Notes under the pieces: model-generated
Seen by the model: the letters and a program-made list of their open reading frames with translations, nothing else
What the model was told of the DNA's origin: nothing
The model's database searches: none
NCBI GenBank assembly: GCA_964629545.1
Contig: CAZVRY010000001.1
Location: 27,305-91,304 of the forward strand
Direction of reading: 5' to 3'
Length of the DNA stretch: 64,000 bases
From: an uncultured Verrucomicrobiota bacterium
GTDB taxonomy: Bacteria; Verrucomicrobiota; Verrucomicrobiia; Limisphaerales; CAZVRY01
Translations under genes and position numbers: made by a program
Shown: positions 1 to 64,000 of the stretch, piece by piece
Position numbering within the stretch: position 1 is the stretch's first letter
Layout of the letters: each line of letters begins with the position of its first letter

Positions 1-556
1 CCTTCGCATCGCCCATCGTTTCAAACAGCGCCGCCGCGTGCATCGAGGTCGTGCCGAACAGCGGATTGGCCAGGCATGCTTTGCCTTTCCACTTCGCGTC
101 GAGAAAGTCGTTGAGCGACTTCGGCTCTTGCCCGGCGGCGACGAGGTTCGTGTTGTAGATAATGACCCGCGCGCGGGCCGACAGAGCGGACCAATGGCCC
201 TGCGGGTCGCTGAAGCGCCCGGTGGTATCGGCGGGATTCGCGGGCTTGAACGGCGCGGAGATGCCCTTGGCCTTGAGCACCGCTGCGCGCACCGGGTCGC
301 CGCTCCAGAACACGTCGGCCTGCGGACGTGCCTTCTCGGCGATGAGGCGATTGAGCAGTCCCGTGCTCTTGGTTTCCTCAGTGTCCGGCGCGAGCTTCAC
401 TTCGATGCCGGTCTGCTTCTGGAATTGCTCGCACACGGGTCGGGCGAACACGTCATCAACCGAGGTGTAAACGACAACGGTGTTGGCTGGCTGGTTTCCG
501 GGCTGGCAGCCGCCAAGCAGGGCGAGAACAAACAGCAGCGAACAGGCTTTCTTCAT
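1..556 (-). CDS. ABC-transporter periplasmic substrate-binding lipoprotein (Fe3+/solute-binding family); 5' part only, gene runs off the left edge
   Basis: I hand-translated the minus strand from the ATG at 556-554: MKKACSLLFVLALLGGCQPGNQPANTVVVYTSVDDVFARPVCEQFQKQTGIEVKLAPDTEETKSTGLLNRLIAEKARPQADVFWSGDPVRAAVLKAKG... It has a lipobox (LLGGC) and the VVVYTS...TGI.V...RL..E...DVFWSGD pattern typical of FbpA/AfuA-like binding proteins. It is absent from the ORF track because no stop lies inside the window. Its ATG overlaps the stop of the upstream gene (ATGA at 553-556). Confidence 0.6.
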   Translation of the reverse strand, partial: MKKACSLLFVLALLGGCQPGNQPANTVVVYTSVDDVFARPVCEQFQKQTGIEVKLAPDTEETKSTGLLNRLIAEKARPQADVFWSGDPVRAAVLKAKGISAPFKPANPADTTGRFSDPQGHWSALSARARVIIYNTNLVAAGQEPKSLNDFLDAKWKGKACLANPLFGTTSMHAAALFETMGDAK

Positions 557-1563
557 GGCGTGAGTTCCACCAGGCCCACGGTCAGCCGCTTCGGGGCTTT
601 GCCCACTTTCACGGTTTTCATCGTCCGTCGTTGCGCCACGTCCACGATGCTGACGTCGCCTGACCCGGTGTTGCTCACGACCGCGAGCTTGCCGTCCGGC
701 GTGAACTCCAGCCAATTCGGATCGCGGCCCACCTGAACCTTGCCGAGAACGCGATGGTCGGCGGTGCTGAGGACAGTCGCATCGTCCGTCGTCTGCGTCG
801 CAATCCAAAGCTCCTTGCCATCCGGCGTCACCGCGATGCCGTGGGCGTCTTTGCCCTCGGAGGCGAACTTCGGTTCGCCCAGCGCGATGCGGTCCACGAC
901 TTGTTTCTTCTCGGGATCAATCACCAGCGCGCCGTTCAGCCAGCGGATGGTTTGATAGACCTTGCGACCATCTTTGCTTTGCGCCAGCACGCGCGGTGTG
1001 GTGAACAGCGGGGTCGCGCCGGTCACTTCCCAACTGGCCACGTCCATCTCGACGAGCTTCATGTCGCCTTCGCTGGTGACGTAGAGGCGTTTGCCGTCCG
1101 GGCGCAGCATGACGATGTGTGGTCCACGGCCCACGGACACGGTTTTGATGACCTTGCGCTCGGCAGTGCTGACCACGGCGACCGCTCCGTCGGTGTTCAG
1201 CGTGACGAAGACGTAACGGCCATCGGGCGAGGTGATGAGTTGATTGGGCGCGCTGCCCACCTGAATTGTGGCGGTAACTTCGTTTTTCGTCGCGTCAATG
1301 AACGAGAGCGTGCCGTCGCCCTCATTCGAGACGTAGATGGTCTTCCCATCCGGCGCAATGTCCACGCCGTGAGGTTTCAGGCCGGTCTTGATGTCGGCGA
1401 CGAGCCGCCCTTCGACTGGATCAATGACGGCGATGCTGTCGCCGCCCCAGTTGGTGACGAGGGCACGGACGGCCTTGGCCGCGTGCAGTGGTAATGGTGC
1501 AAGGACCACGCCTGAAAGAAACGTGAAGAGAACGACGAACCGGAGCGGTGAGTGGATTTTCAT
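553..1563 (-). CDS. Secreted YVTN-family beta-propeller repeat protein
   Basis: ORF track, 336 aa. It has a signal peptide (MKIHSPLRFVVLFTFLSGVVLAPLPLHAA). It carries repeated ~40-aa units of the form G..P.G(V/I)..(S/T)PDGK.(L/I)YV(S/T)N..(D/S)G.(V/L)S.ID, which is the YVTN beta-propeller pattern. Confidence 0.75.
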   Translation of the reverse strand: MKIHSPLRFVVLFTFLSGVVLAPLPLHAAKAVRALVTNWGGDSIAVIDPVEGRLVADIKTGLKPHGVDIAPDGKTIYVSNEGDGTLSFIDATKNEVTATIQVGSAPNQLITSPDGRYVFVTLNTDGAVAVVSTAERKVIKTVSVGRGPHIVMLRPDGKRLYVTSEGDMKLVEMDVASWEVTGATPLFTTPRVLAQSKDGRKVYQTIRWLNGALVIDPEKKQVVDRIALGEPKFASEGKDAHGIAVTPDGKELWIATQTTDDATVLSTADHRVLGKVQVGRDPNWLEFTPDGKLAVVSNTGSGDVSIVDVAQRRTMKTVKVGKAPKRLTVGLVELTP

Positions 1564-1582
1564 GGGTAGTTAAATCGCGGGT

Positions 1583-2236
1583 TCATTTCGCGCCGTAGCT
1601 GAAGTCGTCGAACAGCATCACGCTGTCCGCTTTGGTCCAGAGGCCGACTTTGCCCGCGTCTTTGAACGTCTCGTCCTCCACCTCGAACAGCTTCGTGCCG
1701 TTGAAGAGTACGGTGAACTTCTTGCCGGCGAACTCGACGCGCATCGTGTGCCAGGTCTGCGGCGCAACCTTCTCCTCGACGCCGTAGCCGCCCTTGCGCC
1801 CGACGATGTCCAGCGAGGTCCGTTTGCCCTTCTCGACCTTGTAGAGCACGACATTGTCTTCCAGCGCGTTGGGCCGGCAGATGTAATAATTGTCCTTGTC
1901 CACGCAGCGCCAGATGACGCCGGCGGCCTGATCGCCCTTGCCGCTGACGGATTTGAATTTCACTTCAACGAAGCCATCCTTGAGCGCGGGCGCGTCCTGG
2001 ATGCACAACGGGAAACTCGGGCCGGGCACTTCGCCGGATTGCTTGAGCACGTTCGGTTTGCTGGGCGCGGAATCGTCCTCCTCGACAGTCCACTTGGGTT
2101 CGCCCTTGCCGGTGATGGCGACGGTCCAGCCCGGCGGGGACTTGCCGGTTTCGGCGGCGTCGAAGTTGGCGGACTGCGCCAGGGCGGCGGTAGTTGTGAG
2201 TGCGGACATAATCAGGAGGGTGTGGAGTGTTTTCAT
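1583..2236 (-). CDS. Secreted concanavalin-like / DUF1080-like (3-keto-disaccharide-hydrolase-fold) protein; family call tentative
   Basis: The ORF-track ORF starts at a GTG (2242). The ATG at 2236 gives MKTLHTLLIMSALTTTAALAQ, a clean signal peptide. The protein is beta-rich, with 'PPGWTV...G.PKWTVEED' near the N-terminus and 'GKVGLWTKADSVMLFDDFSY' at the C-terminus, as in DUF1080/LamG-fold proteins. Confidence 0.5.
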   Translation of the reverse strand: MKTLHTLLIMSALTTTAALAQSANFDAAETGKSPPGWTVAITGKGEPKWTVEEDDSAPSKPNVLKQSGEVPGPSFPLCIQDAPALKDGFVEVKFKSVSGKGDQAAGVIWRCVDKDNYYICRPNALEDNVVLYKVEKGKRTSLDIVGRKGGYGVEEKVAPQTWHTMRVEFAGKKFTVLFNGTKLFEVEDETFKDAGKVGLWTKADSVMLFDDFSYGAK

Positions 2237-2339
2237 GGTCACTTGCTTTTCCGGAAGTCTGCCCGACCGCTGGCGAGCGCGTTACTGAAGATTCGTTAAG
2301 GAATTGCTGCAGGAACGCGGGTCGCCCGCGCCCTTCTGC

Positions 2340-3731
2340 TCAGAGCGGAAGAACAATTCGGAACAAGCTGCCCTTGCCACATTCGCTTTCCAACTGCATG
2401 CGCCCACCGTGGCGTTCGACGGCGAGCCTGGCGATGGCCAACCCCAGCCCCGCCCCGCCCTCGGCGCGCGACCGGGACTTGTCCACGCGATAAAACCGCT
2501 CGAAGACTTTTGCGTGATGCTCCGGCGCAATGCCCTCGCCGGTGTCGGCGATTTCGATGACCGCTTCGCGGTCGCGTCCCAAACAGCGGACGGTAATTCG
2601 CCCGCCGTCCGGCGTGTAGCAGATGGCGTTGTGGACCAGGTTGAGCAGGGCGTGCCGGAGAAGCGCCGCGTCACCGGCGATGCACACTTCGCCATCCGTC
2701 TCGGCGGCCAGCCGCTGCTGTTTCTCGTTGGCCAGAATGCGCAGGCTCTCGACGACTTCCCGCGTGAGCGCGCCCAGATCAACCGGCCCGCGATTCAATG
2801 GCTGCTGGTCCGCCTCCGCGCGGGCCAGTGCCAGTAGCGAGTCCACGAGATCCTGCAGGCGCTGTGCTTCCTCCAGCATCGCGCCGATGCTCTGCCGGAA
2901 CTGCTCTGGCTCGCGCGCGTTGTTGAGTGCCACTTCGCCTTCTGCCCGCAGCGCGGTCAGAGGAGTGCGGAGTTCGTGCGAGGCGTCGGCGGCGAAGCGT
3001 CGGAGTTCAGCGAACGAGTTTTGCAGCCGCTGCAAGGTGGCGTTGAAGACAGTGGCCAGTCGGCCTAGTTCGTCGTGAGGATTGGCCACGGGCAACCGTT
3101 GCGAAAGCGAACTGGCGGAAATCTCCTTGGCTCGGCCCGCCATGGCGGCCAAGGGGGCGAGCGAGCGCCGCGCCACGAACCAGCCTCCCGCCACGGCGAG
3201 CAGCATCGCCAGCAGCAGCCCGAACAGAAACACGTCCGCCAGTTCGTGCTGCGTGCGACGCAGCCCGGACTGATCACGCAGGATGCGCAAAATCACGTCG
3301 CGATGCTCGACTCGTCCGGGTCGTTCCATGATGCGGGCGAACAAGCCCGGCTCGACTTCGGCGGAGTAGAAGTGCAACTGCTGTCCGGCCGGCGGGCCAA
3401 GCCGCGCGTGAGCTTCCGTCTCAGGAACGGGCCAGTGCCGGAGCAACAGCTTGGCGTCCTCGCTCCACACTTCAAACCACGCGGCCATGCGCGCGTAGCC
3501 TTCTTGGCCGTGCGAACCACGCAAGGGCCACACCATTTTGCTTTGCGACTCCTCGACCTGCGCTTCAATGATGTCGAAATCAATCCGAAGCTGGCGATCG
3601 AGTTCCTGCAACAACCGCTGCGAGACGGTTTGCCGGACGAACAAGGCAAGCGCGACCACGACGACCAATGCGGTCGCCGCGTGCCAGCACGCGAGGCGGA
3701 AGGTCAGCGATTGGCGGCGCAGCCAGTTCAT
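2340..3731 (-). CDS. Sensor histidine kinase, heavy-metal (CusS-like) type
   Basis: 463 aa with two hydrophobic segments. H-box 'ADASHELRTPLT', N-box 'LLNLVHNAICYT', G-boxes 'DTGEGI' and 'GAGLGLAIA'. Its ATG (3731) overlaps the stop of the upstream response regulator (ATGA). Confidence 0.85.
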   Translation of the reverse strand: MNWLRRQSLTFRLACWHAATALVVVVALALFVRQTVSQRLLQELDRQLRIDFDIIEAQVEESQSKMVWPLRGSHGQEGYARMAAWFEVWSEDAKLLLRHWPVPETEAHARLGPPAGQQLHFYSAEVEPGLFARIMERPGRVEHRDVILRILRDQSGLRRTQHELADVFLFGLLLAMLLAVAGGWFVARRSLAPLAAMAGRAKEISASSLSQRLPVANPHDELGRLATVFNATLQRLQNSFAELRRFAADASHELRTPLTALRAEGEVALNNAREPEQFRQSIGAMLEEAQRLQDLVDSLLALARAEADQQPLNRGPVDLGALTREVVESLRILANEKQQRLAAETDGEVCIAGDAALLRHALLNLVHNAICYTPDGGRITVRCLGRDREAVIEIADTGEGIAPEHHAKVFERFYRVDKSRSRAEGGAGLGLAIARLAVERHGGRMQLESECGKGSLFRIVLPL

Positions 3732-4417
3732 GCCTGCGCCTCCGTGCGCAACACGAAGCCGACACCACGCACCGTGTGCAGCAGTTTGGTGTGGTGTTCC
3801 TCGTCAATCTTCCGCCGCAGATGTGCGATGTGGACATCGATCACGTTGTCCAACGGCGTGATCCGGTGCGGCTCCCGCCACACGTCCTTCGCGAGCATCC
3901 GCCGGGTGACCGTCTGCCCCTGATGCCGCATGAGGTAAGCGAGCAGGTCGAACTCGCGAGGTGTGAGCAGGACTTCCTTTCCGCCTCTCATGGCGCGGCG
4001 GTTTTCAACATCGAGGGCCAGATCGCCAAGCTGCCGTCGCAAACTCTCGGTATCACCCGCGCGCCGCAAGAGCACGCGGATGCGCGCCAGCAATTCGGCG
4101 AAGGCGAATGGCTTGACGAGGTAATCATCCGCCCCGCAGTCGAGCCCGCGCACGCGATCTTCGATGGCGTCGCGGGCGGTGAGCAGCACGATCGGAGTCC
4201 TCGATCTCCTGGCGCGCAGCGATTTCAGAATCTCGATGCCGTCGCGAACGGGAAGCATCCAATCGAGCAGCACGAGGTCGAAGCTTGAGGAATGGAGGAG
4301 CAGCACGCCGTCTTCGCCGGTCCTCGCCACGGCAGCGTCGTAACCTTTGCCGCACAGACCCGCACGGACGGCGTTGGCCGTCTTGATGTCGTCTTCGATG
4401 ATCAGAATCCGCGCCAC
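3728..4417 (-). CDS. OmpR-family response regulator (CusR-like)
   Basis: Receiver domain 'ARILIIEDD...DLVLLDWMLP...LLTARD...GADDYLVKPF' plus a winged-helix output 'LTPREFDLLAYLMRHQGQTVTRRMLAKDVW...IDVHIAHLRRKI'. The track start at 4462 is a TTG. The GTG at 4417 (VARILIIEDD) gives a typical 229-aa protein, so the start is uncertain by 15 codons. Confidence 0.85.
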   Translation of the reverse strand: MARILIIEDDIKTANAVRAGLCGKGYDAAVARTGEDGVLLLHSSSFDLVLLDWMLPVRDGIEILKSLRARRSRTPIVLLTARDAIEDRVRGLDCGADDYLVKPFAFAELLARIRVLLRRAGDTESLRRQLGDLALDVENRRAMRGGKEVLLTPREFDLLAYLMRHQGQTVTRRMLAKDVWREPHRITPLDNVIDVHIAHLRRKIDEEHHTKLLHTVRGVGFVLRTEAQA

Positions 4418-4491
4418 TGGCAGGGATGATTGCGTTTGCGATCGCTTCCGGCGAGCCCACAATTCTGAGGTTTGGTTGCACGGTTTCTTTC

Positions 4492-4752
4492 TTAACGGGC
4501 GCAGCAGCTCAGTTTGTTAACGTCCTTGCTGAAGGCCAGCGCCGCCAGCTTCACGCCTTCGCTCAACGTCAGGTATGGATGGAAGCACGCGGTCAAATCG
4601 CGCACGGGAATGCCGAACTTGATGGCCAGACTGATTTCCATCAACAACTCCGAGCCTTCCGGGGCAAGGATGCGCGCGCCGACAAGGCGGTCGGTTTCGC
4701 GGTCGCGAATCAGTTTATTACCACACCGTGTGTCGCATGAAGGCAGGTTCAC
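4492..4752 (-). pseudogene. merA: 3'-terminal remnant of a mercuric reductase gene (dimerisation domain and C-terminal Cys pair only)
   Basis: '...KLIRDRETDRLVGARILAPEGSELLMEISLAIKFGIPVRDLTACFHPYLTLSEGVKLAALAFSKDVNKLSCCAR*' matches the MerA C-terminus, including the diagnostic terminal ...KDV..LSCCA motif. Only ~75 homologous residues remain of an expected >450. The ORF 'start' is a GTG inside non-homologous sequence. Confidence 0.7.
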
Positions 4753-4838
4753 CGGATACGAAAAGTCTCGGAATAATCAGCTAGGTTCACGCTCAAAGAT
4801 GTGAATGGCTCGAAGTTCACTTGCGGCAAATGGTTGCA

Positions 4839-4921
4839 AACGTGACGGCGGCGATCGAGTCGGCGCGCGCGGGTTACCCTCACGATATCATCGTCGTGGA
4901 CGGCGGCAGCACGGACGACAC
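4839..4921 (+). repeat. 83-bp copy (2 mismatches) of an internal segment of the glycosyltransferase gene at 28568-28650
   Basis: Direct comparison: aacgtgacggcggcgatcgagtcggcgcgcgcgggtTaccctcacgaTatcatcgtcgtggacggcggcagcacggacgacac versus 28568-28650, which has C and A at the two capitalised positions. It encodes NVTAAIESARAGYPHDIIVVDGGSTDDT out of context. Confidence 0.9.
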
Positions 4922-4928
4922 CGTGCTC

Positions 4929-5345
4929 AAGGGAGAAGTCACCATATTCAGCCTGGAACTCCCGCCCTACCGTCCGCCCCAGCTTTGGCGAACGCTTTAC
5001 ACTTCGCTGATTGACCGGACCTACTTCGTCCTCTGGCGGACGGTCTTGTTCGCGCTCTCGGCAGGAGCCGTGATTTGGCTCACCGCCAGTATCCACATTG
5101 GGGACGGCAGCCTGGCCACCCATTTCATCCGCATGTCCAGTCCGTGGGCTCTGCTCTTCGGCCTCAACGGCGTCATCCTCCTGGCCTACATCATCGCCAT
5201 CCCGGCCAATGAGATCATTGTCCCGACGATTCTGATGCTGACGGTGATGGCGACGGGCACGCAGGGCGTAGGCGAGGGTGCGGGAGTCATGTTCGAGCTC
5301 GATTCCGACAATGCGATCCGACAGTTGCTCACCGCGGGCGGGTTC
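4929..5345 (+). pseudogene. feoB: Fragment of a ferrous-iron transporter FeoB (C-terminal membrane region), fused in frame to the GT fragment
   Basis: 'SLELPPYRPPQLWRTL...' is the FeoB (M/L)ELPPYR.P motif, and 'LFGLNGVILLAYIIAIPANEIIVPTILMLTVMATG' matches the FeoB gate-motif region. There is no G-domain, and the enclosing ORF (4821..5561) has no ATG (it begins with a TTG). That ORF is therefore a chimera of two unrelated fragments. Confidence 0.55.
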
Positions 5346-5557
5346 CTGGCCGAGACGATCGGCAAGCTCCCCTGGCCGCCGCGACGCGCGATCGATTGGC
5401 TGGACATCCGCCGTTCTGTGCCGCGTCACGTTAGACCACGGCACGGGAGCGGGCGCGACTCGCCCGCTGCGGAGCGGAGGGAGAGTTGCCATCCTCCGTG
5501 GTTGGGTCCTGATCGGGTTGCGTTCGGGTGGCCTGATGGCGATCCTCCACGGCAACC

Positions 5558-8500
5558 ATGAACCACGACTCCGAGCAGCAGGCGACCGGCGAGCAGGAAT
5601 TGTGGCGCCGACGCTCGGAGATCGAGCGAGGCCTGGCCCGGGCAGGTCGGGCGGCCTTGGTCGCGTCGCTCGTCGTCATGGCTTTGGCCTGCGCCGCGCT
5701 CTGGCAGGCGCACCAGGCACGTCGGAGCGCCGCGGCTGAGCTGAGCGCGAAGCTCGCCGCGGAACGAGCCCGGCTCGAGAAGGAAGATCAGCTCTGGAAG
5801 TCCCGGCTCCTGGAGGCCAGGTCCTTTCGCATCAGCGGCCGCCCGGGCCAGCAGGCCCGAACCCTCGAGGTGCTGCGGGAGGCAACCGCCCAGAAACCTT
5901 CCGCCAACCTGCGCAACGAAGCCATCGCGGCCTTGCTCCTCCCCGATATTGGGCGTGAACTCCACTTCCACGCCAAGCTCCTCGACCATGGCCCCATGGC
6001 CGTCGATCCCACCGGCGAGTTCTTCCTTGGTGAGCCCGGTCGGCCGGAGGTTGAGGTGGGCCGATGGTCGGATGGTCGGGCGGAGATCAGCTTGCCCGGA
6101 TTCGGGCCGGTCAAGACCTGGATGCGGTTCAGCCCCGATGGACGCTATGTCGCCGCGCAGATGGGGCAACCCTCCGGCGTGCTCGCCGTATGGGAATGGC
6201 GCACTTCGCGGCTGGTCCTCCAAGCCCGGACCACCGGCGCTTATTGGAACCGGTCCACCTTCGAGTTCTCGCCCGACAGCCGCCTCGTTTTCGCGGTTTC
6301 CGCGGAAGGTCCTCTTCGCCAGTTCGACTTGGAACATGGCCGCGAGCTGGCGCCCTTGGCCACGAACGCTCCCGCCGCATTGCTCACGGTCAGCCGCGAT
6401 GGCCGGCTCGTAGGGGTGGCGAAGGGCCGGGAGGCGCGCATCTTTGATCGCAGCCAAAGCCGCTGGCGCGACCCGATCCGGCTGCCGGACGAGATTCTGA
6501 CTATGGCCATCCATCCGAACGGCGATCGGTTGGCGTTCGGCTGCTACAACGTCGGGGCCCTGGTCTGGGATGCTGATTCGCCCCAGCCCGTCGCAATGTC
6601 TCACCAGGTGTCCACGGTCACCCGAGTGTTCTTCAACCGCGACGGTGACCTGCTGGTGGCTTCTGGGTGGGGAGATGGGACGACGTTTTGGGACATGAGC
6701 ACCTTCAGCCCGCTGCTCACCACCCACGAAGGATTCGCTCTGGAGTTTGCCGCGGAGGGACGCCGGCTCGCCTTCGCTCGAGAACGCGTCGGCTTCGGCC
6801 TTTGGGAATTCCTCCCTGCGGCCGGGCTGCGTCGGTTCTTGTTCCCCTCCAGGCTTGGAAACCAGGCGGATTGCGCCGACCTCAATCCGGCCGGCACGCG
6901 GCTCCTCTCAGGTCATGCCCAGGGTTGGGCACTTTGGAACCTCGAGGCGGGTGGCTTGATGACGGCGCACTCCGCCGGACGGGTCAGCAGCATCGCGTTC
7001 GACGGGGGTGATCGCACGTTCCTGACTGGCGGCGCGAATGGGCTGGAGCGCTGGACGCCGAGTCAGGACGAGGCCGGGAGTCCATCCGGTTACAGCGCTG
7101 CGGTCCTGTTCCCGGAGCGCACGACCCAGGCCGAACGGTTCGCCCTCTCGGCGGATCGCCGAACGCTTGCGGCGGTCGGTCCCGGAGGCGCCTTCGCCGC
7201 CCGACTGGACGGTGAAACCCGCGACCTCACTCTGCAAACCGACGGACCGCACCGCACCTTCGTCGCGGTAACCCCGGACGGACTGACGGCCTTTGCCACC
7301 ACCTACAACAGGCCCAACATCGATGTTCTGGAGACGCGTTCCGGCCGGCGGACGCGACTCATCGAGACGCCGGGCTGGACGGTGCTGCCGTGTCCGGATG
7401 CGCCCTTGGCCCTGGTTTCCGACCCGAAGGGTCATGTCTTCCTGAATCTCCACGATGGGCAACCCGGTCCCTGGCCTGCGTTGGGTTCAGCCGCGTCCAC
7501 CGGTTTGGACCCGGTGGGATTCTCGCCCGACGGCCGCATCCTCTTCCTCATCGATCGGACCGGTCGCTTGCACTTGCGCGATGTCCGGCGCGGAGCGGAC
7601 GTGGCCATCCTGGAGCATCCATCAGGAACCACCGGGTGGTCCCTTCGTTTTGACGCCAGAGGCCAGCGTGCCGCCCTCAACTCGACCCGTGACGTCGTGC
7701 TGGTGCTGGATTTCGGGGCCCTTCGCGAGGGGTTGGCTCAGCTCGGGCTCGAATGGTCGGACGCGGATCCGGGAGGCGGTTTCGTGCCTGCTCGGAGTCG
7801 CGTGGGCAGCCAGCACGAGACGAACGAGCGCGAGTTCCGATCCGGGTCGTCGGCCGGTTCCCCGGGCCTGACCACGGGGATCATCCTTGGGGGCATGCTG
7901 CTGGCCATCGGCGTCGGCCTTTACATGTTCCGGGCACAACGCTCGCTCTTCCTGGCCTACGGCGAGCTCGACCGGTTGGCCGAGGCGCGTGCAGCCGAAC
8001 TGATCCGCACCCAATCCGCCCTGCTGCACAGTGAGAAAATGAAGGCTTTGGGCACGCTTTCAGCCGGCGTCGCCCACGAGTTCAACAACTTGCTCTCGGT
8101 CATTCGGCTCTCCAACGAGCTGATCGAGGAACAGGTGCGCCCCACCGGCCTCACCCGAGAGAACGTGAACGCCATCCAGCAAGCCGTCCAACGCGGACGG
8201 GGCATCGTCAACTCGATGCTCGGTTACGCGCGCGACGACGGCGAGCCGCGCCGGTTTTCGGCCGCAGAGCTCCTGAGTGAGACCGTCGCGCTCCTCGGCA
8301 AGTCCTTTCTGCGGGGGCTGGTGTTGCAGGTCGAGGTGCACCCGGACACTCCGGCCGTCTTCGCGCGCAAGGGCCGGGTGGAACAAATGTACCTGAACCT
8401 GATCGTCAACGCGGCCGAGGCGATGGAAGGTCGCGGAACGCTGGCCTTGCGGGCCCGGCCGGCTCGTGAGCCAGGCCATTGCCTGTTGCCGCCGGCGCCT

Positions 8501-8797
8501 GCGCTCGGTTTTATCGAACTGGTCGTGCAAGACAGCGGCCCGGGCATTCCACCCGAAATCCTGCCGCACATTTTCGAGCCGTTCTTCACGACCAAGAATC
8601 AGGGCTCCCAGCGCGGCACCGGGCTCGGCTTGTCCATGCTCTACGCGATGGCCCGCGACGACGGCATCGGTGTGGGCGTGGTCACCCAACCCGGCCGGGG
8701 CGCCCTCTTCCGGCTCCTCCTGGCCCAGGCACCCGCCGATTCGGCAAACGCAGCGGAAAACCCCGGGCGTGACTTGCCCGTCGCTTCCATCCCTTGA
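5558..8797 (+). CDS. Sensor histidine kinase with a large extracytoplasmic coiled-coil + WD40-like beta-propeller sensor domain
   Basis: 1079 aa. TM1 is 'AALVASLVVMALACAALW'. The ~700-aa ectodomain carries repeated 'FSPDGR...' WD40-like blades. TM2 is 'GIILGGMLLAIGVGLYMF'. H-box 'LSAGVAHEFNNLLSVI', N-box 'LNLIVNAAEAM', G-boxes 'DSGPGI' and 'GTGLGLSM'. The ectodomain is colinear with that of the Ser/Thr kinase at 47964..51281. Confidence 0.85.
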   Translation: MNHDSEQQATGEQELWRRRSEIERGLARAGRAALVASLVVMALACAALWQAHQARRSAAAELSAKLAAERARLEKEDQLWKSRLLEARSFRISGRPGQQARTLEVLREATAQKPSANLRNEAIAALLLPDIGRELHFHAKLLDHGPMAVDPTGEFFLGEPGRPEVEVGRWSDGRAEISLPGFGPVKTWMRFSPDGRYVAAQMGQPSGVLAVWEWRTSRLVLQARTTGAYWNRSTFEFSPDSRLVFAVSAEGPLRQFDLEHGRELAPLATNAPAALLTVSRDGRLVGVAKGREARIFDRSQSRWRDPIRLPDEILTMAIHPNGDRLAFGCYNVGALVWDADSPQPVAMSHQVSTVTRVFFNRDGDLLVASGWGDGTTFWDMSTFSPLLTTHEGFALEFAAEGRRLAFARERVGFGLWEFLPAAGLRRFLFPSRLGNQADCADLNPAGTRLLSGHAQGWALWNLEAGGLMTAHSAGRVSSIAFDGGDRTFLTGGANGLERWTPSQDEAGSPSGYSAAVLFPERTTQAERFALSADRRTLAAVGPGGAFAARLDGETRDLTLQTDGPHRTFVAVTPDGLTAFATTYNRPNIDVLETRSGRRTRLIETPGWTVLPCPDAPLALVSDPKGHVFLNLHDGQPGPWPALGSAASTGLDPVGFSPDGRILFLIDRTGRLHLRDVRRGADVAILEHPSGTTGWSLRFDARGQRAALNSTRDVVLVLDFGALREGLAQLGLEWSDADPGGGFVPARSRVGSQHETNEREFRSGSSAGSPGLTTGIILGGMLLAIGVGLYMFRAQRSLFLAYGELDRLAEARAAELIRTQSALLHSEKMKALGTLSAGVAHEFNNLLSVIRLSNELIEEQVRPTGLTRENVNAIQQAVQRGRGIVNSMLGYARDDGEPRRFSAAELLSETVALLGKSFLRGLVLQVEVHPDTPAVFARKGRVEQMYLNLIVNAAEAMEGRGTLALRARPAREPGHCLLPPAPALGFIELVVQDSGPGIPPEILPHIFEPFFTTKNQGSQRGTGLGLSMLYAMARDDGIGVGVVTQPGRGALFRLLLAQAPADSANAAENPGRDLPVASIP
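8761..8783. repeat. 23-bp direct repeat, copy 1 (ccccgggcgTgacttgcccgtcg)
   Basis: It matches 9830-9852 with one mismatch. This copy lies in the last codons of the kinase gene, 35 bp upstream of the response-regulator ATG. Confidence 0.8.
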
Positions 8798-8817
8798 ATC
8801 CTCCAACGTTGACTCTC

Positions 8818-9459
8818 ATGGCTGACCTCCCCACCGCAGCTATTCTGATCGTCGAGGATGAACCGGCCCAACTGCGCCTCTACACTCAAGCGTTGGCCGG
8901 CTACCGGCTGACCTGTGTGAGTACCGCCACCGCCGCGCTCGAACTCATCGCCCAGCAAACGCCCGACCTCATCCTGCTCGACCACGTCCTCGCCCAGGGC
9001 GAACTCGGTCTGGAAGCCCTGCCCCGACTCAAAGCCGCTGCCGCCCACGTGCCGGTCATTGTCATTTCGGGCACGCTCGGCGTGACCGATCAACTCCGCG
9101 CCCTCTCCGGTCCCGACTCGGCCCACTACGTCCTGGAGAAACCGGTCGGCCTGGCCGACCTGCGCGCGACCGTGCAACGCGCCCTGGACGAATGCGGTTT
9201 CGGCGAGATGGTCCGCAGCCTCCAGTCGCTCGAGCGCGCCGAACTCATCAACACCGGAGAACGGGAGCGCATCTACACCGAACGCCTGGCTCGTCAGCAT
9301 GATCTCCTCAAACGCCTGCGTCGCACGACGGAGAAGCCGAATCTCACCCAACTCGCGACCGATTACCGCGTCGATCGCCGGACCATCCGCCGCGATCTTC
9401 ACGATCTGGTCCAGCGCGGCCAACTGCCGGCCCTGGTGATCGAAGGCGAGCCGGAGTGA
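8818..9459 (+). CDS. Response regulator: receiver domain plus C-terminal helix-turn-helix (DeoR/HTH_11-like) segment
   Basis: Receiver 'AILIVEDEP...DLILLDHVL...VIVISG'. C-terminal 'NLTQLATDYRVDRRTIRRDLHDLVQRGQLP'. The track start at 8794 is a TTG overlapping the kinase stop. The ATG at 8818 (MADLPTAAILIVEDE) is preferred. Confidence 0.8.
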   Translation: MADLPTAAILIVEDEPAQLRLYTQALAGYRLTCVSTATAALELIAQQTPDLILLDHVLAQGELGLEALPRLKAAAAHVPVIVISGTLGVTDQLRALSGPDSAHYVLEKPVGLADLRATVQRALDECGFGEMVRSLQSLERAELINTGERERIYTERLARQHDLLKRLRRTTEKPNLTQLATDYRVDRRTIRRDLHDLVQRGQLPALVIEGEPE

Positions 9460-9506
9460 TTGGCACAGCCGTTCCGAGGGTTCTCTTGCTGGTTTCCGCA
9501 CGGGTC

Positions 9507-9533
9507 CCGGCGAGTTGAACTCGCCGGTTTCCT
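9507..9533 (+). terminator. Candidate intrinsic terminator after the kinase/regulator pair
   Basis: ccggcgagt-tga-actcgccgg forms a 9-bp perfect stem with a 3-nt loop, followed by tttcct. The T-tract is short, so confidence is modest. Confidence 0.35.
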
Positions 9534-9829
9534 CGACCGGACCACGCGGGCCGCCTTTGGACCGCGACCGGTCCCCGGTCGCAGCGCCCAGGCCCGCCGG
9601 ACGGGACCAGAACTTCCCCCGCGCCAGTCTCGATGGCCCGCGCGCTGCGCGCCGGGACCTCGCGCGGTCCGAGTTTGAGGGCATACCCCTCCAAAACGGC
9701 CTCCCTGGTGCCGTTCGATCGAAAGGTGCCCCGATAGGGTCGTCAGGCTCGACATGCCACCCAAAGTGGCAAGGAAGACAAAATGAGAACTGCTGCTCTG
9801 ACCGCTGAAAGACGGGCGCCACTCGCCCG

Positions 9830-9852
9830 CCCCCGGGCGCGACTTGCCCGTC
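9830..9852. repeat. 23-bp direct repeat, copy 2 (ccccgggcgCgacttgcccgtcg)
   Basis: It matches 8761-8783 with one mismatch. This copy lies 67 bp upstream of the ATG of cassette-A gene 1. Confidence 0.8.
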
Positions 9853-9918
9853 GGGGGGCGCCGCGACTGGAGTTAGGAATCTCGCATCGGCAGCGAACCG
9901 CAACCTCCAGACCACGGC

Positions 9919-12900
9919 ATGATGCAACGCGAGAAATCGACGAAATGGTGTCGGACCCTGGCCCTGGCGATCGGCCTGGGCTTGACCGGGGAGACCCAGG
10001 CCGGCGGCGGCCTGAATGGTGACTTTACCACCGTCAGCTACCTGAACCCCGGCTCCGAAGAATTCCTCTACTTCACCCCCGCCGATCCCACCCGGCTCCA
10101 GGTGAAGGCCAACGTCAGCACGGTGTTCACCGTCACCACCCCCGGCGCCATCGGCCAATACCGTCATGTGGTGCGAATGCTCGATACGTCCGGTCAGCAG
10201 GTGATGATCCGGACCGAGGACGGCACCTCCACACCCCAACTGGCCTTGCCGGCCTTCACGGTGAGTGCCGCGGGGACGCCCACGCGGCCGCTGGCCTTGA
10301 CCCTGGCCGACGCACCGCTGCCTGGCGCGACCCGGTTGAACCCTTACACCAGCTATCGGATCGAGGTGACGCTGCAATACTTCTCGGCCGGCGCGTGGGT
10401 CAACGAAGGTCCGCTTGGCCACTCGCCTGGCCGCCGCTTCTTTCATTTCCCCAACCGGGTCAGCGGGGATCCTGCTCGGAATGTCATCACGGAAATTATT
10501 TCAGCCCGCTGGATTCGCACCTACGGCATCGACACCTCGGTCGAGACGGAGCGCGGCCTGGAGGCGGAGGTGAGCTACCTGGTGTTTCGTTACGACGACT
10601 TTGAATCGCCCCCGGCGCTGGCCGACGTGCCGATGAGTTTAACGGTCGGCGTGCGGGCCGGCAGTTCGGGCATCGTCACCCCCACGGAAACGGAGGACGT
10701 GCCCTTCGCCGTGCCGACGACGAGCTATCGGATGGCCGGCGGGCCGGCGCCATGGCGCAGCGCCCTCTTCACCCGGCGAATCCGGTTTGGCCCGAACGCG
10801 CCCCTGCCATCCGCCACGGAAAGCGCCTTCTGGGCGGCGATCACCCTCTTGCACCAGGAAGACTCGACCTCACCCTGGACCTCCGGCAACCCCAAGGACA
10901 CCGACGCTGCCCCGGTCCTGCATTTCAACGGTCGCCTGGCCTGGGGCAACGTGATCACCACGATCACCGACATCGCCAACGACCCGACAGCCTCGTTCAC
11001 GCGGGAACCGGGAGCCGTGATCATGACGCTCAAGCTGAGCGGATTGGCGATTCCGGAAGCTTCGATTCCGTCGGTGCCGGTGGATGCGGAAGTGCGGGTG
11101 AGCCTCGCCGATTCCGGCGATGCGCAGGTGCTGGACGGCCATGCCTCGCTCGTGCTGCCCCCGACGGTGCGCGAGCGCCACGGTCTTCGTTATCGCCTGG
11201 GCAATCCGGTCCAATTGGGGCCGGAGGGCGCCGAGGCGGACGTGACTCTGCTCCTGCCGGCGGGCATGGGCGTGGGAAGGCCTGGGGAAGCGCTGCGCGC
11301 GACGCTGACGGCGCGTCTGCGGTCTTTCAACGTGCGGCTGGAACCGACGGGCACGAACGACTTCCCGCTGGCCCTGACAGACCAGGTCGTGCTCGACACG
11401 CGCCCGCTCTACTTCCAGGCCCCCAGCTTGAGCTGGAGAGTCGAGGTGGGCGATTTGGTTTTTGTGCCATCGGCGGTCGATTACGTCCGGCGCGAAGCTT
11501 TGGCCACCCTGGCCACGTTCACGGACCTCCCGCTGGAACAGGTCATCAAACCCTCCAACGAGCGCTACTACGAATTCGTGTCGGGCCTGGCCGGGACCGC
11601 CGTGGTCCGGATCACTCCGGAAGGTCGCACCGGTCTAACCGCGCGGATGGCCATCGCGGCGGGCCAGTTCATTCCTCACTTCCCGCTCGGGGTCACGACG
11701 GCTTGGACCTCTGGCGATCTGATCCTCACCGACGATCTGCCGGCGATCCCGACCAGCGGTCTGTTTCCGGCCGGCGCGATGATGGTGGAGTATGAGCAAG
11801 GCTGTCCCGACGGCCCTTGCGCGGGACAAACGGCGGGGCTCGAGTTCGAGACGGCGAAGCTGTTCTTCACCCCTGACAGCGGCCTGGTCGCCGACGGGTC
11901 GGCGCCGGGGGCTTCTGGCAACAGCCTGGCCTGGGGGCACAACCCCGGTCGCAACGTGTTCGCGCACGGGGTGGGCCCGTTTTACCAAGCCGGCTATGCC
12001 ATGGCGGGGCACGTTCTGTTGGGAGGGGCGATTCCCACCGCCGAGATCGCGCAAGGCCCGACAGCCCTTTTGCAGGCGGGGGCGGTGTTCAATGGCGTGG
12101 GCGGAGAAACGACGATCCGCATGATTCGCCCGGGCAGCGCTGCTTACGCGCGCGGTTTGGGGCATTACCCGGGCCTGAATCTGCGGCGCGCGGTGGAAGC
12201 GGACCCGGCCGGCGTGCGGGGGCGTGCCCGCTTGGGGGATGCGGCCGCGCCAGCGGAGTTTGAAACCTCAGCGCGCGTGCAATACTACGCGCGGCGTTCG
12301 GGCGTGAGCGGGCTGCACGAGGCGGCGGAGGGCGGATTTCCTCCGGGAGCGCTCCAAATCTACGGATATCCGTTCGAGTTCGCGTCGTTCGCCCTGAGTT
12401 TCCTTTCGAATCAGAACGAGGATTCGGCCACGCGCTGCCGGGTTCGGGTGCCGTTCCCGGTGGATGAGACGCTGCACCTGGACGAGCTGACGTTCACCTG
12501 CGTCGGGGCGCCGCGGGGCGCAGGGATTGCGGCTGGGCGGGACGCGTTACGCTTCGTCTACTGGCTGGCCGAGGTGGACGCGCGTGGAGTCGAGTTCGCG
12601 CCGCAGAACCCGGCGGACGCTACCTGCGACGCGGCCGAGAAGCGCTTCCTGGGCCTGGGCTCGGTGGTGCACGTCTCCGGGGTCCAGACCACCCTCGCCG
12701 GCACCCTCTACCTGTCGCCGTTCGGTTTCATCATCACGCCGGCAGACGCGGAACGCCCGGCCGGCCGGTCGCTCTATTTGGGGGCTGGGGCCGTGGTGAC
12801 GGTGGCGGGGGCAATGGATGCGGCCAGCCCTCCAGTTCCGACCGAGTTCTACTCGATGGTGCTGGCGAAGGCCTACTTCAACGACTCCAGGGCGGATAGC

Positions 12901-15333
12901 GGTGTGGGCTGGCTGAACCTGTTTGGCCACGTGCGCCTGCCGTTCTACGGTTCGACGGCAGCACATCTGACGGCGGGAGCGACAAAGAACCTGGCGGATC
13001 CATACTACTTCAACGGCGGCTGGAGCGAAGGCGGGTTGGCGGCTGCGGATCCGGCGGGGGATCCAGCCCACCGCGGTAAACCGGGCGGGGGCATGACTTG
13101 GCGCGACTATCGCGAAGGAATCGATTACCCGGTCGAGGCGCGCGGCGAGTTCCTTGACGTCATTAACCTGAGCTTCCCGCTGCTCTGGCATGCTGCGTTG
13201 CGCGAGTTCAGCGGCGCGGATCCCATCGCCAGCAGCATCCTGGTTGTCCATACCCAACGCGAGTTGCACCGGTTGTCCGCCGAGGACATTCAAATCCAGT
13301 TCGGTGCCGAGAAGAATCTCCCTCGCCTCCTGCCGACCCTGCGGACGATCGGGTTGGTGGACACGAGCGGGGGTGTGGCGAGCCTTGGGGCGAAGATTGC
13401 CGAGGCCTTGGCCGAACCTGCGTTGGCGGATTTTGAGCAAGGGCTCGCGTCGTTGCGCACGGTAGCCGGCGAGCAATTGCAGACGCAATGGCGGCAGATG
13501 GCCGGCCAGATGGTGGCTCGCATCGCCCCCGAGCTGCGCAACGCCCTCCGGGCCGCCTGCCCGGAGGGTGGAAGTTGCGACGAAGCGGCGCTGGCGGCGA
13601 CGGCTCGCGCGATGACCGACCGGTTGCGCCTGGACGAACGGACGCTGTTGCTGGGCGAAGAGGTGCTCGAACTGGGGCTGCGTCCGCAATTGACTCGCAA
13701 TCTCACCCAAGCGGCCGAAACGCTGGAATACTTGTTCGACGAGGAACACGGGGTCTTCAGCGGCGGCGTGGGCGGTGGCAGCCTGCGCTCGGCCAAGGTC
13801 ATCCGGGCGCTGCTCGTCGCCGCCTTCGAGGATGACGTGGAGCCCTGGATCATCGAGCTGATCGGAGCGATGGGCCACCCGCTCCTCGACCAGATCCTGG
13901 CTCCCCTCCAAGGAGATCTCAGCCGCATGGCTTCGGTCCTGGCCCGCCTGGCGCAGCGTGCCCGCCAGATCCGGGATCGTTACGCGTCCGACGATGGGGA
14001 CCTCTACCTCGAGTTGCGCGCTCTCTTCGGCGATCCCCTGGTGGTGGCCGAACTCAACGGCATCCTCGAGCGACTGGCCTCTGATCTCGCCGAGCGAGCG
14101 GCCCGGCCGCGCTGGGTCAGCGAGCACGTCGGAGAAGCCGGGGACGAACTCGAGCGTCAGCTCTCGGCCGACCTAGCCAACCTGCTGGTCACCTCGGACT
14201 TCTTCCGCCGTCTCGATCGGATCTTGAGTTACCACTTGCGCGGCTTTGAGGAAGCCGCCGTGGCTGGCCTGGGGGACGGACTGGGCCTGGTTCAGCGCAT
14301 GATCCGGACGGCGGCCCGCGAGCTCCTCCGGCTGGGCGATGAGATTGCCTCCAACATCCTGTCGGAGCCGTGGCAGAAGCGCCTGATCTTTGCCAAGGCC
14401 GAGGGTTACGCCTGGTTCAGCGGCGACGAGGTGCGCAAGCTCCGGATCACGGGCGAAGGCGGCGTGGATTTCGGGGAGGAATACAAGTTCAAGACGGGCG
14501 TGAAATTCGAAGTGAGCGCACTGGATTCCGAAGGCGAGGTGTCTTGCGGCACGGGCGGAGCCGTTAAGGCGACCGAGTGTCTGCTGGAATTCTCCGTGGC
14601 CACCAGCGCCAGCGCCGAGGTGGCGGCTCCGTTCGATCCACGTTACGACAATATCCTGACGCACCCTGAACCGGAGGTCCAGACCACCTCCGAGTCTTTC
14701 GCCGTCTACCTGAAGGCCAGCCTGGACGGGAGCGACACCATTAGCGGCTTCGGCGGAGGGTTCAACTGGCCGGCCAACCGCAAGTTCGGCTCCGTGCTCG
14801 TCAAGCGGGTGGCCGGCGCGGCCATGTTTGGCGCCGCCGAGAACTACCTCGCCGGCGCCTTGGAGGCGCACTTCGGCGACGAGGGCGGAGTGGATCTCCA
14901 GGGTGGTTTGTTCCTGGGCCGAACGTGTTCTCGCACCCCGCTCGTCGCCATCAGCCCGCGGGTCGGCCGCTTGCTCGGCCCTGGCGAGCGACCCTTCACG
15001 GGATTCTACGTCTACGGCGAAGGCTGGGTGCCGGTGCTTTCGGCCTCCTGCCTGCTCAATGTCTCGCTCGGCGCAGGGGTGGGTGTTCTGGCCGACTTCG
15101 AATCCAGCCGCTACGGCGGGACGATCCTCGGCGGAGTGAAGGGCCGGGTCCTCTGCGTAATGTCCGCCCAGGGCGAGCTCGAACTGAGCGGCGTGGGGAG
15201 CGAGGAGGGACTCGTGCTGGACGGCGCCCTCCGCTGCCGGCTCGAACTCGGCGCCTGCCCCTTTTGCGTGGCCTTCTCGAAGGAATTCGGACTGACCTAC
15301 CGATCCGCACCCGACACTTGGGAGACGCGCTGA
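9919..15333 (+). CDS. Giant cassette protein 1, copy A (1804 aa, secreted, no family recognised)
   Basis: Signal peptide 'KWCRTLALAIGLGLTGETQAGGG'. It is colinear along its whole length with 41617..47049 (-). Example: 'DPTRLQVKANV...QYRHVVRMLD' versus 'DPTRLQVKVEV...QYRHVVRLLD'; 'LGACPFCVAFSKEFGLTYR' versus 'LGSCPFCVGLTKGFHFTYR'. Its stop overlaps the next start (TGATG). Confidence 0.85.
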   Translation: MMQREKSTKWCRTLALAIGLGLTGETQAGGGLNGDFTTVSYLNPGSEEFLYFTPADPTRLQVKANVSTVFTVTTPGAIGQYRHVVRMLDTSGQQVMIRTEDGTSTPQLALPAFTVSAAGTPTRPLALTLADAPLPGATRLNPYTSYRIEVTLQYFSAGAWVNEGPLGHSPGRRFFHFPNRVSGDPARNVITEIISARWIRTYGIDTSVETERGLEAEVSYLVFRYDDFESPPALADVPMSLTVGVRAGSSGIVTPTETEDVPFAVPTTSYRMAGGPAPWRSALFTRRIRFGPNAPLPSATESAFWAAITLLHQEDSTSPWTSGNPKDTDAAPVLHFNGRLAWGNVITTITDIANDPTASFTREPGAVIMTLKLSGLAIPEASIPSVPVDAEVRVSLADSGDAQVLDGHASLVLPPTVRERHGLRYRLGNPVQLGPEGAEADVTLLLPAGMGVGRPGEALRATLTARLRSFNVRLEPTGTNDFPLALTDQVVLDTRPLYFQAPSLSWRVEVGDLVFVPSAVDYVRREALATLATFTDLPLEQVIKPSNERYYEFVSGLAGTAVVRITPEGRTGLTARMAIAAGQFIPHFPLGVTTAWTSGDLILTDDLPAIPTSGLFPAGAMMVEYEQGCPDGPCAGQTAGLEFETAKLFFTPDSGLVADGSAPGASGNSLAWGHNPGRNVFAHGVGPFYQAGYAMAGHVLLGGAIPTAEIAQGPTALLQAGAVFNGVGGETTIRMIRPGSAAYARGLGHYPGLNLRRAVEADPAGVRGRARLGDAAAPAEFETSARVQYYARRSGVSGLHEAAEGGFPPGALQIYGYPFEFASFALSFLSNQNEDSATRCRVRVPFPVDETLHLDELTFTCVGAPRGAGIAAGRDALRFVYWLAEVDARGVEFAPQNPADATCDAAEKRFLGLGSVVHVSGVQTTLAGTLYLSPFGFIITPADAERPAGRSLYLGAGAVVTVAGAMDAASPPVPTEFYSMVLAKAYFNDSRADSGVGWLNLFGHVRLPFYGSTAAHLTAGATKNLADPYYFNGGWSEGGLAAADPAGDPAHRGKPGGGMTWRDYREGIDYPVEARGEFLDVINLSFPLLWHAALREFSGADPIASSILVVHTQRELHRLSAEDIQIQFGAEKNLPRLLPTLRTIGLVDTSGGVASLGAKIAEALAEPALADFEQGLASLRTVAGEQLQTQWRQMAGQMVARIAPELRNALRAACPEGGSCDEAALAATARAMTDRLRLDERTLLLGEEVLELGLRPQLTRNLTQAAETLEYLFDEEHGVFSGGVGGGSLRSAKVIRALLVAAFEDDVEPWIIELIGAMGHPLLDQILAPLQGDLSRMASVLARLAQRARQIRDRYASDDGDLYLELRALFGDPLVVAELNGILERLASDLAERAARPRWVSEHVGEAGDELERQLSADLANLLVTSDFFRRLDRILSYHLRGFEEAAVAGLGDGLGLVQRMIRTAARELLRLGDEIASNILSEPWQKRLIFAKAEGYAWFSGDEVRKLRITGEGGVDFGEEYKFKTGVKFEVSALDSEGEVSCGTGGAVKATECLLEFSVATSASAEVAAPFDPRYDNILTHPEPEVQTTSESFAVYLKASLDGSDTISGFGGGFNWPANRKFGSVLVKRVAGAAMFGAAENYLAGALEAHFGDEGGVDLQGGLFLGRTCSRTPLVAISPRVGRLLGPGERPFTGFYVYGEGWVPVLSASCLLNVSLGAGVGVLADFESSRYGGTILGGVKGRVLCVMSAQGELELSGVGSEEGLVLDGALRCRLELGACPFCVAFSKEFGLTYRSAPDTWETR

Positions 15334-18300
15334 TGAACACCCTGCCCATGAACCGACCGTTCGGAAATTCAAAGCTCAAAGTTCAAAGCTCAAGGCGTCG
15401 TCCCCGTCCCTCGTCCTCGTCCTCGAGCCCCGGTTTATGGTCCCGATGCGCGTTCACTCGAACGTGGAAAGCCAACGGTTGGCTGCCCATCCTGGCCCTG
15501 CTCGGCGTTCTCTTTGTCTCCAGCTTCGAGCCTGCGCTGCACGCCCAAACGGCTACTACCGCCGGCACCTCGCTTCGCAGCGCCGACGGTCGCACCTGGG
15601 CTTACCTGACCTGGAACTCGGATCAACCCGAGTTCCTGCAACGCGCCGTCATCGCCGTCTTTCGCAAGGACGGAACGGCCGACACGGCCGGCGATTACCG
15701 GTTGGTCTCCGTTTTGAAGCGCGATCCTGAGACCGCCGTCATCCGGGCCGCGCTGCAACGGGCGCAACAGATCGGCGAGAACCTGGTCATGGTGGGCGAC
15801 TTGGTCCAAAGCGCCTTCGCCGAGTTGGTCCCGGCTCCCACCCTCCCGCTCGAAGAGAAACTCCAGGTCATCTTCGCCACCGCCCAAGCCCGGCCGGATA
15901 CCGATCGCTTGCTCCAATTCCTAACCCGTACCCAACCGGCCTTCGCCCTCGCCGCCGGCCAGGCTTTTGCCAGTGAAATCCCGTCCGGCGCCCCCACGAC
16001 TTTCGAGTTGCGCGTGTGCGACCGCATCCCCGCCGAGGCCGGTCTCGAATGCACGACGGTCATGGGGCGTGTCACCGTCACCGGCGGCTCCTTCGCGCCG
16101 TTGCCGGCGCCGGGGATTCCCACCGACGTGAGTTGGCGCGGGCCGCGTGGCGATTTGAATGTGCGCCTGCTCTGGGCCACGCCCGATCCGCTGCGCGCCG
16201 AGGTCATGCTCCAGAGCGGCTTCCAGGTTTATCGAGTGACCCCAGCCCATTACGCGGCCCACTTCGCCGCCCGCGCGCCCGAGCCCGGTGAACTGGCGCG
16301 CTTAAGCCAAACCGAACCGACCGCCGTCGGCCTGGTCAACCTGCAACCGGTGTATCCGAATGAACGATTCAACGACACCGAAGTGCAGGCCTTCCGCCTC
16401 CGCCGGCAAGCCGAGGACGGCACCACCGATCATCCGGATCTGAACCCGATTCCCTTTTTCACCGTGGATGACAACCACCGGTTCGAACCGGGCGGACGTC
16501 CCTTCCAGGACGGCGACTCATTCTACTACTACGTGGTGGCGCGCGATTTCCTCGGCCGCGAGGGCCTGCCTTCCCTCCCTGCCCTCATCACGATCTGCGG
16601 GCGACGCGCCCCGGTCATTCCCAAGGAGGTCACCGTCGAAATCGCCTCGCTCTTCAATCCCGCCGCGCCGGGCCCGGAGAAGCGCGACCAATTCTTCAAC
16701 GTCCGATGGGCGCGCAACCCCACGAACCAAGAAGCCGTGCCGACCGATGCCTACTGGGTTTACCGTTGGAATTCGCCGGAGGAAGTGGTGACGCCGCCCG
16801 TCGCCGGCGCCCCGCCGAAGCTGCCGTTCAAGACAATTTCCGCCGGCGATCGGCGCAACTTGTTCTATGAAGCGGCCGATGATGGCGCGGGACGTCCCCT
16901 GCTGCCGGATGCCGATCAGAAGACCTATTGGTACACCGTTCGGGCGGTCCGCCACGCGCCGTGCAACGACGATCTTGTCTCCGGCCATAGCCCACCCGTG
17001 CCCGGCGTGTTGCGCGGATGGGAAGGACCGGGGCGGGCCGATGGCGAACTCACCGTGCTTTGCCACGAGCCGCGGGCGGAATTTGTGTCGTGGACTCCGC
17101 AAACCGTCGCCGTCCCGCCGCCGGGCATCCACGAACTCGAACTGGTTTGCCACCGCGAGGCCGGCGACCGTTCCACGGTTTGGGCGGAGTATTATCTCGC
17201 CACCCAGGACCAACCCGACCCGACCGGCGCCGGGTTGGGCGGCGATCGCTACCTCGGCCGCGTCTGGTTCGAGCGGGAGTCGCTAACGGCGACGCTCATG
17301 GCCCGGATTCCCCGCACGGTGGCGACTTCCGTCCGCATTCGGTGTCGGGTGGGCAGCGATCAGGGCACGGTTTCGCCCCCGGCCGACGGCGTGCTCACGC
17401 CGCTCGATGGCAAGTGGCCCAAGGCGCAAGTCGTGTTTCGCAGCGTGCCCGTTCCCGCCGTGCGCGCCGTGCTCGGCACCTGCGGCAGCGGACGTCACCT
17501 CACGCGCCATCCCGAAACTGGCCGGCTTGAACCGATCGGCGTGACCGTGCGTTACACCGACACCACCCGCGAACACCGCATCTATTTGTCGATCGACAAC
17601 GGACCCCTGGAGTTGGTGGCGCGCGGATCAGGGCCTCACTCGGCCGTCATCCAGGAGACGATCGAGAGCATCCCCGGCAATGCCGCCACTTTGTGTTTCT
17701 ATGTCCAGAACCTCGACAGTCAGGGACTGGCCGGGCCGATGACGTTCCTGGGTTGCGTGATAGCGGAGGGGCAACAGGAAATGCCGGTGCCCCTTTTGGC
17801 CCAACCGACGCCCGCCACCACTCCCGACGGCCGGTTCACCGTGGCTTCGCTGAAGTGGTTTTGTCCGCCGTTCGCGGTGGAGCGATTTCGCGTCCTGGTT
17901 CACACCGAAGATCCCGCCCTGTTGCCCGCCCGGCTCTCGACCGGGCTTTACGAGTCGCCCTCGACGCGCCTCGAACGTGTCGGGGGTAAGACGTATCGCG
18001 TTTACGAGACCGGCCGGGTGGGCGGGAACTTCGGGACGGCCGGCGACCCGAACTTCACCCTCGCGATCGAAGTCCAGCCGTCGACGAAATACGAGTTCCT
18101 GGTCCAGGCAGCCAGCAGACCGGACGACTTTGGGAACGTGGAACTCGGTGGGTTCAGCCGACCGGCTGAATTTCAGTGGTCGCTGCCAATCGCGGCGGGC
18201 GATGACGCGGTGGTCTGGCCGGCGCGCGGGTTGGATTTGGCCCAAACGTATGTTGCGGGGAGCCCGGTCCCCACCGTCCGGCCGCCTCCGGGCGATGCGC

Positions 18301-18809
18301 TCTACACCCCGGCGGCGTGGACCGATCCTGGTTCCAGCCAACTGCACCTCGGCGTGCTGATCGGCACCACGCCCGGCACACCGTTGACCGATCCCCAGAG
18401 CGGGGCCGCCACGCTGGAAGGCGTGGTCGATCCACGCGACATCGTCGGCCTGGTGGAGGAAGCCGATCCTACGCTGCGGGCGCCCGTGCTGCCTTGCGTG
18501 CTCTATCGGTACCAGATCGTCAACGAGGCCTTTCCCCAGGTTTCTGGCGATGTGATCCAGGTTTCGCCGCTCCTGCGCGCCATCGCGCATCGCTTGGTGA
18601 CGACTCCGGACGTGCAACGAACGGCCCTGGTGGATCCGTTCATCGATGTCCGGGCGGACCTGGGCGCCAGCGGCGCCGTGGTTCGGCTTTATCTCAAGGA
18701 CACTCAACCCGCGGTGCAAGGCGCGACCTACCGCTACGTGCTCGTCCGGTTCACGGACTTGGGCGAAATCGCCGGAATCACGCACACGTCGCCCGTCACC
18801 ATTCCCTGA
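15333..18809 (+). CDS. Giant cassette protein 2, copy A (1158 aa, N-terminal membrane anchor, Fn3-like beta modules; no family recognised)
   Basis: I trimmed track ORF 14925..18809 to the ATG at 15333 (TGATG overlap with gene 1), which gives the same length as paralogue 38142..41606 (1154 aa). It has an Arg/Pro/Ser-rich tail and then the hydrophobic helix 'WLPILALLGVLFVSSF'. It contains blocks nearly identical to the paralogue (PGIPTDVSWRGPRGDLNVRLLWATPD; LKWFCPPFAVERFRVL; SGDVIQVSPL.RAIAHR). Confidence 0.85.
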   Translation: MNTLPMNRPFGNSKLKVQSSRRRPRPSSSSSSPGLWSRCAFTRTWKANGWLPILALLGVLFVSSFEPALHAQTATTAGTSLRSADGRTWAYLTWNSDQPEFLQRAVIAVFRKDGTADTAGDYRLVSVLKRDPETAVIRAALQRAQQIGENLVMVGDLVQSAFAELVPAPTLPLEEKLQVIFATAQARPDTDRLLQFLTRTQPAFALAAGQAFASEIPSGAPTTFELRVCDRIPAEAGLECTTVMGRVTVTGGSFAPLPAPGIPTDVSWRGPRGDLNVRLLWATPDPLRAEVMLQSGFQVYRVTPAHYAAHFAARAPEPGELARLSQTEPTAVGLVNLQPVYPNERFNDTEVQAFRLRRQAEDGTTDHPDLNPIPFFTVDDNHRFEPGGRPFQDGDSFYYYVVARDFLGREGLPSLPALITICGRRAPVIPKEVTVEIASLFNPAAPGPEKRDQFFNVRWARNPTNQEAVPTDAYWVYRWNSPEEVVTPPVAGAPPKLPFKTISAGDRRNLFYEAADDGAGRPLLPDADQKTYWYTVRAVRHAPCNDDLVSGHSPPVPGVLRGWEGPGRADGELTVLCHEPRAEFVSWTPQTVAVPPPGIHELELVCHREAGDRSTVWAEYYLATQDQPDPTGAGLGGDRYLGRVWFERESLTATLMARIPRTVATSVRIRCRVGSDQGTVSPPADGVLTPLDGKWPKAQVVFRSVPVPAVRAVLGTCGSGRHLTRHPETGRLEPIGVTVRYTDTTREHRIYLSIDNGPLELVARGSGPHSAVIQETIESIPGNAATLCFYVQNLDSQGLAGPMTFLGCVIAEGQQEMPVPLLAQPTPATTPDGRFTVASLKWFCPPFAVERFRVLVHTEDPALLPARLSTGLYESPSTRLERVGGKTYRVYETGRVGGNFGTAGDPNFTLAIEVQPSTKYEFLVQAASRPDDFGNVELGGFSRPAEFQWSLPIAAGDDAVVWPARGLDLAQTYVAGSPVPTVRPPPGDALYTPAAWTDPGSSQLHLGVLIGTTPGTPLTDPQSGAATLEGVVDPRDIVGLVEEADPTLRAPVLPCVLYRYQIVNEAFPQVSGDVIQVSPLLRAIAHRLVTTPDVQRTALVDPFIDVRADLGASGAVVRLYLKDTQPAVQGATYRYVLVRFTDLGEIAGITHTSPVTIP
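15369..15425 (+). repeat. Composite microsatellite: (tcaaagY)x4 heptamer tract followed by (cgtccY)-type hexamer run, inside codons 13-31 of cassette-A gene 2
   Basis: Read directly: tcaaagc tcaaagt tcaaagc tcaagg | cgtcgt ccccgt ccctcg tcctcg tcctcg. It encodes SKLKVQSSRRRPRPSSSSSS. There is no counterpart in the paralogue. Confidence 0.85.
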
Positions 18810-18819
18810 GGGCCAACCT

Positions 18820-21800
18820 ATGATCTGGAAAGGCAGAAGGCAGAAGGCAGAAGGCAGAATCCTCGCTCCTGCTCCTAATCGTAATCGTAATCGCGTCCCC
18901 TCCAGGTTCAGAGGTTCTACGCGCCAAGTCTTGCCTGGGAGGATTTTCCCCACCGACCCGACCGGTCGCGGCCCGCGCGGTGGTAGCGGCATCTCGGCAG
19001 AGTGCCGCCATTTAGCTCCTTTGGGTTCCTGGCCTGGCGCTCGACGTGAACCAACCCCGGTCTGGCGGAAACCGCGGGGAAAGCGAGCGGCTCTTGGCCA
19101 AGAGCCGCCACCCCTCCCGGTGGCGGCAGCACGTGCTGCCTGCTGGTTCACCCCATCCTCGCGATTGGCCCGTCGCGAAATGTGGCTGGCCCTTCTGCTG
19201 TTGCTGAAGCTGATGTTCTTCCCGGTCCAAGCCCAGGGCTTTGACGCGGGCGCGGAACTTTGGCTTCCCGGCGATTTCGACGGCGATGGGCTGCGCGATG
19301 TGGCGGTGGTGAATCGAGAAAGCGGTTTGATTCGATTGGGTCGCGGTCAAGCCGGGGGCGACCTGGCCTGGAGCCCGGCCTCGGCCAGCGGCCTGGCCGG
19401 CATCACGGGCATCGCGGCCGACCGCTTCGAGGACCCTGCCCGCGATGGGTTGGTGTTGGTTTCACCCGAGGCGGACCGGGTGGTCCGGTGGTCCTTCAAC
19501 GCCGTCGCCCCGACCAGTCCGAGCCTCACGTTCATCCCGATCGACGGCCTAGGACCGGTCCTGGTCGCTCCCGGGGCTTCGGCCGCCAGCGCTGGCGGAC
19601 GTCCGCAACTCGCGGTGGTTAGCGCGCTCAACGCCGGGCCGGCCGTGAATCGCTTGCACCTCCTTCGCCATCGCGCGGGAGCGTTTCAGCCGGACGCGCA
19701 GGAAGCGTTCGGCGCGGGCGTGGGCTTTCTCGGCCGGGCCGACCTGGGCGCAACCATCGGCGCGCGCAACTTCGTCTTGCGCGACGGGGCCGGTGGACTG
19801 CGGCTTGAAGTTCATGACTTCGGCGGACCGAACCGGGGTGTTCTCGCGACAGCCGTGGTGCACGGGGTGACCTCACAGGCTCGCGCGTTGGCCTTGCCGG
19901 TTTCCGAAGGGACAGCCGACCTCCTCGTGTTCGAAGCGGGTCGAGCCGAGGTGCGTTGGCTGCGCCTCTCGGTGGCGGGCGACGGCACCGCCGCGCTGGC
20001 TGCGCCCGTGACGTTGGGCTTGGCGGCCGGGCTGGAAGAGGTGCTCCCGCTCGAAGCCGGCCCGACCTGGAAGGTGGCGGTGCGCGAGCAGGGTGGACAG
20101 CGCGTCGCAGTGTATCGCTTCAACCCCACCGCACCCGCAGGACCCCGCCTGGAACGGCAAGGCGACTTTACCATGGCGCCGTCCGATTCCGTGCTGGGGG
20201 TTGTGCCGGGTTCCGGCGGAGAGCTGTTGGTGCTGGCCGGCGATGGGAGCAACGGACGGGTTGCCCGTTCCATTCGCCTGGCGCCCGACGGCGGGGGCTA
20301 TGTCGAACTAAGCCGACAATCCTTGCCGCCCATCACGCCGTGGATGCTGGGAGCGAACCTACTGCTCTTGCCTGACGCTCCTTTCATCCGCGAAGATTGG
20401 CTCCCGGTCGCCCGGCTCCGGGCCGGGGACTGGACCCGCTCGGTCAACGTCGTCCCTTTCCCCGGCACCGGCCACGCGATGGCGGAGAGCTTCGGCGGTG
20501 CGGCCGCGGGCTTGTCCAGTCCGGTTTCCTGGGATTTCGCCATGCCGACCGGGGCCATGGCAGGGCTAGTCAGTCAATACCGCCCCAACGTCAGCGTGTT
20601 CTCCTGGGCGCCCGTGAGCGAAGACCCGATGCCCTCGGTCGTGCCAACGCCGGCGGCGGGGTTTTGCGACGCGGGCACCGTGGTGCGGTTGGCGACTTCG
20701 CCCAACGCGCTCACGGCGTTCGGGGATGTTTGGTATCGCCTCGATCAGGGGGAATGGCGGGCCTACGGCGGCAGCATCGGCCCGCTGAGCCGAAACGTCG
20801 TCCTCGATTTCCAGTGGCGCCGAAACCGCGACGGCGCGCGCGGACCGATCGGGCGCGCGACCTTTTCGATCCGGCCGAGCGGCTCCGAGCCGGATTGCGA
20901 CCGGGACGGCGTGCCGGACCTGGTGGAACTGGCTCGCGGCCTGGATCCTTGCGCAAGTGGTCCCGACGGGGACGGGGACGGTTTCAGTGACTTGGCGGAG
21001 GTGGTGCACGGGACCGATCCGAACAACCGCGACATCAAACCTCCCGACACGTTCGCGCAGCCCGACCTCGAGCGCAGCGTTCAAGTCATCCTGACGCCGC
21101 AATCGCTCACCGGCGCCGCGGACTCCCCGCCGCTGCTGGCGCCCAGTCTGGCGCTGGATCCGGCTTCCTCCACGCCCTCGCCACCCACCCGGCTTTGGTT
21201 GCGCGATCCGTTTGGCCAAAGCGCGGCGAGTGTTGTTCCCACCCGCTTCGCCGCGGATCCGAACGCCGGGAACTTGCCCTACGCGGAAACACGCCTGCTG
21301 CCGGCGCCCCCGGACCTGCCCCCGGCCGGAGCTTTCACGGCCCGCGACGCCAGTTTCGCGCCTGGGTTCCTGATCGCGATCACCGGAGATCCCTTCGCAA
21401 TCCGTCTACCCGACGGCTCCACCCGCCCGAACGCCGGCCGCGAGCTGATCGGCTTCGTCCCGCCGCCGAGCACCGTCCCCGACCGCTTGGGTTTCATCCG
21501 AGGCGCGGGTTCCGACGCCGAGGAAGCGGCGCGTTGGGTGACTGAAGCCCGGGCCTTTTACGCCGCTCGACCTTCGCCCGTCGAGGTCACGCCGGTGGAC
21601 TACCTGACTTCGATGGAGGTTCTGCTGGTTGAGTACACGGTTGGTCAATTGCTCTTCCAGCGAGGGAACGTCGCGGCGCCGCGGGTGACGCTGACACCTT
21701 TCCGGGCGGGTGAGAACCTGGCCCGACCGGATCGCGTTCCGGTCCCGGCGCAGGCGTTTCTCCCATTCCACGACGACTTGCTGCGCGCGCTGCAGGAGCG

Positions 21801-24800
21801 CACCGACGGTGGATTGCCCGCCTATTCGTTGGCCGAGATGCGGCTGTTCATTCGGAACGCCCTGCGCGACGCCGGGGCTTCCGGCTCGACTCTCCGCAGC
21901 GTCGCCGCGGAGTTCTACCGAATCGCAGCGCTGCCGCCCACGCCCGCGGCTTCCCTTCCGACCTCCCCCATCGATTCCATCCGCTCCTTCCTGCACGGAG
22001 GCAACCTTCATCAGGCGATCATGACCGGGCCACATTGGAGTCTTCCGGCCGCGCAGGTGGAGGCCGCTCGGGCCGCGGTGGTCGAACTGCCGGCCCGGGT
22101 GCCGGCGCGGGTGGAGCGAGAATGGATCGCGCTCGTTCGCGGCAATCTTGCCCCCGGTGAATGCGCCCCACTCTTCGAGGAAGGCACGAGCCAGGCTCTT
22201 GCGCTGGTCGATGGCCGGGGGCGGCCCTATCCGCTCGAGTTCGGATTCGAGGTCCCACTGGAAACGCGCGTGCGCGTGCGCGGCTACGCTTTCACCGGTG
22301 GGACGGTCGCTTGCCCGGGTTTGGCCATCGAGCCCACGCGCCTGGAACTCCTGACCTTGCCCGCGGAAAACGTCCCCGACCGCAACGGCAACGGGGTGGC
22401 CGACGGCCTGGAGCGTTATTACCTCGGCGCACTCATCAGCGATCCCGACGCCGACCGCGACGGCGACGGCGTGCCGGATCTGGAGGAGTTGCGTCGGGGC
22501 ACCGATCCGGGCGAAGCGCCGGCGACGCCTCCGTTCCGCGCTTTCGGTCTCCAGGTTGCGGCACTCGGCCAAGCTCGGCCGACCCTGAACGGCACCGGTC
22601 AACTTGTCTTAAGCGACGTGACCACCTCAGGCCAGGACGGCGTGCGGTTTCAGACCGGCGAGACGGAGGGCATTCGCCTGGATTTCGATCGGTTGCTCGA
22701 AACCACGTCGCTGCCGGCTGGGGCGGAGCTCAAAGTCACCGTGCTCGGACCCGAGGGAACGCCGATGGCGGTCCTGAGGTTTGCTCGGAATATCTGGAAT
22801 CAGATCGAGACCATCCCGGATTTCGAGGGCGTCGGCTCGGGCACTTACCGGTTGCGCCTCTACCGATTTGGCCAGCGCGAGTACGACCTTCCCGGTCGGG
22901 TCGCACAGCCCCTGGGCGAATGGCCGATCTCCAACGCGCTGTGGCACGATGCCTTCCCGCAAGCCCTCCGCGTGTCCCTCCGCCCAGGGCAGGGCCTAAC
23001 CTTCGAGTATGACCTCGGCCCAGGCCGATCCACCGTGGTCTACGAAGGCGGGTTCAGTCAGTTTTCTCAACCCGACCGGGTCGAGATGTTCCCTGACGAG
23101 GTGGGAGCCCAAGTTCCAACCTTCCTGACCGGGCTCGAACTCCAAGTCACCGCCGGCGCGGAAACAGCCATCACCGGGGTCGCCATCACTCGTTTCGGCG
23201 TCGAGACGCGCGGGGCCTACGGCTCCGGCCTCGTCGGCTCCGGCCGCGACCTGCTCGCCGTCCGCACGCAACCGGAACCCCCAACGTTGCCTGCGCCGCC
23301 TTCCGCGGACGCGCCTCCAACCTGGGATCTCAGTAATCCGCTTGGTCGCTTCGGAGATTGGAACCCCGGAAACCCGGCGCGTTTCCAAGGTGCCGACCGC
23401 GCCGAGCCGGTGTTGTGTTATCTGGACCTGACCGGAAGCGCGACCTCGCCGTTCCTGGCCAGAGTCTATCGCCCCGGCAAGTCGAGCGTGCGCTGGCAGT
23501 GGGACGTCCCGGAGCTCGCCGATGGCACCTTCGTCAAGGCCGAGGTGGGAGGCCCGCTCGACCACACGCCGGGGCAACCCACCGTCACATTCGGCGCGAT
23601 TTCGATCATTCGCGTGGGTGGCCAATTCGTCCTCGGCATCGAGCCATCGGCTTCGTCGCTTCGGCTGCAACCCGGTCTTGCCTTGGAATCAGCGCCTGAT
23701 GACTGCGAACTGATCGCGCGCCTGCCCGACGGTTCGCTGCGCACGGTGCGCGGACGGCCCGCCGCGTTGAAAGTGAGTCTTGCCGCCGTCGGCGCCGCGA
23801 TTCCGTCCTTCGCGGTCGCCCGAGTCGAAGCGGATGGGGACTTGTCGATGGGCTTCGAACGGCCGGAAGGCGCGGTTCCCTGGTCGGTGTCATGGCCCGA
23901 GGGCGCGAGCGTCGCGGTCACGGCCCTGCATTGGAAACTCAAGTTAGCCCGGCCGCTGACCGCAGGCAGCCTGCGCGGCCTCATCTTATCCGGGAACCTG
24001 GCCGCACCCGTTCGCCTGACCAGCTTGGATACGAGCACGGCCAACCCGGCCCCTGGATTGACCTTCGGCGGACATCCGGTCCTGCCGCTGGGCCACGCGC
24101 GCCTGCGTTTGGATGCGTTCGGGAGCTTGGTGCTGAACGGCCTCTCGCCGAGCGGCCAGGATGGATTCCGGTTGTACCATGAAGCGGGCTTGCCGATCCA
24201 GCTCGACTTCGGTCCGCCTAACCTCGGCCTGGGGCTTTCCCCCATCACCGGCACTACGGTCCAACTGGCTGCCATCGATCCGAGCGGCGACGGCACGCCG
24301 GAGTCCGTGCTGGATGGTTCCACCTGCGCTTCCTCCTTCCTGCCGTTTGCCGTGAGGTTCCCGCGCCTGGGCGCGGTCACGTGCACGCTTCGTCTCTCGC
24401 TCGGCGGGACGGACTGGATCACCCTGCCCGGCCAACCGGCCACGGCCGCGGGCGGCTGTTTCCTGTTCTTTCCCCAAGAGCCGAACGGGCCCAGCCATGT
24501 CAGCGCCCGGGCCGAAGGCGGGCAGTTCGCGTGGACGATGGCGTGGAATCATCCGCTCTACCTCTACGTGCTCGGAGGCAGCAGTTACCGCATTGATCGA
24601 TTGGAAGTCGTCTCCGAAGGCGCCCTCCGCGCGCCCGCGGCGACTGTTCTCGAGCTGCGCGCCAGCCATCTGGGCTCCTGGACCTTGCCGACGTTCGCTA
24701 GCCCGCCCGGGAGCGGATCGCCGGACCTCAGTTTCCGTCTCGAGGCTGGACGTTTGAAAATCGAATGGGACCCAGGCGCCTCCGGTTCAGCCCGGCTGCG

Positions 24801-25794
24801 CATGGGACCCAGCGTGACCGGTCCCTGGGCGGATCTGGGTTTGGGCGAGGATCGGCCCGGTGGGCGGCGCGGCTTCGATCTCGAAACCTCAGGCCGCGAG
24901 GGCTATGTTTGGTTGCAGACGCCGAACGCCGATCCCAACCGCGCATCCTTACCCTTCACTCACGCGCAACCGCGGACGGTGGAGAACCCCTGGCGGGTGG
25001 GGGACCTCGAGTTCACCGCACTTGAGCCGGACGGCACCCACGCCCCGGAAGCGCGGATCAGTCTCTACCGGGACGACCTGACCATGGGCTACGAGGTGAA
25101 GCACCAGGTCGAACTCAAGTTGGCGCAGCCGCGGCCCCACGTCGAAATCGACTTCATCTCGGGATCCGGAATGATCGAGTTTCAGGCTTACGACGACCTC
25201 GGCGCGGCCTTGCCTCCTTACCAGTTGTTCAGGCCGACTTCGAACTACGGCGAGGCGGTGACCTTCACGGGCGCGTCCCGACCGCTGGCGCGCGTGGTCA
25301 TCACCACGTCGGGTGGACTCACCCGCATCATGAGGATTCGCGCCGGCCCCCAGCCGTTGCCCTGGGGCCGCGATGTCGCCGAACTGGCCGTGCGGCCGCT
25401 CCGCCCGTTTCAACCCGTGGGTGACACGTTGTGGACCTTCCTGGACGCGGCGGGGACCGGGCTGATGCCCGTGCTTCGGGCGGAAGCCGGCGAGACAGGT
25501 TTCGAATTGGCCCGCACCACGCAAATCGCCTTCGCCACGGACCATCGGGCCGCGGAATTGCGGTTGGTTGTGGGCGAAGGAGGCGCCACGGTGGCCGTCG
25601 ATGCCTACGCGGTTGGCCTGGGAGGGTTTGCCAGCCTACCGGACACCGCCTACCCGGCCGGCGTTCACCTCCTGAAGGTCGATGACTTCTGCAGCCCGAT
25701 CGATTGCGGGGCGACGCTCCGGTATGTGCGCCTCCGGCTCTCGGCCGGCCGGGCCATCGTGAGCCGGGTAGGCACGCAGTTCTTCGAGGAATAG
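18820..25794 (+). CDS. Giant cassette protein 3, copy A (~2324 aa; FG-GAP/VCBS-like and thrombospondin-type-3-like Ca-binding motifs, repeated beta modules)
   Basis: I trimmed track ORF 18646..25794 to the first ATG after the gene-2 stop (18820, 10-nt spacer). An alternative ATG at 19180 gives MWLALLLLLKLMFFPVQAQG. Recognisable motifs are 'LWLPGDFDGDGLRDVAVVNRESG' (~19260-19330), 'DCDRDGVPDLVE..DPCASGPDGDGDGFSDLAEVVHGTDPNNRD' (20893-21033) and 'DPDADRDGDGVPDLEELRRGTDP' (22441-22509). It is colinear with 30883..38145 (-) through to the shared C-terminus 'SAGRAIVSRVGTQFFEE' / 'SSGRAIVSRLGTPFLEE'. Confidence 0.8.
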   Translation: MIWKGRRQKAEGRILAPAPNRNRNRVPSRFRGSTRQVLPGRIFPTDPTGRGPRGGSGISAECRHLAPLGSWPGARREPTPVWRKPRGKRAALGQEPPPLPVAAARAACWFTPSSRLARREMWLALLLLLKLMFFPVQAQGFDAGAELWLPGDFDGDGLRDVAVVNRESGLIRLGRGQAGGDLAWSPASASGLAGITGIAADRFEDPARDGLVLVSPEADRVVRWSFNAVAPTSPSLTFIPIDGLGPVLVAPGASAASAGGRPQLAVVSALNAGPAVNRLHLLRHRAGAFQPDAQEAFGAGVGFLGRADLGATIGARNFVLRDGAGGLRLEVHDFGGPNRGVLATAVVHGVTSQARALALPVSEGTADLLVFEAGRAEVRWLRLSVAGDGTAALAAPVTLGLAAGLEEVLPLEAGPTWKVAVREQGGQRVAVYRFNPTAPAGPRLERQGDFTMAPSDSVLGVVPGSGGELLVLAGDGSNGRVARSIRLAPDGGGYVELSRQSLPPITPWMLGANLLLLPDAPFIREDWLPVARLRAGDWTRSVNVVPFPGTGHAMAESFGGAAAGLSSPVSWDFAMPTGAMAGLVSQYRPNVSVFSWAPVSEDPMPSVVPTPAAGFCDAGTVVRLATSPNALTAFGDVWYRLDQGEWRAYGGSIGPLSRNVVLDFQWRRNRDGARGPIGRATFSIRPSGSEPDCDRDGVPDLVELARGLDPCASGPDGDGDGFSDLAEVVHGTDPNNRDIKPPDTFAQPDLERSVQVILTPQSLTGAADSPPLLAPSLALDPASSTPSPPTRLWLRDPFGQSAASVVPTRFAADPNAGNLPYAETRLLPAPPDLPPAGAFTARDASFAPGFLIAITGDPFAIRLPDGSTRPNAGRELIGFVPPPSTVPDRLGFIRGAGSDAEEAARWVTEARAFYAARPSPVEVTPVDYLTSMEVLLVEYTVGQLLFQRGNVAAPRVTLTPFRAGENLARPDRVPVPAQAFLPFHDDLLRALQERTDGGLPAYSLAEMRLFIRNALRDAGASGSTLRSVAAEFYRIAALPPTPAASLPTSPIDSIRSFLHGGNLHQAIMTGPHWSLPAAQVEAARAAVVELPARVPARVEREWIALVRGNLAPGECAPLFEEGTSQALALVDGRGRPYPLEFGFEVPLETRVRVRGYAFTGGTVACPGLAIEPTRLELLTLPAENVPDRNGNGVADGLERYYLGALISDPDADRDGDGVPDLEELRRGTDPGEAPATPPFRAFGLQVAALGQARPTLNGTGQLVLSDVTTSGQDGVRFQTGETEGIRLDFDRLLETTSLPAGAELKVTVLGPEGTPMAVLRFARNIWNQIETIPDFEGVGSGTYRLRLYRFGQREYDLPGRVAQPLGEWPISNALWHDAFPQALRVSLRPGQGLTFEYDLGPGRSTVVYEGGFSQFSQPDRVEMFPDEVGAQVPTFLTGLELQVTAGAETAITGVAITRFGVETRGAYGSGLVGSGRDLLAVRTQPEPPTLPAPPSADAPPTWDLSNPLGRFGDWNPGNPARFQGADRAEPVLCYLDLTGSATSPFLARVYRPGKSSVRWQWDVPELADGTFVKAEVGGPLDHTPGQPTVTFGAISIIRVGGQFVLGIEPSASSLRLQPGLALESAPDDCELIARLPDGSLRTVRGRPAALKVSLAAVGAAIPSFAVARVEADGDLSMGFERPEGAVPWSVSWPEGASVAVTALHWKLKLARPLTAGSLRGLILSGNLAAPVRLTSLDTSTANPAPGLTFGGHPVLPLGHARLRLDAFGSLVLNGLSPSGQDGFRLYHEAGLPIQLDFGPPNLGLGLSPITGTTVQLAAIDPSGDGTPESVLDGSTCASSFLPFAVRFPRLGAVTCTLRLSLGGTDWITLPGQPATAAGGCFLFFPQEPNGPSHVSARAEGGQFAWTMAWNHPLYLYVLGGSSYRIDRLEVVSEGALRAPAATVLELRASHLGSWTLPTFASPPGSGSPDLSFRLEAGRLKIEWDPGASGSARLRMGPSVTGPWADLGLGEDRPGGRRGFDLETSGREGYVWLQTPNADPNRASLPFTHAQPRTVENPWRVGDLEFTALEPDGTHAPEARISLYRDDLTMGYEVKHQVELKLAQPRPHVEIDFISGSGMIEFQAYDDLGAALPPYQLFRPTSNYGEAVTFTGASRPLARVVITTSGGLTRIMRIRAGPQPLPWGRDVAELAVRPLRPFQPVGDTLWTFLDAAGTGLMPVLRAEAGETGFELARTTQIAFATDHRAAELRLVVGEGGATVAVDAYAVGLGGFASLPDTAYPAGVHLLKVDDFCSPIDCGATLRYVRLRLSAGRAIVSRVGTQFFEE
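18831..18894 (+). repeat. Composite microsatellite: (aggcaga)x4 heptamer tract, then (gctcct)-type and (aatcgt)x3 hexamer runs, just after the 18820 ATG
   Basis: Read directly: aggcaga aggcaga aggcaga aggcaga atcctc gctcct gctcct aatcgt aatcgt aatcgc. It encodes GRRQKAEGRILAPAPNRNRNR if the 18820 start is used. Confidence 0.85.
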
Positions 25795-25879
25795 GCCCGA
25801 AATCCGCGTTTCCATCGTGAATGGCTCCCCTTCCGCGAGGATTCGAGTTCGGAATGGTCTCGGGCGGGACCGGGGGGGC

Positions 25880-26050
25880 ATGGCGCCACTTGTCCACCAC
25901 CGCCCAGAGGTTGACCGGCGTGATGGACCTTCCGAACTTGAGCGCGCGCACGCTGCCATCGGCGAACCCGTAGTTGGAGCTGCCGGCCCGGGAGTTCTTG
26001 CCGCCACCGTGCCGACCATGTTCCAGCTCTTCCATATCGTTGCCCTTCAC
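25880..26050 (-). pseudogene. C-terminal fragment of an H-X9-DG / prepilin-like (type II secretion pseudopilin-family) protein
   Basis: 'HGRHGGGKNSRAGSSNYGFADGSVRALKFGRSITPVNLWAVVDKWRH' carries the H-x(n)-DG motif and the 'NLWAV' tail that are common at the C-termini of PVC DUF1559-type proteins. The N-terminal methylation domain is missing, and the frame runs on into the end of the 18820..25794 gene without a proper stop. Confidence 0.5.
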
Positions 26051-26065
26051 CCCCTAAAGGGGTCA

Positions 26066-26353
26066 GTGCATGCGTATTGTCTGATGCCCAACCATTTTCA
26101 TCTGGTGGTCGAGGCGCCCCAGCCGACGTTGGTGGCCGGGATGAAGTGATTTCTGGGCACCTTCACCGGCAGGTTCAACCGACGGCACAAGCTGTTCGGG
26201 CATTTGTTCAGTGGCCGGTACAAGTCGCTGATCGTGGATGGCTCGGGCATCGGTTATCTGCGCACGGTCTGCGAGTATGTGCATCTGAATCCGGCGCGGG
26301 CGAAGCTACTGCGGCCGGAGCAGGCGTTGCGGGACTATCGGTGGAGCAGTTGG
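26066..26353 (+). mobile_element. Degraded IS200/RAYT-like Y1 (HUH) transposase gene fragment with an in-frame TGA
   Basis: 'VHAYCLMPNHFHLVVEAPQPTLVAGMK*FLGTFTGRFNRRHKLFGHLFSGRYKSLIVDGSGIGYLRTVCEYVHLNPARAKLLRPEQALRDYRWSSW'. It has the HUH motif (NHFHLV) and the catalytic-Tyr region (GRYKS). The TGA at 26147-26149 replaces the Trp that is normally found in 'GMKW'. The N-terminal ~60 aa and the C-terminus are absent. Confidence 0.7.
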
Positions 26354-26718
26354 TCGAGAGCATCCGTTAAGGCTTCAGGAGCCTGGAGCCAATCCCGGTA
26401 TTCGAGGCTATTCTCCAAGGCAGGAAGCGCCTCAAGTTCCTCGGGTTCAACTTGATGCTCGAATTGCGCCAAGCGCCAGTGCTTGCGGTTGAGATTGAAA
26501 ACCTCGTTTGTTAGAATCTTGAATATCCATCCCCGGATATGGTAATCCTCGTGATAGCGGTCGAAAGCCTTGAATGCATTCATGGCCGCATTCTGGAGGG
26601 CATCCGGCGCGTCTTGTTCGTTCCAGACCAACCGCCGGCAATAAACCTCCAACTCACACCGCAACGGGCGCAGCAGAGTCAGAAAGTTCTCGGCCAATTC
26701 AGTCCGGGCTTGGTTCAT
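26335..26718 (-). pseudogene. Truncated ECF-type sigma factor (region 2 only, 127 aa)
   Basis: Starting at the ATG at 26718: 'MNQARTELAENFLTLLRPLRCELEVYCRRLVWNEQDAPDALQNAAMNAFKAFDRYHEDYHIRGWIFKILTNEVFNLNRK...'. This is the sigma-70 region 2 pattern (DA.D..Q......A......Y.......W...I..N). No region 4 HTH is present, and the 3' end abuts the transposase fragment. Confidence 0.5.
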
Positions 26719-26893
26719 GACGATTTCCACCCAGTCTAATCCAATCGCGGGCAGATTTATTACAATAATCTCCGATGCCCGGCGAAATGGAGCCCGAGAG
26801 AGGGTTCGCCGCCTGCAGGCCCTGAATTGAGTGGCGCGGACGACCCCTGTTTCGGAATAATCCGGCGATGCCGCCGTCCTCATCCCCGGACCC

Positions 26894-27871
26894 ATGAATC
26901 CCTTTGAATCAAAACTGGCCGGGCACCACCTGGCTTTGCGCCGAGGACCGCTCCGGACGCTGCAAATCAATGTCGGGCGCAAGTGCAATCAGACTTGCAC
27001 GCATTGCCATGTGGACGCGGCGCCGTGGCGCACCGAGATGATGCCGGCGCACATTGCCCTGCGCGTGGGGGAGTGGATTCAAGAGCATCGTCCGCCCATC
27101 GTGGACATCACGGGCGGAGCGCCGGAGTTGAGCGAGCATTTCCGTTACTTCGTTGAAACCGCGCGTGAGGCTGGTTGCCAGGTCATGGATCGCAACAATC
27201 TCACCATCATTGAGACGCCCGCTTTCGCTTGGCTGCCGGAGTATCTGGCGCGGCACGGAGTCGAGGTGGTGGCCTCGTTGCCGTGTTACCGCGCTCAGGA
27301 AGTTGACGCCCAACGCGGCGAAGGGGTATTCGAGAAGAGCATTTCCGCGCTCAAGAAGCTGAACGCGGTCGGCTATGGCACGCGGCTACCGCTCCATCTG
27401 GTGTTCAATCCGATGGGCGCAAAGTTACCCGGACCGCAGGTGGAGTTGGAGGCGGATTACAAGGAAGCGCTCCATCGCGAGTTTGGCATCGTGTTCAACC
27501 GACTGTTCACCATCACGAACCAACCAATCGCCCGCTTCGCCGAGGACCTGCGCCAGCACGGACAGTGGGACGTCTATCTGGAGTTGCTCGACCACAGTTT
27601 CAATCCGGCCACGGTCGAGGGTTTGATGTGTCGCAGCACGATCAGCGTGGGCATGATGGGCGAGGTATTCGACTGCGATTTCAACCAGATGCTCAAGATG
27701 CAGGTACGCAACGGCAAACCCCTTCACTTGTGGGACGTGTCACCGGAGCGGCTCGAAGGCTGGGAGATCCTGACGGGCGTTCATTGCCTAGCTTGCACGG
27801 CGGGTTGCGGCAGCAGTTGCACCGGGGCGGTGATCGAAGAAGTCGAGCGGCAACGGTCGCGCCGATCTTGA
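26894..27871 (+). CDS. arsS: Radical SAM/Cys-rich-domain protein of the ArsS (TIGR04167, arsenosugar-biosynthesis) family
   Basis: 325 aa. 'LRTLQINVGRKCNQTCTHCHVDAAP' contains the CX3CX2C radical-SAM motif. The C-terminal Cys-rich tail is 'CLACTAGCGSSCTGA'. Length and termini are typical of the family. Confidence 0.65.
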   Translation: MNPFESKLAGHHLALRRGPLRTLQINVGRKCNQTCTHCHVDAAPWRTEMMPAHIALRVGEWIQEHRPPIVDITGGAPELSEHFRYFVETAREAGCQVMDRNNLTIIETPAFAWLPEYLARHGVEVVASLPCYRAQEVDAQRGEGVFEKSISALKKLNAVGYGTRLPLHLVFNPMGAKLPGPQVELEADYKEALHREFGIVFNRLFTITNQPIARFAEDLRQHGQWDVYLELLDHSFNPATVEGLMCRSTISVGMMGEVFDCDFNQMLKMQVRNGKPLHLWDVSPERLEGWEILTGVHCLACTAGCGSSCTGAVIEEVERQRSRRS

Positions 27872-27892
27872 TTCCCATAGCCTCTTGCCCTG

Positions 27893-29200
27893 ATGATCGG
27901 CAGACGACGACTTATCCTTTTCGCTCGCTATCCCGAAGCGGGGCGGGTGAAAACGCGCTTAATTCCGGCCTTGGGTGCTCAAGGCGCGGCAGGACTGCAT
28001 CGGCGGATGGTGTTGCGTACCTTGCGCACGGCGGAGTCGGCTGCGCGGGAAGCCGGTGCCGAACTGGAGATTCGATTTGACGGGGGCCAGGAGGAGGCGA
28101 TGCGCCATTGGCTTGGGCACCCCTGGCCCTACCGACGGCAGAGCGCTGGCGATTTGGGCCAGCGCATGGCGGCGGCCTTCGAAGACAGTTTTCGGGAAGG
28201 TTCGACAGCCACGGTGATGATTGGCAGCGATTGCCCTGCGCTGACCTGCGAGGTGCTCGGCGCGGCGTTTGATTCGCTGCGATCACACGCGGTCGTCTTC
28301 GGCCCAGCGACGGACGGGGGCTATTACCTCATCGGTCTCACGCATCCCGTGCCGGAATTATTCCATGGGGTTGCCTGGGGAACGGAAAAAGTGCTCCGCC
28401 AGTCACTCGACATCCTCGCGCGGAATGGTGAGAAGCCCGCGCTCCTTCAGCCGCTCGACGACCTCGACCGACCCGAGGATTTGGTCGGCTGGCGGCGGAC
28501 CGTTGAAGTCGAAGCGGCGGACCTGGGCCGCGTTTCCGTCATCATCCCCACCCTGAACGAACCGGCGAACGTGACGGCGGCGATCGAGTCGGCGCGCGCG
28601 GGTCACCCTCACGAAATCATCGTCGTGGACGGCGGCAGCACGGACGACACGCGCGGTATCGCCAAGGCCGCGGGAGCGTGCGTCATCCAATCCGGTCCAG
28701 GTCGGGCCCGGCAAATGAACGCTGGCGCAGCCCGAGCTTCCGGCAATGTGTTGCTGTTCCTTCATGCCGACACGCTGCTTCCCGAAGCATGGACGCCTCG
28801 AGTGTCCGAAACCTTGGCTAGGCCAAAAGTTGCGGCGGGCGCATTTCGCTTTCGCATCGCTGAAGATTTCCCTGGTCGATGGATAGTGGAATGGACGACG
28901 GACCTTCGCTCCCGGTGGTTTCAGATGCCCTACGGCGACCAGGGGCTTTTCCTTCGACGATCCGTCTTCGAGGAACTGGGCGGGTATGCGGACCTGCCGA
29001 TGATGGAGGATTACGAGTTGGTGACCAGGCTGCGGCCCCGGGGGCGCCTCGTGACCCTTGCCGAGGCGGTTCGAACCTCGGGCCGCAGATGGCGTCGAAT
29101 GGGCGTCATCCGTGTGACCTTGATCAACAAACTCATGATCGCAGGGTTCAGAATGGGGGTCTCTCCCCTCACGCTTGCGCGATGGTATCGTCGTGCTTGA
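27893..29200 (+). CDS. Fusion protein: DUF2064/TIGR04282-type glycosyltransferase (N-half) + TIGR04283-type family-2 glycosyltransferase (C-half)
   Basis: N-half: 'LILFARYPEAGRVKTRLIPALG...GPATDGGYYLIGL'. C-half: 'VSVIIPTLNEPANV...EIIVVDGGSTDDT...GRARQMNAGAARASGNVLLFLHADTLLP'. It is 435 aa, about the sum of the two usual separate proteins. Confidence 0.7.
   Translation: MIGRRRLILFARYPEAGRVKTRLIPALGAQGAAGLHRRMVLRTLRTAESAAREAGAELEIRFDGGQEEAMRHWLGHPWPYRRQSAGDLGQRMAAAFEDSFREGSTATVMIGSDCPALTCEVLGAAFDSLRSHAVVFGPATDGGYYLIGLTHPVPELFHGVAWGTEKVLRQSLDILARNGEKPALLQPLDDLDRPEDLVGWRRTVEVEAADLGRVSVIIPTLNEPANVTAAIESARAGHPHEIIVVDGGSTDDTRGIAKAAGACVIQSGPGRARQMNAGAARASGNVLLFLHADTLLPEAWTPRVSETLARPKVAAGAFRFRIAEDFPGRWIVEWTTDLRSRWFQMPYGDQGLFLRRSVFEELGGYADLPMMEDYELVTRLRPRGRLVTLAEAVRTSGRRWRRMGVIRVTLINKLMIAGFRMGVSPLTLARWYRRA
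28568..28650 (+). repeat. Source copy of the 83-bp segment duplicated at 4839-4921
   Basis: See the feature at 4839-4921. Here the segment lies in its native reading-frame context inside the glycosyltransferase gene. Confidence 0.9.
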
Positions 29201-29253
29201 CCCGTTCGTTAAGGACTCGAACGGTGTTAGAATCCGCGCCGAGGAGGTGGCGG

Positions 29254-29661
29254 ATGGAAACACTGGACGAATTCTCGAATACGGAACTGCTCGCGCGACT
29301 GGCGGGGAAGCCTGCGGCGGCGGTTTTGCTGCAGCGCTACGGCCGGCTCAGGAGCCTGGCGCAGGCGTCGTTCGATGAACTGAAGATCACCCAAGGGGTG
29401 GGTCGGTCCAGGGCGGCGGCGATCCGAGCCGCGTTCCTGCTGGCGCAGCGGTTGGCCCGGGAGATTCCTCCGGACCCACCCTTGATGGACACCCCGGAGC
29501 GGGTGGCGGACCTGCTCAGGGAAGAGAACCGGCCTTATACGGTTGAGCACTTTCAGGTGCTATTCCTCAACACGAGACGGCGGCTCATCCGGGTGGAGAA
29601 GCTCAGCCAGGGCACCCTCGACACGCTTCTCATCCATGCCCGCGTACTCCTCGTCGCGTAG
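29254..29661 (+). pseudogene. radC: RadC-family gene truncated before the JAB/MPN domain core (135 aa)
   Basis: 'METLDEFSNTELLARLAGKPAAAVLLQRYGRLRSLAQASFDELKITQGVGRSRAAAIRAAFLLAQRL...EHFQVLFLNTRRRLIRVEKLSQGTLDTLLIHAR' has the RadC N-terminal HhH region and the start of the MPN domain. Homology breaks at 'VHPRE'-equivalent position and a stop follows, whereas normal length is ~220-230 aa. Confidence 0.6.
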
Positions 29662-30158
29662 GCCGTAAGAACGCCGGTGTGACGCGACTGCGTTCCTGCA
29701 AGCTCTACCGGTTGACTCCGGCGGGGGGAAGGATCGTTGCGTTGTTGGAACGGTGAAACCTCGGACCATCCACGGGGCTCGTCCGGCCACCGACGAAGGC
29801 GGCGATTGAGCAATGCCTCTTCGGACTTGGGCTGTTCACCCTTCAGTTGGGCGGCAGCCGGCTCACCGTTTCCTCGCATCGCAACCGGAATGAGCCCCAG
29901 AAACAGGCCAGAATCATCAAGGATTCTGGATGTTTCTGTTCTACGCCCCAGGCCGGTTCGGGTTGAGGTTTCAAATCCAATCCGCACTCAAATCGGAGCA
30001 CTGCGCCGGACGCGTGACGGAGACGCGCACGCGGGCAGGCGACGAAAAGCGACCGAGCACGGACTGCCCCAACAACCAAGAGGCCCGGCAAACCCGATTG
30101 TCCGGTGGGAATCCGCGCGATTTGCTCCATGTCGGCACGGCGGGAGTCTTGCGTCATT

Positions 30159-30846
30159 TCATTCCGCCCGCACTCTCACGAAGCGCGATCTCGGCCCCGC
30201 TGGCAGTGTGGTGACCACCGGGGACGCTTGACCTTCGACCACCTTGATCTCCTCCCAGGTCACAAGGTTCGTCGATACCTCCACGTGATAGTTCTGCTGG
30301 AGCGTGCCAGTGATCGTGAAGCGAAAGGACCCGTCCGCTAAGACCGCGACGTCCGTCAGCGCGACGAAAGGGGCGATTCGGTCCAGCGGCACCCGGAATT
30401 GCTGGATCGCGTCCGGGCTGGCCCGGTAGCGCGCCAGCAGGGTCGCGGCTCGGTCGATCCGGGGGAGCCGGATCAAACCCGAGTAGCGCCCGACGGTGTT
30501 TTGCGTAAACCGATCGGGGCCCTGTTCGAGCGTTCCGGCGAGGTTGGCCGCTGCGGTCCATACCGACGTGACATCGCCCGGCCGCGTCCAGGCCAGCAGC
30601 AGCTTCGCCGCGCCTCCGTCCTCCACCGCCGCCAAGGCAGGTGACCCACGCGTTTCAGCCGCCAGGAGACGCCCCGGATCTCGGCCGACTCGACCTCGAG
30701 CGACGCCTCGACGTCGGACCACAGGCCATCAACCACCTCGAGTTGGCCGAAGCGAGCGGGAGATTCAGCGCGGTCAGCCTGGGGTCGAACCCGAGAACCC
30801 GCACCGTGAGGTTTTGCTCGTCCGGCTCGAGTTGCAGCCGGGCCAC
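30159..30846 (-). pseudogene. Frameshifted remnant of a secreted protein ending in the PVC-type C-terminal beta-sandwich ('...RFVRVRAE')
   Basis: A continuous sensible translation needs three frames. Frame 1: 'VARLQLEPDEQNLTVRVLGFDPRLTALNLPLA'. Frame 2: 'RFGQLEVVDGLWSDVEASLEVESAEIRGVSWRL'. Frame 3: 'AAKLLLAWTRPGDVTSVWTAAANLAGTLEQGPDRF...YHVEVSTNLVTWEEIKVVEGQASPVVTTLPAGPRSRFVRVRAE*'. That implies at least two frameshifts. Confidence 0.5.
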
Positions 30847-30882
30847 ATGCGTGCGGCCGACGAAGCCGGTGCGAGGACTGGA

Positions 30883-33800
30883 TTACTCCTCCAGAAACGG
30901 GGTCCCAAGCCTGCTCACGATCGCCCGGCCGGACGACATCTTGACGAGGACGTTGCGGACGACATACCCGCAATCGCCGGAACGGCAAACATCGTCGAGG
31001 ACCAGGAGATGCACGCCCGGGGTGTAGGTGGTCGCGGGTAGGATGGCGAAGGTCCCTCCACCCGCCGCGCGTGCTTCGACCGAGAGCGTGGCGCCACCTT
31101 CCGCAACCGCGATCCGTAACTCCACGGCCCGTTGATCCGCCGCAAACTCAATGAGCGTCTCCGCGGTTAGTTCCAACCCGGTTTCGCCAGCCACCGGCCG
31201 CATGGTGGAGGTCGCCAACGCGCCGGTGCCATCCTTAAACGTCCACAACGTGTCGGTCATGGGCTGAGGATTCCGGGTCGGGGTCAACGCCAACTCGGCC
31301 ACATTGCGACGGAAAAGCGTCGGAACGGGTCCGCCGCAAATCTTCAGCAGGCGCGTTCGCCCGCCGGGAGTCGTGACGACCACGCGCGCAATCGGTCGAG
31401 GCGTTCCCGTGAAGGCGACGGTTTCGCCGTAGAACGAGGTGGCCCGGTTCAACCGAAAAAGCGGCAGGGCAGCGCCGGCGTCGTCGTAGGGTTGGAACTC
31501 GATCAAGCCCGAGCCCGAATAGTATTCGATCTCCACGTAGGGGCACGGCTGCGCGAAAAGCAGTTCCGCCTGGTATTCCACCTCATAGCCCGTATGCGGA
31601 ATGTCCGGGTAACGACTGATCTGTGCGGCCGGGGCCACGACTCCGCTGCTGTCCCGCGCGGTGAGCGTGAGGTCGCCTTGGACCCATGGGTTTGGCAGGG
31701 ACCCGACTTCCGCCGCCTGGATCGGGAGGCAGGAACGTGAATCCAACGCCGAAGCTGGCGCAGGCGGTCGCAGGCAAAGCGAACGAAGATGGACCGTGTT
31801 CCCCGCGCCCAAGATCTGAATCCGCCGCAAGGGCCGGCTGGCGCGCGCGTTCAAATTGACGGTGGCGGAGAAGTCGCTGGTCGGTTCCGCGCTCGTCACC
31901 TCCCGGCCGGCTTCGCCCGCATCGTCGAAGGCCACGAAGGTCACCGGACCTCCGAACTGGCGAAACGTCACCTGGACGGCGGTCGCCGGCGCCGGCAGTT
32001 CCACCTCCATCCGCTCCCCGAACGACAGCGCGGAAAGACCGCCGAATTCCTGCACCAGGTTTTCTGGACCAGGCACTCCGGTGGCGCTGGCGCGTGTGAA
32101 CGTCCAGCCGGCGTTGCGCCAGGGATTGGGCCGCGGGCCGACCGCATCCGTCGTGACATCGAGGCAACCTTCGGCTGGATTGGGGGCCCCGACGCTGGCG
32201 TAGCCCTGCGCCCCCGTCGGTTCCAGCACGATGCCGCGGCGACCGCTGGGGAGAGGCCGACCAGGACCGAGCTCCTGCCAGGGCCCGAGGATGGTGTTGG
32301 CGAACCTGATCCTGGCGAGGGTCGAGGGGGCCTCATCCCATTCCAAGTGGAGGAGCCCCCCATCAAGATTGAGTCTGATTTCGGGTGCCGTGGGCGCGCT
32401 GCGCCCCGCGAACATCGGCAGGGTCCAGGATCCAAAATGGCTGGCGCGGAACTCCAGTAGATTTGCGGTGGGCGCTCGCTCCGCATTGTCGGAAATGAGG
32501 TCAACGCGATCCACCGATTGCGCGCCCACCCCGATCATCTCCGCACCCGTGAGACGATTCCACGTCAAGGTCCAGGCCAATTGGCCCCCGACCGCCCGGG
32601 CGCTCACTCGGTCAGGCAGGGTGTAGGGAATCAGCGGGCCGGCCACGCCTTCCGCGGTCACGGGCAAGCCTGCCACGGCCGGCAGTTCGCGCCCTGCCAG
32701 CGACCAGCGCAGCGTGAAGGTGGTCGCGCGCAACCCCGGGAATCGAACGCCGAATCTGACATAGGGCGTGGATGGGATCGCGTCGCCACTCAGCACGGTC
32801 TCGGGCACGCTGGCTCCATCGGTTGGCAGCAGGCGCAGATCGAGGGTGGCGCCGGACGCTGGTCCCTGGCCCGAGCTGTAGCCCAGGCGTCCAAGCTCGA
32901 GGTCGAACGGCAGGCCGCCCGGGAGATTTACCGCGATTCCGTCCTGGCCGCTGGCGGAAAGCCCGTTGACGACCAGGCTGCCAAAGCCGTCCGGACGCAA
33001 GCGGGCGTTGCCCAAAGGCCGAGCGAGACGACCTCCCACGAAAGTGGCTTCGCTGGGATTCGCCGTGCTGGTCGACAGTCCGCTGAGACGCAGCGGGGCG
33101 GCCTGGTTGCCGGCGAAAACCAATCCGCGCAGGCTGCCCGGAACCAGCGGCCGGGCCAGCTTGAGGTTCCACGCGATCGCGGTCGCGGCGATGGTTTCCC
33201 CGCCGGGAAGTGGCACCGTCAGGGGGCTGCTCGCATCGGCAAGCTCAAGACCGAGCGACAAACTGCCGTCCGGCTCGACGGCGGCGGTGAGGACGCTGGC
33301 GGGCACGCCTGCGCTTGACTCCCAGCCGGCGGGCAACGCTTCCGGCAACCCGATGAAACTGCGGACCGAGCCATCGGCGAGGCGAACCTCCAGGCGATAG
33401 TCTTCCGGCCTGGGATGAGCGTCCGGTCCCGGTTGGGTTCGCATGCTGGATGGTTCGGGGCCGGCGGCGAGGACCATTCGACTCCCCCTCCGCGTCAGCG
33501 AGAGGGTAGCGAGGGGGATGGTGGCCGCCCCGGGACCGCTCTCCAGAGATCCGCCCGCAGTCACTTTCACCACCGCGTCATCTGTCAGATCCGGGAAGGT
33601 CATGGCCAGCCGCGCGACCGACTTGCCGGCGCGGAACCTGCCCGAGAGCAGCGGTGATGAAGGCGCGTCCGTCAGGTCGAGGTAACCCAGGACCAAGTCG
33701 TCCAGGTTGGCCGCCTCAAAGCGGCCGGGATTCCCCAGGTGCCAGTCACCGTAAAGGCCCAACGGATTCCCCAGCGCCCAGGTCGCTCGAACGGCGGGGG

Positions 33801-36800
33801 GCAAAGGGGATGGAAGCGGCGGCGGGGAAGGCCATGTTCGTCGGATGAGCAACTCTCCAGCCGTGGAGAGAAGCGTAGCGCCGTAAGCGCCGCGAAATTC
33901 CTGCCCGAACTGGGTGCTGGCCGCCCCGATGATCGTTCGTTCTTCAAGTCCGCTGCACTGCAGAGCCAGGCTCGACAGAGAGGAGGGGACGATTCGCCCC
34001 AGGCCATCGGGATAGAATTCTATCCGGTCCGCGAAGAAGTAGGAGAACGTGCGGTCGTTGACCACCGTGATGGTCTGGGGAGAGGTGAAGGTGCATTCGA
34101 ACACGGGGCCGACATCCGGCCGAATGGAAAGCCGGATGGAGCTGGGCAGGAACGTGGGAAGCACTTCGCTGGTGAAGGGCCAGCTTCCGGGGGGCGGGGC
34201 GGTTCGACGACTCGACTCATGGAGCAGTTTTGCGCCTTCGTAGAGTCGGAGACCGTAGGTGGCGGAGTTCACTCCGGCGAAGTCGGGCAGCGCGTCGAAC
34301 ATGGTAGCGTAAAAGGGGTCGCGGACCAGCCGAAGGCCGGCCAGCGTGGCCCCGTCCACCCCAGCCGCGGTGGCTCGGAATACCGCTCCGTCCGGCATGG
34401 TCCGCACGTCAACGATCCGGTCGAAATCGACCCTGAGTCCTTGAACGTCGCCCGGTTCGAAGCGCAAGCCGTCCTCGCCCGAGGCGGTGAGATTCCTGAC
34501 GGCCAATTGAGCGGTGCTCTCGAACGCGAGGGTTGCGTGGCCCAGCGGCGTGGTGGGAAAGCCGAAGGCCAGGAACGGCTGGACGGGGATCCCTTGCCGC
34601 GGATCCGTCCCTCGCCTCAGTTCCTCCAGATCAGACACGCCGTCACGGTCGGCATCGGCAGCGGCGTCGATGATGAGCATCCCGAGGTAGTAGAGCTCCA
34701 GGCTGTCCGCGACACCATTGGCGTTGCCATCCTGGACCGGAGGGGTCGGGAGTTCGAGGAGGTCCAGGTGCGTCGGCTGAATCGCCAGGCCTGCGCACGC
34801 CGCCGAGCCTCCCGTCCAGGCATAGCCCCGGATGCGCAGCAAGGCCCCCGCCGGAAGCGCATAGCCGAGTCCGAGAAACGGGGCCGCCCCTCGAGCATCC
34901 ACCAACGCCAAACCTTGTCCCGAACCCTGCTCGGCCAGGGCAATACACTCTCCAGGCGCTAGGTCGGCCGTAAGCCGGGCGGTCCATTCCCGCTCGAGTC
35001 GAGCGGGGACGCGTCCTGGCAATGCTGCGGCCGCCGCTCGCGCCTCCTCCATTTGCGCGATGGACAGCTCCCACCGGGAAGAAGTCACCAGCGCTTGGTG
35101 CAAAGAACCGCCGGACAGGAACGACCGGATGGCATCGATGGGCGAGGGCGGAATCGAAGCGGCGGGCTCAGGTGAAAGGGCCGAGATGCGATAAAACTCG
35201 AACGCGAGGTTACGCAGGGCTTGACCTGCGGGATCGCCCGCGTCGTGCAACACACCGTGGATAAAGGCGCGAATCTCGGTAAGCGCATAGGCGGGGAAAC
35301 GAGGGTTCGAAGACGATTCCAAAGCCTGCCGGAGCTCTTCGGGGAACGGGACGTAACTCCCCGAGGGAACGGGATTGGCATCCGGTGCGGCCAGGGACTC
35401 GAGCGTCCGAAAGGGAGTCAGGGTCAGGCGTGGTGCGTGAAGACTGCCGCGCTGGAAGAGGAACTGAGCAACGGCGTGCTCGACCAGCAGAACCTCCATC
35501 GTGGACAGACCATCGAGGTCGGCGGTCTGGGTAGCCGATGGCCGAATCTCGTAGAAGGCGATGGCTTCGGCCAGCCAACGCGCGGTTTCCTCGGCCTCCG
35601 ATCCGGTTCCCCGCACGAAGCGAAAAGGGTCGGGCGGAGTCGACGGCGGGAGCACAAAAGACACCAGCTCGCGGCCACGATTCGTGCCGAGGGTGCCGTC
35701 GGGTAGACGGATCGCGAAACGGTCCTGAGTTGAGGCCAGGAGCAACCCTGGTTGGAAACTCGCATCCACCGCCGAAAATCGCGCGGCCGGGAAGGCACCG
35801 GGCGGAGAGAGGAGCGCGTGCGTCTCCGCATAGGTCACTGAGCTTGCGCGTTCATCCGGCGTGACTCGGCCCGGGAAGGCGCCGGCCGGAGCGCGGCCGT
35901 AGAGATCGTACAACCAGATCCTGGTTGGATGGTTCTCCGCGGAGCCAGCCGGTCCTTTGGGCAGGCTGGGCGCGAAAACGGGGGGCACGCCAGCCACGCC
36001 GGTGTGCGAGTGGGGGGCCAACAACACTTGCACCGCCCATTCCGGCGCCGGTCGCAGGGTCGCGGTGTCCGGCGGTTGGCTCGCCGGATCCAGCGGGTCG
36101 GTGCGGTTCAACAACTCCGCCAGATCGCTGACCCCGTCGTTGTCCGCATCACGGTGGCTCGCGCAAGGATCCAGCCCATAGGATCGCTCCACAAAATCCG
36201 GCACGCCATCTCCGTCGCAATCGGCGAGCGGTTCCGTCAGGCGGATGGAGTAAACGGCCTGGCGAATCGTGCCCCGCGCGCCGTCGCGCTCCCTTCGCCA
36301 GCAGAACTCGAAAGTCGTCGTTCGACTCAAAGGACCGATCTCCCCCGTGGAGGAACGCCATTCTCCTTTGTCTGCGCGATACCAAATCCGGCCGGGCTCC
36401 GCGACGCTGGCCGGCGATGGGTTCGCACTGATGACAATCCCCGGCGAGTAGGTGCCGGCAGGTGGGTAGAGCGCCACTCCCGGCTGCGGGTCCCCGTTCA
36501 TTGGAGCCCAAGAGAAGGCGCTGACGTTGGGTCGGTATTGATTCACCAGACCCGCCACCGTGCCCATCGGCACACTCAAGGCCACCTCGGCCGGAGTGGC
36601 CAATCCGACCGTGGCACCTCCGAACCGTTCCGCCACCACCGAACCGCTCCCCGGCGATGGGCCCAAGGTCAGGGACTTCGTCCAATCGCCAACCCGTTGG
36701 CGCGCGATGGGCAGCATGCCCTCGCTCAGAAACGGCGGGCCCGGGAGAAAGAGCAGATTGGCGCCGAGGGTCCAAGGCGTGATCGAAGGCAATGACCGGC

Positions 36801-38145
36801 GACTCCGTTCGCCAAAGCCAGCCCCGTCCTGGGCATAGCGAATCGAGCGAGCAAGCCGGCCCCCGCGTCCGTCACCGGCCAACACGACCAGGTCTCCGCC
36901 CACGCCCGCCACCACTCCCATCAGCAAGTCCGCCGCTGCCGTGTCGATGCCACTCTGAAGTTCCAACGCCGGGCCTCCGGCCGCGAGCGCGTTGAATCGA
37001 TAAACCGCCAGCCGATGGCCTCCCCCTTCCCGAACGGCGATTCGCCAACTCGATCCGCCTTCCAAAGAGAAAACATCCTCGAGAGCAACCGGCACGGCCA
37101 ACCGAACCGGCGCCGCCATCGTCGTGGTCCCGTCGCCCGCTCCGGACAACCGCAACCATGTCAGCTCCAGCCGGCCAGCCTCAAACACGAGCAAATCCGC
37201 GACCCCAGCGCTCGCCTGCATGGCCAGCGCCCGCGCGGCCGCGGTCATTCCCGCCAGACCGGCCGACGTGATGACTCCCCGATCAGCCCCGCCGAAATGG
37301 TGGACTTCGATCCGGAGACCGCCCGGAGCCGCGCGCAGGACGAAGTTCCGCATCCCGGCGACGGCACCGAGATTCGCGCGCCCCAAGAACGTGACGTCCG
37401 CTCCGAACGGTTCTTCCACCTGGACTTGGAAGGACGCGGCCTGGAAGCGCAGGAGATGCAGGTGGTCCGTTGCGGGGCTGTCGTTGAGGCTGCTGACGAC
37501 CACCAATTGCGGCCGGTCCGAACCACCGGTGGGCGATGCTCCGCCCGCTACCAGCGTGGGCCCCTGCCCCCACATGGGAACGGGCATCACGTCCGTGACG
37601 GCCGGCTCCACCCCACTCCAAGCCCATCGCACCACCCGGTTGGCGGTCGGTGAGACAAGCACCAACGAGTCACGATCAGGATGGTCGAAGCGATCGACCG
37701 CCACCGACGTGACCGCGGGCAGGCCGCTTGGGAAAACCTCGCCCCAGGCCAGATCGCCGTCCGCCTGGCCGCGGCCCAACCGGATCAAGCCGCTTTCCCG
37801 ATCCACGACAGCCACATCGCGGTTGCCATCGCCGTCGAAGTCCCCCGGAAGCCACAGTTCCGAGCCCGCCTGGAAACCTTGGCCGCGAAGGTCGGAGGAG
37901 ACGAACGCGCAAAAGACCGCGAGGAACAAGCGAGCCGACCGCGACGCGCACGCGGCCCGTGAACTTATCAGTCCGGTGGGGCGAGGCTCCCGACGAGCCG
38001 CCTTCGCCAAGGCTTCGGCGCCCACGGCCGTGCGTGCGGCTACCAAGTGGGTCGACTGACTCGGGGTACTCACAGGACGGCTCGCGAGGACGCTCGCCCC
38101 ACCATGCCGCCAGTGGGTCAGGTTCATGCTGAGAGGTGGTCTCAT
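30883..38145 (-). CDS. Giant cassette protein 3, copy B (2420 aa)
   Basis: The ATG at 38145 overlaps the gene-2 stop (ATGA). It has a hydrophobic helix 'LFLAVFCAFVSS', the FG-GAP/VCBS-like motif 'LWLPGDFDGDGNRDVAVVDRESG', and TSP3-like runs 'DCDGDGVPDFVE..DPCASHRDADNDGVSDLAELLNRTDPLD' and 'DAAADADRDGVSDLEELRRGTDP'. It is colinear with 18820..25794 and carries one additional ~130-aa C-terminal module. Confidence 0.85.
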   Translation of the reverse strand: MRPPLSMNLTHWRHGGASVLASRPVSTPSQSTHLVAARTAVGAEALAKAARREPRPTGLISSRAACASRSARLFLAVFCAFVSSDLRGQGFQAGSELWLPGDFDGDGNRDVAVVDRESGLIRLGRGQADGDLAWGEVFPSGLPAVTSVAVDRFDHPDRDSLVLVSPTANRVVRWAWSGVEPAVTDVMPVPMWGQGPTLVAGGASPTGGSDRPQLVVVSSLNDSPATDHLHLLRFQAASFQVQVEEPFGADVTFLGRANLGAVAGMRNFVLRAAPGGLRIEVHHFGGADRGVITSAGLAGMTAAARALAMQASAGVADLLVFEAGRLELTWLRLSGAGDGTTTMAAPVRLAVPVALEDVFSLEGGSSWRIAVREGGGHRLAVYRFNALAAGGPALELQSGIDTAAADLLMGVVAGVGGDLVVLAGDGRGGRLARSIRYAQDGAGFGERSRRSLPSITPWTLGANLLFLPGPPFLSEGMLPIARQRVGDWTKSLTLGPSPGSGSVVAERFGGATVGLATPAEVALSVPMGTVAGLVNQYRPNVSAFSWAPMNGDPQPGVALYPPAGTYSPGIVISANPSPASVAEPGRIWYRADKGEWRSSTGEIGPLSRTTTFEFCWRRERDGARGTIRQAVYSIRLTEPLADCDGDGVPDFVERSYGLDPCASHRDADNDGVSDLAELLNRTDPLDPASQPPDTATLRPAPEWAVQVLLAPHSHTGVAGVPPVFAPSLPKGPAGSAENHPTRIWLYDLYGRAPAGAFPGRVTPDERASSVTYAETHALLSPPGAFPAARFSAVDASFQPGLLLASTQDRFAIRLPDGTLGTNRGRELVSFVLPPSTPPDPFRFVRGTGSEAEETARWLAEAIAFYEIRPSATQTADLDGLSTMEVLLVEHAVAQFLFQRGSLHAPRLTLTPFRTLESLAAPDANPVPSGSYVPFPEELRQALESSSNPRFPAYALTEIRAFIHGVLHDAGDPAGQALRNLAFEFYRISALSPEPAASIPPSPIDAIRSFLSGGSLHQALVTSSRWELSIAQMEEARAAAAALPGRVPARLEREWTARLTADLAPGECIALAEQGSGQGLALVDARGAAPFLGLGYALPAGALLRIRGYAWTGGSAACAGLAIQPTHLDLLELPTPPVQDGNANGVADSLELYYLGMLIIDAAADADRDGVSDLEELRRGTDPRQGIPVQPFLAFGFPTTPLGHATLAFESTAQLAVRNLTASGEDGLRFEPGDVQGLRVDFDRIVDVRTMPDGAVFRATAAGVDGATLAGLRLVRDPFYATMFDALPDFAGVNSATYGLRLYEGAKLLHESSRRTAPPPGSWPFTSEVLPTFLPSSIRLSIRPDVGPVFECTFTSPQTITVVNDRTFSYFFADRIEFYPDGLGRIVPSSLSSLALQCSGLEERTIIGAASTQFGQEFRGAYGATLLSTAGELLIRRTWPSPPPLPSPLPPAVRATWALGNPLGLYGDWHLGNPGRFEAANLDDLVLGYLDLTDAPSSPLLSGRFRAGKSVARLAMTFPDLTDDAVVKVTAGGSLESGPGAATIPLATLSLTRRGSRMVLAAGPEPSSMRTQPGPDAHPRPEDYRLEVRLADGSVRSFIGLPEALPAGWESSAGVPASVLTAAVEPDGSLSLGLELADASSPLTVPLPGGETIAATAIAWNLKLARPLVPGSLRGLVFAGNQAAPLRLSGLSTSTANPSEATFVGGRLARPLGNARLRPDGFGSLVVNGLSASGQDGIAVNLPGGLPFDLELGRLGYSSGQGPASGATLDLRLLPTDGASVPETVLSGDAIPSTPYVRFGVRFPGLRATTFTLRWSLAGRELPAVAGLPVTAEGVAGPLIPYTLPDRVSARAVGGQLAWTLTWNRLTGAEMIGVGAQSVDRVDLISDNAERAPTANLLEFRASHFGSWTLPMFAGRSAPTAPEIRLNLDGGLLHLEWDEAPSTLARIRFANTILGPWQELGPGRPLPSGRRGIVLEPTGAQGYASVGAPNPAEGCLDVTTDAVGPRPNPWRNAGWTFTRASATGVPGPENLVQEFGGLSALSFGERMEVELPAPATAVQVTFRQFGGPVTFVAFDDAGEAGREVTSAEPTSDFSATVNLNARASRPLRRIQILGAGNTVHLRSLCLRPPAPASALDSRSCLPIQAAEVGSLPNPWVQGDLTLTARDSSGVVAPAAQISRYPDIPHTGYEVEYQAELLFAQPCPYVEIEYYSGSGLIEFQPYDDAGAALPLFRLNRATSFYGETVAFTGTPRPIARVVVTTPGGRTRLLKICGGPVPTLFRRNVAELALTPTRNPQPMTDTLWTFKDGTGALATSTMRPVAGETGLELTAETLIEFAADQRAVELRIAVAEGGATLSVEARAAGGGTFAILPATTYTPGVHLLVLDDVCRSGDCGYVVRNVLVKMSSGRAIVSRLGTPFLEE

Positions 38146-41100
38146 GGAATCGTGATAGCGTCCGAGTGGGTGACGTTGTCCACTTCCCCCTGTTCCGTGA
38201 AATGAACGAGCACGTATCGATAAGTCGCCTCCTGCACGGCGGGTTGGGTATCCTTCAAGTAAAACCGCACGATCGAAGCAGGCCCGGCCGGAACGGCGCG
38301 CAAGTCCACGAACGGATCCAGAAACGCCGTCCGGTCCAGACTGTCGATGATGACCGTGCGATGCGCGATCGCGCGCATCAAAGGCGAAACCTGGATGACA
38401 TCGCCGGACACCCTCGGGAAGGCGTCGTTGGGAACTTGGTACCGGTAGAGCACGCCAGGGAAGATGGCCGGCCGGAGCAAGGGGTCGTCGTCCGCCGCGG
38501 CCCCCAGCAGGTCTTGGGGATCGACCACGCCCTCAAGGGTGGGTGCGCCGCTTTGCGGGTCGCGCCTAATCTCCCCACGCACCTCGCCGATCTGCACGCC
38601 GAGATGGAACCGGCCGGAGTCCGCGTCGGTCCATGACTGAGGATTGAACAGCCTTTCCGGTGGCGGTGGACGCACTCCCACGACTCCCCCGCCCCCCACC
38701 AACGGGGCCAGGGCTAGCAAACCTCGCGCCGGCCAGACGACTGGCGCATCGCCCGCAAATGGAGCGGGCGACCACTGGAATTGGACCGGTTGGCTGAAGC
38801 CTCCCATCTGCGTCCGGCCACGGTCATCCGGAGCGCTCACCGCCTGGACCAGAAATGTATATTCGACCGCAGGATTTACCTCCACCACAGCCGTGAAAGT
38901 CGTGTCGCCGGGACGGCTGAAATCGCCTCCCACTCGCCCGGTTTCGTAAATGCGATAGGTTTTTCCATCGACTATCTCCAGCCGGACCCCTCGCGCCGAG
39001 TAGAGGCTTGAGGAGATTTGCGAAGGCAGGAGGGACGGGTCAGCCGTTCCGATGAGCACGCGAAACCGCTCGACCGCGAACGGCGGACAGAACCACTTCA
39101 GGGTCGCGACGGTCGACCGTCCATCCGGGGCGGTGGCCCCCTGGGGCGGGGCGGGCATGGGGATGGGTAACTGCTGCTGGCCCTGGGCGCGAACGCAGGC
39201 CAGCAGCGTCATCGGTCCGGCCAGCCCCTGGCTGTCATAATTCTGCAAGTAAAAGCAAATCTCCGCGGAGTTTCCGGGGAAGCCTGTGAACCACTCCTGG
39301 ACGGTGACCGGAGGGTTGTTGGTGCCTCGAGCCACGAGGGACAAGGGACCGTTGTCGATGGCCGCGTAAATCCTGTGCTCTCGCATCGTGCCGGCGTAGT
39401 GCACGGCGATGCCGATGGGCTGAATGCGTCCCGTCTCAGGATCGACCGTGGCATGCGGCCCGCAATCGCCTAGAGCCGTCCGCTCCCCGCGCACCGGCAG
39501 GCTGCGGAACGTGGCTTGGCTTCTCGACCAGGCGTTCGCGATCGGTCCGATCACCCCATCCGCCACGGGAGAAACCGCCCCATGCGCAGCCCCCACCCGA
39601 CAGCGGACGCGCCAGCGGACCGCGTCCGACCGAGGGATCCGAGCCCGCAAGGTCGAGACCGTTTCCCCGGTTCTAAACCAAACGCGTCCCAGGTAGCGGT
39701 CGCCCTCCAGGCCGACGCCGGCCGGGTCGGGTTGATCGAGCGCCGCCAAGTAATATTCCACCCACACGGTCGTGCGATCGCCGGGCGTCCGCTGACAGAT
39801 CAGCTCCAGCTCCTGGAGGGAGAAGGGAGAGGGCGCGCTCGACACGTTAGCCCACGAAACGAATTCAACCTGCGGCTGCAGACAGAACGTACTGATCTCC
39901 CCGCTCGCCCGCGCCGGCCCGTTCCAGCCGCGCAGAACTCCGGGAACCGGCGGGCTGTGTCCGGATAACAACCGGTCACCGCACGGCGCCGACCGCACCG
40001 CACGCACGGTGTACCAATAGGTCTTTTGATCGGCCAACGGCAGCATCGGCCGACTCGGGGAATCCTCGTCGGCCTCGTAAACCAGGGTGGACCGGTCGCC
40101 GGCGGGGATTTCCTTGAGCGGCGGGTTGGGCGCGCCCGGAGGTGGGGTCGTCACTTCCTCAGGCGAGTTCCAGCGATAAAGCAGGTAGGAATCGGTCGGG
40201 ACGGCCGCACTGTTGGTGGGGTTCCGACTCCAACGGATCTTGAAGAACTGGTCGGCTTTCCCATCGGCTGGATTGAAGCTCGAAGCTACTTCCACCGCAA
40301 CCTCACGGGGCGGGATCGGTGCCAACCGGCCGCAGATCGTGATCAACGCAGCAGGGGAGGCCACTCCCTCGCGCCCCAGGAGATCGCGGGCGACCACGTA
40401 ATAATAGAACTGTTCGCCGTCACGGAAGGGCTGTCCGCCTGGATCGTAGCGCAGGTTGTCATCCACCGCGTTGTAAGGGATCGGGGATTCGCCCGGCAGG
40501 TCGGCGCTGACATCGCCGGTTTCTCGCCGAGCTCGGAAACCGGCCACCTCAGCTTCGTTGAAGGTCTGCTCCGGGAAGGCCGGTTGCCGGCTGACGCGAA
40601 TGACGGCGGCGGGCTCGGTCTGACTCAGCCGGGACAGTTCGCCGGGCGCCGGGACCCGCACCGCGAAGTGGGCGGCCTGAGCGGCCGGCGTCACCCGGTA
40701 GATCTGGAAGCCTGCCTGCAAAAGCGATTCGGCCCGCAGGGCATCGGGAGTAGCCCAAAGCAAGCGAACGTTCAGGTCACCCCGAGGTCCTCTCCAACTC
40801 ACGTCCGTGGGAATGCCCGGTGCGGGCAGGGGCGCGCCGACTCCTCCGACGACCGTGACGCGTCCCATCACGGTGGTGCATTCGGTCCCGGGGTTGGTGG
40901 GGATGCGATCGCACACCCGCAGCTCGAACGTAGAAGGTGAACCGGAGGGAACCTCGGCGACAAAGGCCTGCCCGGCCGCGACCGCGATGGCCGGCTGGCT
41001 TCGGACCAGGAACTGAAGGGTCTGGCCCATTTCCGGGATGCCTTGGGCCGCCGTGAAAACCAGCCGAAGCTTGTCTTCCAGAGGCAAGGCCGGGGCTGGG

Positions 41101-41606
41101 ACAAGGTTGCCAAAGGCGCTTTGGACGAGATCGTTGACCATGTCGAGGTTCTCGCCCAACTGCTCGGCCCGCCGCAGGCCCGCCCGAATAACCGCCGGGT
41201 CCACGGTTCGGTTCACCAGCGAAACCAGTCGATAATCGCCCGACGACTCGGGAGGGCCGTCCTTGCGGTAGACGGCGATCACAGCGCGCTGGAGGAATTC
41301 GGGCTGGTCCGAGGCCCAGGTCAAGTAGGCCCAGCAGCGACCATCAGGGTTGCGAACGGACGTGGCGGCCGTGGTGGCAACTTGAGCCTCCAGCGCGGAA
41401 AAGGCCGGTGCGCATAGCCACCCGACCGCACCCAACAGAATCGGCAACCACCGATGATGGGGCAGCAGACCTCGAAGTTGGCCCAGGCGCCAAGTCAGGG
41501 AATTTAGCCCTCGGCCTGCGGCCCTTCCCGGCGCAGTCCGGGGACCCGCGGGCGGCGTTTGCATCCGAGACGTCGCCACGAATGCCAATGATGGATTCAT
41601 GATCAT
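38142..41606 (-). CDS. Giant cassette protein 2, copy B (1154 aa)
   Basis: The ATG at 41606 lies 10 nt after the gene-1 stop. It has an N-tail and then the helix 'WLPILLGAVGWLCAPAF'. It is colinear with 15333..18809. Confidence 0.85.
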   Translation of the reverse strand: MIMNPSLAFVATSRMQTPPAGPRTAPGRAAGRGLNSLTWRLGQLRGLLPHHRWLPILLGAVGWLCAPAFSALEAQVATTAATSVRNPDGRCWAYLTWASDQPEFLQRAVIAVYRKDGPPESSGDYRLVSLVNRTVDPAVIRAGLRRAEQLGENLDMVNDLVQSAFGNLVPAPALPLEDKLRLVFTAAQGIPEMGQTLQFLVRSQPAIAVAAGQAFVAEVPSGSPSTFELRVCDRIPTNPGTECTTVMGRVTVVGGVGAPLPAPGIPTDVSWRGPRGDLNVRLLWATPDALRAESLLQAGFQIYRVTPAAQAAHFAVRVPAPGELSRLSQTEPAAVIRVSRQPAFPEQTFNEAEVAGFRARRETGDVSADLPGESPIPYNAVDDNLRYDPGGQPFRDGEQFYYYVVARDLLGREGVASPAALITICGRLAPIPPREVAVEVASSFNPADGKADQFFKIRWSRNPTNSAAVPTDSYLLYRWNSPEEVTTPPPGAPNPPLKEIPAGDRSTLVYEADEDSPSRPMLPLADQKTYWYTVRAVRSAPCGDRLLSGHSPPVPGVLRGWNGPARASGEISTFCLQPQVEFVSWANVSSAPSPFSLQELELICQRTPGDRTTVWVEYYLAALDQPDPAGVGLEGDRYLGRVWFRTGETVSTLRARIPRSDAVRWRVRCRVGAAHGAVSPVADGVIGPIANAWSRSQATFRSLPVRGERTALGDCGPHATVDPETGRIQPIGIAVHYAGTMREHRIYAAIDNGPLSLVARGTNNPPVTVQEWFTGFPGNSAEICFYLQNYDSQGLAGPMTLLACVRAQGQQQLPIPMPAPPQGATAPDGRSTVATLKWFCPPFAVERFRVLIGTADPSLLPSQISSSLYSARGVRLEIVDGKTYRIYETGRVGGDFSRPGDTTFTAVVEVNPAVEYTFLVQAVSAPDDRGRTQMGGFSQPVQFQWSPAPFAGDAPVVWPARGLLALAPLVGGGGVVGVRPPPPERLFNPQSWTDADSGRFHLGVQIGEVRGEIRRDPQSGAPTLEGVVDPQDLLGAAADDDPLLRPAIFPGVLYRYQVPNDAFPRVSGDVIQVSPLMRAIAHRTVIIDSLDRTAFLDPFVDLRAVPAGPASIVRFYLKDTQPAVQEATYRYVLVHFTEQGEVDNVTHSDAITIP

Positions 41607-41616
41607 GGGGCGGAAA

Positions 41617-44600
41617 TCACGGGGTGACCTCGAACGATTGGGTGCCGGGCCGATAGGTGAAATGGAACCCCTTTGTCAACCCAACGCAGAAGGGACACGA
41701 ACCGAGTTTCAAGCCAAGCTGGCCGGCACCGTCGTAATATCCTCCATCGTCGGTCCCCACGGCGGCTAAGGCCACGTCTCCCGTGACCGAAAGGACGCAG
41801 AGCAGATCTCCCTTTACTCCCAGCATCATCTGGCCTCCATAGCGATCCGACTCGAAGTCGGCCAGCAGCCCAACCCCCATCCCCCCCGAGAGTTTTAGCA
41901 TGCAGGTCAAGGAAACGATCGGGATCCAGCCTTCCGCGTAGACGTAGAACCCGGTGAATGGCCGGTCCGGCCCCGAGAGCAACGCACTCGCTCTCGAGTT
42001 GACCTGCACGATGGGCGCCCTGGTACAGGTCCGTCCAAGAAATAGGGCACCCTGAACCTCAACCTCGCCGCCCGGTCCCATGCCCCCGTCAAACGAACCG
42101 CCCAAGTAATTCTCGTGCGCCCCGAACAGACAGGCCCCTGCTACCCGTTTGATCTTCACGGCGCCGAACGTCCTGTCCGGGGACCAGGTAAACCCTCCAC
42201 CCAACCCAGCCAGGTCGTGGTCAGGCTCGAAGCTCGCCTTGAGGTGAATCGAGAAGGCCATGTTGTCCCGAACGTGCTCGAGTTCCTCGGGTCCCTCGCT
42301 GAACTCATCGAGACTGGGGTCGCTGGGAGCGTAGACCGTTCGGTCCGAGCTCTGGTCGACCGAGAACTCCAGCAAGCACTCGGTCGCCTTCACCTCATGT
42401 GGGTTGCCGCAGGAACGCTCGCCCTCGGAATCGAGGGCGTTGATTTCAAATTTGACCCCGGCCTCGAATTTGAACTCCTTGCCGAGATCGACTCCGCCTT
42501 TCCCGTTCAGCCGGAGCTTCCGGACTTCGTCATGGCTGAACAGCACGGATCCTTCGGCATTCCCGAATCCCATTATCTTGTCCCAGGGTTCCACGATCTC
42601 GTTGTTGAAGGCTTGGGTTGCCGCATGCAGGACTTGGCGGCCCGCGGCGTCCATCATCCGCTGGAACAAGGCCAGGGCATCACCCAACGCGCCCACCCCA
42701 TCCTCCTCGATGCTGCGCAGGTGGTAGTTCATGACCTGACCCACGTGGTGGTTGAGCTCGGACATTACCAACCGGTTCCCCAATTCCGATTCGAGCCACC
42801 GCTTCAAGGCGTCCTCTTCGCCCGCCACGCTGGTCACGTGCTCGGCCACCCAGCGGGGCGAGGCGGTCGCTTCCCTGATCAGATCCTCCTCCAAGCGACC
42901 CAACAGCGTCGTCATCTCCGTCACGGCGATCGGATTGGCGAACAGTTCGTGCAACTCGAGGTAAAGATCCCCGGTCTCGGAGCCATACCGGGACTTCAAC
43001 TGCGCCACTCGCGCCGCCAAACGCCCCAGCAGGGCGGCCATCCGACCCATCTCTGCATCGAAGGAGCTCACGTAAGGCTCGAGCGCGGGGTAATCCAGCG
43101 TTCGGTCCAGGGTCACCAAGTCGATGAACCGCTTGGCCATCTTGGCGATTCGCACGTGGGGTCCCGCGATTTCCCTCCGAAGCCACCCCACCTCGGGATC
43201 ATAGAGCCACTTGAGGTTCGACTCCGCGGCGGTCAGGGTGCTGATGAGGTCACGCCGCAACCCTTCCTCCAAGACCGCCTCCATACGCCGCAGGCGGCCA
43301 GCGCCCAAGCGCATTTCGATCATTGCTTCCTGCACCCCGCTTCGCAGCAGTACGGGGTCGCATCCCCCGCCTTCCGGACACGCCGCACGCAGCTTCTCGC
43401 GGAGAACGGGGAGCACCTCCGCCACCAGGGTCCCGGCCAGGATCCTCAACTGTCCGCTCATCCGCTCGCCCGCCAACGACCGGACGGCTGCGAAGCCATT
43501 CCTCATTTCTGCCGTCAGGGTTTCGCCCAATTCTGTGGCCATGACTTCGGCCAGGTTCCACTGGGCGCCGCCGGGTCCAGTCAGCCTCAGCTCCTTCGAC
43601 GTCAAACGAACGCGCGGGATGCCTTCATGAGTCGCCCCCAGGTCAATCTGGATATCGCTCGCGGAAAGTCGTTTGAGTTCGCGCGAGGTCTGGATAAGTA
43701 AGAGATTGTCGTGCTCTACAGGTTCGAGACCCATGAACTCGCGCGTCGTGGCCGTCCATTGGATGGGAAAACTCAAGTTGATCACATCGAGGAAATCACC
43801 CTTGGCGAAAGGCAGGTGGTCAAGCTGGCGGGACTCCCGATAGCTGCGCCAAGTCGTATCCGCGCCCGGCGGCTTGCCTCGGTGCGTCAGATCGCCGAGC
43901 GGCTCCCAGGCCGGGATCCTGTCTTCGGTCCACCCGCCATTGAAGTAATAGAGGCTCTCCAAATCGTCCCGCCTTGCCAGGGTCGTGAGGTGCACGGGCG
44001 TGGCGCCGTAAAAGGGCAGCATGACGTGGCCAAAGAAGTTCAGCCACCCCCTCCCGGGTGGAGGGTCGCCTCGCTCGTCGTTGAAATAGGCCTTGGCCAA
44101 AATGAGAGGGTAAAGCTCCTTGGGCCGAGCACCCTCGAGCGCTCCGGCCACAGAGACTACCGAACCCGCCCCGAGGTAAAACGAAACGCTCGCCGGGCGG
44201 TCGGTATCCGCCGGGGTGATGATTTGGCCAAACGGGGACAGGTAAAGCGTTCCCGCCAGCGACTCCAGCACCCCCGACGCATGCACCACCGCGCCCAGAC
44301 CCAGAAAACGCCGTTGCGAGGCATCGCAATCCGCAAGGAACGGATCCAGGGGCGAGAACTCAATCCCACGCCCGTCCAAGTCCGCCGTCCAGTAAGCGAA
44401 GCCCAGCCGGTCGTGACCTTCGGCGATCAACGCCCGGTCCGGAGCCCCCACACAGGTGAACGTCAACTCGTCGAGGTAAAACCGTTCCCCTACCGGCAGG
44501 GGCACCTGAATCTCGCAACGGGTCCCGGACTGGATGTTCAGGTTCGAGAGGAAAGTCAGCGCGAATCTCCGGAACTCGAACGGGTAGCGGTAGATCAACA

Positions 44601-47049
44601 AGGCCTCGGAGGGAAAGCCGTCGTCCGTCGCCTCATGCAACCCGCTCACGCCGGAGCGGCGAACATAGTATTTGGCCCGCGCGGACGGGGTGAAAGGCAC
44701 CGCGGCCGATGCGTCCCCCAACCGGGCGGAGCCGCGGATGCTGTTGGGATCGGGCTCGGCGGCGAGGGCGACGTTGAGCCCCGCGTAATGGCCGGCGCCC
44801 AACGCATACTCCGGCGTGCCTGGCCGGAACATCCGGATCTGCAGAACCCCGTCCACCATTTCTAGCGAAGCACCCGATGCCAGCATGACGGCCGGTCCGT
44901 TGGCGAGATCCAGGGGCGGGAGAACTCCGCCCAGGAGCACATGCCCGGACATCGCGAATGCGGCGGATTGGAAGGGGCCCACGCCATGGGCCATGACACC
45001 GCGGGCAGGATTGAGGCCCCAGGCTATGATGTTTGTTCCATGGGCCGTGGCCGGCCCCGTTCCCTCGCCCACCAGCCCGCTGTCCGGGGTAAAGTGGAGT
45101 TGGGGCGTCTCGCACACGGCCCTGGCCGTCTGCCCCTCGCAGTCTCCCTCGGGGCATCCTTGCTCGTAGTTCACCACGATGCGTTCAGTCGGATCCACGC
45201 CGCTCACGGCCGCCACGGCGACATCCTCCTGCAAAGACAGCCGTCCCGAACCCCACGCGAGGTTCACCTCGAGCGGGAAGTGCGACAGGAACTGCCCGGC
45301 GCCGAGCGACAGGTCGGCGGTGAGCGCCGTCCGGCCGGCGGCGTTCACGTGCACGTCCACGGAGGGCCCCGCCCCGGCCACGAATTGGTAATAGCGCTCG
45401 TTCGACGGCTTGATCCTCTGGAGCTCGGGCAGAAAGGTCATTGCTTGCAGGGAATCCAGCCAGGCAAAAGCCTCCCGGCGCACGTAGTCCACTCCGACTG
45501 GGGAAAAAGCCAGATGCCCCGCTTCGGCTCTCCAGGCCAAGGCTCGCGTGTCGAAGAAGAGAGGCCGCGTATCCAGGGCAATCCTTTCCCCGGCGGGGAT
45601 GGCAAACACGTTCGTCCCCTTCGGCTCCAACCGCTCGTTAAACCCGTTGGCATGCGTCGTCAGCCGTGACCGGAAGACCTGGCCTGGTTCCCCCACGCCC
45701 ATGCCTGCGGGAAGCTGTATGGTCACGTTTCCATCAGCCCCGTTCGTCCCCAATTGCAGTGGGGGCGGCAGAAAATAGCGGATCCCGGCCCGTTCGCGGT
45801 AGGTGGTGGGAAGCGTACACTGCGCCGTGCCCATCCACACGCGCGCCTCCCCGGAATCGAACAGCACGACCTGCACCTCGCCGTCCGCCGGAAACGGCGC
45901 GATCGAAGCGTCCGGGAGGGCGAGCCCGTTGACCTTGACCCGGGTGCGAATCCCGCCCGGCTCCCAAACCGCGTCGTCAGCAGGATTATTCCCAAGGTCG
46001 GTCAAGGTGGTAATCACGTGGCCCCAGGCCAGGCGGCCGTTGAAATGCAGCACGCGCGTGGGGTCGGAATCGTCGGTGTTTCCTTCAACCAACAACGAAG
46101 CCGGCGCCGGGACTTCCTCATGCGCGATGGTGACCACAGCCTTGAAGTTCGCTTCGGTGACCGATGGAAGTTGTGCGCGAGGACGGAACCGCACCAGCCG
46201 GGTCAGGGGTCCGCTCCGCCAGGGCAAACCTGGGCTGCCGCTCGTATGCGATGTGGTCAGGACGCTCTCCCCCGGGCCGTCCACCTCGGCGGGCGTCAGC
46301 TCCCCGGATCCACCCGCCCCCACGACGACCGCGAATCGCACCGTGATCTCCGTGTCAGCCGGCGGAACTGCAAATGCGTCGTAACGAAACACCTCAAACT
46401 TGACCTCCGCCGCCAGCCAACCGTCCTCGCCGGCCGCCGTATTCACCGCGCAGGTTCGCGTCCACCGCACGCTCTGGATGTCCGTGATGACATTCCGAGC
46501 GGGGTCTTCAGACAGTCGGTTGCGAAAGTGGAGGAAACGCCGCGCGGGCGAGTCGCCCGGCCCGCCTTCGTTAACCCAGGTGCCTGAAGAAAACCACTGA
46601 AGACCGACCTCCAGGCGATAGGTCGTATAAGGGCTCAGCCGCACGCCGTCGGCGAGCGCCACCGACAATGTCGCAGGAAAGGTCCCCGCCGCGGTCACCG
46701 GGAACGGCGCCATGGCCAGGCTGCTCGCGGCCGAACCGTCCTCCGCGCGCAACAGGACCGGAGTATTGGCTGCGTCTAGGAGCCGGACCACATGACGGTA
46801 TTGCGCGGAGACACCCCCGGCGGTGAAGGTGAATCCCGTATCGACTTCGACCTTCACTTGGAGGCGGGTCGGATCGGACGGGGCGAAAAACAGGTATTCC
46901 CCCCCGGGAGAATCGAGGGCAAACCTCACGCTGGCGACGACCCCGTCAATCCCTCCACCGGCCAGCGTCGGCAACGCTGGCAACACGAGCAGGAAAGCGC
47001 CGACGGCCGCCAGCGAACGTTTCACACTCGGCAAAATTACGGGTTTCAT
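41617..47049 (-). CDS. Giant cassette protein 1, copy B (1810 aa, secreted)
   Basis: Signal peptide 'SLAAVGAFLLVLPALPTLAGGG'. It is colinear with 9919..15333, including the conserved Cys motifs. Confidence 0.85.
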   Translation of the reverse strand: MKPVILPSVKRSLAAVGAFLLVLPALPTLAGGGIDGVVASVRFALDSPGGEYLFFAPSDPTRLQVKVEVDTGFTFTAGGVSAQYRHVVRLLDAANTPVLLRAEDGSAASSLAMAPFPVTAAGTFPATLSVALADGVRLSPYTTYRLEVGLQWFSSGTWVNEGGPGDSPARRFLHFRNRLSEDPARNVITDIQSVRWTRTCAVNTAAGEDGWLAAEVKFEVFRYDAFAVPPADTEITVRFAVVVGAGGSGELTPAEVDGPGESVLTTSHTSGSPGLPWRSGPLTRLVRFRPRAQLPSVTEANFKAVVTIAHEEVPAPASLLVEGNTDDSDPTRVLHFNGRLAWGHVITTLTDLGNNPADDAVWEPGGIRTRVKVNGLALPDASIAPFPADGEVQVVLFDSGEARVWMGTAQCTLPTTYRERAGIRYFLPPPLQLGTNGADGNVTIQLPAGMGVGEPGQVFRSRLTTHANGFNERLEPKGTNVFAIPAGERIALDTRPLFFDTRALAWRAEAGHLAFSPVGVDYVRREAFAWLDSLQAMTFLPELQRIKPSNERYYQFVAGAGPSVDVHVNAAGRTALTADLSLGAGQFLSHFPLEVNLAWGSGRLSLQEDVAVAAVSGVDPTERIVVNYEQGCPEGDCEGQTARAVCETPQLHFTPDSGLVGEGTGPATAHGTNIIAWGLNPARGVMAHGVGPFQSAAFAMSGHVLLGGVLPPLDLANGPAVMLASGASLEMVDGVLQIRMFRPGTPEYALGAGHYAGLNVALAAEPDPNSIRGSARLGDASAAVPFTPSARAKYYVRRSGVSGLHEATDDGFPSEALLIYRYPFEFRRFALTFLSNLNIQSGTRCEIQVPLPVGERFYLDELTFTCVGAPDRALIAEGHDRLGFAYWTADLDGRGIEFSPLDPFLADCDASQRRFLGLGAVVHASGVLESLAGTLYLSPFGQIITPADTDRPASVSFYLGAGSVVSVAGALEGARPKELYPLILAKAYFNDERGDPPPGRGWLNFFGHVMLPFYGATPVHLTTLARRDDLESLYYFNGGWTEDRIPAWEPLGDLTHRGKPPGADTTWRSYRESRQLDHLPFAKGDFLDVINLSFPIQWTATTREFMGLEPVEHDNLLLIQTSRELKRLSASDIQIDLGATHEGIPRVRLTSKELRLTGPGGAQWNLAEVMATELGETLTAEMRNGFAAVRSLAGERMSGQLRILAGTLVAEVLPVLREKLRAACPEGGGCDPVLLRSGVQEAMIEMRLGAGRLRRMEAVLEEGLRRDLISTLTAAESNLKWLYDPEVGWLRREIAGPHVRIAKMAKRFIDLVTLDRTLDYPALEPYVSSFDAEMGRMAALLGRLAARVAQLKSRYGSETGDLYLELHELFANPIAVTEMTTLLGRLEEDLIREATASPRWVAEHVTSVAGEEDALKRWLESELGNRLVMSELNHHVGQVMNYHLRSIEEDGVGALGDALALFQRMMDAAGRQVLHAATQAFNNEIVEPWDKIMGFGNAEGSVLFSHDEVRKLRLNGKGGVDLGKEFKFEAGVKFEINALDSEGERSCGNPHEVKATECLLEFSVDQSSDRTVYAPSDPSLDEFSEGPEELEHVRDNMAFSIHLKASFEPDHDLAGLGGGFTWSPDRTFGAVKIKRVAGACLFGAHENYLGGSFDGGMGPGGEVEVQGALFLGRTCTRAPIVQVNSRASALLSGPDRPFTGFYVYAEGWIPIVSLTCMLKLSGGMGVGLLADFESDRYGGQMMLGVKGDLLCVLSVTGDVALAAVGTDDGGYYDGAGQLGLKLGSCPFCVGLTKGFHFTYRPGTQSFEVTP

Positions 47050-47155
47050 CAGGCCAAGATCTACGGGTCCAAACCAATAAGCCGCGTGGCCGGCGCGGGA
47101 TTACACAGAATTCGCTTTTCCTTTATGATGAAACTTAGTAACGTTTCTCAATCCC
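47050..47155. promoter_or_regulatory. Divergent intergenic/promoter region between cassette B and the ECF sigma gene; locally AT-rich with inverted repeat GAAAC-N8-GTTTC (47130-47147)
   Basis: A 106-bp gap lies between two divergent ATGs. The stretch 'ttcgcttttcctttatgatgaaacttagtaacgtttctcaatccc' is conspicuously AT-rich for this window. I could not identify a canonical -35/-10 pair. Confidence 0.4.
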
Positions 47156-47899
47156 ATGAGCGAGATTGGATCCGCCGGGCCTCTGCAAACGGCTCAGGCA
47201 ATCTTCCCAACGACCCATTGGTCGCGGGTGCTGCAGGCCGGGGACGAAGCGTCATCCGCCGCCTGCTACGCGCTGGACGACCTCTGCCGAGCTTACTGGC
47301 TGCCGCTTTACGCATTCCTGCGGCGCCAAGGCGAGTCTCCGACGGACGCGGAGGATCTGGTGCAGGGTTTCCTGGCCCGCGTGCTGGCCCGCGAGGACCT
47401 GGCCGGAGTGGGGCCGGAAAAGGGACGTTTCCGGACCTTTCTGCTCACTTCGCTGCGGAATTTCGTGATCAAGCAAGCCCGGCGCGACCGGGCGCTCAAG
47501 CGCGGCGGCGGGCGAACTCCCATCCCCATTCATGCCGAGGAGGCCGAACGGCTCTGCGGACCCGATCTCTCGGCCATTTCGCCGGAAGCGGCTTTCGACC
47601 GACGTTTTGCCCAAGCGGTCCTCACGCGCGCGTTCGCCGCCTTGCGTGAGGAGCATCGCGCCCGCGGCAAGGCCATGCTCTTCGAGACGCTCGCGCCCTA
47701 CCTCGATGGCGCCGAACCGGACGGCTACGATCGACCCGCTGCGGACCTTGGCATGGCTTCCGGCTCGGTGGCGGTCACGGTGCACCGGATGCGCGGGCGA
47801 CTGCGCGAGTTGCTCCGGGCGGAGATCCGGCAGCTTTGCCAATCGGTTGCCGAGGAGGAGCAGGAGTTGAAGCACCTCCTCGAAGTCTGGTCGCGCTGA
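47156..47899 (+). CDS. ECF-family RNA polymerase sigma factor (kinase-associated 'TTHWS' type)
   Basis: 247 aa. 'FPTTHWSRVLQAG...YWLPLYAFLRRQGESPTDAEDLVQGFLARVL' is region 2, and 'LGMASGSVAVTVHRMRGRLRELL' is the region 4 HTH. A Ser/Thr kinase gene follows directly. Confidence 0.8.
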   Translation: MSEIGSAGPLQTAQAIFPTTHWSRVLQAGDEASSAACYALDDLCRAYWLPLYAFLRRQGESPTDAEDLVQGFLARVLAREDLAGVGPEKGRFRTFLLTSLRNFVIKQARRDRALKRGGGRTPIPIHAEEAERLCGPDLSAISPEAAFDRRFAQAVLTRAFAALREEHRARGKAMLFETLAPYLDGAEPDGYDRPAADLGMASGSVAVTVHRMRGRLRELLRAEIRQLCQSVAEEEQELKHLLEVWSR

Positions 47900-47963
47900 G
47901 CTCATCGGCGCACAACCCGCGCCTTCGGTGTGGGGCAACCAGGCGGGCCTGCTTTCTACCTGC

Positions 47964-50900
47964 ATGAGCGCCCATCAGGAATCGCAAAAGTGTCCCCGCT
48001 GCGGTGAACCGCAGGCGGGCGCGGAGCTTTCCGGAAATTGCCCACGTTGCCTGTCCACCCTCCTCCTCTCGCCCGAGTGCCCTGATGCGATCGAAGCCGT
48101 GTCGAGACCCTCCCTGCGCCGCATTGGCGATTACGAACTCCTGGAGGAAATCGCCCGCGGAGGCATGGGCATCGTCTTCCGGGCGCGCCAGGTGAGCTTG
48201 GATCGCGTCGTGGCGATCAAACTCCTGCGCGACAGCGCCCTGGCCAGACCCGAGGAAGTGAAACGCTTTCGCGCCGAGGCGACGTCCGTGGCCCGACTCA
48301 AGCATCCCAATATCGTCGCCATCCATGAAGTCGGCGAAGACGGGGGCCAGCATTACTTGGCCATGGATTTCATCGCGGGCCCCAACCTCGCGCAATGCAC
48401 CACGGACGGGCCTCTCGAACCGCGTCGCGCGGCGGATCTCTCGGCCCGGATCGCCGACGCCGTCCAACATGCCCACGCCCAGGGCGTGCTCCACCGCGAT
48501 CTCAAGCCTTCGAACGTGTTGATGGACGCCGAGGGTGAGGTGTTCGTAACGGATTTCGGCCTGGCGCGGCCCCTGGACACGGACAGTTCGTTGACGATGA
48601 CAGGCCAGGTGCTCGGCACGCCGGCGTTCATGTCCCCTGAACAAGCCGGGGGATGGAACGACACGGCGGGTCCCGCGGCCGATGTGTATTCAATGGGCGC
48701 GTTGTTGTTCCATTTGCTCACAGGGCGGCCCCCGTTTGTCAGCCACAGCCTGCCCGAGTTGATGCGCCAAGTCTCCCGGGAGGAACCGCTCTCGCCACAT
48801 CTGCTCAATGCTTCCGTGCCGACAGACCTGGCGACGGTTTGCCTCAAGGCCCTGGCTAAGCGTCCCGCCGAACGCTACGGCAGCGCGCGTGAATTCGCCG
48901 ACGACCTGCGCCGTTTCCTGCGACACCAGCCCGTGCTGGCGCGGCCCGCGAGTCGCGCCGAGCGTTGCGTGCGTTGGTGTCGACGCGAACCGGCGCTGGC
49001 GGCGGCGCTGGCCTTCTCGCTGGTCGCGTTGATCGTGGGTGGCGCCACCGCCACCTGGCAATGGCGAGCCGCCGTGGTGGCCCGCCGCCAGGCGGAACGG
49101 GCCACCCTCGAGCGCGAGGAGCAACTCTGGCAATCCCTGGGTCAGCAGGCCCACTTCTCCCGCCTCTCCGGCCAAGTCGGCCAACGGACCCAGGCCCTCG
49201 CGGCCATCGCTGCCGCCGCGGCCATCCGCCCTTCGCTGGAACTGCGCCACGACGCCCTCGCCGCGCTCATGCTGCCGGACCTGGGTCCATCCACCTGGTG
49301 GAAAGAGGAACGTTCTTTTCTCCATCCGTGGTGCTTCGGTCCCGATCTGGAGTTCTACCTCCCTCATGTCGAAGTCGGCCACCTTACCGTGCGACACGCC
49401 GGCGACCATCGAATCCTCGCCGACCTCGGGAAAGTGTCGCCCCAACCGAGCGCCGCCACTTTTAGTCCAGATGGACGTTGCCTGGCCGTCCGGCTCGATA
49501 ACGGCATCTTGCGTGCGTGGGACTGGCGTGCGGGGCGGTTGCTGGCGGACATCCGCTGCTCCGACCACACGTGGGGGATGCGCCCGTTCGACTTTTCGCC
49601 GGACAACCGTGCGCTCTTCTTTGGCGACGCGACGCATGGAATCAGCCGCGTCCATCTGGACACCGGGAAAATCACGGAGGTCATTTCGATGGCGCCTCCC
49701 GCCCTTGTGTGCGTCAGCCCCTCCGGCCGGAGGCTGGCCGCCGCCCGGTCCAGGCAAGTGGAGGTATGGGATCTCGATCCGCCACGGCTCCTCTCCACGA
49801 CCAACCTGGTCAATCCGCCGGGTGTTCTCGTGGGCATGGCTTGGCATCCCAGCGAGGAACTGCTGGCCCTCCGCCCCATCCGCGGGTTGTCGCTCTGGCA
49901 CTGGGCTTCCGGGACCATCCTGGACTTCGCCGAATCGAGGTTCGTCGCTCCCAACCGACCTTTCTTCAACGCCGCCGGCGATCTCCTCTTCCTGGGCGGA
50001 GGCGTGTGGGATGTGGCCAGCCAAACCCAACTGCTGGACCTCGGGGCCAACGTCGGCTTGGCCATGGCCTTGAGCCGCGATGAGCGGCACCTCGCCTGCC
50101 AAAGGGAAAAGACCGGCTTCGGCGTTTGGGAATTCCTGTCGCCGGTCGGCACGCGCATGCTCCTCGATCATCCGTTGCCCCCCGGCGCCCGGCTTCCGCA
50201 GCCGGATGTTTCGGCCGACGGCCGACGCCTCGTCACGACCCACGCCGACGGATGGCGCGTGTGGGACACGGCCAGCGGGCGTGCGCTGGCGCGCGGCGCG
50301 GGACGCCGGGCGAACGAGGAAAAGTACCACGCGAGATTCACCCAGGACGGCCAACAAGTCGTCACCGTTGACCGCAACGGAGTGAGTCGTTGGCCCTTGC
50401 CCGGATCGCGAGACTCGAATCCCGCCCCGGCCATCCCAGAGGTCGCGGCCGAAACGCTTTGGGCCGGAATCGCCACCGCGCCACCGCCCGGTTCGAAAAC
50501 CCCAGAGCTGGACCGGTCCTCGAACTCGGTGGCCGAACATGGTTGCCTCACGCAAGGGGCGCGCTGGGCCGCCCTCTCGGGCAACGGCCATGTCGTGGTA
50601 GCGGACCTGATCAGCACGAAGGTCAGCCCCGCCATGCGCCTGCTCTACAACGACGTCGAATTCAGCCTCAGTCCGGATGGCCGCTGGCTCGCCACGGGCC
50701 GACATAACAAGCCGGGACCGGATGTCTGGGATGTCCTCGCGGGAAAGCCCATTCGGGGGATCGCCGACCCGCCCTTTGCCGCCTGCCAGTTTCATCCCCT
50801 CACCGGTGAACTGGTCGCCTGGAGCACCGCGGGAATGGTATTCACGGAGCCGCCCACCGGGCGGACGACTCGCCGCTTCACCTGGCCGGAGGGGAGTCTG

Positions 50901-51281
50901 ATCTCCGGGTTGGTACCTGGCGGCATCGCCGCGGATGGCCGGACCCTCTGGGCTTGCGCCTCCGAATCGCATCTGTTCCTGCTCGACGGCGCGACCGGCC
51001 AACTCGTCGCGCGATGGGAGCGGCCCAAAGGATTCTGGGCGGCCGCCATCGCGTTGGATGCCCGCGGCGAGCATGCCTATATCACCACCGCGCGAAACGT
51101 GATTGTCGACCTTGACCTCTTCACCCTCCGCCGCGAACTCGCCCGCCTCGGCCTCGACTGGCCAGACGCGGAACCGGGCCGCGGATTTCTTCGGCTGCCT
51201 GCTCAGGCAAGAGCAGACGAGATCCAAAGCACCACCGGAACCGCCAGGGCCGACTTGCTGCGGTTGACCCGCGCTCCGTAA
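47964..51281 (+). CDS. Ser/Thr protein kinase with N-terminal zinc-ribbon, one TM helix and extracytoplasmic coiled-coil + WD40-like beta-propeller domain
   Basis: I prefer the ATG at 47964 (MSAHQESQK) over the track's GTG at 47928. Zinc ribbon 'CPRCGEP...CPRCL'. Kinase motifs 'GGMGIVFRA', 'VAIKLL', 'HRDLKPSNVLMD', 'DFGLARP' and 'GTPAFMSPEQ'. TM helix 'LAAALAFSLVALIVGGATATW'. The ectodomain is homologous to that of the histidine kinase at 5558..8797. Confidence 0.85.
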   Translation: MSAHQESQKCPRCGEPQAGAELSGNCPRCLSTLLLSPECPDAIEAVSRPSLRRIGDYELLEEIARGGMGIVFRARQVSLDRVVAIKLLRDSALARPEEVKRFRAEATSVARLKHPNIVAIHEVGEDGGQHYLAMDFIAGPNLAQCTTDGPLEPRRAADLSARIADAVQHAHAQGVLHRDLKPSNVLMDAEGEVFVTDFGLARPLDTDSSLTMTGQVLGTPAFMSPEQAGGWNDTAGPAADVYSMGALLFHLLTGRPPFVSHSLPELMRQVSREEPLSPHLLNASVPTDLATVCLKALAKRPAERYGSAREFADDLRRFLRHQPVLARPASRAERCVRWCRREPALAAALAFSLVALIVGGATATWQWRAAVVARRQAERATLEREEQLWQSLGQQAHFSRLSGQVGQRTQALAAIAAAAAIRPSLELRHDALAALMLPDLGPSTWWKEERSFLHPWCFGPDLEFYLPHVEVGHLTVRHAGDHRILADLGKVSPQPSAATFSPDGRCLAVRLDNGILRAWDWRAGRLLADIRCSDHTWGMRPFDFSPDNRALFFGDATHGISRVHLDTGKITEVISMAPPALVCVSPSGRRLAAARSRQVEVWDLDPPRLLSTTNLVNPPGVLVGMAWHPSEELLALRPIRGLSLWHWASGTILDFAESRFVAPNRPFFNAAGDLLFLGGGVWDVASQTQLLDLGANVGLAMALSRDERHLACQREKTGFGVWEFLSPVGTRMLLDHPLPPGARLPQPDVSADGRRLVTTHADGWRVWDTASGRALARGAGRRANEEKYHARFTQDGQQVVTVDRNGVSRWPLPGSRDSNPAPAIPEVAAETLWAGIATAPPPGSKTPELDRSSNSVAEHGCLTQGARWAALSGNGHVVVADLISTKVSPAMRLLYNDVEFSLSPDGRWLATGRHNKPGPDVWDVLAGKPIRGIADPPFAACQFHPLTGELVAWSTAGMVFTEPPTGRTTRRFTWPEGSLISGLVPGGIAADGRTLWACASESHLFLLDGATGQLVARWERPKGFWAAAIALDARGEHAYITTARNVIVDLDLFTLRRELARLGLDWPDAEPGRGFLRLPAQARADEIQSTTGTARADLLRLTRAP

Positions 51282-51389
51282 ACATCAACATGTTCGCGAC
51301 GGCATCGATAGCCCACGAGAGGCTCAGACCGCTCATTCCTTGATTTGAATCAAGGCATTAGCATTGGTCCATCCCTAGGATGCCGCGGT

Positions 51390-52493
51390 ATGCCTGGGGT
51401 GACTGTCCTTGCCGTGCAACATGTGTCGTGTGAAACACCCGGCCTGATTGCGGACGCCCTGCAAGACGCCGGCATCACCCTCGAAACCATTCGCCCGGAC
51501 CGAGGGGACAAGGTTCCGCGACGAATCGGCCAATACGCGGGCCTGGTGGTGATGGGGGGGCCGATGGGAGTCAACGATCAGGCCCAGTATCCATACTTAA
51601 GCCGAGAGCTCCGGCTCCTGGAGGATGCGCTGAACGAACGGCGGCCAATCCTGGGCGTCTGCTTGGGCAGCCAACTCCTGGCCACGGCACTCGGCGCGCC
51701 GGTCACGCGTGGCCGCCGCAAGGAGATCGGCTGGCATCCGGTCACCCTGGGCCAACCCGCCGCCACCGACATGCTGTGGCACGGGATCGAGGCGTCCTTC
51801 CCGGCCTATCACTGGCACGGCGACATCTTCCCCTTGCCGCCGGGCGCGGTGACGCTGGCGTGGTCGGCCCTGACGGAGTGTCAGGCCTTTCGCTATGGCG
51901 CCCGGGCTTACGGATTGCTTTTCCACCTCGAAGTGACCAGGAGCATCATCCGCCGAATGGCGCGGACTTTTCGAAACGAGTTGGGCGAGGTCGGCCTCAA
52001 CGAACGCCAACTTCTGGACGGTGCGACCCAACACCTGCCGGCGCTCCAAGCCATCGGCCGCCGCGTGTTTCAACGGTGGGCGCTTCTGGTCCAACCCGGC
52101 CAGACGGCCAACCCGTCCGGCCAGCGCAGGCGAAGCCCGCCGTCCAGTCCGCCGCCGCCACCTGAACGGTTGATCAAGTGGATACCGGTCGTGGACGAGG
52201 AACTATGCACGGGCTGTGCCGCCTGCGTGGAAGCCTGTGGTCCGAAATCCCTCGCCCTGGTGGACCGCCTCGCCGTTCTCGCCCAACCCGACACCTGCGG
52301 AAGCGAGGAGCACTGCATTGCCCCGTGTCCGACCGCCGCCATCCGGATGGTCTGGAGTGAAGTGCGCGGCGACACGAGCCGCGGCAAGTGGCTCGTGGCC
52401 GGTCGCGCCAAAACGCGGTCGAGAAGGAGCAGCGACCATGGCCAGGATGACCTTTCTCCAGGCTCCCTTCCCCTCCATCGTCCGACCTCTTGA
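51390..52493 (+). CDS. Class-I glutamine amidotransferase (GMP-synthase-like GATase1) fused to a C-terminal 4Fe-4S ferredoxin-type domain
   Basis: GATase domain: 'LVVMGGPMGVND...PILGVCLGSQLLA...YHWHGD...LLFHLEV' (Cys-His-Glu triad context). A Pro/Ser-rich linker 'RRRSPPSSPPPPPE' follows. Ferredoxin domain: 'CTGCAACVEAC...CIAPCP'. The track start at 51345 is a TTG, and the ATG at 51390 is preferred. Confidence 0.7.
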   Translation: MPGVTVLAVQHVSCETPGLIADALQDAGITLETIRPDRGDKVPRRIGQYAGLVVMGGPMGVNDQAQYPYLSRELRLLEDALNERRPILGVCLGSQLLATALGAPVTRGRRKEIGWHPVTLGQPAATDMLWHGIEASFPAYHWHGDIFPLPPGAVTLAWSALTECQAFRYGARAYGLLFHLEVTRSIIRRMARTFRNELGEVGLNERQLLDGATQHLPALQAIGRRVFQRWALLVQPGQTANPSGQRRRSPPSSPPPPPERLIKWIPVVDEELCTGCAACVEACGPKSLALVDRLAVLAQPDTCGSEEHCIAPCPTAAIRMVWSEVRGDTSRGKWLVAGRAKTRSRRSSDHGQDDLSPGSLPLHRPTS

Positions 52494-52536
52494 TCTTAAT
52501 CTTGATCCTAATCGTAATCTCAATCCCCTCGCTCGT
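52489..52536 (+). repeat. Period-6 microsatellite island (cttgat cttaat cttgat cctaat cgtaat ctcaat cccctc gctcgt) in the intergenic gap
   Basis: Read directly. It shares 'aatcgtaatc' and 'ctcgct' strings with the island at 18831-18894. It overlaps the stop of the upstream gene and ends 43 bp before the ATG at 52579. Confidence 0.8.
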
Positions 52537-52578
52537 TCATGTCTCCCCAACCCGCGGACGGTTGCGAGGCGGCTTCCC

Positions 52579-53736
52579 ATGAACCCCTTCGACCGGGCCC
52601 ATCGCCCATCCACGGCCTGCATCCATGCCGGCACCCACTTGGACACGGTGACCGGCGGTGCCTGCAGTCCGATTTTTCCTTCCACCGCCTACACCTTCCC
52701 CAACGCCGCCCAGGAGAACTTTTACCCGCGGTACTTTAACACCCCCAACCAGCGCGTGATCGAGCGGAAGGTGGCGGCGCTGGAGCATGGCGAAGCGGCT
52801 CTGGCTTTGGGCTCGGGCATGGCCGCGATCACGACCCTGCTCATCGCGCACCTGAAACCGGGCGACCACGCCGTTTTCCAGGCCGACCTCTACGGCGGCA
52901 CTTTCCTCTTTACGCAGGAGTTGAAGCGGCTCGGCATCGGCGTCTCCTTCGCCCGCACCCGCGATGAATTCGTCGCCAGCTTACGACCGGAAACCAAAGT
53001 CATTTACGTCGAGTCGCCGTCGAATCCGCTCCTCCGGGTGGTGGACTTGGCGGCCGTCGGTGAACTCGGCCGGGAGCGCGGTGTCCTGACAGTGGCCGAC
53101 AATACTTTCGCCACGCCCATCAACCAGAACCCGCTCGACCTCGGTCTCAACGCGGTGGTCCACAGCGGCACCAAGTACCTCAACGGCCACAGCGACCTGA
53201 ATGCGGGCGTCCTCGTAGCCTCGAGTGAGATCGTTCAACGCACGACTGAATTCGCTATCAACCACGGCGCGGTGTTGGACGCCCAGGCCTGCTCCTTGCT
53301 GGAGCGCGGGATGAAAACCCTGGCCCTCCGAGTCCAACAGCACAACCAGAACGCCTCCCGCCTGGCCGAGTTCCTCCTCCAACACCCCGCGGTAACCTCC
53401 GTCCATTACCCGGGGCTCGCTTGTCATCCTGACCACGCCGTCGCCGCCCGCCAGATGCGCGGATTCGGGGGCATGCTTGCTTTCGAACTGCGCGATGCCT
53501 CGCTGGCGGAGGCCGTGCTCAGGCGCTTTCGTCTCGTGTTGCCGGCCTTGAGCCTCGGGGGCGTCGAAAGCCTGGTCTGCCTCCCCAGCCGCACGTCGCA
53601 TCGCAAGCTGAGCCCGGCGGAACGGGAAAGCGCCGGTATCGGTGACGGTCTCCTCCGCGTTTCGGTGGGGGTTGAGGACTTGGAGGACCTGATCGAGGAT
53701 TTCACCGAAGCCCTCGAGGTGGCTGGGTGCTGCTGA
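52579..53736 (+). CDS. PLP-dependent Cys/Met-metabolism enzyme (cystathionine gamma-synthase / gamma-lyase / beta-lyase family)
   Basis: I trimmed the track ORF to the ATG at 52579 (385 aa, typical length). 'STACIHAG', 'YPRYFNTPNQ' and 'HSGTKYLNGHSDLNAG' (PLP-lysine motif S.TKY..GHSD), with the C-terminal 'LRVSVGVEDLEDLIEDF' signature. Confidence 0.85.
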   Translation: MNPFDRAHRPSTACIHAGTHLDTVTGGACSPIFPSTAYTFPNAAQENFYPRYFNTPNQRVIERKVAALEHGEAALALGSGMAAITTLLIAHLKPGDHAVFQADLYGGTFLFTQELKRLGIGVSFARTRDEFVASLRPETKVIYVESPSNPLLRVVDLAAVGELGRERGVLTVADNTFATPINQNPLDLGLNAVVHSGTKYLNGHSDLNAGVLVASSEIVQRTTEFAINHGAVLDAQACSLLERGMKTLALRVQQHNQNASRLAEFLLQHPAVTSVHYPGLACHPDHAVAARQMRGFGGMLAFELRDASLAEAVLRRFRLVLPALSLGGVESLVCLPSRTSHRKLSPAERESAGIGDGLLRVSVGVEDLEDLIEDFTEALEVAGCC

Positions 53737-53879
53737 CCCAGAGATTCCCTGCCCACTTGCCCCAACGGCGTGCTCTACACAATAGGCAAATCGGGTTCCC
53801 CTCCGACCTGCTCGGTGGGAAGTTCCGGCCACACTCTGTGATTCTCCATGAACCTGACCCACTGGAGGCACTCACCCAT

Positions 53880-54245
53880 ATGAAAATGACCGCTCGCACC
53901 GCTGCTCTCGCCATCGCCGGCCTCCTCCTGGCCGGCGGCGCAACCTTCATCCTCGGCCAGCGCGACCAACGCCTGGTCACCTGCCGTAATGCGATGTCCC
54001 ATATCGCCGGAGCTAAAGGCAGTCATGGGCTCGAACACCGTCTCGCGCCAGGAATCCGCGTCTCCTCACAAGCGATCTCCCCCCTCCTGGCGCGCGGCTG
54101 GGAAGGCCTCCGCTGCCCGTCGGGCGGCCAATACGACCCGGGACGTTTCACCGGAGACAAAGGAACCGGCGACGTCAGGCACGCCCCCTCGTGCAGCGTC
54201 CACGGATCCCTGGCCACGCTCGAGGCCGAGGTTCGCCGGCCGTGA
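53880..54245 (+). CDS. Small membrane-anchored hypothetical protein (121 aa)
   Basis: The ATG at 53880 gives MKMTARTAALAIAGLLLAGGATFILG (signal anchor). No family was recognised. The call rests on the ORF and the N-terminal hydrophobic helix only. Confidence 0.4.
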   Translation: MKMTARTAALAIAGLLLAGGATFILGQRDQRLVTCRNAMSHIAGAKGSHGLEHRLAPGIRVSSQAISPLLARGWEGLRCPSGGQYDPGRFTGDKGTGDVRHAPSCSVHGSLATLEAEVRRP

Positions 54246-54381
54246 CTGTTCCCGGGCGAGCTTTCGGCCCTGCCCCTGGCCTGCCTAACCCTGGCCGCCG
54301 GGATCGGCTTCCCTTACGCCCGAGACCGGAGGCGGGATACGTCGAATCGATAGACGGGAACGGCTCGGCCTGTTTGAACAT

Positions 54382-54417
54382 CGAAAAGAAAGTCGGCGGC
54401 TCTTTGCTAAGAGCCGC
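54382..54417 (-). terminator. Candidate intrinsic terminator on the minus strand
   Basis: The stem gcggctctt / aagagccgc is 9 bp and perfect, with a 4-nt loop. On the minus strand it is followed by CGACTTTCTTTTCG. No convincing minus-strand gene ends just upstream of it. Confidence 0.4.
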
Positions 54418-54497
54418 TACCCATCGCGGCGGTAGCGGCGTCTGGCGTATGCTGCGGTTTGAAACGGCTGAGCGAGTGCGGCTGGATCCACGGGACT

Positions 54498-54521
54498 GGA
54501 GAGCCTCGCTCTCCGCTTTTC
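54498..54521 (+). terminator. Candidate intrinsic terminator on the plus strand
   Basis: ggagagc-ctc-gctctcc is a 7-bp perfect stem, followed by gcttttc. It lies ~250 bp downstream of the small gene that ends at 54245. Confidence 0.35.
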
Positions 54522-54851
54522 GGACCCGACAGGACAAGAATGGTGGCTTGTGAATCTCATTATCTTTTGCTATCACGCAGCAATAGAACCGACCCGCCTC
54601 ATCGGCAAACCCCATCACGATACCGGAATCTGGCTCAGGAGCCTCGGCAACCGCCTGCGCGTGGGCCATTCGTCGAATCGCCAGCCTCGCTTCGAGCCGA
54701 GCCAACGATTCCCAAATGGACGGTCGAAGGAAGGCTTCTGCGACAAGCCATCGACTCCTGGTTCGGTCGGCCGTTAGTCGCCAGCACTGAACCTTCCGTA
54801 AGACCACCCCCCGGACCGCGGAGCTTCAACGCCGCGGTTTCAATTCGCACC

Positions 54852-57800
54852 ATGAAATCTTCCATCACTCCCCTGCTTGCTCTGGCCCTCCTTTGCCTGG
54901 GCCGCTTTGCCCTGCTGGCCCAGCCCGCTTCGCGCCTGGGCGACTTCAACACGATGTCCGCCGAATCTTCTTCTCTGCCCGGCCGGCCGCTGGCCGGGGA
55001 CCAGTTTGCCTTCGCGGGTGGCCTGGGGTTCTTCGTGGCCGATGACGGCGTGACCGGGCACGAGTTGTGGGTGACAGACGCCACCCTCGGCGGAACCAGG
55101 CTGGTCCGAGAGATCAGGCCCGGGTACACGACCCCAGGCACCGCGTGGGATCCGCGGATCGACCAACTCACGGCGCTCGGCGCCCGCGTTCTCTTCACGG
55201 CGGCCACCAAGTTCAACGGCAACGGCTGGAACGATCAGCTCTGGACGTCCGATGGCACGGCGGCGGGGACGATCCCGGTGAGCTATCCGAACCGAGATCT
55301 CGCGCACGCGGACAGCCTGGAAATTCTCGGCCACCGCCAGGGGCTCCGCGGCCCGCAACCCCAGGCCTTTGTGGCGGCGCGGTCCGGCGACTATGGCTAC
55401 GACCTGTGGCTCACCGACGGCCGGGCCGAGGGCACCCAGCGCCTCAGCCAGAGCACCCGACGCGAGGATGGCGTCGAGCGATCCAGCGCGGGCACCGCTG
55501 CGATGCTGGGGGACACGCTGATCTATGCCAGCTCGACCCGCGAACTCGGGGCCGAACTCTGGCGCTCGGACGGCACCCCCGAAGGAACCCGGCTCCTCAA
55601 AGACATCCGGCCCGGCCTGGAGGCGAACCCTGCTGGCGGCGAGCGCGGACGCAGTTCGTTTCCGAACGGCTTCGTCACCGCCGGCCCGCGGGTTTATTTC
55701 GTGGCTCAGACCGACGAAAACGGAACGGAACTTTGGTCCACGGACGGCACCGCCGCCGGAACGCGCCTGGCCCGTGATTTCTCGCCCGGCGAACTTGCTC
55801 CCGGCCAACCACGCCACAGTGACCTGTCGCTGGACAGCGCGGCGGAACTCGACGGCGAGCTACTTTTCACCGCCCCGCAAACCATCCTTCGCGATGGACA
55901 ACCGGTGGACGTCGCATCGCTGTGGCGGACGGACGGGACGGACGCCGGCACGCGATTGCACGCGTCGGAGTTCACCATCCACGCGCCGCCGGCGGCGGCG
56001 GGCGGCAAGGTTTGGCTGCTCGGCTACAACAACGCCGGCAGCGGCCTGTTCGTGGCCGACGCGAACGGGTTGCGCTTCGTGGATCAGGCGATGGAGCCGC
56101 TGGCCGGAGCCGGGAACCAGGTGTTCGCGATCAACCGCTGGGGCAACCTGCTCGTGGTGAACGCGGCGACCGAAGGGATCACAGGCGGAGGCACGTTCTT
56201 CAACTCGGAGACGGGCGAGAGCCACGAAGTGGACCGGGTCGGGCCGTTGACTTCGGAGCTCAGCCCGGGCACGCCCGCAACCTTCGCCGCCTTCGGCAAC
56301 CAACTCTTCTTCAGCCTCGACCTCGGGACGATCGGCCGCGAGCCCTGGACCTCGGACGGCACCGCCGCCGGCACGAAGTCGCTCAAGGACATCCACCGCG
56401 GCAATCTCGGCTTCCTCTATTCTTCGCCGCGTGACCCGGTTTTCATCAACGCTGGGAACCGTGCCTACTTCTTCGCCCAGTCGCACGATCCCAAAGTGGG
56501 CGACGCGTGCTGGGAAACCGCCGGCACGGCGGCCAGCACCCGCCGCGTCACCGGCGGGTTATTCAGCCCCGGCGCCAACCAAAACGCCCCGTGGGGCGCC
56601 GAGTTTGGCGGCGAGTTGTTCGTGAGCGGAGGCCAACTTGATGTCAACGAGCGGCTGTCCGACCTGGAACCGTATCGGGTGACCGCGGGCACGGCGACGC
56701 AGGTGCATGACCTCCATCCCGAGCCGAGCGACACCGAGCTGAACCGCAGTTCTGCGCCGGCAGCCTTGGTACAATCCGGCCCGTATCTCTATTTCGCCAC
56801 CGCCCTTGGCGAACTGTGGCGGACCGACGGCACGCCCAACGGCGCCCTCATGCTCGCCGAGTTCGGAAGCCAGGCACCGTTCGGACTGACGGATTTCCAT
56901 GGCATGCTTGTCTTCGTCGTCAACCACACCGACCCGGAAACTTCCGCCCAATCCATCCAGCTTTGGAAGTCCAGCGGCACCGCGGGCGGCACCGAATTCG
57001 TGGGCACGCTCCCCGGGTCGGCCACGCCTCCGCTGCAGGTGGTCGGCGATCGCGTGATGATTTTCGCGGATCCGGGTTTCTATGTCAGCGACGGCACGGC
57101 CGCGGGCACCGGCCCGCTCACGTTGCCGGCGGAGATCGGCACGATGCTGGGGTTCCATGGGCGCGACGGTTTTCCCGTGTTTCAGGGCCAACTCTGGTTC
57201 TCCGCCTCGGGCCGCAGCCAACTTCCCGGCGACATGGGCCTCTGGCGGACCGACGGCACCACGGGCGGCACGACCAAGATCCGGCCGCTGAACCAGGGCG
57301 TCCAGCTCTGGCAGGTGGTGGGCAACCGGCTCTATTTCACCAGCGAGCAAAACGTGCCCGACCCGGAGCCTAACCCTTTCCCGCTCTTCCTTGATTCCGT
57401 TGCGGAGATCTGGCGCACCGACGGCACCAGCGCCGGCACCGAACTCATCACCTACGACCTCTCCGAACGGAATGTCGTGCGGCGGATTTACGGGCTCGCC
57501 GCGGTGGACGACGTGCTTTACTTCGTCAAGGTGGAACCGGTTCACGGCGCCGAGCTTTGGCGCTGCGACGGCACGGCCGCAGGCACGGTGCTCGTCCAGG
57601 ACCTCGCCCCCGGCGTGAACTCGGGCTTCGACGTCAACGCGATGCAATACGGCTTCCAAACCGCTCTCGTCGGCGACCGATTCCTCTTCGCCGCCGAAGA
57701 TGAGCGCGGGGTGGACCCGTGGACGCTCGACCTCAACTCCCGCCACCTCGCTCCGCCCAAGTTCCAGCCGTGGCCCGCCGAGATCGTCACTTATCTCAAG

Positions 57801-58214
57801 GAACCCTTCTCGTTCTCGCCGACGCTCCAAAGCGGCGGACCCGCGAACTGGGCTGCGCACGATGTGCCTTCGGGCCTTGAACTTGACCCCAACACCGGCC
57901 AACTCTCCGGCCAGCCGACCTATCCCGGCACGTATCAGGTGACGCTTGACGCCGCGAACCAGGGCGCGACCGGGGTCATGCAATTCACCATGAAAGTGCT
58001 ACCGCCGCCCGTGCTGCAACCCGGTCTTTCGCCCGAAGGGTTGGCGCTCGCAGTCTATGGCGAACCCGGCCAGCGCTTCGACCTTGAGGCAACCACCGAC
58101 TTCAGGACCTGGAACAAAGTTCGAACCGATCTCGGCGTCGGGGACGCCCACACGATCACGTTCCCCGAAATGCAGGTCGGGCGCCTTAGCTTCTACCGCC
58201 TGCTGGTCCGCTAG
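54852..58214 (+). CDS. Secreted ELWxxDGT-repeat protein (1120 aa) with C-terminal Ig-like domain and PVC-type terminal beta-sandwich
   Basis: I trimmed the track ORF to the ATG at 54852 (MKSSITPLLALALLCLGRFALLAQP signal peptide). It has about 14 repeats of 'G.ELW.(S/T)DGT..GT.L(V/L)(K/R)D(I/L).PG'. Near the C-terminus 'PSGLELDPNTGQLSGQPTYPGTYQVTLDA' is a putative Ig/cadherin-like domain. It ends '...RLSFYRLLVR'. Confidence 0.85.
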   Translation: MKSSITPLLALALLCLGRFALLAQPASRLGDFNTMSAESSSLPGRPLAGDQFAFAGGLGFFVADDGVTGHELWVTDATLGGTRLVREIRPGYTTPGTAWDPRIDQLTALGARVLFTAATKFNGNGWNDQLWTSDGTAAGTIPVSYPNRDLAHADSLEILGHRQGLRGPQPQAFVAARSGDYGYDLWLTDGRAEGTQRLSQSTRREDGVERSSAGTAAMLGDTLIYASSTRELGAELWRSDGTPEGTRLLKDIRPGLEANPAGGERGRSSFPNGFVTAGPRVYFVAQTDENGTELWSTDGTAAGTRLARDFSPGELAPGQPRHSDLSLDSAAELDGELLFTAPQTILRDGQPVDVASLWRTDGTDAGTRLHASEFTIHAPPAAAGGKVWLLGYNNAGSGLFVADANGLRFVDQAMEPLAGAGNQVFAINRWGNLLVVNAATEGITGGGTFFNSETGESHEVDRVGPLTSELSPGTPATFAAFGNQLFFSLDLGTIGREPWTSDGTAAGTKSLKDIHRGNLGFLYSSPRDPVFINAGNRAYFFAQSHDPKVGDACWETAGTAASTRRVTGGLFSPGANQNAPWGAEFGGELFVSGGQLDVNERLSDLEPYRVTAGTATQVHDLHPEPSDTELNRSSAPAALVQSGPYLYFATALGELWRTDGTPNGALMLAEFGSQAPFGLTDFHGMLVFVVNHTDPETSAQSIQLWKSSGTAGGTEFVGTLPGSATPPLQVVGDRVMIFADPGFYVSDGTAAGTGPLTLPAEIGTMLGFHGRDGFPVFQGQLWFSASGRSQLPGDMGLWRTDGTTGGTTKIRPLNQGVQLWQVVGNRLYFTSEQNVPDPEPNPFPLFLDSVAEIWRTDGTSAGTELITYDLSERNVVRRIYGLAAVDDVLYFVKVEPVHGAELWRCDGTAAGTVLVQDLAPGVNSGFDVNAMQYGFQTALVGDRFLFAAEDERGVDPWTLDLNSRHLAPPKFQPWPAEIVTYLKEPFSFSPTLQSGGPANWAAHDVPSGLELDPNTGQLSGQPTYPGTYQVTLDAANQGATGVMQFTMKVLPPPVLQPGLSPEGLALAVYGEPGQRFDLEATTDFRTWNKVRTDLGVGDAHTITFPEMQVGRLSFYRLLVR

Positions 58215-58282
58215 GCCTCGTTTTCGGACGTCCGGTTCGATGGCGAAACGTCGCTCGATGAGATGCAGGCATCCAACCAACC

Positions 58283-58549
58283 ATGAGCGACGTCACGCAC
58301 CTCCTCGATCGCGCCCAACACGGCGACCCTTCCGCTGCGGGTAAACTCTTGCCGCTGGTTTACGAGGAATTGCGCCGCTTGGCCGCGCTCGATCCACGGA
58401 AGGCCGAGGTCGTGAAATTGCACCTGTTCACCGGGCTGCAAGTCCAGGAAGTCGCGACCGTCCTGGAGGCTTCGGAAAAGACCGTGCAACGAGACTGGAC
58501 CTTCGCCAGAGCCTGGCTGTCCCGGGAGTTGAAGCACGATCCGAACTAA
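58283..58549 (+). pseudogene. TIGR02999-type ECF sigma factor with a large internal deletion (88 aa; N-terminal ~33 aa joined to region 4)
   Basis: 'MSDVTHLLDRAQHGDPSAAGKLLPLVYEELRRLAA' is the family-typical N-terminus. It is joined directly to 'LDPRKAEVVKLHLFTGLQVQEVATVLEASEKTVQRDWTFARAWLSREL', the region 4 HTH. Region 2 (core binding and -10 recognition) is missing. Confidence 0.6.
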
Positions 58550-61500
58550 GGCTTCACGACTACGAGGCGGAAGAACCGCCTGAGCTGGGAGGTAGGCGCG
58601 GTTGTGAACACGTTGGTCGGCGCCGTCGCGGGCAACCCGTCGGCCAGGGTTTCGTACCCGCTCTCCGCCGAATCGGAAACCTGGACGCGATAGAGGCGCC
58701 CCGCCGCCGAGGGCCAGCGCAGTTCGCCCCGTCCATCGGCGAACCGTTCGATTCCTTGGATTCGCAAGACCGAAGCGGCACGAGTCGGATCAGTCCCCGC
58801 CACCCACTCCTGCCATGCCGCCAGACCGTCGCCGTCAGCATCGGCGAGTTCCGCCGCGTCGAAGGAGGGCGACGTCAGGCCGTAGAATCGCAGCCAATCG
58901 ATCGGTGTTCCGTGCGCGGCGAGCAGCGAATCGAACATGGCATAGAGGATCATAGGGGCATTATCCGTGAAGGTGGCTCCCGGGGCGTAACCAACGCCAT
59001 TCGAGTCAGACGCGGAGTTCCAGCCGACGAAGGCTCGGCCGTCCTTTGAGAGGTTTCCGCTGTTCGCCGCGAGAATCAGCGGGTACCCGTTGGTCTTGGT
59101 CTGGCTTAGGGGAACCCCGCCCGCGGTGGCGCCGTTTGCATGGTAGGTGATGGCGTAGGTCGCGAATTTCACCAGGCGGATGGCATCGAGATCCAGCAGG
59201 CCTTGGCCGGAAGGCTGCGTTCCCCCGATGTTCACGTCGATCTCGCCGACGTCATCGATCGGCATGCCGGTGAAGGCACTCAAGGGGAGCGTGATCCACT
59301 GGTATGTCCCGGTCGGGTTCCCGAGCAGCACCGGCTCGGTGCGCGTGGCGTTGTCCGCGTCTTTGAAGGCCACGGTGACGCTGGCGGGACCCGTGAGCCT
59401 GTAAGCGATTTGAATGGCGTCATAGGCGGCGAAGTTCCTGCCCAAACCATTGCCCATCCAGTTGTTCAGATTGAGTCCGAAGCCAGCCCACCACGACGAG
59501 AAATCGTAACTGAATCGGTAATGTTCGCGGCCTTCGTAGGGTTGGGCCTGGGAGAGCGCCATGGTTACTCCATTGGTCCAAGTGGCCAAAATGAGCGAGG
59601 CCGCATCCGTGAAAACATCGAGGTACTGATTCGGATCCTGCCCGGCCGTGACCCCGACCACGGCGACGGAGGTCGGGCTGACATTCCCGGCGACATCCAC
59701 GGCAACGACGGTGTAGGTGGGACGGGCATCCGGGGCCAACCCGGTGTCCGCGAATAGCGTTCCCGCGCTCGTGCCGGCCAGGACGCCGTCCCGGAAAATC
59801 TGGTAACCGCTCACCCCGTGATCGTCGGTCGAGGGCGACCAGGACAGGTTGATCTGCGTGCTAGTCACCCCGGTGGCGGTGAGATCTTGAGGCGCCGAAG
59901 GGGGCGTGTTGTCGGCGAGCCAAACCGCGTAAAGGGCGAGCGCGGCGTTCTCGGTGTACTGGGAGCCCTCGGCGAAGGCGGTCCCCGATCCATCAGCAGT
60001 CGTGTTCCAACCTGAGAAGTAGTAGCCGGCTCTCGAGAGATTCCCAGGGTTCCCTGCCAAAATCAGGTTGAGGCCATGGGCCTTGGACTGGTTGGCCGGT
60101 GGCGTGCCACCGGTCGCGGCGTTGGCGTGATACGTCACCGGGTAACTCGCCATCCTCACCAGGCGAATGTTGTCCAAGTCCAACACCCCTTGCCCGGCCG
60201 GCCCGAACCCGTTCAGGTGGACGTCAATCTCGCCGATATCGTCCAGCGGTATGCCAGTGAACGCCGTGAGCGGAATCGTCACGACTTGGTAGATCGGCGT
60301 CGCAATCCCGAGCGGAACCGGGACTGTTCTGCTGGTGTTGTCGGCATCCACCAGGACCAGGTTGGCGGCGACGTCGCCCGTGAGCTTGTAGGCGAGTTGG
60401 ATCGCGTCGTAGGCGGCGAAGTTCTTGCCCGTGCCATTCCCGCTCCAGTTGATCAGATTTAAGCCGAAACCGTCCCACCAGTTGGCGAGGTCGTAGGCGT
60501 ACCGATAGTGCTGCCGACCCTCGTGCGGCTCGACCTGGGCGATCACCAAGGTGCCTCCACCCGGCCAGGTATCCTGGATCATCGATGCGGTGTCGGTGAA
60601 GATGTCCAAGTATTCGTTGGGGTCCCAGGCCGCGGTGGTCCCGACGACCGGGGCGGATTCCGGGCTGACGTTTCCGGCGAGGTCCACGGCCCGAACGGTG
60701 TAAACATAGTGGCGATCGGGCAACAATCCCGTGTCGATGAACGTTGTCGTGAAACTCGTGCCGGCGAGGAAGCCGTCCCGGAAAACCCGGTAGCCGTTCA
60801 GGCCGTAAAGATCGGTGGAGGGCGACCACGCGAGTTCAATTCGATTGGTGGAGGCCCACAACACCTGGAGGGCGCTCGGTGGGGAAGGTGCGGTGACGTC
60901 GAGAATCCACCGGGCATGAAGGGTGACCGCGGCGTTGGCGGTGTAGGGGGCGCCGGCGGCGTAATCGATCCCCGAGCCGTCCGGGACCGTGTTCCAGCCG
61001 GCGAACCCGTGACCGGGCCGCACCAACTGGCCGTCATTGGAGGCGAGGATCAGCGGCACGTCGTGCGTCTTCGTCTGGGAAGCCGGCGCGGAGCCTTCGG
61101 TGGCGCCGTTGGCGTGGTAGGTGACGGAGTAGGTGGGGACCGCGCGCCACTTCGCGTGGAGGGCCAAAGGCGCGTTCCCGAGATACGATGCGCCGGGGGC
61201 GTAGTCGATGCCGGTGCCGTCGGGCGCCGTGTTCCACGCGTCGAGGACGTAGCCGGTCCATTCGAGTTGGCCGCTGTCGGACGCCATCAGTTCCAGGGCG
61301 ACGTCGTGGGTTTTGATCTGATTGGCGGGCGTGGAGCCGCGCTCGGCGCCGTTGGCGAAGTAGGAAACGGGATAGGTGACCGGGCCCGCGGTCTTGGTAA
61401 TGGCATAGAGATAGCCGTAGAGCGCCTGTTTGCCGCGCATCGTTTGCTGCGGGGTGAATTCGCTGTGCGCCCATACGTAGCGCGTGTTGAAGAACAATTC

Positions 61501-63876
61501 ACCGGCCGGCCAGTTGGCCGCGGGCGGATAGCCTCGACTGGACAGGGCCGAGGGCCGCCCCATGACCATCCCGGAGAACCAGTCGTCCATGTTCATGTAG
61601 GGCGTATGTCCCGGATGCTGCCCGGGGGTGCCGTCGTTTGGCCCGGAAGAGTAGAGAGCCGTGACGCTGCGTTCGGACGCCAGCGCCGTGGTAGCGGTGG
61701 TCATCTGGATCATGTTCAGCGGATTGCGTCCGAGTCCCCAATCCGCCTCCAGGGTCAGGGCGGTCAGCAGGTCTTGGGCGATGTTGCGATCGTCCGTCAT
61801 GGCGTGCGCCACGATGGCTGCCTGCATGTTCTGAATCGTATGGAAATAGCCGAGTTCCTCCTCGGTCCCGCGACGGCTCGGACGGTTGTGACGCTGGGCC
61901 GCCAATTGCTGGCCGCGGTGAACGAAGGCCGCGCGCATCGGCTCGCGCAGGTCGGGGTCCCCGACGGGCCAAGGGGTGGTGAGATAGGCGACGCTGGCAT
62001 AGTCCTGATTGTGCGCGTCGAAGCGCGCCAGGACCGCCGTGGGAGATGTCGCGATGCTTTCCGCGCGGAGCACCGCTTCCCAGGCGCGGTCGCCGGTGAG
62101 GTTGAAAAGAAAAGCGGCGGCGGTCATCTTCAGGTCTCGCCCGCGGAAAGTGGCCCCGCCCGCTTCCTGCGTGCGGTCCAGCATGGGATCGCTGAGGCTG
62201 TCAGCGTGGCGATAGGCCTGGAGAGCGGCGTTGCGATAGAAGTTCATTTCCTGGGGCCGACGGGCCAGACGGAAGGACTCGGCCAGCATCGCCGCGTTGG
62301 CCGCCGCCGCCCAGGCGGCGATGGCCGTGGCCCCGGCCTGATACATGATGTTGTCATTATCCGGATTGGACAAACCGTGGGCGTAGCCAGATCCATCCCG
62401 CAAACTGAGCCAGAAATCGACCTCGTAGCGGGCCTCATCGATGACATCCGGGATGCCATTCCCGCTCTCGGCGAGGCCCAGATCGTCGTCCTCGAGTCGT
62501 CCACCACTCAGCAAGAACGGCAGCAGCAGATCGTGGATGATGGAGATGTGGCCCAGGTGTCGGTCCCAGTCCAAAGCATCGCTGTGCCCTCCGGCCGCCG
62601 CTGGATTCTCGGGACGCCCCGGCTGCACAAAGGCGGCGAAGAACTGCGGCTCATCCCACCGGTCCCCTCCACCCGCCCACTCCGCCCGATAGGGATGCAT
62701 GTCCGTCTTGAGGACCCGAAAATTTGCCGGATCCTTGGCCGGGGAAGATCGAAACAACGGGCGACGCGGGACCGGGACCATGTCGAGGCTGTCCTGGCCG
62801 ATGCGCATGTAGAAGAACCCGCGGGTGGAAACCAGAAACGGATCGCGATAAACGCCGGACTTGACCTCAAAATCCTGACTGCACCCGACGCCCTCGACGG
62901 CCAACCGGTAGGTCCCTGGCGTCGCGGGGGTGGCAAAATCGGCCGCCCACACCGAGGAGCGGGTCATATCCCGCCCGAACAGATCCGGACCCGCCGGTTT
63001 CCAGAGGGCAACCGAACCGACTTCCTGCGCAGTCCCCGTCAGCACGTGGTAAAGGTAGACCTTTCTCCCGACAAAACTGGCATAGTCGCGCGCCCCGCCA
63101 TCGCCCATCCAGAGATAGAGATCGGCCGCGTGGACGGCGTTGGTGGTGTCGTAGCCGACCAAATTGACTTTGATCGCCTCGCTGCGAGCCTGGAAGACGT
63201 CGAAAACCAGGTTGGTGGAGGCGAGGTTCACGTTGACCGCCGGGGCGATCTCGAGGGTGATGGGGCTACCCTGCGCCAGCGGTTGTGGCAGCCGGAGATA
63301 GATCTGGTGCTCCAAGGTGTAGGCGTAGTTGAAATCAGCGGCCGCGTCGTTCCAGGCGAGTTGGGCCATGCCATTGACCTTGGTCTTCCGGTGGATGGCC
63401 TCGGGCTGCAATCCCCCGGAATAAGCTCCGGGCCCTCGGATCGTCCAGTTGGCCGGGTTCGTGGCCTGGTCCACGGGCAGCGTTCCGTAGGGAACAACCA
63501 CGTTCAGGGATGGATCGTCGACGAAGTTCCGGTACGCGGAAGGTCCGGAGGCGTTGTCCGCGAAACTCACCGCCCCCTCTTCCACGTGCACCAGGAGATA
63601 GCTCGAGTCCACGGTCGAGACGGACACGACGCGCGCGGGTGCGGCCAGGACGCAGGCCAGGGAAAGCGTCGAGAGCAAGCCGATGACGGCCGGACGCCCC
63701 CATCGTTTCAGCCGGGAACCGCCGGCTCCAACGGCGTTCGCTCGCGGCGTTGAGCCCGTCGTCGGCACGAGGGCCTGGGAACGACCGGGGAGCAGCCCGA
63801 AGCGACACGGCGATTCGGCGATCGCAGGAAGCCGGCGGGCGGCGTTGAGGCAGGGGGCAAGGGGAGGTGTCTTCAT
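58546..63876 (-). CDS. Giant secreted multidomain glycoside-hydrolase-like protein (1776 aa): CelD_N-like Ig + GH9-like (alpha/alpha)6 region, 4 Listeria-Bacteroides (Flg_new) repeats, 2 Fn3, 2 CBM-like modules, TSP3-like motif, PVC-type terminal beta-sandwich
   Basis: 'KVNLVGYDTTN...YRLAVEGVGCSQDFEVKSGVY' is a cellulase N-terminal Ig-like pattern, and 'GGHSDALDWDRHLGH' is a GH9 'GG..DAGD'-like motif. The GH9 family call is tentative. The Flg_new repeats 'Y.VTYHANGAT.G..P..Q.K......L......L.R.G..F.GWNT..DGSG..Y' are clear. Fn3 modules 'L.WSPSTD..G..GY.(I/V)FRDG' are present. It ends '...LRRFFRLVVVKP'. Confidence 0.8.
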   Translation of the reverse strand: MKTPPLAPCLNAARRLPAIAESPCRFGLLPGRSQALVPTTGSTPRANAVGAGGSRLKRWGRPAVIGLLSTLSLACVLAAPARVVSVSTVDSSYLLVHVEEGAVSFADNASGPSAYRNFVDDPSLNVVVPYGTLPVDQATNPANWTIRGPGAYSGGLQPEAIHRKTKVNGMAQLAWNDAAADFNYAYTLEHQIYLRLPQPLAQGSPITLEIAPAVNVNLASTNLVFDVFQARSEAIKVNLVGYDTTNAVHAADLYLWMGDGGARDYASFVGRKVYLYHVLTGTAQEVGSVALWKPAGPDLFGRDMTRSSVWAADFATPATPGTYRLAVEGVGCSQDFEVKSGVYRDPFLVSTRGFFYMRIGQDSLDMVPVPRRPLFRSSPAKDPANFRVLKTDMHPYRAEWAGGGDRWDEPQFFAAFVQPGRPENPAAAGGHSDALDWDRHLGHISIIHDLLLPFLLSGGRLEDDDLGLAESGNGIPDVIDEARYEVDFWLSLRDGSGYAHGLSNPDNDNIMYQAGATAIAAWAAAANAAMLAESFRLARRPQEMNFYRNAALQAYRHADSLSDPMLDRTQEAGGATFRGRDLKMTAAAFLFNLTGDRAWEAVLRAESIATSPTAVLARFDAHNQDYASVAYLTTPWPVGDPDLREPMRAAFVHRGQQLAAQRHNRPSRRGTEEELGYFHTIQNMQAAIVAHAMTDDRNIAQDLLTALTLEADWGLGRNPLNMIQMTTATTALASERSVTALYSSGPNDGTPGQHPGHTPYMNMDDWFSGMVMGRPSALSSRGYPPAANWPAGELFFNTRYVWAHSEFTPQQTMRGKQALYGYLYAITKTAGPVTYPVSYFANGAERGSTPANQIKTHDVALELMASDSGQLEWTGYVLDAWNTAPDGTGIDYAPGASYLGNAPLALHAKWRAVPTYSVTYHANGATEGSAPASQTKTHDVPLILASNDGQLVRPGHGFAGWNTVPDGSGIDYAAGAPYTANAAVTLHARWILDVTAPSPPSALQVLWASTNRIELAWSPSTDLYGLNGYRVFRDGFLAGTSFTTTFIDTGLLPDRHYVYTVRAVDLAGNVSPESAPVVGTTAAWDPNEYLDIFTDTASMIQDTWPGGGTLVIAQVEPHEGRQHYRYAYDLANWWDGFGLNLINWSGNGTGKNFAAYDAIQLAYKLTGDVAANLVLVDADNTSRTVPVPLGIATPIYQVVTIPLTAFTGIPLDDIGEIDVHLNGFGPAGQGVLDLDNIRLVRMASYPVTYHANAATGGTPPANQSKAHGLNLILAGNPGNLSRAGYYFSGWNTTADGSGTAFAEGSQYTENAALALYAVWLADNTPPSAPQDLTATGVTSTQINLSWSPSTDDHGVSGYQIFRDGVLAGTSAGTLFADTGLAPDARPTYTVVAVDVAGNVSPTSVAVVGVTAGQDPNQYLDVFTDAASLILATWTNGVTMALSQAQPYEGREHYRFSYDFSSWWAGFGLNLNNWMGNGLGRNFAAYDAIQIAYRLTGPASVTVAFKDADNATRTEPVLLGNPTGTYQWITLPLSAFTGMPIDDVGEIDVNIGGTQPSGQGLLDLDAIRLVKFATYAITYHANGATAGGVPLSQTKTNGYPLILAANSGNLSKDGRAFVGWNSASDSNGVGYAPGATFTDNAPMILYAMFDSLLAAHGTPIDWLRFYGLTSPSFDAAELADADGDGLAAWQEWVAGTDPTRAASVLRIQGIERFADGRGELRWPSAAGRLYRVQVSDSAESGYETLADGLPATAPTNVFTTAPTSQLRRFFRLVVVKP
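59164..61137 (-). repeat. Tandem duplication, 2 x 987 bp (59164-60150 and 60151-61137), each unit encoding Flg_new + Fn3 + CBM-like module
   Basis: I mapped residue blocks to coordinates by counting back from the stop codon. The M codon of '...IRLVRM|ASYPVTYHAN' was verified at 60151-60153. The units are colinear at the protein level, e.g. 'DPNEYLDIFTDTASMIQDTW...NFAAYDAIQLAYKLTG' versus 'DPNQYLDVFTDAASLILATW...NFAAYDAIQIAYRLTG'. Confidence 0.8.
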
Positions 63877-64000
63877 GGAGGTAGAATATCGTTGCGTAGG
63901 TTGAACGACCGTCAGGTCTCACGGTCCCGACACCCCCTACAGGGGAAAATTAGGTTACGACATTTCATCTATCAAAGGTCTTGCCAGAAGTCCAGCGCTT

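Follow-up and report, generated by a model that had tools for sequence, protein, structure and literature searches.

Two membrane receptor kinases, a histidine kinase (HK) and a Ser/Thr kinase (STK), share one ~690-aa module of predicted periplasmic topology and join it to two different transmitters. Each lies beside one of two paralogous three-gene cassettes. We put at roughly 65% the probability that this sensor module is wired to two outputs, in which a response regulator (RR) would drive cassette A through a conserved box, and the STK together with its sigma factor would drive cassette B. The window, that is, the whole 64,000-nt stretch of DNA that was analyzed, belongs to a soil/sludge Verrucomicrobium. 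The HK, RR and STK reading frames of the preliminary description were upheld (Table 1). Its placement of the regulators directly upstream of the cassettes stands insofar as each is next to one copy; cassette A, which starts 459 bp after the RR gene, is co-directional with it, but cassette B lies on the minus strand and diverges from the sigma–STK pair across a 106-bp gap.

Table 1. Features of the locus, with positions in the window
Feature	Position	Strand	Description and basis
Box GGGCGCGACTCGCCC	5451..5465	+	107 nt before HK start codon
HK	5558..8797	+	1079 aa; ORF, Pfam, hydrophobicity scan
HK TM1	5651..5704	+	residues ~32-49; hydrophobicity scan
HK periplasmic module	5735..7825	+	residues 60-756; BLASTP, AlphaFold2, Foldseek
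HK TM2	7862..7927	+	residues ~769-790; hydrophobicity scan
HK catalytic core	8048..8722	+	HisKA residues 831-894, HATPase_c residues 940-1055; Pfam
Box GGGCGTGACTTGCCC	8765..8779	+	inside HK 3' end (encodes HK tail GRDLPVA), 53 nt before RR start
RR	8818..9459	+	213 aa if started at that ATG; REC joined by a long helical linker to an HTH_11-type helix-turn-helix
Tandem boxes	9814..9849	+	copies 9814-9828 and 9835-9849, 21 nt apart
Cassette A	9919..25794	+	three giant genes
Cassette A genes	9919-15333; ~15333-18809; ~18800-25794	+	
Cassette B	30883..47049	-	three genes paralogous to cassette A
Cassette B genes	41617-47049; 38142-41606; 30883-38145	-	
Divergent intergenic region	47050..47155	.	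106 bp, between cassette B gene 1 and sigma gene
Sigma factor	47156..47899	+	divergent, ECF-like, 247 aa; Pfam, homologue alignment
STK	47964..51281	+	Hanks-type Ser/Thr kinase, 1105 aa; ORF, BLASTP, Pfam, hydrophobicity scan

One periplasmic module on two kinases

Hydrophobic segments define the layouts TM–ectodomain–TM–kinase for the HK and kinase–TM–ectodomain for the STK. In the former, a short cytoplasmic N-terminus with an Arg-rich segment precedes TM1, and the periplasmic module, TM2, HisKA and HATPase_c follow in that order. HisKA (PF00512; 38.8 bits, cutoff 26.9) and HATPase_c (PF02518; 60.4 bits, cutoff 26.4) are matched, and the H-box (AGVAHEFNNLL) as well as the N, G1, F and G2 boxes (NLIVNAAEAM, DSGPGI, FEPFFTTK and GTGLGLS) are present. 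Judged by these two domains and the adjacent RR, the protein is a predicted class-I (HisKA) sensor histidine kinase. The STK comprises an N-terminus with a CxxC..CxxC motif, a kinase domain (48132-48881), a TM segment (~48987-49058) and the periplasmic module (49068-51236). Pkinase (PF00069) matches at 152 bits against a cutoff of 31.7, alongside WD40-like matches, and the VAIK lysine, HRDLKPSN, DFG and SPE motifs mark a predicted Hanks-type Ser/Thr protein kinase.

The preliminary description had proposed that the two ectodomains are colinear homologues, one sensor module fused to two types of transmitter, and both claims held. BLASTP returned a single colinear alignment of HK residues 60-756 with STK residues 369-1091, with 233 of 743 positions identical (31%, E=2e-73); the four pairs of matching blocks quoted earlier all fall within it. 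An AlphaFold2 model of the HK module (pLDDT 90, pTM 0.90) contains three helices and ~52 strands: a stalk formed by three helices is followed by two WD40 propellers in tandem and then by a C-terminal helix. The stalk replaces the coiled coil initially assigned to the HK. The closing helix ends in LGL(D/E)W..PGxGF, which reads LGLEW..PGGGF in the HK. In a Foldseek search of the PDB, the top 50 matches were all tandem WD40 proteins (E 1e-29 to 1e-23). By sequence, WD40 is borderline: Pfam gives many sub-threshold WD40 or beta-propeller matches on the HK, and PF00400 reaches 30.7 bits (cutoff 27), each single repeat falling below the cutoff. The module is modeled as a tandem WD40 beta-propeller, with two propellers of four-stranded blades.

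Exchange of the module between kinases

The module is one of a large family in Verrucomicrobia, with 708 matches. Among the best 120 of these, most are Ser/Thr kinases (~75 of kinase–TM–ectodomain layout), about one in ten is a histidine kinase (11-12 of TM–ectodomain–TM–HK layout), and the remainder lack a kinase domain. Within this family, one HK (P0014) and one STK (P0015) are 64% identical over 676 aa, a stretch that is exactly the ectodomain. Since the ectodomain of P0014 shares 64-66% identity with an STK and at most 34% with another HK, the module appears to have been exchanged between kinase types, and the equal boundaries in the pair identify it, at the level of sequence, as a discrete swappable unit.

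Orthologues of the window HK carry the same signature. Their DHp and CA domains are 65-74% identical and their RRs 84-87%, but their propellers are bimodal, at either 18-30% or 47-64% identity depending on the pair, and three unrelated ectodomain lineages sit on the near-constant core and RR. Fast evolution in place, with no replacement of the module, is a very unlikely cause of this divergence. It would fit the ectodomain dN/dS of 0.23 between the window and locus L015, about twice the 0.12 of the core, and the long terminal branches of the ectodomain tree (neighbor joining, unbootstrapped). However, a dN/dS of 0.23 is purifying selection and not runaway divergence, and gradual change accounts poorly for bimodal identities at constant core and RR identity, for the syntenic loci L016 and L002, whose propellers are only 21-27% identical, or for the STK-like ectodomain of P0014.

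Replacement of the module also bears on what the two receptors sense. They had been proposed to respond to one class of extracytoplasmic cue, with the cassettes answering a single signal by two logics. The shared fold and colinear homology of the ectodomains, and the position of both receptors beside paralogous cassettes, are in keeping with this proposal. It is nonetheless left unsupported, and we regard it as quite improbable: the 31-34% identity between the two ectodomains is about the background for any two family members, the STK ectodomain of the window has nearer kin, at 44-47%, among other STKs, and that of the HK is no nearer to the window STK than to foreign STKs. In addition, close relatives differ mainly in the second propeller, and propellers are exchanged independently of the neighboring target gene. 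As the two propeller sets are strongly diverged, they need not bind the same ligand.

The histidine kinase operon and its palindromic box

The RR gene lies 20 nt downstream of the HK gene. Its product combines a receiver (Response_reg, PF00072, 59.9 bits) with a C-terminal HTH_11/DeoR-type helix-turn-helix (HTH_11, PF08279, 27.0 bits, cutoff 25, residues 159-212), for which the predicted structure has helices at 148-167, 176-182 and 187-199; residues D55, T86 and K108 are invariant across 43 homologues. Contrary to its initial description as uncommon, this architecture is not rare in the lineage; the RR shares 64% identity or more with over 120 sequence clusters, and the same domain pair is annotated in many of its homologues. 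Assignment as an ANTAR RNA-binding regulator was rejected, PF03861 being absent from the Pfam matches at E<=0.01. HK and RR form a conserved operon, found as a pair in all loci examined (the window, the P0011 contig, L002, L015-L017, L019-22 and L023/24).

The operon is marked by a palindromic, lineage-conserved and strand-specific box with the consensus GGGCG-YNACT-YGCCC. The window holds four matches with at most one mismatch against 0.26 expected, a count reached in 0 of 100 shuffles, and in ~446 kb all exact-core matches lie in HK–RR loci, on the gene strand and at conserved positions. The copy ahead of the HK is conserved in position in L015, L016, L002, L019 and L023; L019-22, L023/24 and L002 have tandem pairs at the position corresponding to that of the pair before cassette A. 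In every locus a box precedes whichever same-strand gene comes next. In this genome and one close relative, that gene is the first of cassette A, the tandem copies lying 105 and 84 nt ahead of its start; in other genomes, its place is taken by another gene for a giant secreted protein. The close relative (L015) keeps the HK–RR pair, box and cassette A, and retains one box before the cassette despite an insertion of ~900 bp. That HK, RR and, in tandem, cassette A all have this box upstream lends support to RR control of cassette A, and gives the link between them independent cis-element evidence.

The 5-nt center of the box is asymmetric and strand-fixed, its ACT invariant. The box always lies on the transcribed strand, which raises the alternative that it is not a DNA operator but a 5'-leader hairpin with a YNACU loop, placed in tandem before targets and recognized by a factor that binds RNA; this could be the RR itself, in ANTAR-like antitermination. 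On the plus strand, C/T variation leaves G-C or G-U pairs intact. Paired cells make up 85%, the flanks contain some compensatory changes, the covariation score is reached in 15 of 500 shuffles, and the tandem hairpins of L019 fold with z = -2.6. Most other folds, however, have z near -1 or 0, the two tandem copies of the window pair with each other instead, and the invariant core stem is uninformative either way. Among fold matches of the RR model, the EutV (ANTAR)–RNA complex ranks third, but the match is driven by REC and a long helix, and the RR itself has no ANTAR match in Pfam and scores as HTH_11/DeoR at its C-terminus. With no Rfam family for the box either, we consider an RNA element unlikely, and treat the box as a candidate operator.

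The sigma factor and its kinase

On the cassette B side, the STK gene starts 65 nt past the stop of the sigma gene. The sigma factor matches Sigma70_r2 at 32.9 bits (cutoff 24), but its TIGR02937 score of 39.0 bits is below the 42.9 cutoff, and Pfam gives no region-4 match; five homologues share an HTH-like stretch at the C-terminus. At the N-terminus, an FPTTxWS extension is conserved. The protein is therefore only weakly ECF-like as judged from these scores. It retains DAED in sigma2.2, where homologues have DAKD or DAQD, or, in L009 only, AAAD. Sigma and STK recur as a pair in six loci (the window, L003, L009, L013, L014 and L019), making them a second conserved two-gene module, from which an anti-sigma factor is absent. 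The kinase paired with an ECF sigma of the preliminary description is accordingly borne out as a pair, less so as to the class of the sigma factor. A shared promoter motif was looked for on the sigma side and none was found, and the 106-bp divergent region contains no copy of the box.

Regulators and cassettes in other genomes

The cassettes are clear paralogues (identities of 50% over 1799 aa for gene 1, 62% for gene 2 and 47-55% for gene 3), and the genes of cassette A have no Pfam or PDB sequence matches. Neither regulator is cassette-specific in other genomes. Linkage recurs for the HK–RR pair in L015 and for sigma–STK in L009, where sigma and a WD40 STK immediately precede, on the same strand, a distant homologue of the cassette; elsewhere, HK–RR orthologues and sigma–STK relatives mostly do not adjoin cassettes. 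HK–RR orthologues with RRs 84-87% identical adjoin giant genes of the DUF7452, DUF5122/GEVED or FG-GAP type, and the closest sigma–STK relatives (L013, L014) have unrelated neighbors and no cassette. Conversely, cassette homologues in L001 and L008 are preceded by GAF-HK two-component systems and those in L005/6 have no adjacent regulator; synteny upstream of the HK is broken between the window and L015. All of this would suit general-purpose regulators with regulons elsewhere, beside which the cassettes landed by rearrangement or duplication. Adjacency of this kind, with no control, is an explanation to which we assign a minor probability, considering the tandem boxes of the HK–RR type just before cassette A, the copy kept in L015, the box ahead of the next same-strand gene in every locus, and the recurrence of sigma–STK immediately ahead of a cassette of only 26% identity. 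In runs labelled RNA, coverage was flat and indistinguishable from that of DNA runs.

Relation to known systems

In the histidine kinases of the hybrid two-component systems (HTCS) of Bacteroides (e.g., BT4663), a periplasmic double beta-propeller sensor lies between two TM helices and the adjacent controlled locus encodes large envelope proteins. The HK resembles these in its two predicted propellers between two TMs. Its propellers, however, are of the WD40 type, and its regulator is a separate REC-HTH_11 protein rather than a fused REC-AraC; an HTCS-type sensor was rejected for both kinases, with no Reg_prop or Y_Y_Y match in Pfam at E<=0.01. Cache, CHASE and PAS sensors occur on histidine kinases, cyclases, chemoreceptors and STKs, and likewise reuse one fold on different outputs. 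Unlike them, the shared unit here has fixed boundaries and comprises two propellers in ~690 aa; within a single lineage it has recently passed between HK and STK (64% identity), and it has been replaced on orthologues of an HK that is otherwise conserved.

The sigma–STK unit invites comparison with PknS/EcfK of X. citri and PknT/EcfP of V. parahaemolyticus, in which a transmembrane STK directly phosphorylates the adjacent ECF sigma factor (PMC13147305, PMC8999054). As in both, a sigma gene adjoins a transmembrane STK with periplasmic repeats, with no anti-sigma factor; like PknS/EcfK, which adjoins a T6SS, the unit has a large gene cluster for envelope or secretion functions as its neighbor (PMC13147305, PMC8999054, PMC7826278). 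Unlike in both, the periplasmic part consists of WD40 propellers in tandem and not of TPRs, the candidate target is an uncharacterized three-gene cassette, and the sigma factor, unlike those of the PknS/EcfK type, is below the NCBIfam ECF cutoff. STK-associated ECF groups include ECF43, ECF59-62, ECF217 and ECF283. The unit has the adjacent STK that is the genomic hallmark of the PVC groups ECF59-62 and ECF217, and, as in ECF43, a co-encoded Hanks-type kinase without an anti-sigma factor. ECF43 sigma factors, however, have lost the acidic DAED of sigma2.2 and have S/T instead (QTTA/STTA) (PMC8999054, PMC13147305); the window sigma keeps DAED and has the FPTTxWS extension, and was not assigned to ECF43. 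Because DAED is retained, the phosphorylation mechanism of ECF43 is not simply transferable.

Proposed mechanism and implications

The propellers would bind a periplasmic or outer-membrane ligand, probably a macromolecule. On the HK side, phosphorylated RR may bind the box as a dimer, autoregulate the HK–RR operon and switch on cassette A. On the other side, the STK would phosphorylate or otherwise activate its sigma factor, which may then drive the divergent promoter of cassette B.

Membrane STKs with periplasmic WD40 or TPR arrays are established in Planctomycetota and other PVC bacteria, where the arrays have undergone lineage-specific expansion, duplication and recombination (PMC11032199). 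The STK described here has their cytoplasmic kinase, single TM and C-terminal WD40 region of predicted periplasmic location. That study concerned STKs only, whereas here the module also sits between the two TMs of an HK, and the exchange of the module between HK and STK documented here is new with respect to it (PMC11032199). Across related genomes, the sensor borne by the HK and the STK is a swappable part.

The shared sensor module

The sensor histidine kinase (HK) ahead of cassette A and the Hanks-type Ser/Thr kinase (STK) near cassette B are both confirmed as called in the preliminary description, as is the REC-HTH_11 response regulator (RR) behind the HK (Table). The central claim made for them, that one sensor module sits on two transmitter types, also stands: a single colinear BLASTP alignment (233/743 identities, E=2e-73) joins HK residues 60-756 to STK residues 369-1091 and takes in all four pairs of sequence blocks originally quoted as matching. 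Pfam assigns HisKA and HATPase_c domains to the HK, Pkinase to the STK, and Response_reg together with HTH_11 to the RR, the last at 27 bits against a cutoff of 25; catalytic motifs are intact in all three. Hydrophobic segments give the layouts TM-ectodomain-TM-HK and kinase-TM-ectodomain. The STK N-terminus additionally bears a zinc-ribbon-like motif, CPRC..(14)..CPRC, before its kinase domain (residues ~10-30). Two ORFs just upstream of the HK, one HK-like (463 aa) and one RR-like (244 aa), form an unrelated two-component pair that tblastn matches weakly to the HK core and the RR.

Features of the window and their positions
Feature	Position	Strand	Remarks
Unrelated two-component pair	2340-4462	-	
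Box	5451	+	107 nt upstream of HK start
HK	5558-8797	+	1079 aa
Box	8765	+	within HK tail, 53 nt upstream of RR start
RR	8818-9459	+	213 aa
Boxes, tandem pair	9814 and 9835	+	105 and 84 nt upstream of cassette A gene 1 start
Cassette A	9919-25794	+	
Second Sigma70_r2 ORF	26335-26988	-	217 aa
Radical SAM and fusion proteins	26894-29200	+	between the cassettes
Cassette B	30883-47049	-	
Variable segment	38000-38078		near N-terminus of cassette B gene 3
Sigma factor	47156-47899	+	
STK	47964-51281	+	1105 aa
Zinc-ribbon-like motif	47991-48053		in STK

All Pfam matches to WD40 or β-propeller families in the two ectodomains are sub-threshold. Modelled by AlphaFold2 from an alignment of 53 sequences, HK residues 60-760 (pLDDT 90, pTM 0.90) begin with three helices, continue as about 52 strands and end in a closing helix. 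The model's top PDB matches by Foldseek, 2ymu, Utp21, Pwp2 and EML-like proteins among them, are all tandem WD40 propeller proteins (E 1e-29 to 1e-23). Judged by these helices, strands and matches, what was introduced as a ~700-aa WD40 ectodomain is predicted to be a stalk carrying a double propeller. A search with this ectodomain returns at least 708 proteins at E<=1e-3; among the best 120 of them, about 75 have the kinase-TM-ectodomain layout, 11-12 the TM-ectodomain-TM-HK layout, and the remainder are TM-ectodomain proteins alone or with TPRs. A few named hits and related contigs bear taxon labels, which read Verrucomicrobia and Pedosphaerales. Periplasmic WD40 arrays on STKs have previously been reported in PVC bacteria (PMC11032199), and both STK-WD40 receptors and sigma-STK pairs are already known kinds. 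In a narrow full-text literature query, no paper turned up on histidine kinases with a periplasmic WD40 domain. The combination of double-propeller HK, REC-HTH_11 regulator and the palindromic box described below appears to be undescribed, as does whole-ectodomain exchange between HK and STK. The exact HK sequence matched no record.

Exchange of ectodomains between kinases

By ectodomain, the HK and STK of the window are not mutual closest relatives. For the STK, identity is 44-47% to the ectodomains of the homologous proteins P0018, P0016 and P0019; for the HK, it is 33% both to several foreign STKs and to the nearest foreign HK. A second HK, P0014, has a core 68% identical to that of the window HK; over 676 aa, its ectodomain shares 64% identity with the one in an STK, P0015, while its best match to any HK ectodomain is 34%. 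The P0014-P0015 match starts just past the first TM and ends at PGxGF. By these comparisons, the double-propeller module is exchanged between HK and STK.

Identity among seven HK orthologues is 65-74% in the DHp and CA core and 84-87% in the RR. For the propellers it is bimodal, either 18-30% or 47-64%, and so resolves three ectodomain lineages: the window with the related locus L015, L002 by itself, and L016 with L019 and L023. Coevolution of the ectodomain with the adjacent target gene is ruled out, since L016 and L002 share a neighbour and downstream synteny with an ectodomain identity of only 31% (propellers merely 21-27%); conversely, L019 and L023 have different neighbours and ectodomains 61% identical. 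Positive selection on the ectodomain is likewise rejected: comparing the window with L015, a close relative, gives dN/dS values of 0.23 (ectodomain) and 0.12 (core and RR). As 0.23 signifies purifying selection, gradual, steady drift fails to account for the discordance between ectodomain and core. Two loci (L023 6809-9973 and L024 990-4154) encode the orthologous HK in two pieces, a 592-aa propeller protein and a 454-aa TM-HisKA-HATPase protein; since this division occurs in two independent assemblies, it may be genuine and not a sequencing error.

The HK-RR operon and its palindromic box

The RR family is large and tightly conserved (>120 clusters, 64-100% identical, all about 213 aa), and in every locus examined the RR is preceded by a double-propeller HK. 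Comparison of upstream regions yields a 15-nt palindrome, GGGCG-YNACT-YGCCC, of which the window holds four copies, all on the plus strand, against 0.26 expected; 0/100 shuffles reach four. The same layout recurs in L015, L016, L002, L019-22 and L023/24, with one box upstream of the HK, one 55-60 nt upstream of the RR (95 nt away and with one mismatch in L002), and one or two upstream of the next same-strand gene, tandem in L002, L019-22 and L023/24 and single in L015 and L016. That next gene is the cassette in the window and L015, a DUF7452 gene in L019-22, a DUF5122/GEVED giant in L016 and L002, and, in L023/24, a gene for a 387-aa protein followed by one for a 2796-aa FG-GAP protein, the FG-GAP giant gene having an additional box upstream. 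Across the roughly 446 kb compared, exact-core boxes all lie on the gene strand and within HK-RR loci; sigma-STK loci and foreign cassette loci have none, nor has L017/18, whose RR is 69% identical. Such a layout would be the signature of an autoregulated two-component system with an output element before the adjacent giant secreted-protein gene. Control of cassette A by the RR thereby gains a candidate cis-element, and the boxes are the best evidence available here that the RR may control cassette A.

The favoured reading of the box is a putative operator for a dimeric regulator. The palindrome may instead act as an RNA hairpin: its pair counts are modestly above those of shuffles, with 85% paired and a covariation score that 15/500 shuffles reach. 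RNA folds are unremarkable, L019 being the one exception. The box core is invariant across copies. An Rfam scan of window 5200-10000 gave no match, the RR contains no ANTAR match, and its model shows a REC domain, a long helix and an HTH-like C-terminus. A sigma-54 reading was discarded by hand, the GG-to-GC spacing being unfit for the -24/-12 consensus.

The box before the RR doubles as coding sequence (window 8765-8785) for the HK C-terminal tail GRDLPVA, which therefore seems dictated by the DNA element; the L002 tail reads GRDKPVA. L015 has about 900 extra bp between RR and cassette (9458-10365), containing two small minus-strand ORFs of 126 and 142 aa with no Pfam match, and keeps just one of the two tandem boxes; its synteny with the window upstream of the HK is broken at window ~5273.

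The sigma-STK pair

A sigma factor of ~250 aa directly upstream of a double-propeller STK is found also in L003, L009, L013, L014 and L019. The window sigma is 38-53% identical to its homologues in four loci compared, the L019 gene running off the locus end. The sigmas of these pairs have in common an N-terminal FPTTxWS extension. Because they retain an acidic DAxD motif in sigma2.2 (except L009), they lack the ECF43 hallmark that underlies the demonstrated phosphorylation switch (PMC8999054, PMC13147305). They match the broader class of ECFs that accompany STKs and have no anti-sigma factor (PMC7826278). Originally assigned as ECF, the sigma beside the STK has only a weak likeness to that class. 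A promoter motif common to sigma and cassette genes is rejected, their upstream regions in the window, L003, L009, L013 and L014 sharing no more than chance-level 8-9-mers; scanning the two intergenic regions for sigma-70 promoters and terminators was uninformative. The two module types are neighbors in another genome too: L019 (1-10627) has a sigma-STK(WD40) pair just 3.5 kb ahead of its HK-RR operon. Another Sigma70_r2 ORF, just past cassette A on the opposite strand, has no sequence relation to the sigma beside the STK.

The cassettes and their candidate regulators

Cassettes A and B are true paralogues, their genes 1, 2 and 3 being 50%, 62% and 47-55% identical. The three proteins (~1800, ~1154 and ~2400 aa) have, in all six copies, no Pfam match and no meaningful PDB sequence match; genes 1 and 2 encode hydrophobic, signal-like N-terminal segments. 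Further occurrences are in L001, L004-L012 and L015, and gene order is kept at 25-30% identity in several Verrucomicrobia contigs. A gene 1 query of genome contigs returned one distant locus only, the window's own contig not being among the matches. Between the cassettes, where GC falls to 59%, lie a radical SAM/DUF3641 protein and a DUF2064-glycosyltransferase 2 fusion. The variable segment in cassette B is replaced by different short sequences in contigs from several public runs, and is either strain-variable or assembly-prone. Three RNA-labelled runs (X2, X4 and X23) behave like DNA for this organism, as their flat depth of about 8 over genes and spacers equals that of the DNA run X1.

Each regulator pair had been placed immediately upstream of a cassette. 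This is apt for cassette A, which begins 459 bp past the RR and on its strand; cassette B is instead divergent from the sigma-STK pair across a 106-bp gap. Among cassette homologue loci whose upstream sequence suffices for comparison, L009 is fronted by a sigma-STK(WD40) pair, L001 by a GAF-HK with a REC-LuxR regulator, L008 by a GAF-HK with an NtrC-type regulator, and L005/6 by none. By these upstream genes, the cassette is usually fronted by a dedicated signalling pair of variable type. HK-RR and sigma-STK modules themselves mostly adjoin genes other than cassettes. Linkage is genuine within this lineage, where L015 keeps it, and recurs once at long range, with no family-wide rule. The sigma-STK pair of L009 stands directly upstream, on the same strand, of a cassette homologue that is only 26% identical, and the closest sigma-STK relatives, L013 and L014, are without a cassette. 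Control of cassette B by the sigma-STK pair, which rests on adjacency, the one recurrence in L009 and precedent, is a candidate assignment. The further proposal that both cassettes answer the same class of cue is unsupported, and is made less likely by ectodomain divergence and module turnover.

Implications

A tentative joint reading, to which we give a probability of about 0.3, is that this Pedosphaerales-like lineage of Verrucomicrobia keeps up a recombining repertoire of ~690-aa double-propeller ectodomains that are interchangeable on two chassis: one conserved HK-RR operon with its own box regulon, and many sigma-STK pairs. Each chassis would turn on another giant surface or secreted protein locus, and repeated sensor replacement on the conserved HK would reflect selection for shifting recognition specificity, for example toward prey, predators, phage or polymers.

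For the cassette, a giant three-gene set without recognizable domains, there are now candidate regulators and a candidate operator, which offer a route to the conditions under which it is made. More broadly, the double-propeller HK, the REC-HTH_11 regulator and the GGGCG-YNACT-YGCCC box make up a widespread, unannotated two-component system of Verrucomicrobia. Its sensor is a portable unit with defined boundaries, carried by both histidine and Ser/Thr kinases: a natural experiment in relaying a periplasmic signal to transmitters of two unrelated kinds, and a template from which chimeric receptors can be designed. If ectodomain turnover amounts to changing ligand specificity, it bears on the diversification of surface sensing in environmental PVC bacteria; the joint reading, if true, would make these kinases a bacterial analogue of diversifying receptor-kinase families.

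Follow-up and report, generated by a model that had tools for sequence, protein, structure and literature searches.

Gene content of the two cassettes

What do two diverged copies of a cassette of three very large genes encode in the genome of an uncultured Verrucomicrobiota bacterium? The window, i.e., the whole 64,000-nucleotide stretch of DNA that was analyzed (contig CAZVRY010000001.1), contains cassette A at 9919-25794 on the forward strand (15876 bp) and cassette B at 47049-30883 on the reverse strand (16167 bp). Together they make up half of the window, the share at which a sequence-only reading had put them, and the coordinates that this reading gave for the six open reading frames (ORFs) agree with the ORF listing. 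We refer to the three encoded families as P1, P2, and P3, and to their members in the window as A1-A3 and B1-B3:

9919..15333, forward strand: A1 (P1 family), ORF of 1804 aa with no Pfam, NCBIfam or PDB match; its parts, taken from the family alignment and conservation profile, are a signal peptide (residues 1-28), a conserved region, a helical region (~1156-1484) and a C-terminal beta domain
13384..14370, forward strand: helical region of A1, long helices of apolipoprotein-like composition
14386..15330, forward strand: C-terminal Gly/Cys-rich beta domain of A1, ~300 aa, candidate outer-membrane anchor
15333..18809, forward strand: A2 (P2 family), 1158 aa, characterized by an AF2 model and Foldseek; Arg-rich N-tail, hydrophobic segment (residues 51-69), alpha/beta N-domain and ~nine fn3/Ig-like modules
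18820..25794, forward strand: A3 ORF (P3 family), start probably at TTG 19165 or ATG 19180; FG-GAP-like region (~19240-20380), Ig-like domain, TSP3 repeats (20893-21036 and ~22387-22515)
~22747-25791, forward strand: C-terminal extension of A3; homology to short P3 proteins stops near residue 1308
30883..38145, reverse strand: B3 (P3 paralogue), ORF of 2420 aa that shares the C-terminal extension of A3
38142..41606, reverse strand: B2 (P2 paralogue), 1154 aa, 61% identity to A2
41617..47049, reverse strand: B1 (P1 paralogue), 1810 aa, signal peptide, 50% identity to A1

GC contents at codon positions 1, 2, and 3 were alike in the six gene bodies (~0.68-0.71, 0.49-0.56, and 0.76-0.82, respectively), and hundreds of homologues were found elsewhere. 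The six ORFs are therefore real genes, and their being spurious in GC-rich DNA (66% GC) was ruled out on the same grounds. At ~5000 codons per copy, the operon implies an important and costly function. An Rfam scan over the whole window gave no match, and a scan for promoters and terminators between the two cassettes returned nothing beyond chance.

All four tight junctions described for the cassettes are present in the sequence: A1 and A2 meet in cgcTGATGaac, 10-nt spacers separate A2 from A3 and B1 from B2, and the B2/B3 junction is ATGA. One of them may nevertheless have no meaning for translation. Over the 120 Arg/Pro-rich residues that begin the A3 ORF (18820-19179), the codon-position GC values are 0.64/0.70/0.58, resembling non-coding DNA; this N-tail is probably untranslated, and the start of A3 is more likely TTG 19165 or ATG 19180, after which an ordinary signal peptide would follow. 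With either start the 10-nt coupling of A2 and A3 would not be real. In A2, no alternative start codon occurs from Met6 to the hydrophobic segment, and its N-tail is thus real.

Pairwise BLASTP aligned each A/B pair colinearly over the full length, as the sequence-only reading had described, with 50% identity over 1799 columns for A1/B1, 61% over 1153 columns for A2/B2, and 48% over 2183 columns for A3/B3. Global identities were 50.1, 60.5, and 46.6% for P1, P2, and P3, evenly distributed along the proteins. The C-terminal ends of A3 and B3 are near-identical. Many Cys positions had been reported as common to both copies, and the counts of aligned Cys-Cys pairs (14/16 in P1, 11/13 in P2, 7/14 in P3) bear this out. 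In a tree of P2 proteins, B2 is the sister of the A2+P0001 pair. The A/B duplication in the window is recent and lineage-specific, unlike the ancient paralogy seen in other genomes. Keeping two paralogous versions is common, with at least eight MAGs having two operon loci.

Searches for known families and systems

No curated family for P1, P2, or P3 was found in Pfam, NCBIfam, PHROGs, PADLOC, or the PDB. The only match above threshold in these searches was a single bacterial TSP3 repeat, accompanied by weak FG-GAP matches, both in protein 3. PADLOC gave no match for the proteins, and PHROGs returned one marginal match, to a PHROG of unknown function, at a second TSP3-like stretch; on these results a phage or defence origin was ruled out. 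Sequence searches of the PDB with single proteins produced chance-level matches only (E≥0.05), and profile searches against the PDB that started from P1, from P3, and from the C-terminal domain of P1 yielded compositional helical matches at most. Profile-profile comparison of P1 with P2 and P3 revealed no common domains. In the literature searched, no account of a P1-P2-P3 operon was found. The searches established that none of the three families belongs to a curated family or to a characterized system; the initial failure to assign the cassettes to any known system was upheld by profile, PDB, and Foldseek searches, which gave no characterized full-length or domain match.

Distribution and synteny of the operon

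For P1, 580 representative homologues were recovered, 252 of them at E≤1e-30. GTDB species genomes yielded 90 relatives, nearly all of which carry the label Verrucomicrobiota (Opitutales, Verrucomicrobiales, Pedosphaera/Limisphaerales, and Akkermansiaceae), with one Kiritimatiellae MAG in addition. Soil, freshwater, the ocean, and the gut all have abundant Verrucomicrobiota, yet little is known about the envelope and surface structures of these bacteria. Every source name seen was "hypothetical protein," so that the operon is invisible to current annotation. Defining the three families would give three annotation models, a phylum marker, and a target for study in cultured carriers, among which are Thalassobacterium sedimentorum SDUM461004 (locus L052) and Prosthecobacter species.

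Both cassettes in the window have P1, P2, and P3 adjacent, in this order and on one strand. It had been considered beforehand that the trio might prove non-syntenic in other genomes. In all 85 related loci that were fetched, again almost all labelled Verrucomicrobiota, order and strand were constant wherever the contig extends. The genes are closely packed: the median distance is 144 nt between the P1 stop codon and the mature N-terminus of P2 and 118 nt between the stop codon of P2 and mature P3, signal peptides included in both cases. The trio is a conserved operon and not a chance neighborhood.

The synteny suggests that P1, P2, and P3 are parts of a single physical structure. One could argue instead that they are three large exported proteins which act independently and are merely co-transcribed, and the lack of common domains among the families would fit such an arrangement. 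Yet order, strand, and tight spacing are constant across ~80 loci at ~25-30% identity and in both ancient subfamilies, and such order and spacing do not normally persist among adhesin genes that act independently; we consider independent action quite improbable. Around the loci, no conserved partner genes were detected besides WD40 kinases, a response regulator, and a sigma factor, and no secretion or assembly factor encoded by the operon was found in Pfam, NCBIfam, or the flank survey.

P1 and its candidate outer-membrane anchor

P1 proteins consist of a signal peptide, a conserved region of ~1150 residues, a helical region of ~330 residues, and a Gly/Cys-rich beta domain of ~300 residues. 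The signal peptides, here as in the other families, were called by eye; those of A1 and B1 are cleavable-looking (the N-terminus of B1 is MKPVILPSVKRSLAAVGAFLLVLPALPTLA/GGG), as had been read from the sequence before. According to the family conservation profile, the best-conserved core of A1 lies at ~750-1150. An AF2 model that covers residues 605-1804 of A1 and was built from a 7-sequence alignment reached a mean pLDDT of only 39.7, and Foldseek with this model found nothing under E=0.02. Its sole moderately confident part is the helical region, with helices of 33-55 residues, which also gave weak profile matches to apolipoproteins and helical bundles (E ~1e-4). Among ten P1 family members, Apolipoprotein was matched in 1/10 and Baculo_PEP_C in 3/10, at positions that were not reported and are probably in the helical region. 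In some P1 homologues the N-terminal part carries He_PIG, or MAM+PPC+HYR, or Beta_helix, and LamG_3 is present in one P1.

The C-terminal domain has the marks of an amphipathic beta structure. Long alternating hydrophobic runs occupy 18% of its columns vs. 6% in P2 and 4% in the P3 core, and the longest run spans 13 residues vs. 9. At this domain AF2 drew strands of 11-15 residues and long hairpins, with pLDDT <50. Of 59 complete P1 proteins, 42 have F or Y as the last residue and 48 finish in [WFY]-x-hydrophobic-x-[FYWL]; the ends of A1 (...WETR) and B1 (...FEVTP) are degenerate, non-aromatic, and without the usual terminal residue of the family. The domain also holds near-invariant Cys residues, CPFC among them, and several Cys in a membrane-embedded barrel are unusual. 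Its profile had 0 matches in the PDB at E≤10, and none of the outer-membrane barrel families in Pfam matched any of 35 P1 C-terminal domains at E≤1. Faint matches to TamB and MlaA (E ~0.1) appeared in 2/35 of these domains. AsmA-like/TamB lipid transport was considered and rejected, TamB reaching E=0.12 in 2/35 domains and the A1 and B1 signal peptides being cleavable-looking.

Among known systems, type Va autotransporters resemble P1 in the Sec signal peptide, the very large N-terminal part with extra adhesion-type modules in some homologues, the helical segment, and the ~300-residue C-terminal beta-rich domain, in most members ending in an alternating hydrophobic strand with terminal F/Y that resembles an OMP beta-signal. 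In contrast to them, P1 matches neither Autotransporter (PF03797), nor Omp85, nor another barrel family or solved barrel; its helical part is ~330 residues long rather than a short linker; it has near-invariant Cys residues; and two more giant proteins are obligatorily co-encoded. If P1 is a new outer-membrane anchor or translocator, it would enlarge the small repertoire by which diderm bacteria are known to display proteins of very large size.

The same domains could be turned inward. The operon would then encode a periplasm-spanning envelope complex, a structural tether or a lipid/polymer conduit between the membranes rather than a surface adhesin, in which the beta domain and the apolipoprotein-like helices of P1 attach to lipid, or to the outer membrane on its periplasmic side. 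Phylum-wide conservation and strict synteny suggest a housekeeping-type envelope function, a secretion system is absent in or near the operon, and in the clade of the window the Arg-rich tail and hydrophobic segment of P2 could anchor in the inner membrane. The weak apolipoprotein-type profile matches of the helical region and the faint TamB and MlaA matches also point this way, although they are non-significant and probably compositional. At the same time, LamG, He_PIG, HYR, MAM, and beta-helix modules, which are typical of proteins meeting external ligands, occur variably at the protein ends, and frequent duplication and divergence are more in line with functions that face the environment than with a core machine. 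On balance we regard a periplasmic complex as unlikely.

Modules and variable ends of P2 and P3

The AF2 model of A2 (mean pLDDT 66) shows a string of ~nine fn3/Ig-like modules, in agreement with the Fn3-like beta modules that had been recognized in protein 2. Foldseek of this model against the PDB and BFVD returned generic fn3/MG-domain strings alone, and the N-terminal alpha/beta-plus-helix domain had no Foldseek match. P2 is comparable, as a beta-sandwich string, to ectodomains built of fn3/Ig modules (cytokine receptors, alpha2-macroglobulin MG strings, phage fibres; Foldseek probability 1.0, TM ~0.1), but the likeness is at fold level only, with 7-13% identity and no Pfam fn3 match. Alpha2-macroglobulin itself was rejected as a candidate: none of the six proteins has a CxEQ thioester or an A2M Pfam match, and TM-scores were ~0.08-0.1.

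In A3, TSP3_bac scored 27.8 bits (Pfam cut-off 25), while FG-GAP_3 stayed under threshold. Among 38 P3 family members, TSP3_bac was detected in 28/38, FG-GAP_3 in 13/38, and CHB_HEX_C_1 in 5/38; profile search gave no match for the remaining ~1100 conserved residues. The TSP3 and FG-GAP-like motifs noted earlier in protein 3 are thus present, the latter weak but recurrent. P3 resembles the Myxococcus TSP3/integrin-like surface proteins CglD and MtsD, and FG-GAP/VCBS adhesins in general, in being large and exported and in having TSP3 and FG-GAP-like repeats. The NCBIfam models of MtsD (NF047639) and CglD (NF033765), however, scored 33.9 vs. 800 and 18.4 vs. 400, respectively, and their matches cover only a ~50-residue TSP3 stretch (residues 691-739).

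Signal peptides, read by eye, are present on all three families, in keeping with the extracytoplasmic location proposed earlier, and the conserved Cys positions agree with export as well. Family-wide, those of P2 and P3 are of plain Sec type, with a lipobox on P3 in one lineage. The type-II anchor that had been suggested for proteins 2 and 3 can therefore hold at most for P2 of the window's clade and not for P3.

P3 comprises a conserved N-terminal part of ~1200 residues and then a lineage-variable C-terminal region. Most P3 proteins lack an extension and measure ~1150-1230 residues; the ~1000-residue extension is confined to the window's clade, and the P3 of ERZ1426841 carries LamG_3. A variable end of this kind on one of three giant proteins recalls secreted toxins or polymorphic effectors such as Tc (ABC) toxins, in which case P1 would serve binding and translocation and the C-terminal region of P3 would be the payload. 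The single operon, a beta-propeller-like element, weak Foldseek matches of the P1 model to TcdA1 and tripartite alpha-pore-forming toxins (E 0.05-0.5), and a weak Hbl B sequence match add to the resemblance. Those structural matches are below significance and come from a model with pLDDT ~40. RHS/YD, SpvB, TcA/TcB, and known toxin domains are absent from the six proteins and from the family members scanned (38 P3, 10 P1), and the earlier statement that RHS/YD or toxin motifs are lacking is matched by the absence of such Pfam/NCBIfam matches in the six proteins. Furthermore, each of the three proteins carries a Sec signal peptide, P3 mostly lacks the extension, the identifiable variable modules bind (LamG_3) and are not enzymes, and flanks that are not conserved imply no recurring immunity gene. 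A toxin function is, in our view, highly improbable.

Predicted architecture and neighboring regulators

We tentatively predict, giving it nearly even chances, that P1, P2, and P3 make up a tripartite complex for surface display or adhesion, anchored in the outer membrane. P1 would be the base: after Sec export, its ~300-residue amphipathic beta domain would be inserted in or docked at the outer membrane, with the long-helix region and the large N-terminal part projecting outward. P2 with its fn3/Ig-like modules may act as a stalk or spacer, and P3, with the FG-GAP-like region, Ig-like domain, and TSP3 repeats, as a calcium-stabilized head. The exchangeable ends, i.e., the P3 C-terminus and the P1 N-terminus with their LamG, He_PIG, HYR, MAM, PPC, or beta-helix modules or ~1000-residue extension, could attach to particles, polymers, or other cells. 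Periplasmic proteins, too, can contain TSP3 repeats and fn3 modules, and hence a surface location of the complex is not proven. Of the three-component extracytoplasmic structure proposed in the sequence-only reading, the synteny, signal peptides, and two copies were confirmed, while its being a single physical complex is inferred from synteny. A bolder version, possible but rather doubtful, is that of a new Verrucomicrobiota-specific envelope machine, made of three families that lack characterized relatives, in which an autotransporter-like P1 anchored in the outer membrane would display P2 and P3 as a calcium-dependent modular surface appendage and each of several paralogous versions would be wired to its own WD40 sensor kinase. 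The genes next to the two cassettes bear on this point:

5558..8797, forward strand: WD40 beta-propeller sensor histidine kinase (Pfam beta-propeller/WD40, HisKA, HATPase_c), upstream of cassette A
8794..9459, forward strand: response regulator with HTH_11 output domain (Pfam Response_reg, HTH_11), 4-nt overlap with the kinase gene
47156..47899, forward strand: ECF-type sigma factor (Pfam Sigma70_r2), divergent from cassette B
47928..51281, forward strand: Ser/Thr protein kinase with WD40 beta-propeller (Pfam Pkinase and beta-propeller), downstream of the sigma factor

Pairs of an ECF sigma factor with a Ser/Thr kinase and WD40 sensor-kinase pairs are typical of PVC bacteria. Copy B has such a pair in its Sigma70_r2 and Pkinase-WD40 genes, and copy A in its WD40-HisKA kinase and response regulator; the neighbors are found in a minority of loci, though, and their regulatory link to the operon is a proposal. 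The same histidine kinase gene lies upstream of a 90%-identical cassette in locus L088 and upstream of the cassettes of L020/L023. Orthologues of the response regulator with 64% identity adjoin the cassette in L020/L023 and in L088. Homologues of the sigma factor adjoin the cassette in L006, L066, L077, and L073, and full-length homologues of the Ser/Thr kinase (33-37% identity) flank it in L006, L066, L073, and L079, with a partial match at L065. In all, regulators adjoin the operon in only about a dozen loci.

These neighbors also bear on whether the proteins could build a surface coat, an S-layer-like lattice of abundant subunits tiling the cell surface in place of discrete adhesive appendages. 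S-layer proteins often contain calcium-binding repeats, as P3 does, and Ig/fn3 modules, as P2 and P3 do; the operon is self-contained, and the many fn3-string Foldseek matches of P2 include the Bacillus anthracis Sap S-layer and a Chlamydomonas mastigoneme. The matches are, however, generic (TM-scores ~0.06-0.1), the sensor kinases and ECF sigma factor suggest conditional and not constitutive expression, and three obligatory subunits of 1100-2400 residues are unusual for an S-layer, which leaves a coat very unlikely. For the anchored surface complex that we favor, the WD40 sensor kinases probably control expression, through the histidine kinase and response regulator at copy A and through the ECF sigma factor and Ser/Thr kinase at copy B. 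With separate regulators, we propose that copies A and B could be used under different conditions.

Two paralogous cassettes in the window

The sequence-only reading had described six giant ORFs in two convergent three-gene cassettes, and all six were found at the coordinates claimed. We refer to the three protein families of the operon as P1, P2 and P3.

9919–15333, + strand, A1 (P1)
15333–18809, + strand, A2 (P2)
18820–25794, + strand, A3 (P3; true start doubtful)
47049–41617, − strand, B1 (P1)
41606–38142, − strand, B2 (P2)
38145–30883, − strand, B3 (P3)

Together the cassettes take up 32.0 kb of the 64 kb, about half of the window as estimated before. End-to-end alignment confirmed that the A/B pairs are colinear over their full length, with identities of 50% (P1), 61% (P2) and 48% (P3) that are even along all three protein pairs. 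The cysteine positions, many of which were said to be kept between the copies, aligned in 14/16 (P1), 11/13 (P2) and 7/14 (P3) cases, and the junction sequences (TGATG, 10 nt, 10 nt, ATGA) match the earlier account. All six gene bodies show a codon-position GC of about 0.7/0.5/0.8 (genome GC 66%), a pattern typical of real genes.

N-termini and export signals

Signal peptides, start sites and the lipobox were assigned by reading the sequence by eye. Both A1 and B1 carry the proposed classical signal peptide. The view of the trio as an extracytoplasmic structure is supported; its detail of N-tails with a type-II anchor on proteins 2 and 3 would apply, if at all, to P2 of the window's own clade. 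The A3 tail is non-coding-like, and P2 and P3 in the wider family have ordinary Sec signal peptides at the N-terminus. The Arg/Pro-rich A3 tail (18820–19179, 120 codons) has a GC of 0.64/0.70/0.58 at codon positions 1–3, which is not coding-like. Starting at TTG 19165 or ATG 19180 would give A3 a normal signal peptide, (M)ARREMWLALLLLLKLMFFPVQA/QG, which makes the 10-nt coupling of A2 and A3 doubtful; some 355 nt downstream of the A2 stop, up to where A3 probably starts, may be untranslated. The tail of B3 is shorter, and its coding status is ambiguous. In A2 there is no start codon from Met6 to the hydrophobic segment; in B2 the only later candidates, two TTG codons, fall right where this segment begins. 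The Arg-rich tails of A2 and B2 (about 40–50 residues) are therefore probably real.

The region 18810–19180 is open in the A3 frame and may represent a long untranslated spacer within the operon (about 355 nt; in the family the distance between the P2 stop and mature P3 has a median of 118 nt). In one lineage (related loci L020 and L023) P3 begins with MKARLLILLCLAGC, containing the lipoprotein lipobox LLCLAGC, and in such members P3 may be lipid-anchored rather than soluble.

The operon as a conserved unit

A word-indexed protein search returned eight relatives of A2 and five of A1, and their contigs showed the same P1–P2–P3 order at about 30% identity. Scanning of GTDB (pattern plus tblastn, one genome per GTDB species) gave 90 P2 relatives, from which 80 loci were retained. 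The label is Verrucomicrobiota in nearly every case, the carriers belonging to Opitutales/Opitutia, Verrucomicrobiales, Prosthecobacter, Akkermansiaceae, Pedosphaera and Limisphaerales, together with one Kiritimatiellae MAG and the isolate Thalassobacterium sedimentorum. A few MAGs are labelled as other phyla, among them that of L032, which nests within Verrucomicrobiota sequences in the P2 tree; we attribute these labels to errors in binning or labelling.

In tblastn of A1, A2 and A3 against all 85 loci, P2 is flanked by P1 on its upstream and P3 on its downstream side, with all three on one strand, wherever the contig extends. Spacing is short: counted to the N-terminus of the mature protein, and so with the signal-peptide codons included, the median gap is 144 nt between the P1 stop and P2 and 118 nt between the P2 stop and P3. 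By the test proposed in the sequence-only reading, the trio is thus syntenic in other genomes rather than a chance cluster of adhesins; that its products are independent proteins, merely co-transcribed, we regard as improbable, even if no domain is common to P1, P2 and P3. Apart from kinase, regulator and sigma factor neighbours, the flanks of related loci hold no conserved genes.

An exhaustive HMMER search of 1.84 billion cluster representatives with the last 1100 residues of A1 and B1 yielded 580 P1 homologues at E ≤ 1e-3, of which 252 reached E ≤ 1e-30; their lengths are mostly 1750–2200 residues. As the source names read "hypothetical protein" in every case seen, the family is sizeable but unannotated. 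Full-length matches of the trio to a characterised system, named beforehand as a refuting outcome, did not appear in family or structure searches, and a literature search found neither a description of the operon nor a described system combining the three families. The cassette represents an operon family that is real, conserved, uncharacterised and specific to Verrucomicrobiota. Its three genes form a self-contained unit, tightly packed and on one strand, which occurs phylum-wide and has been duplicated repeatedly, and all of its products have signal peptides.

L087 (ENA ERZ28013244, 70.7% GC, 2908–7762) encodes P0014, a distant P1-like protein that is shorter (1267 aa) and apparently lacks the helical region. 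The protein that follows it has a signal peptide and an N-terminal pattern weakly resembling P2 (hhalign E = 0.011, probability 3.7%). The P1–P2 pairing may reach beyond the family as defined here.

Paralogy and age of the duplication

At least eight MAGs carry two loci each.

MAGs with two loci
JACQFQ01: L006 and L060
PXBO01: L008 and L046
PWMU01: L016 and L040
PXDC01: L018 and L033
WYBW01: L020 and L056
JAHCLO01: L023 and L069
JBBRBM01: L015 and L065
JBGATF01: L061 and L066

Among 83 P2 sequences, the neighbour-joining tree revealed an old split into subfamilies, one of which has long genes (P1 about 2100 and P2 about 1200 residues) and can share a genome with the other type. B2 groups as sister to the pair of A2 and P0001, an orthologue 90% identical to A2, in a small clade that also holds P0003, P0004 and L006. 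Unlike the old split, the A/B duplication is therefore recent and lineage-specific. In the 90% relative, L088 (contig Pedosphaerales_NODE_13302), the WD40 kinase, response regulator, P1, P2 and long P3 are all present as well.

P1

P1 gave no match in Pfam, NCBIfam, PHROGs or PADLOC and none of significance in the PDB. In an alignment of 35 sequences the N-terminal 600 or so residues are weakly conserved, the best-conserved core spans about 750–1150 (RSKYYVRxxGVSGIHEA, YGYxFxFxxFGLSFL, DVPFFEDxxVHLHT, FDYPLxW), the segment of about 1156–1484 is poorly conserved, and the C-terminal 300 or so residues are well conserved. No fold or family could be assigned to the core. The AlphaFold2 (AF2) model of A1 605–1804, built from seven sequences, was poor (pLDDT 39.7); its sole moderately confident region, 1156–1484, is a bundle of 33–55-residue helices, which fits weak apolipoprotein and helical-bundle profile matches of P1. 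Some homologues have extra N-terminal modules (He_PIG; MAM+PPC+HYR; or a right-handed beta-helix), and one further P1 has a LamG_3 match, its location within the protein not being reported.

The C-terminal domain is Gly-rich, with near-invariant cysteines (CPFC motif included) and long strict hydrophobic/polar alternation: alternating runs of at least 7 cover 18% of its columns, compared with 6% in the fn3-rich P2 and 4% in the P3 core, and the longest run is 13 vs. 9. Of 59 complete members, 48 have the P1 ending [WFY]-x-hydrophobic-x-[FYWL], and the last residue is F or Y in 42; endings of this type are the C-terminal beta-signal pattern of outer-membrane proteins. Since the domain matched no barrel family or solved structure and the A1 and B1 endings are degenerate relative to this pattern, we propose an outer-membrane barrel as a hypothesis only. 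The layout recalls classical autotransporters (signal peptide, large variable N-terminal portion, helical segment, C-terminal beta domain with beta-signal). Membership of that family was rejected for want of a match to PF03797 or another barrel; no barrel was modelled with confidence, and P1 also has a helical region of 330 residues, cysteines that are conserved and two partners that are obligatory.

Eleven polar residues of A1 within about 546–1064 (window about 11554–13110) are invariant across the 35 sequences (S546, N547, H587, N754, Y789, Y790, R792, H800, S836, D1048, Y1064) and could mark an enzymatic or ligand-binding site.

P2

In the AF2 model of P2 (mean pLDDT 66, many blocks 70–90), the N-terminal part is an alpha/beta domain into which a helical segment is inserted at about 134–207, and about nine beta-sandwich modules follow, bearing out the Fn3-like modules noticed earlier. 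Foldseek against the PDB and viral models returned generic fn3/Ig/MG strings only (probability 1.0, TM-scores about 0.1, identity 7–13%), and P2 resembles known proteins as such a generic string. It has no thioester motif.

An RGD tripeptide (A2 272–274, window 16146–16154; B2 275–277) lies within the strongly conserved PRGDLNVRLxW; the family form is R-[GA]-[DH]-L-[NT]-V, G and D not being invariant. As P3 bears integrin-alpha-like FG-GAP repeats, it is tempting to imagine that this RGD might contact the P3 propeller.

P3 and the proposed arrangement

The conserved core of P3 is its first 1200 or so residues, and most members have 1150–1230. The predicted FG-GAP-like and TSP3 motifs recur in the family (TSP3_bac in 28, FG-GAP_3 in 13, FG-GAP in 9 and CHB_HEX_C_1 in 5 of 38 members); the remainder had no match in the PDB. 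CglD/MtsD-type adhesins share with P3 the TSP3 and FG-GAP repeats only, and P3 scores far below their cut-offs. An extension of about 1000 residues with no recognisable domain is common to A3, B3 and the L088 P3; with the long P3 of L006, A3 shares homology up to about residue 1403, and the long P3 of ERZ1426841 has LamG_3 modules.

A Tc-like or polymorphic toxin is very improbable: no RHS or toxin domains occur in the proteins scanned, all subunits have signal peptides, the variable tail is absent from most P3 proteins, and no immunity gene recurs. We tentatively favour, at a little under even confidence, a single envelope or surface complex. Judging from architecture, P1, whose C-terminal beta domain would sit at the outer membrane, would form the base, P2 an fn3 stalk and P3 a calcium-stabilised FG-GAP/TSP3 head, while the exchangeable ends (P1 N-terminus and P3 C-terminus) would do the binding. 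A periplasm-spanning structural or transport complex is rather unlikely, and a surface lattice has a low probability. On present evidence the operon does not reveal a surprising new principle of biochemistry. What it offers is an unannotated envelope system, large and phylum-wide, now defined well enough for testing.

Neighbouring genes

Regulatory genes adjoin both cassettes.

5558–8797, + strand, WD40-propeller histidine kinase, upstream of cassette A on the same strand
8794–9459, + strand, response regulator with HTH_11, upstream of cassette A
47156–47899, + strand, ECF-type sigma factor, divergent from cassette B
47928–51281, + strand, Ser/Thr kinase with WD40 propeller, beside the sigma factor

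The kinase and response regulator pair also precedes the cassette in L088 and L020/L023, and homologues of the sigma factor and/or Ser/Thr kinase flank it in L006, L066, L073, L077, L079 and L065. The linkage recurs without being universal, which suggests that cassettes A and B have dedicated regulation specific to each copy.

The 5 kb between the convergent cassettes hold genes unrelated to them; overlaps among several of the ORFs leave their true starts uncertain.

26335–26988, − strand, Sigma70_r2 protein
26894–27871, radical-SAM DUF3641 protein
27893–29200, DUF2064+GT2 fusion
28879–29661, RadC/HHH (RadC-like) protein

Upstream of the region studied, on the − strand, 2340–4462 is a separate, classical two-component pair (HAMP-HisKA-HATPase kinase, 2340–3731; OmpR-type response regulator, 3728–4462). 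Two large exported-looking proteins unrelated to P1, P2 and P3 are encoded at 54459–58214 (+ strand, 1251 aa, He_PIG Ig domain) and 58546–63876 (− strand, 1776 aa, three Listeria-Bacteroides (Flg_new) repeats and two fn3).
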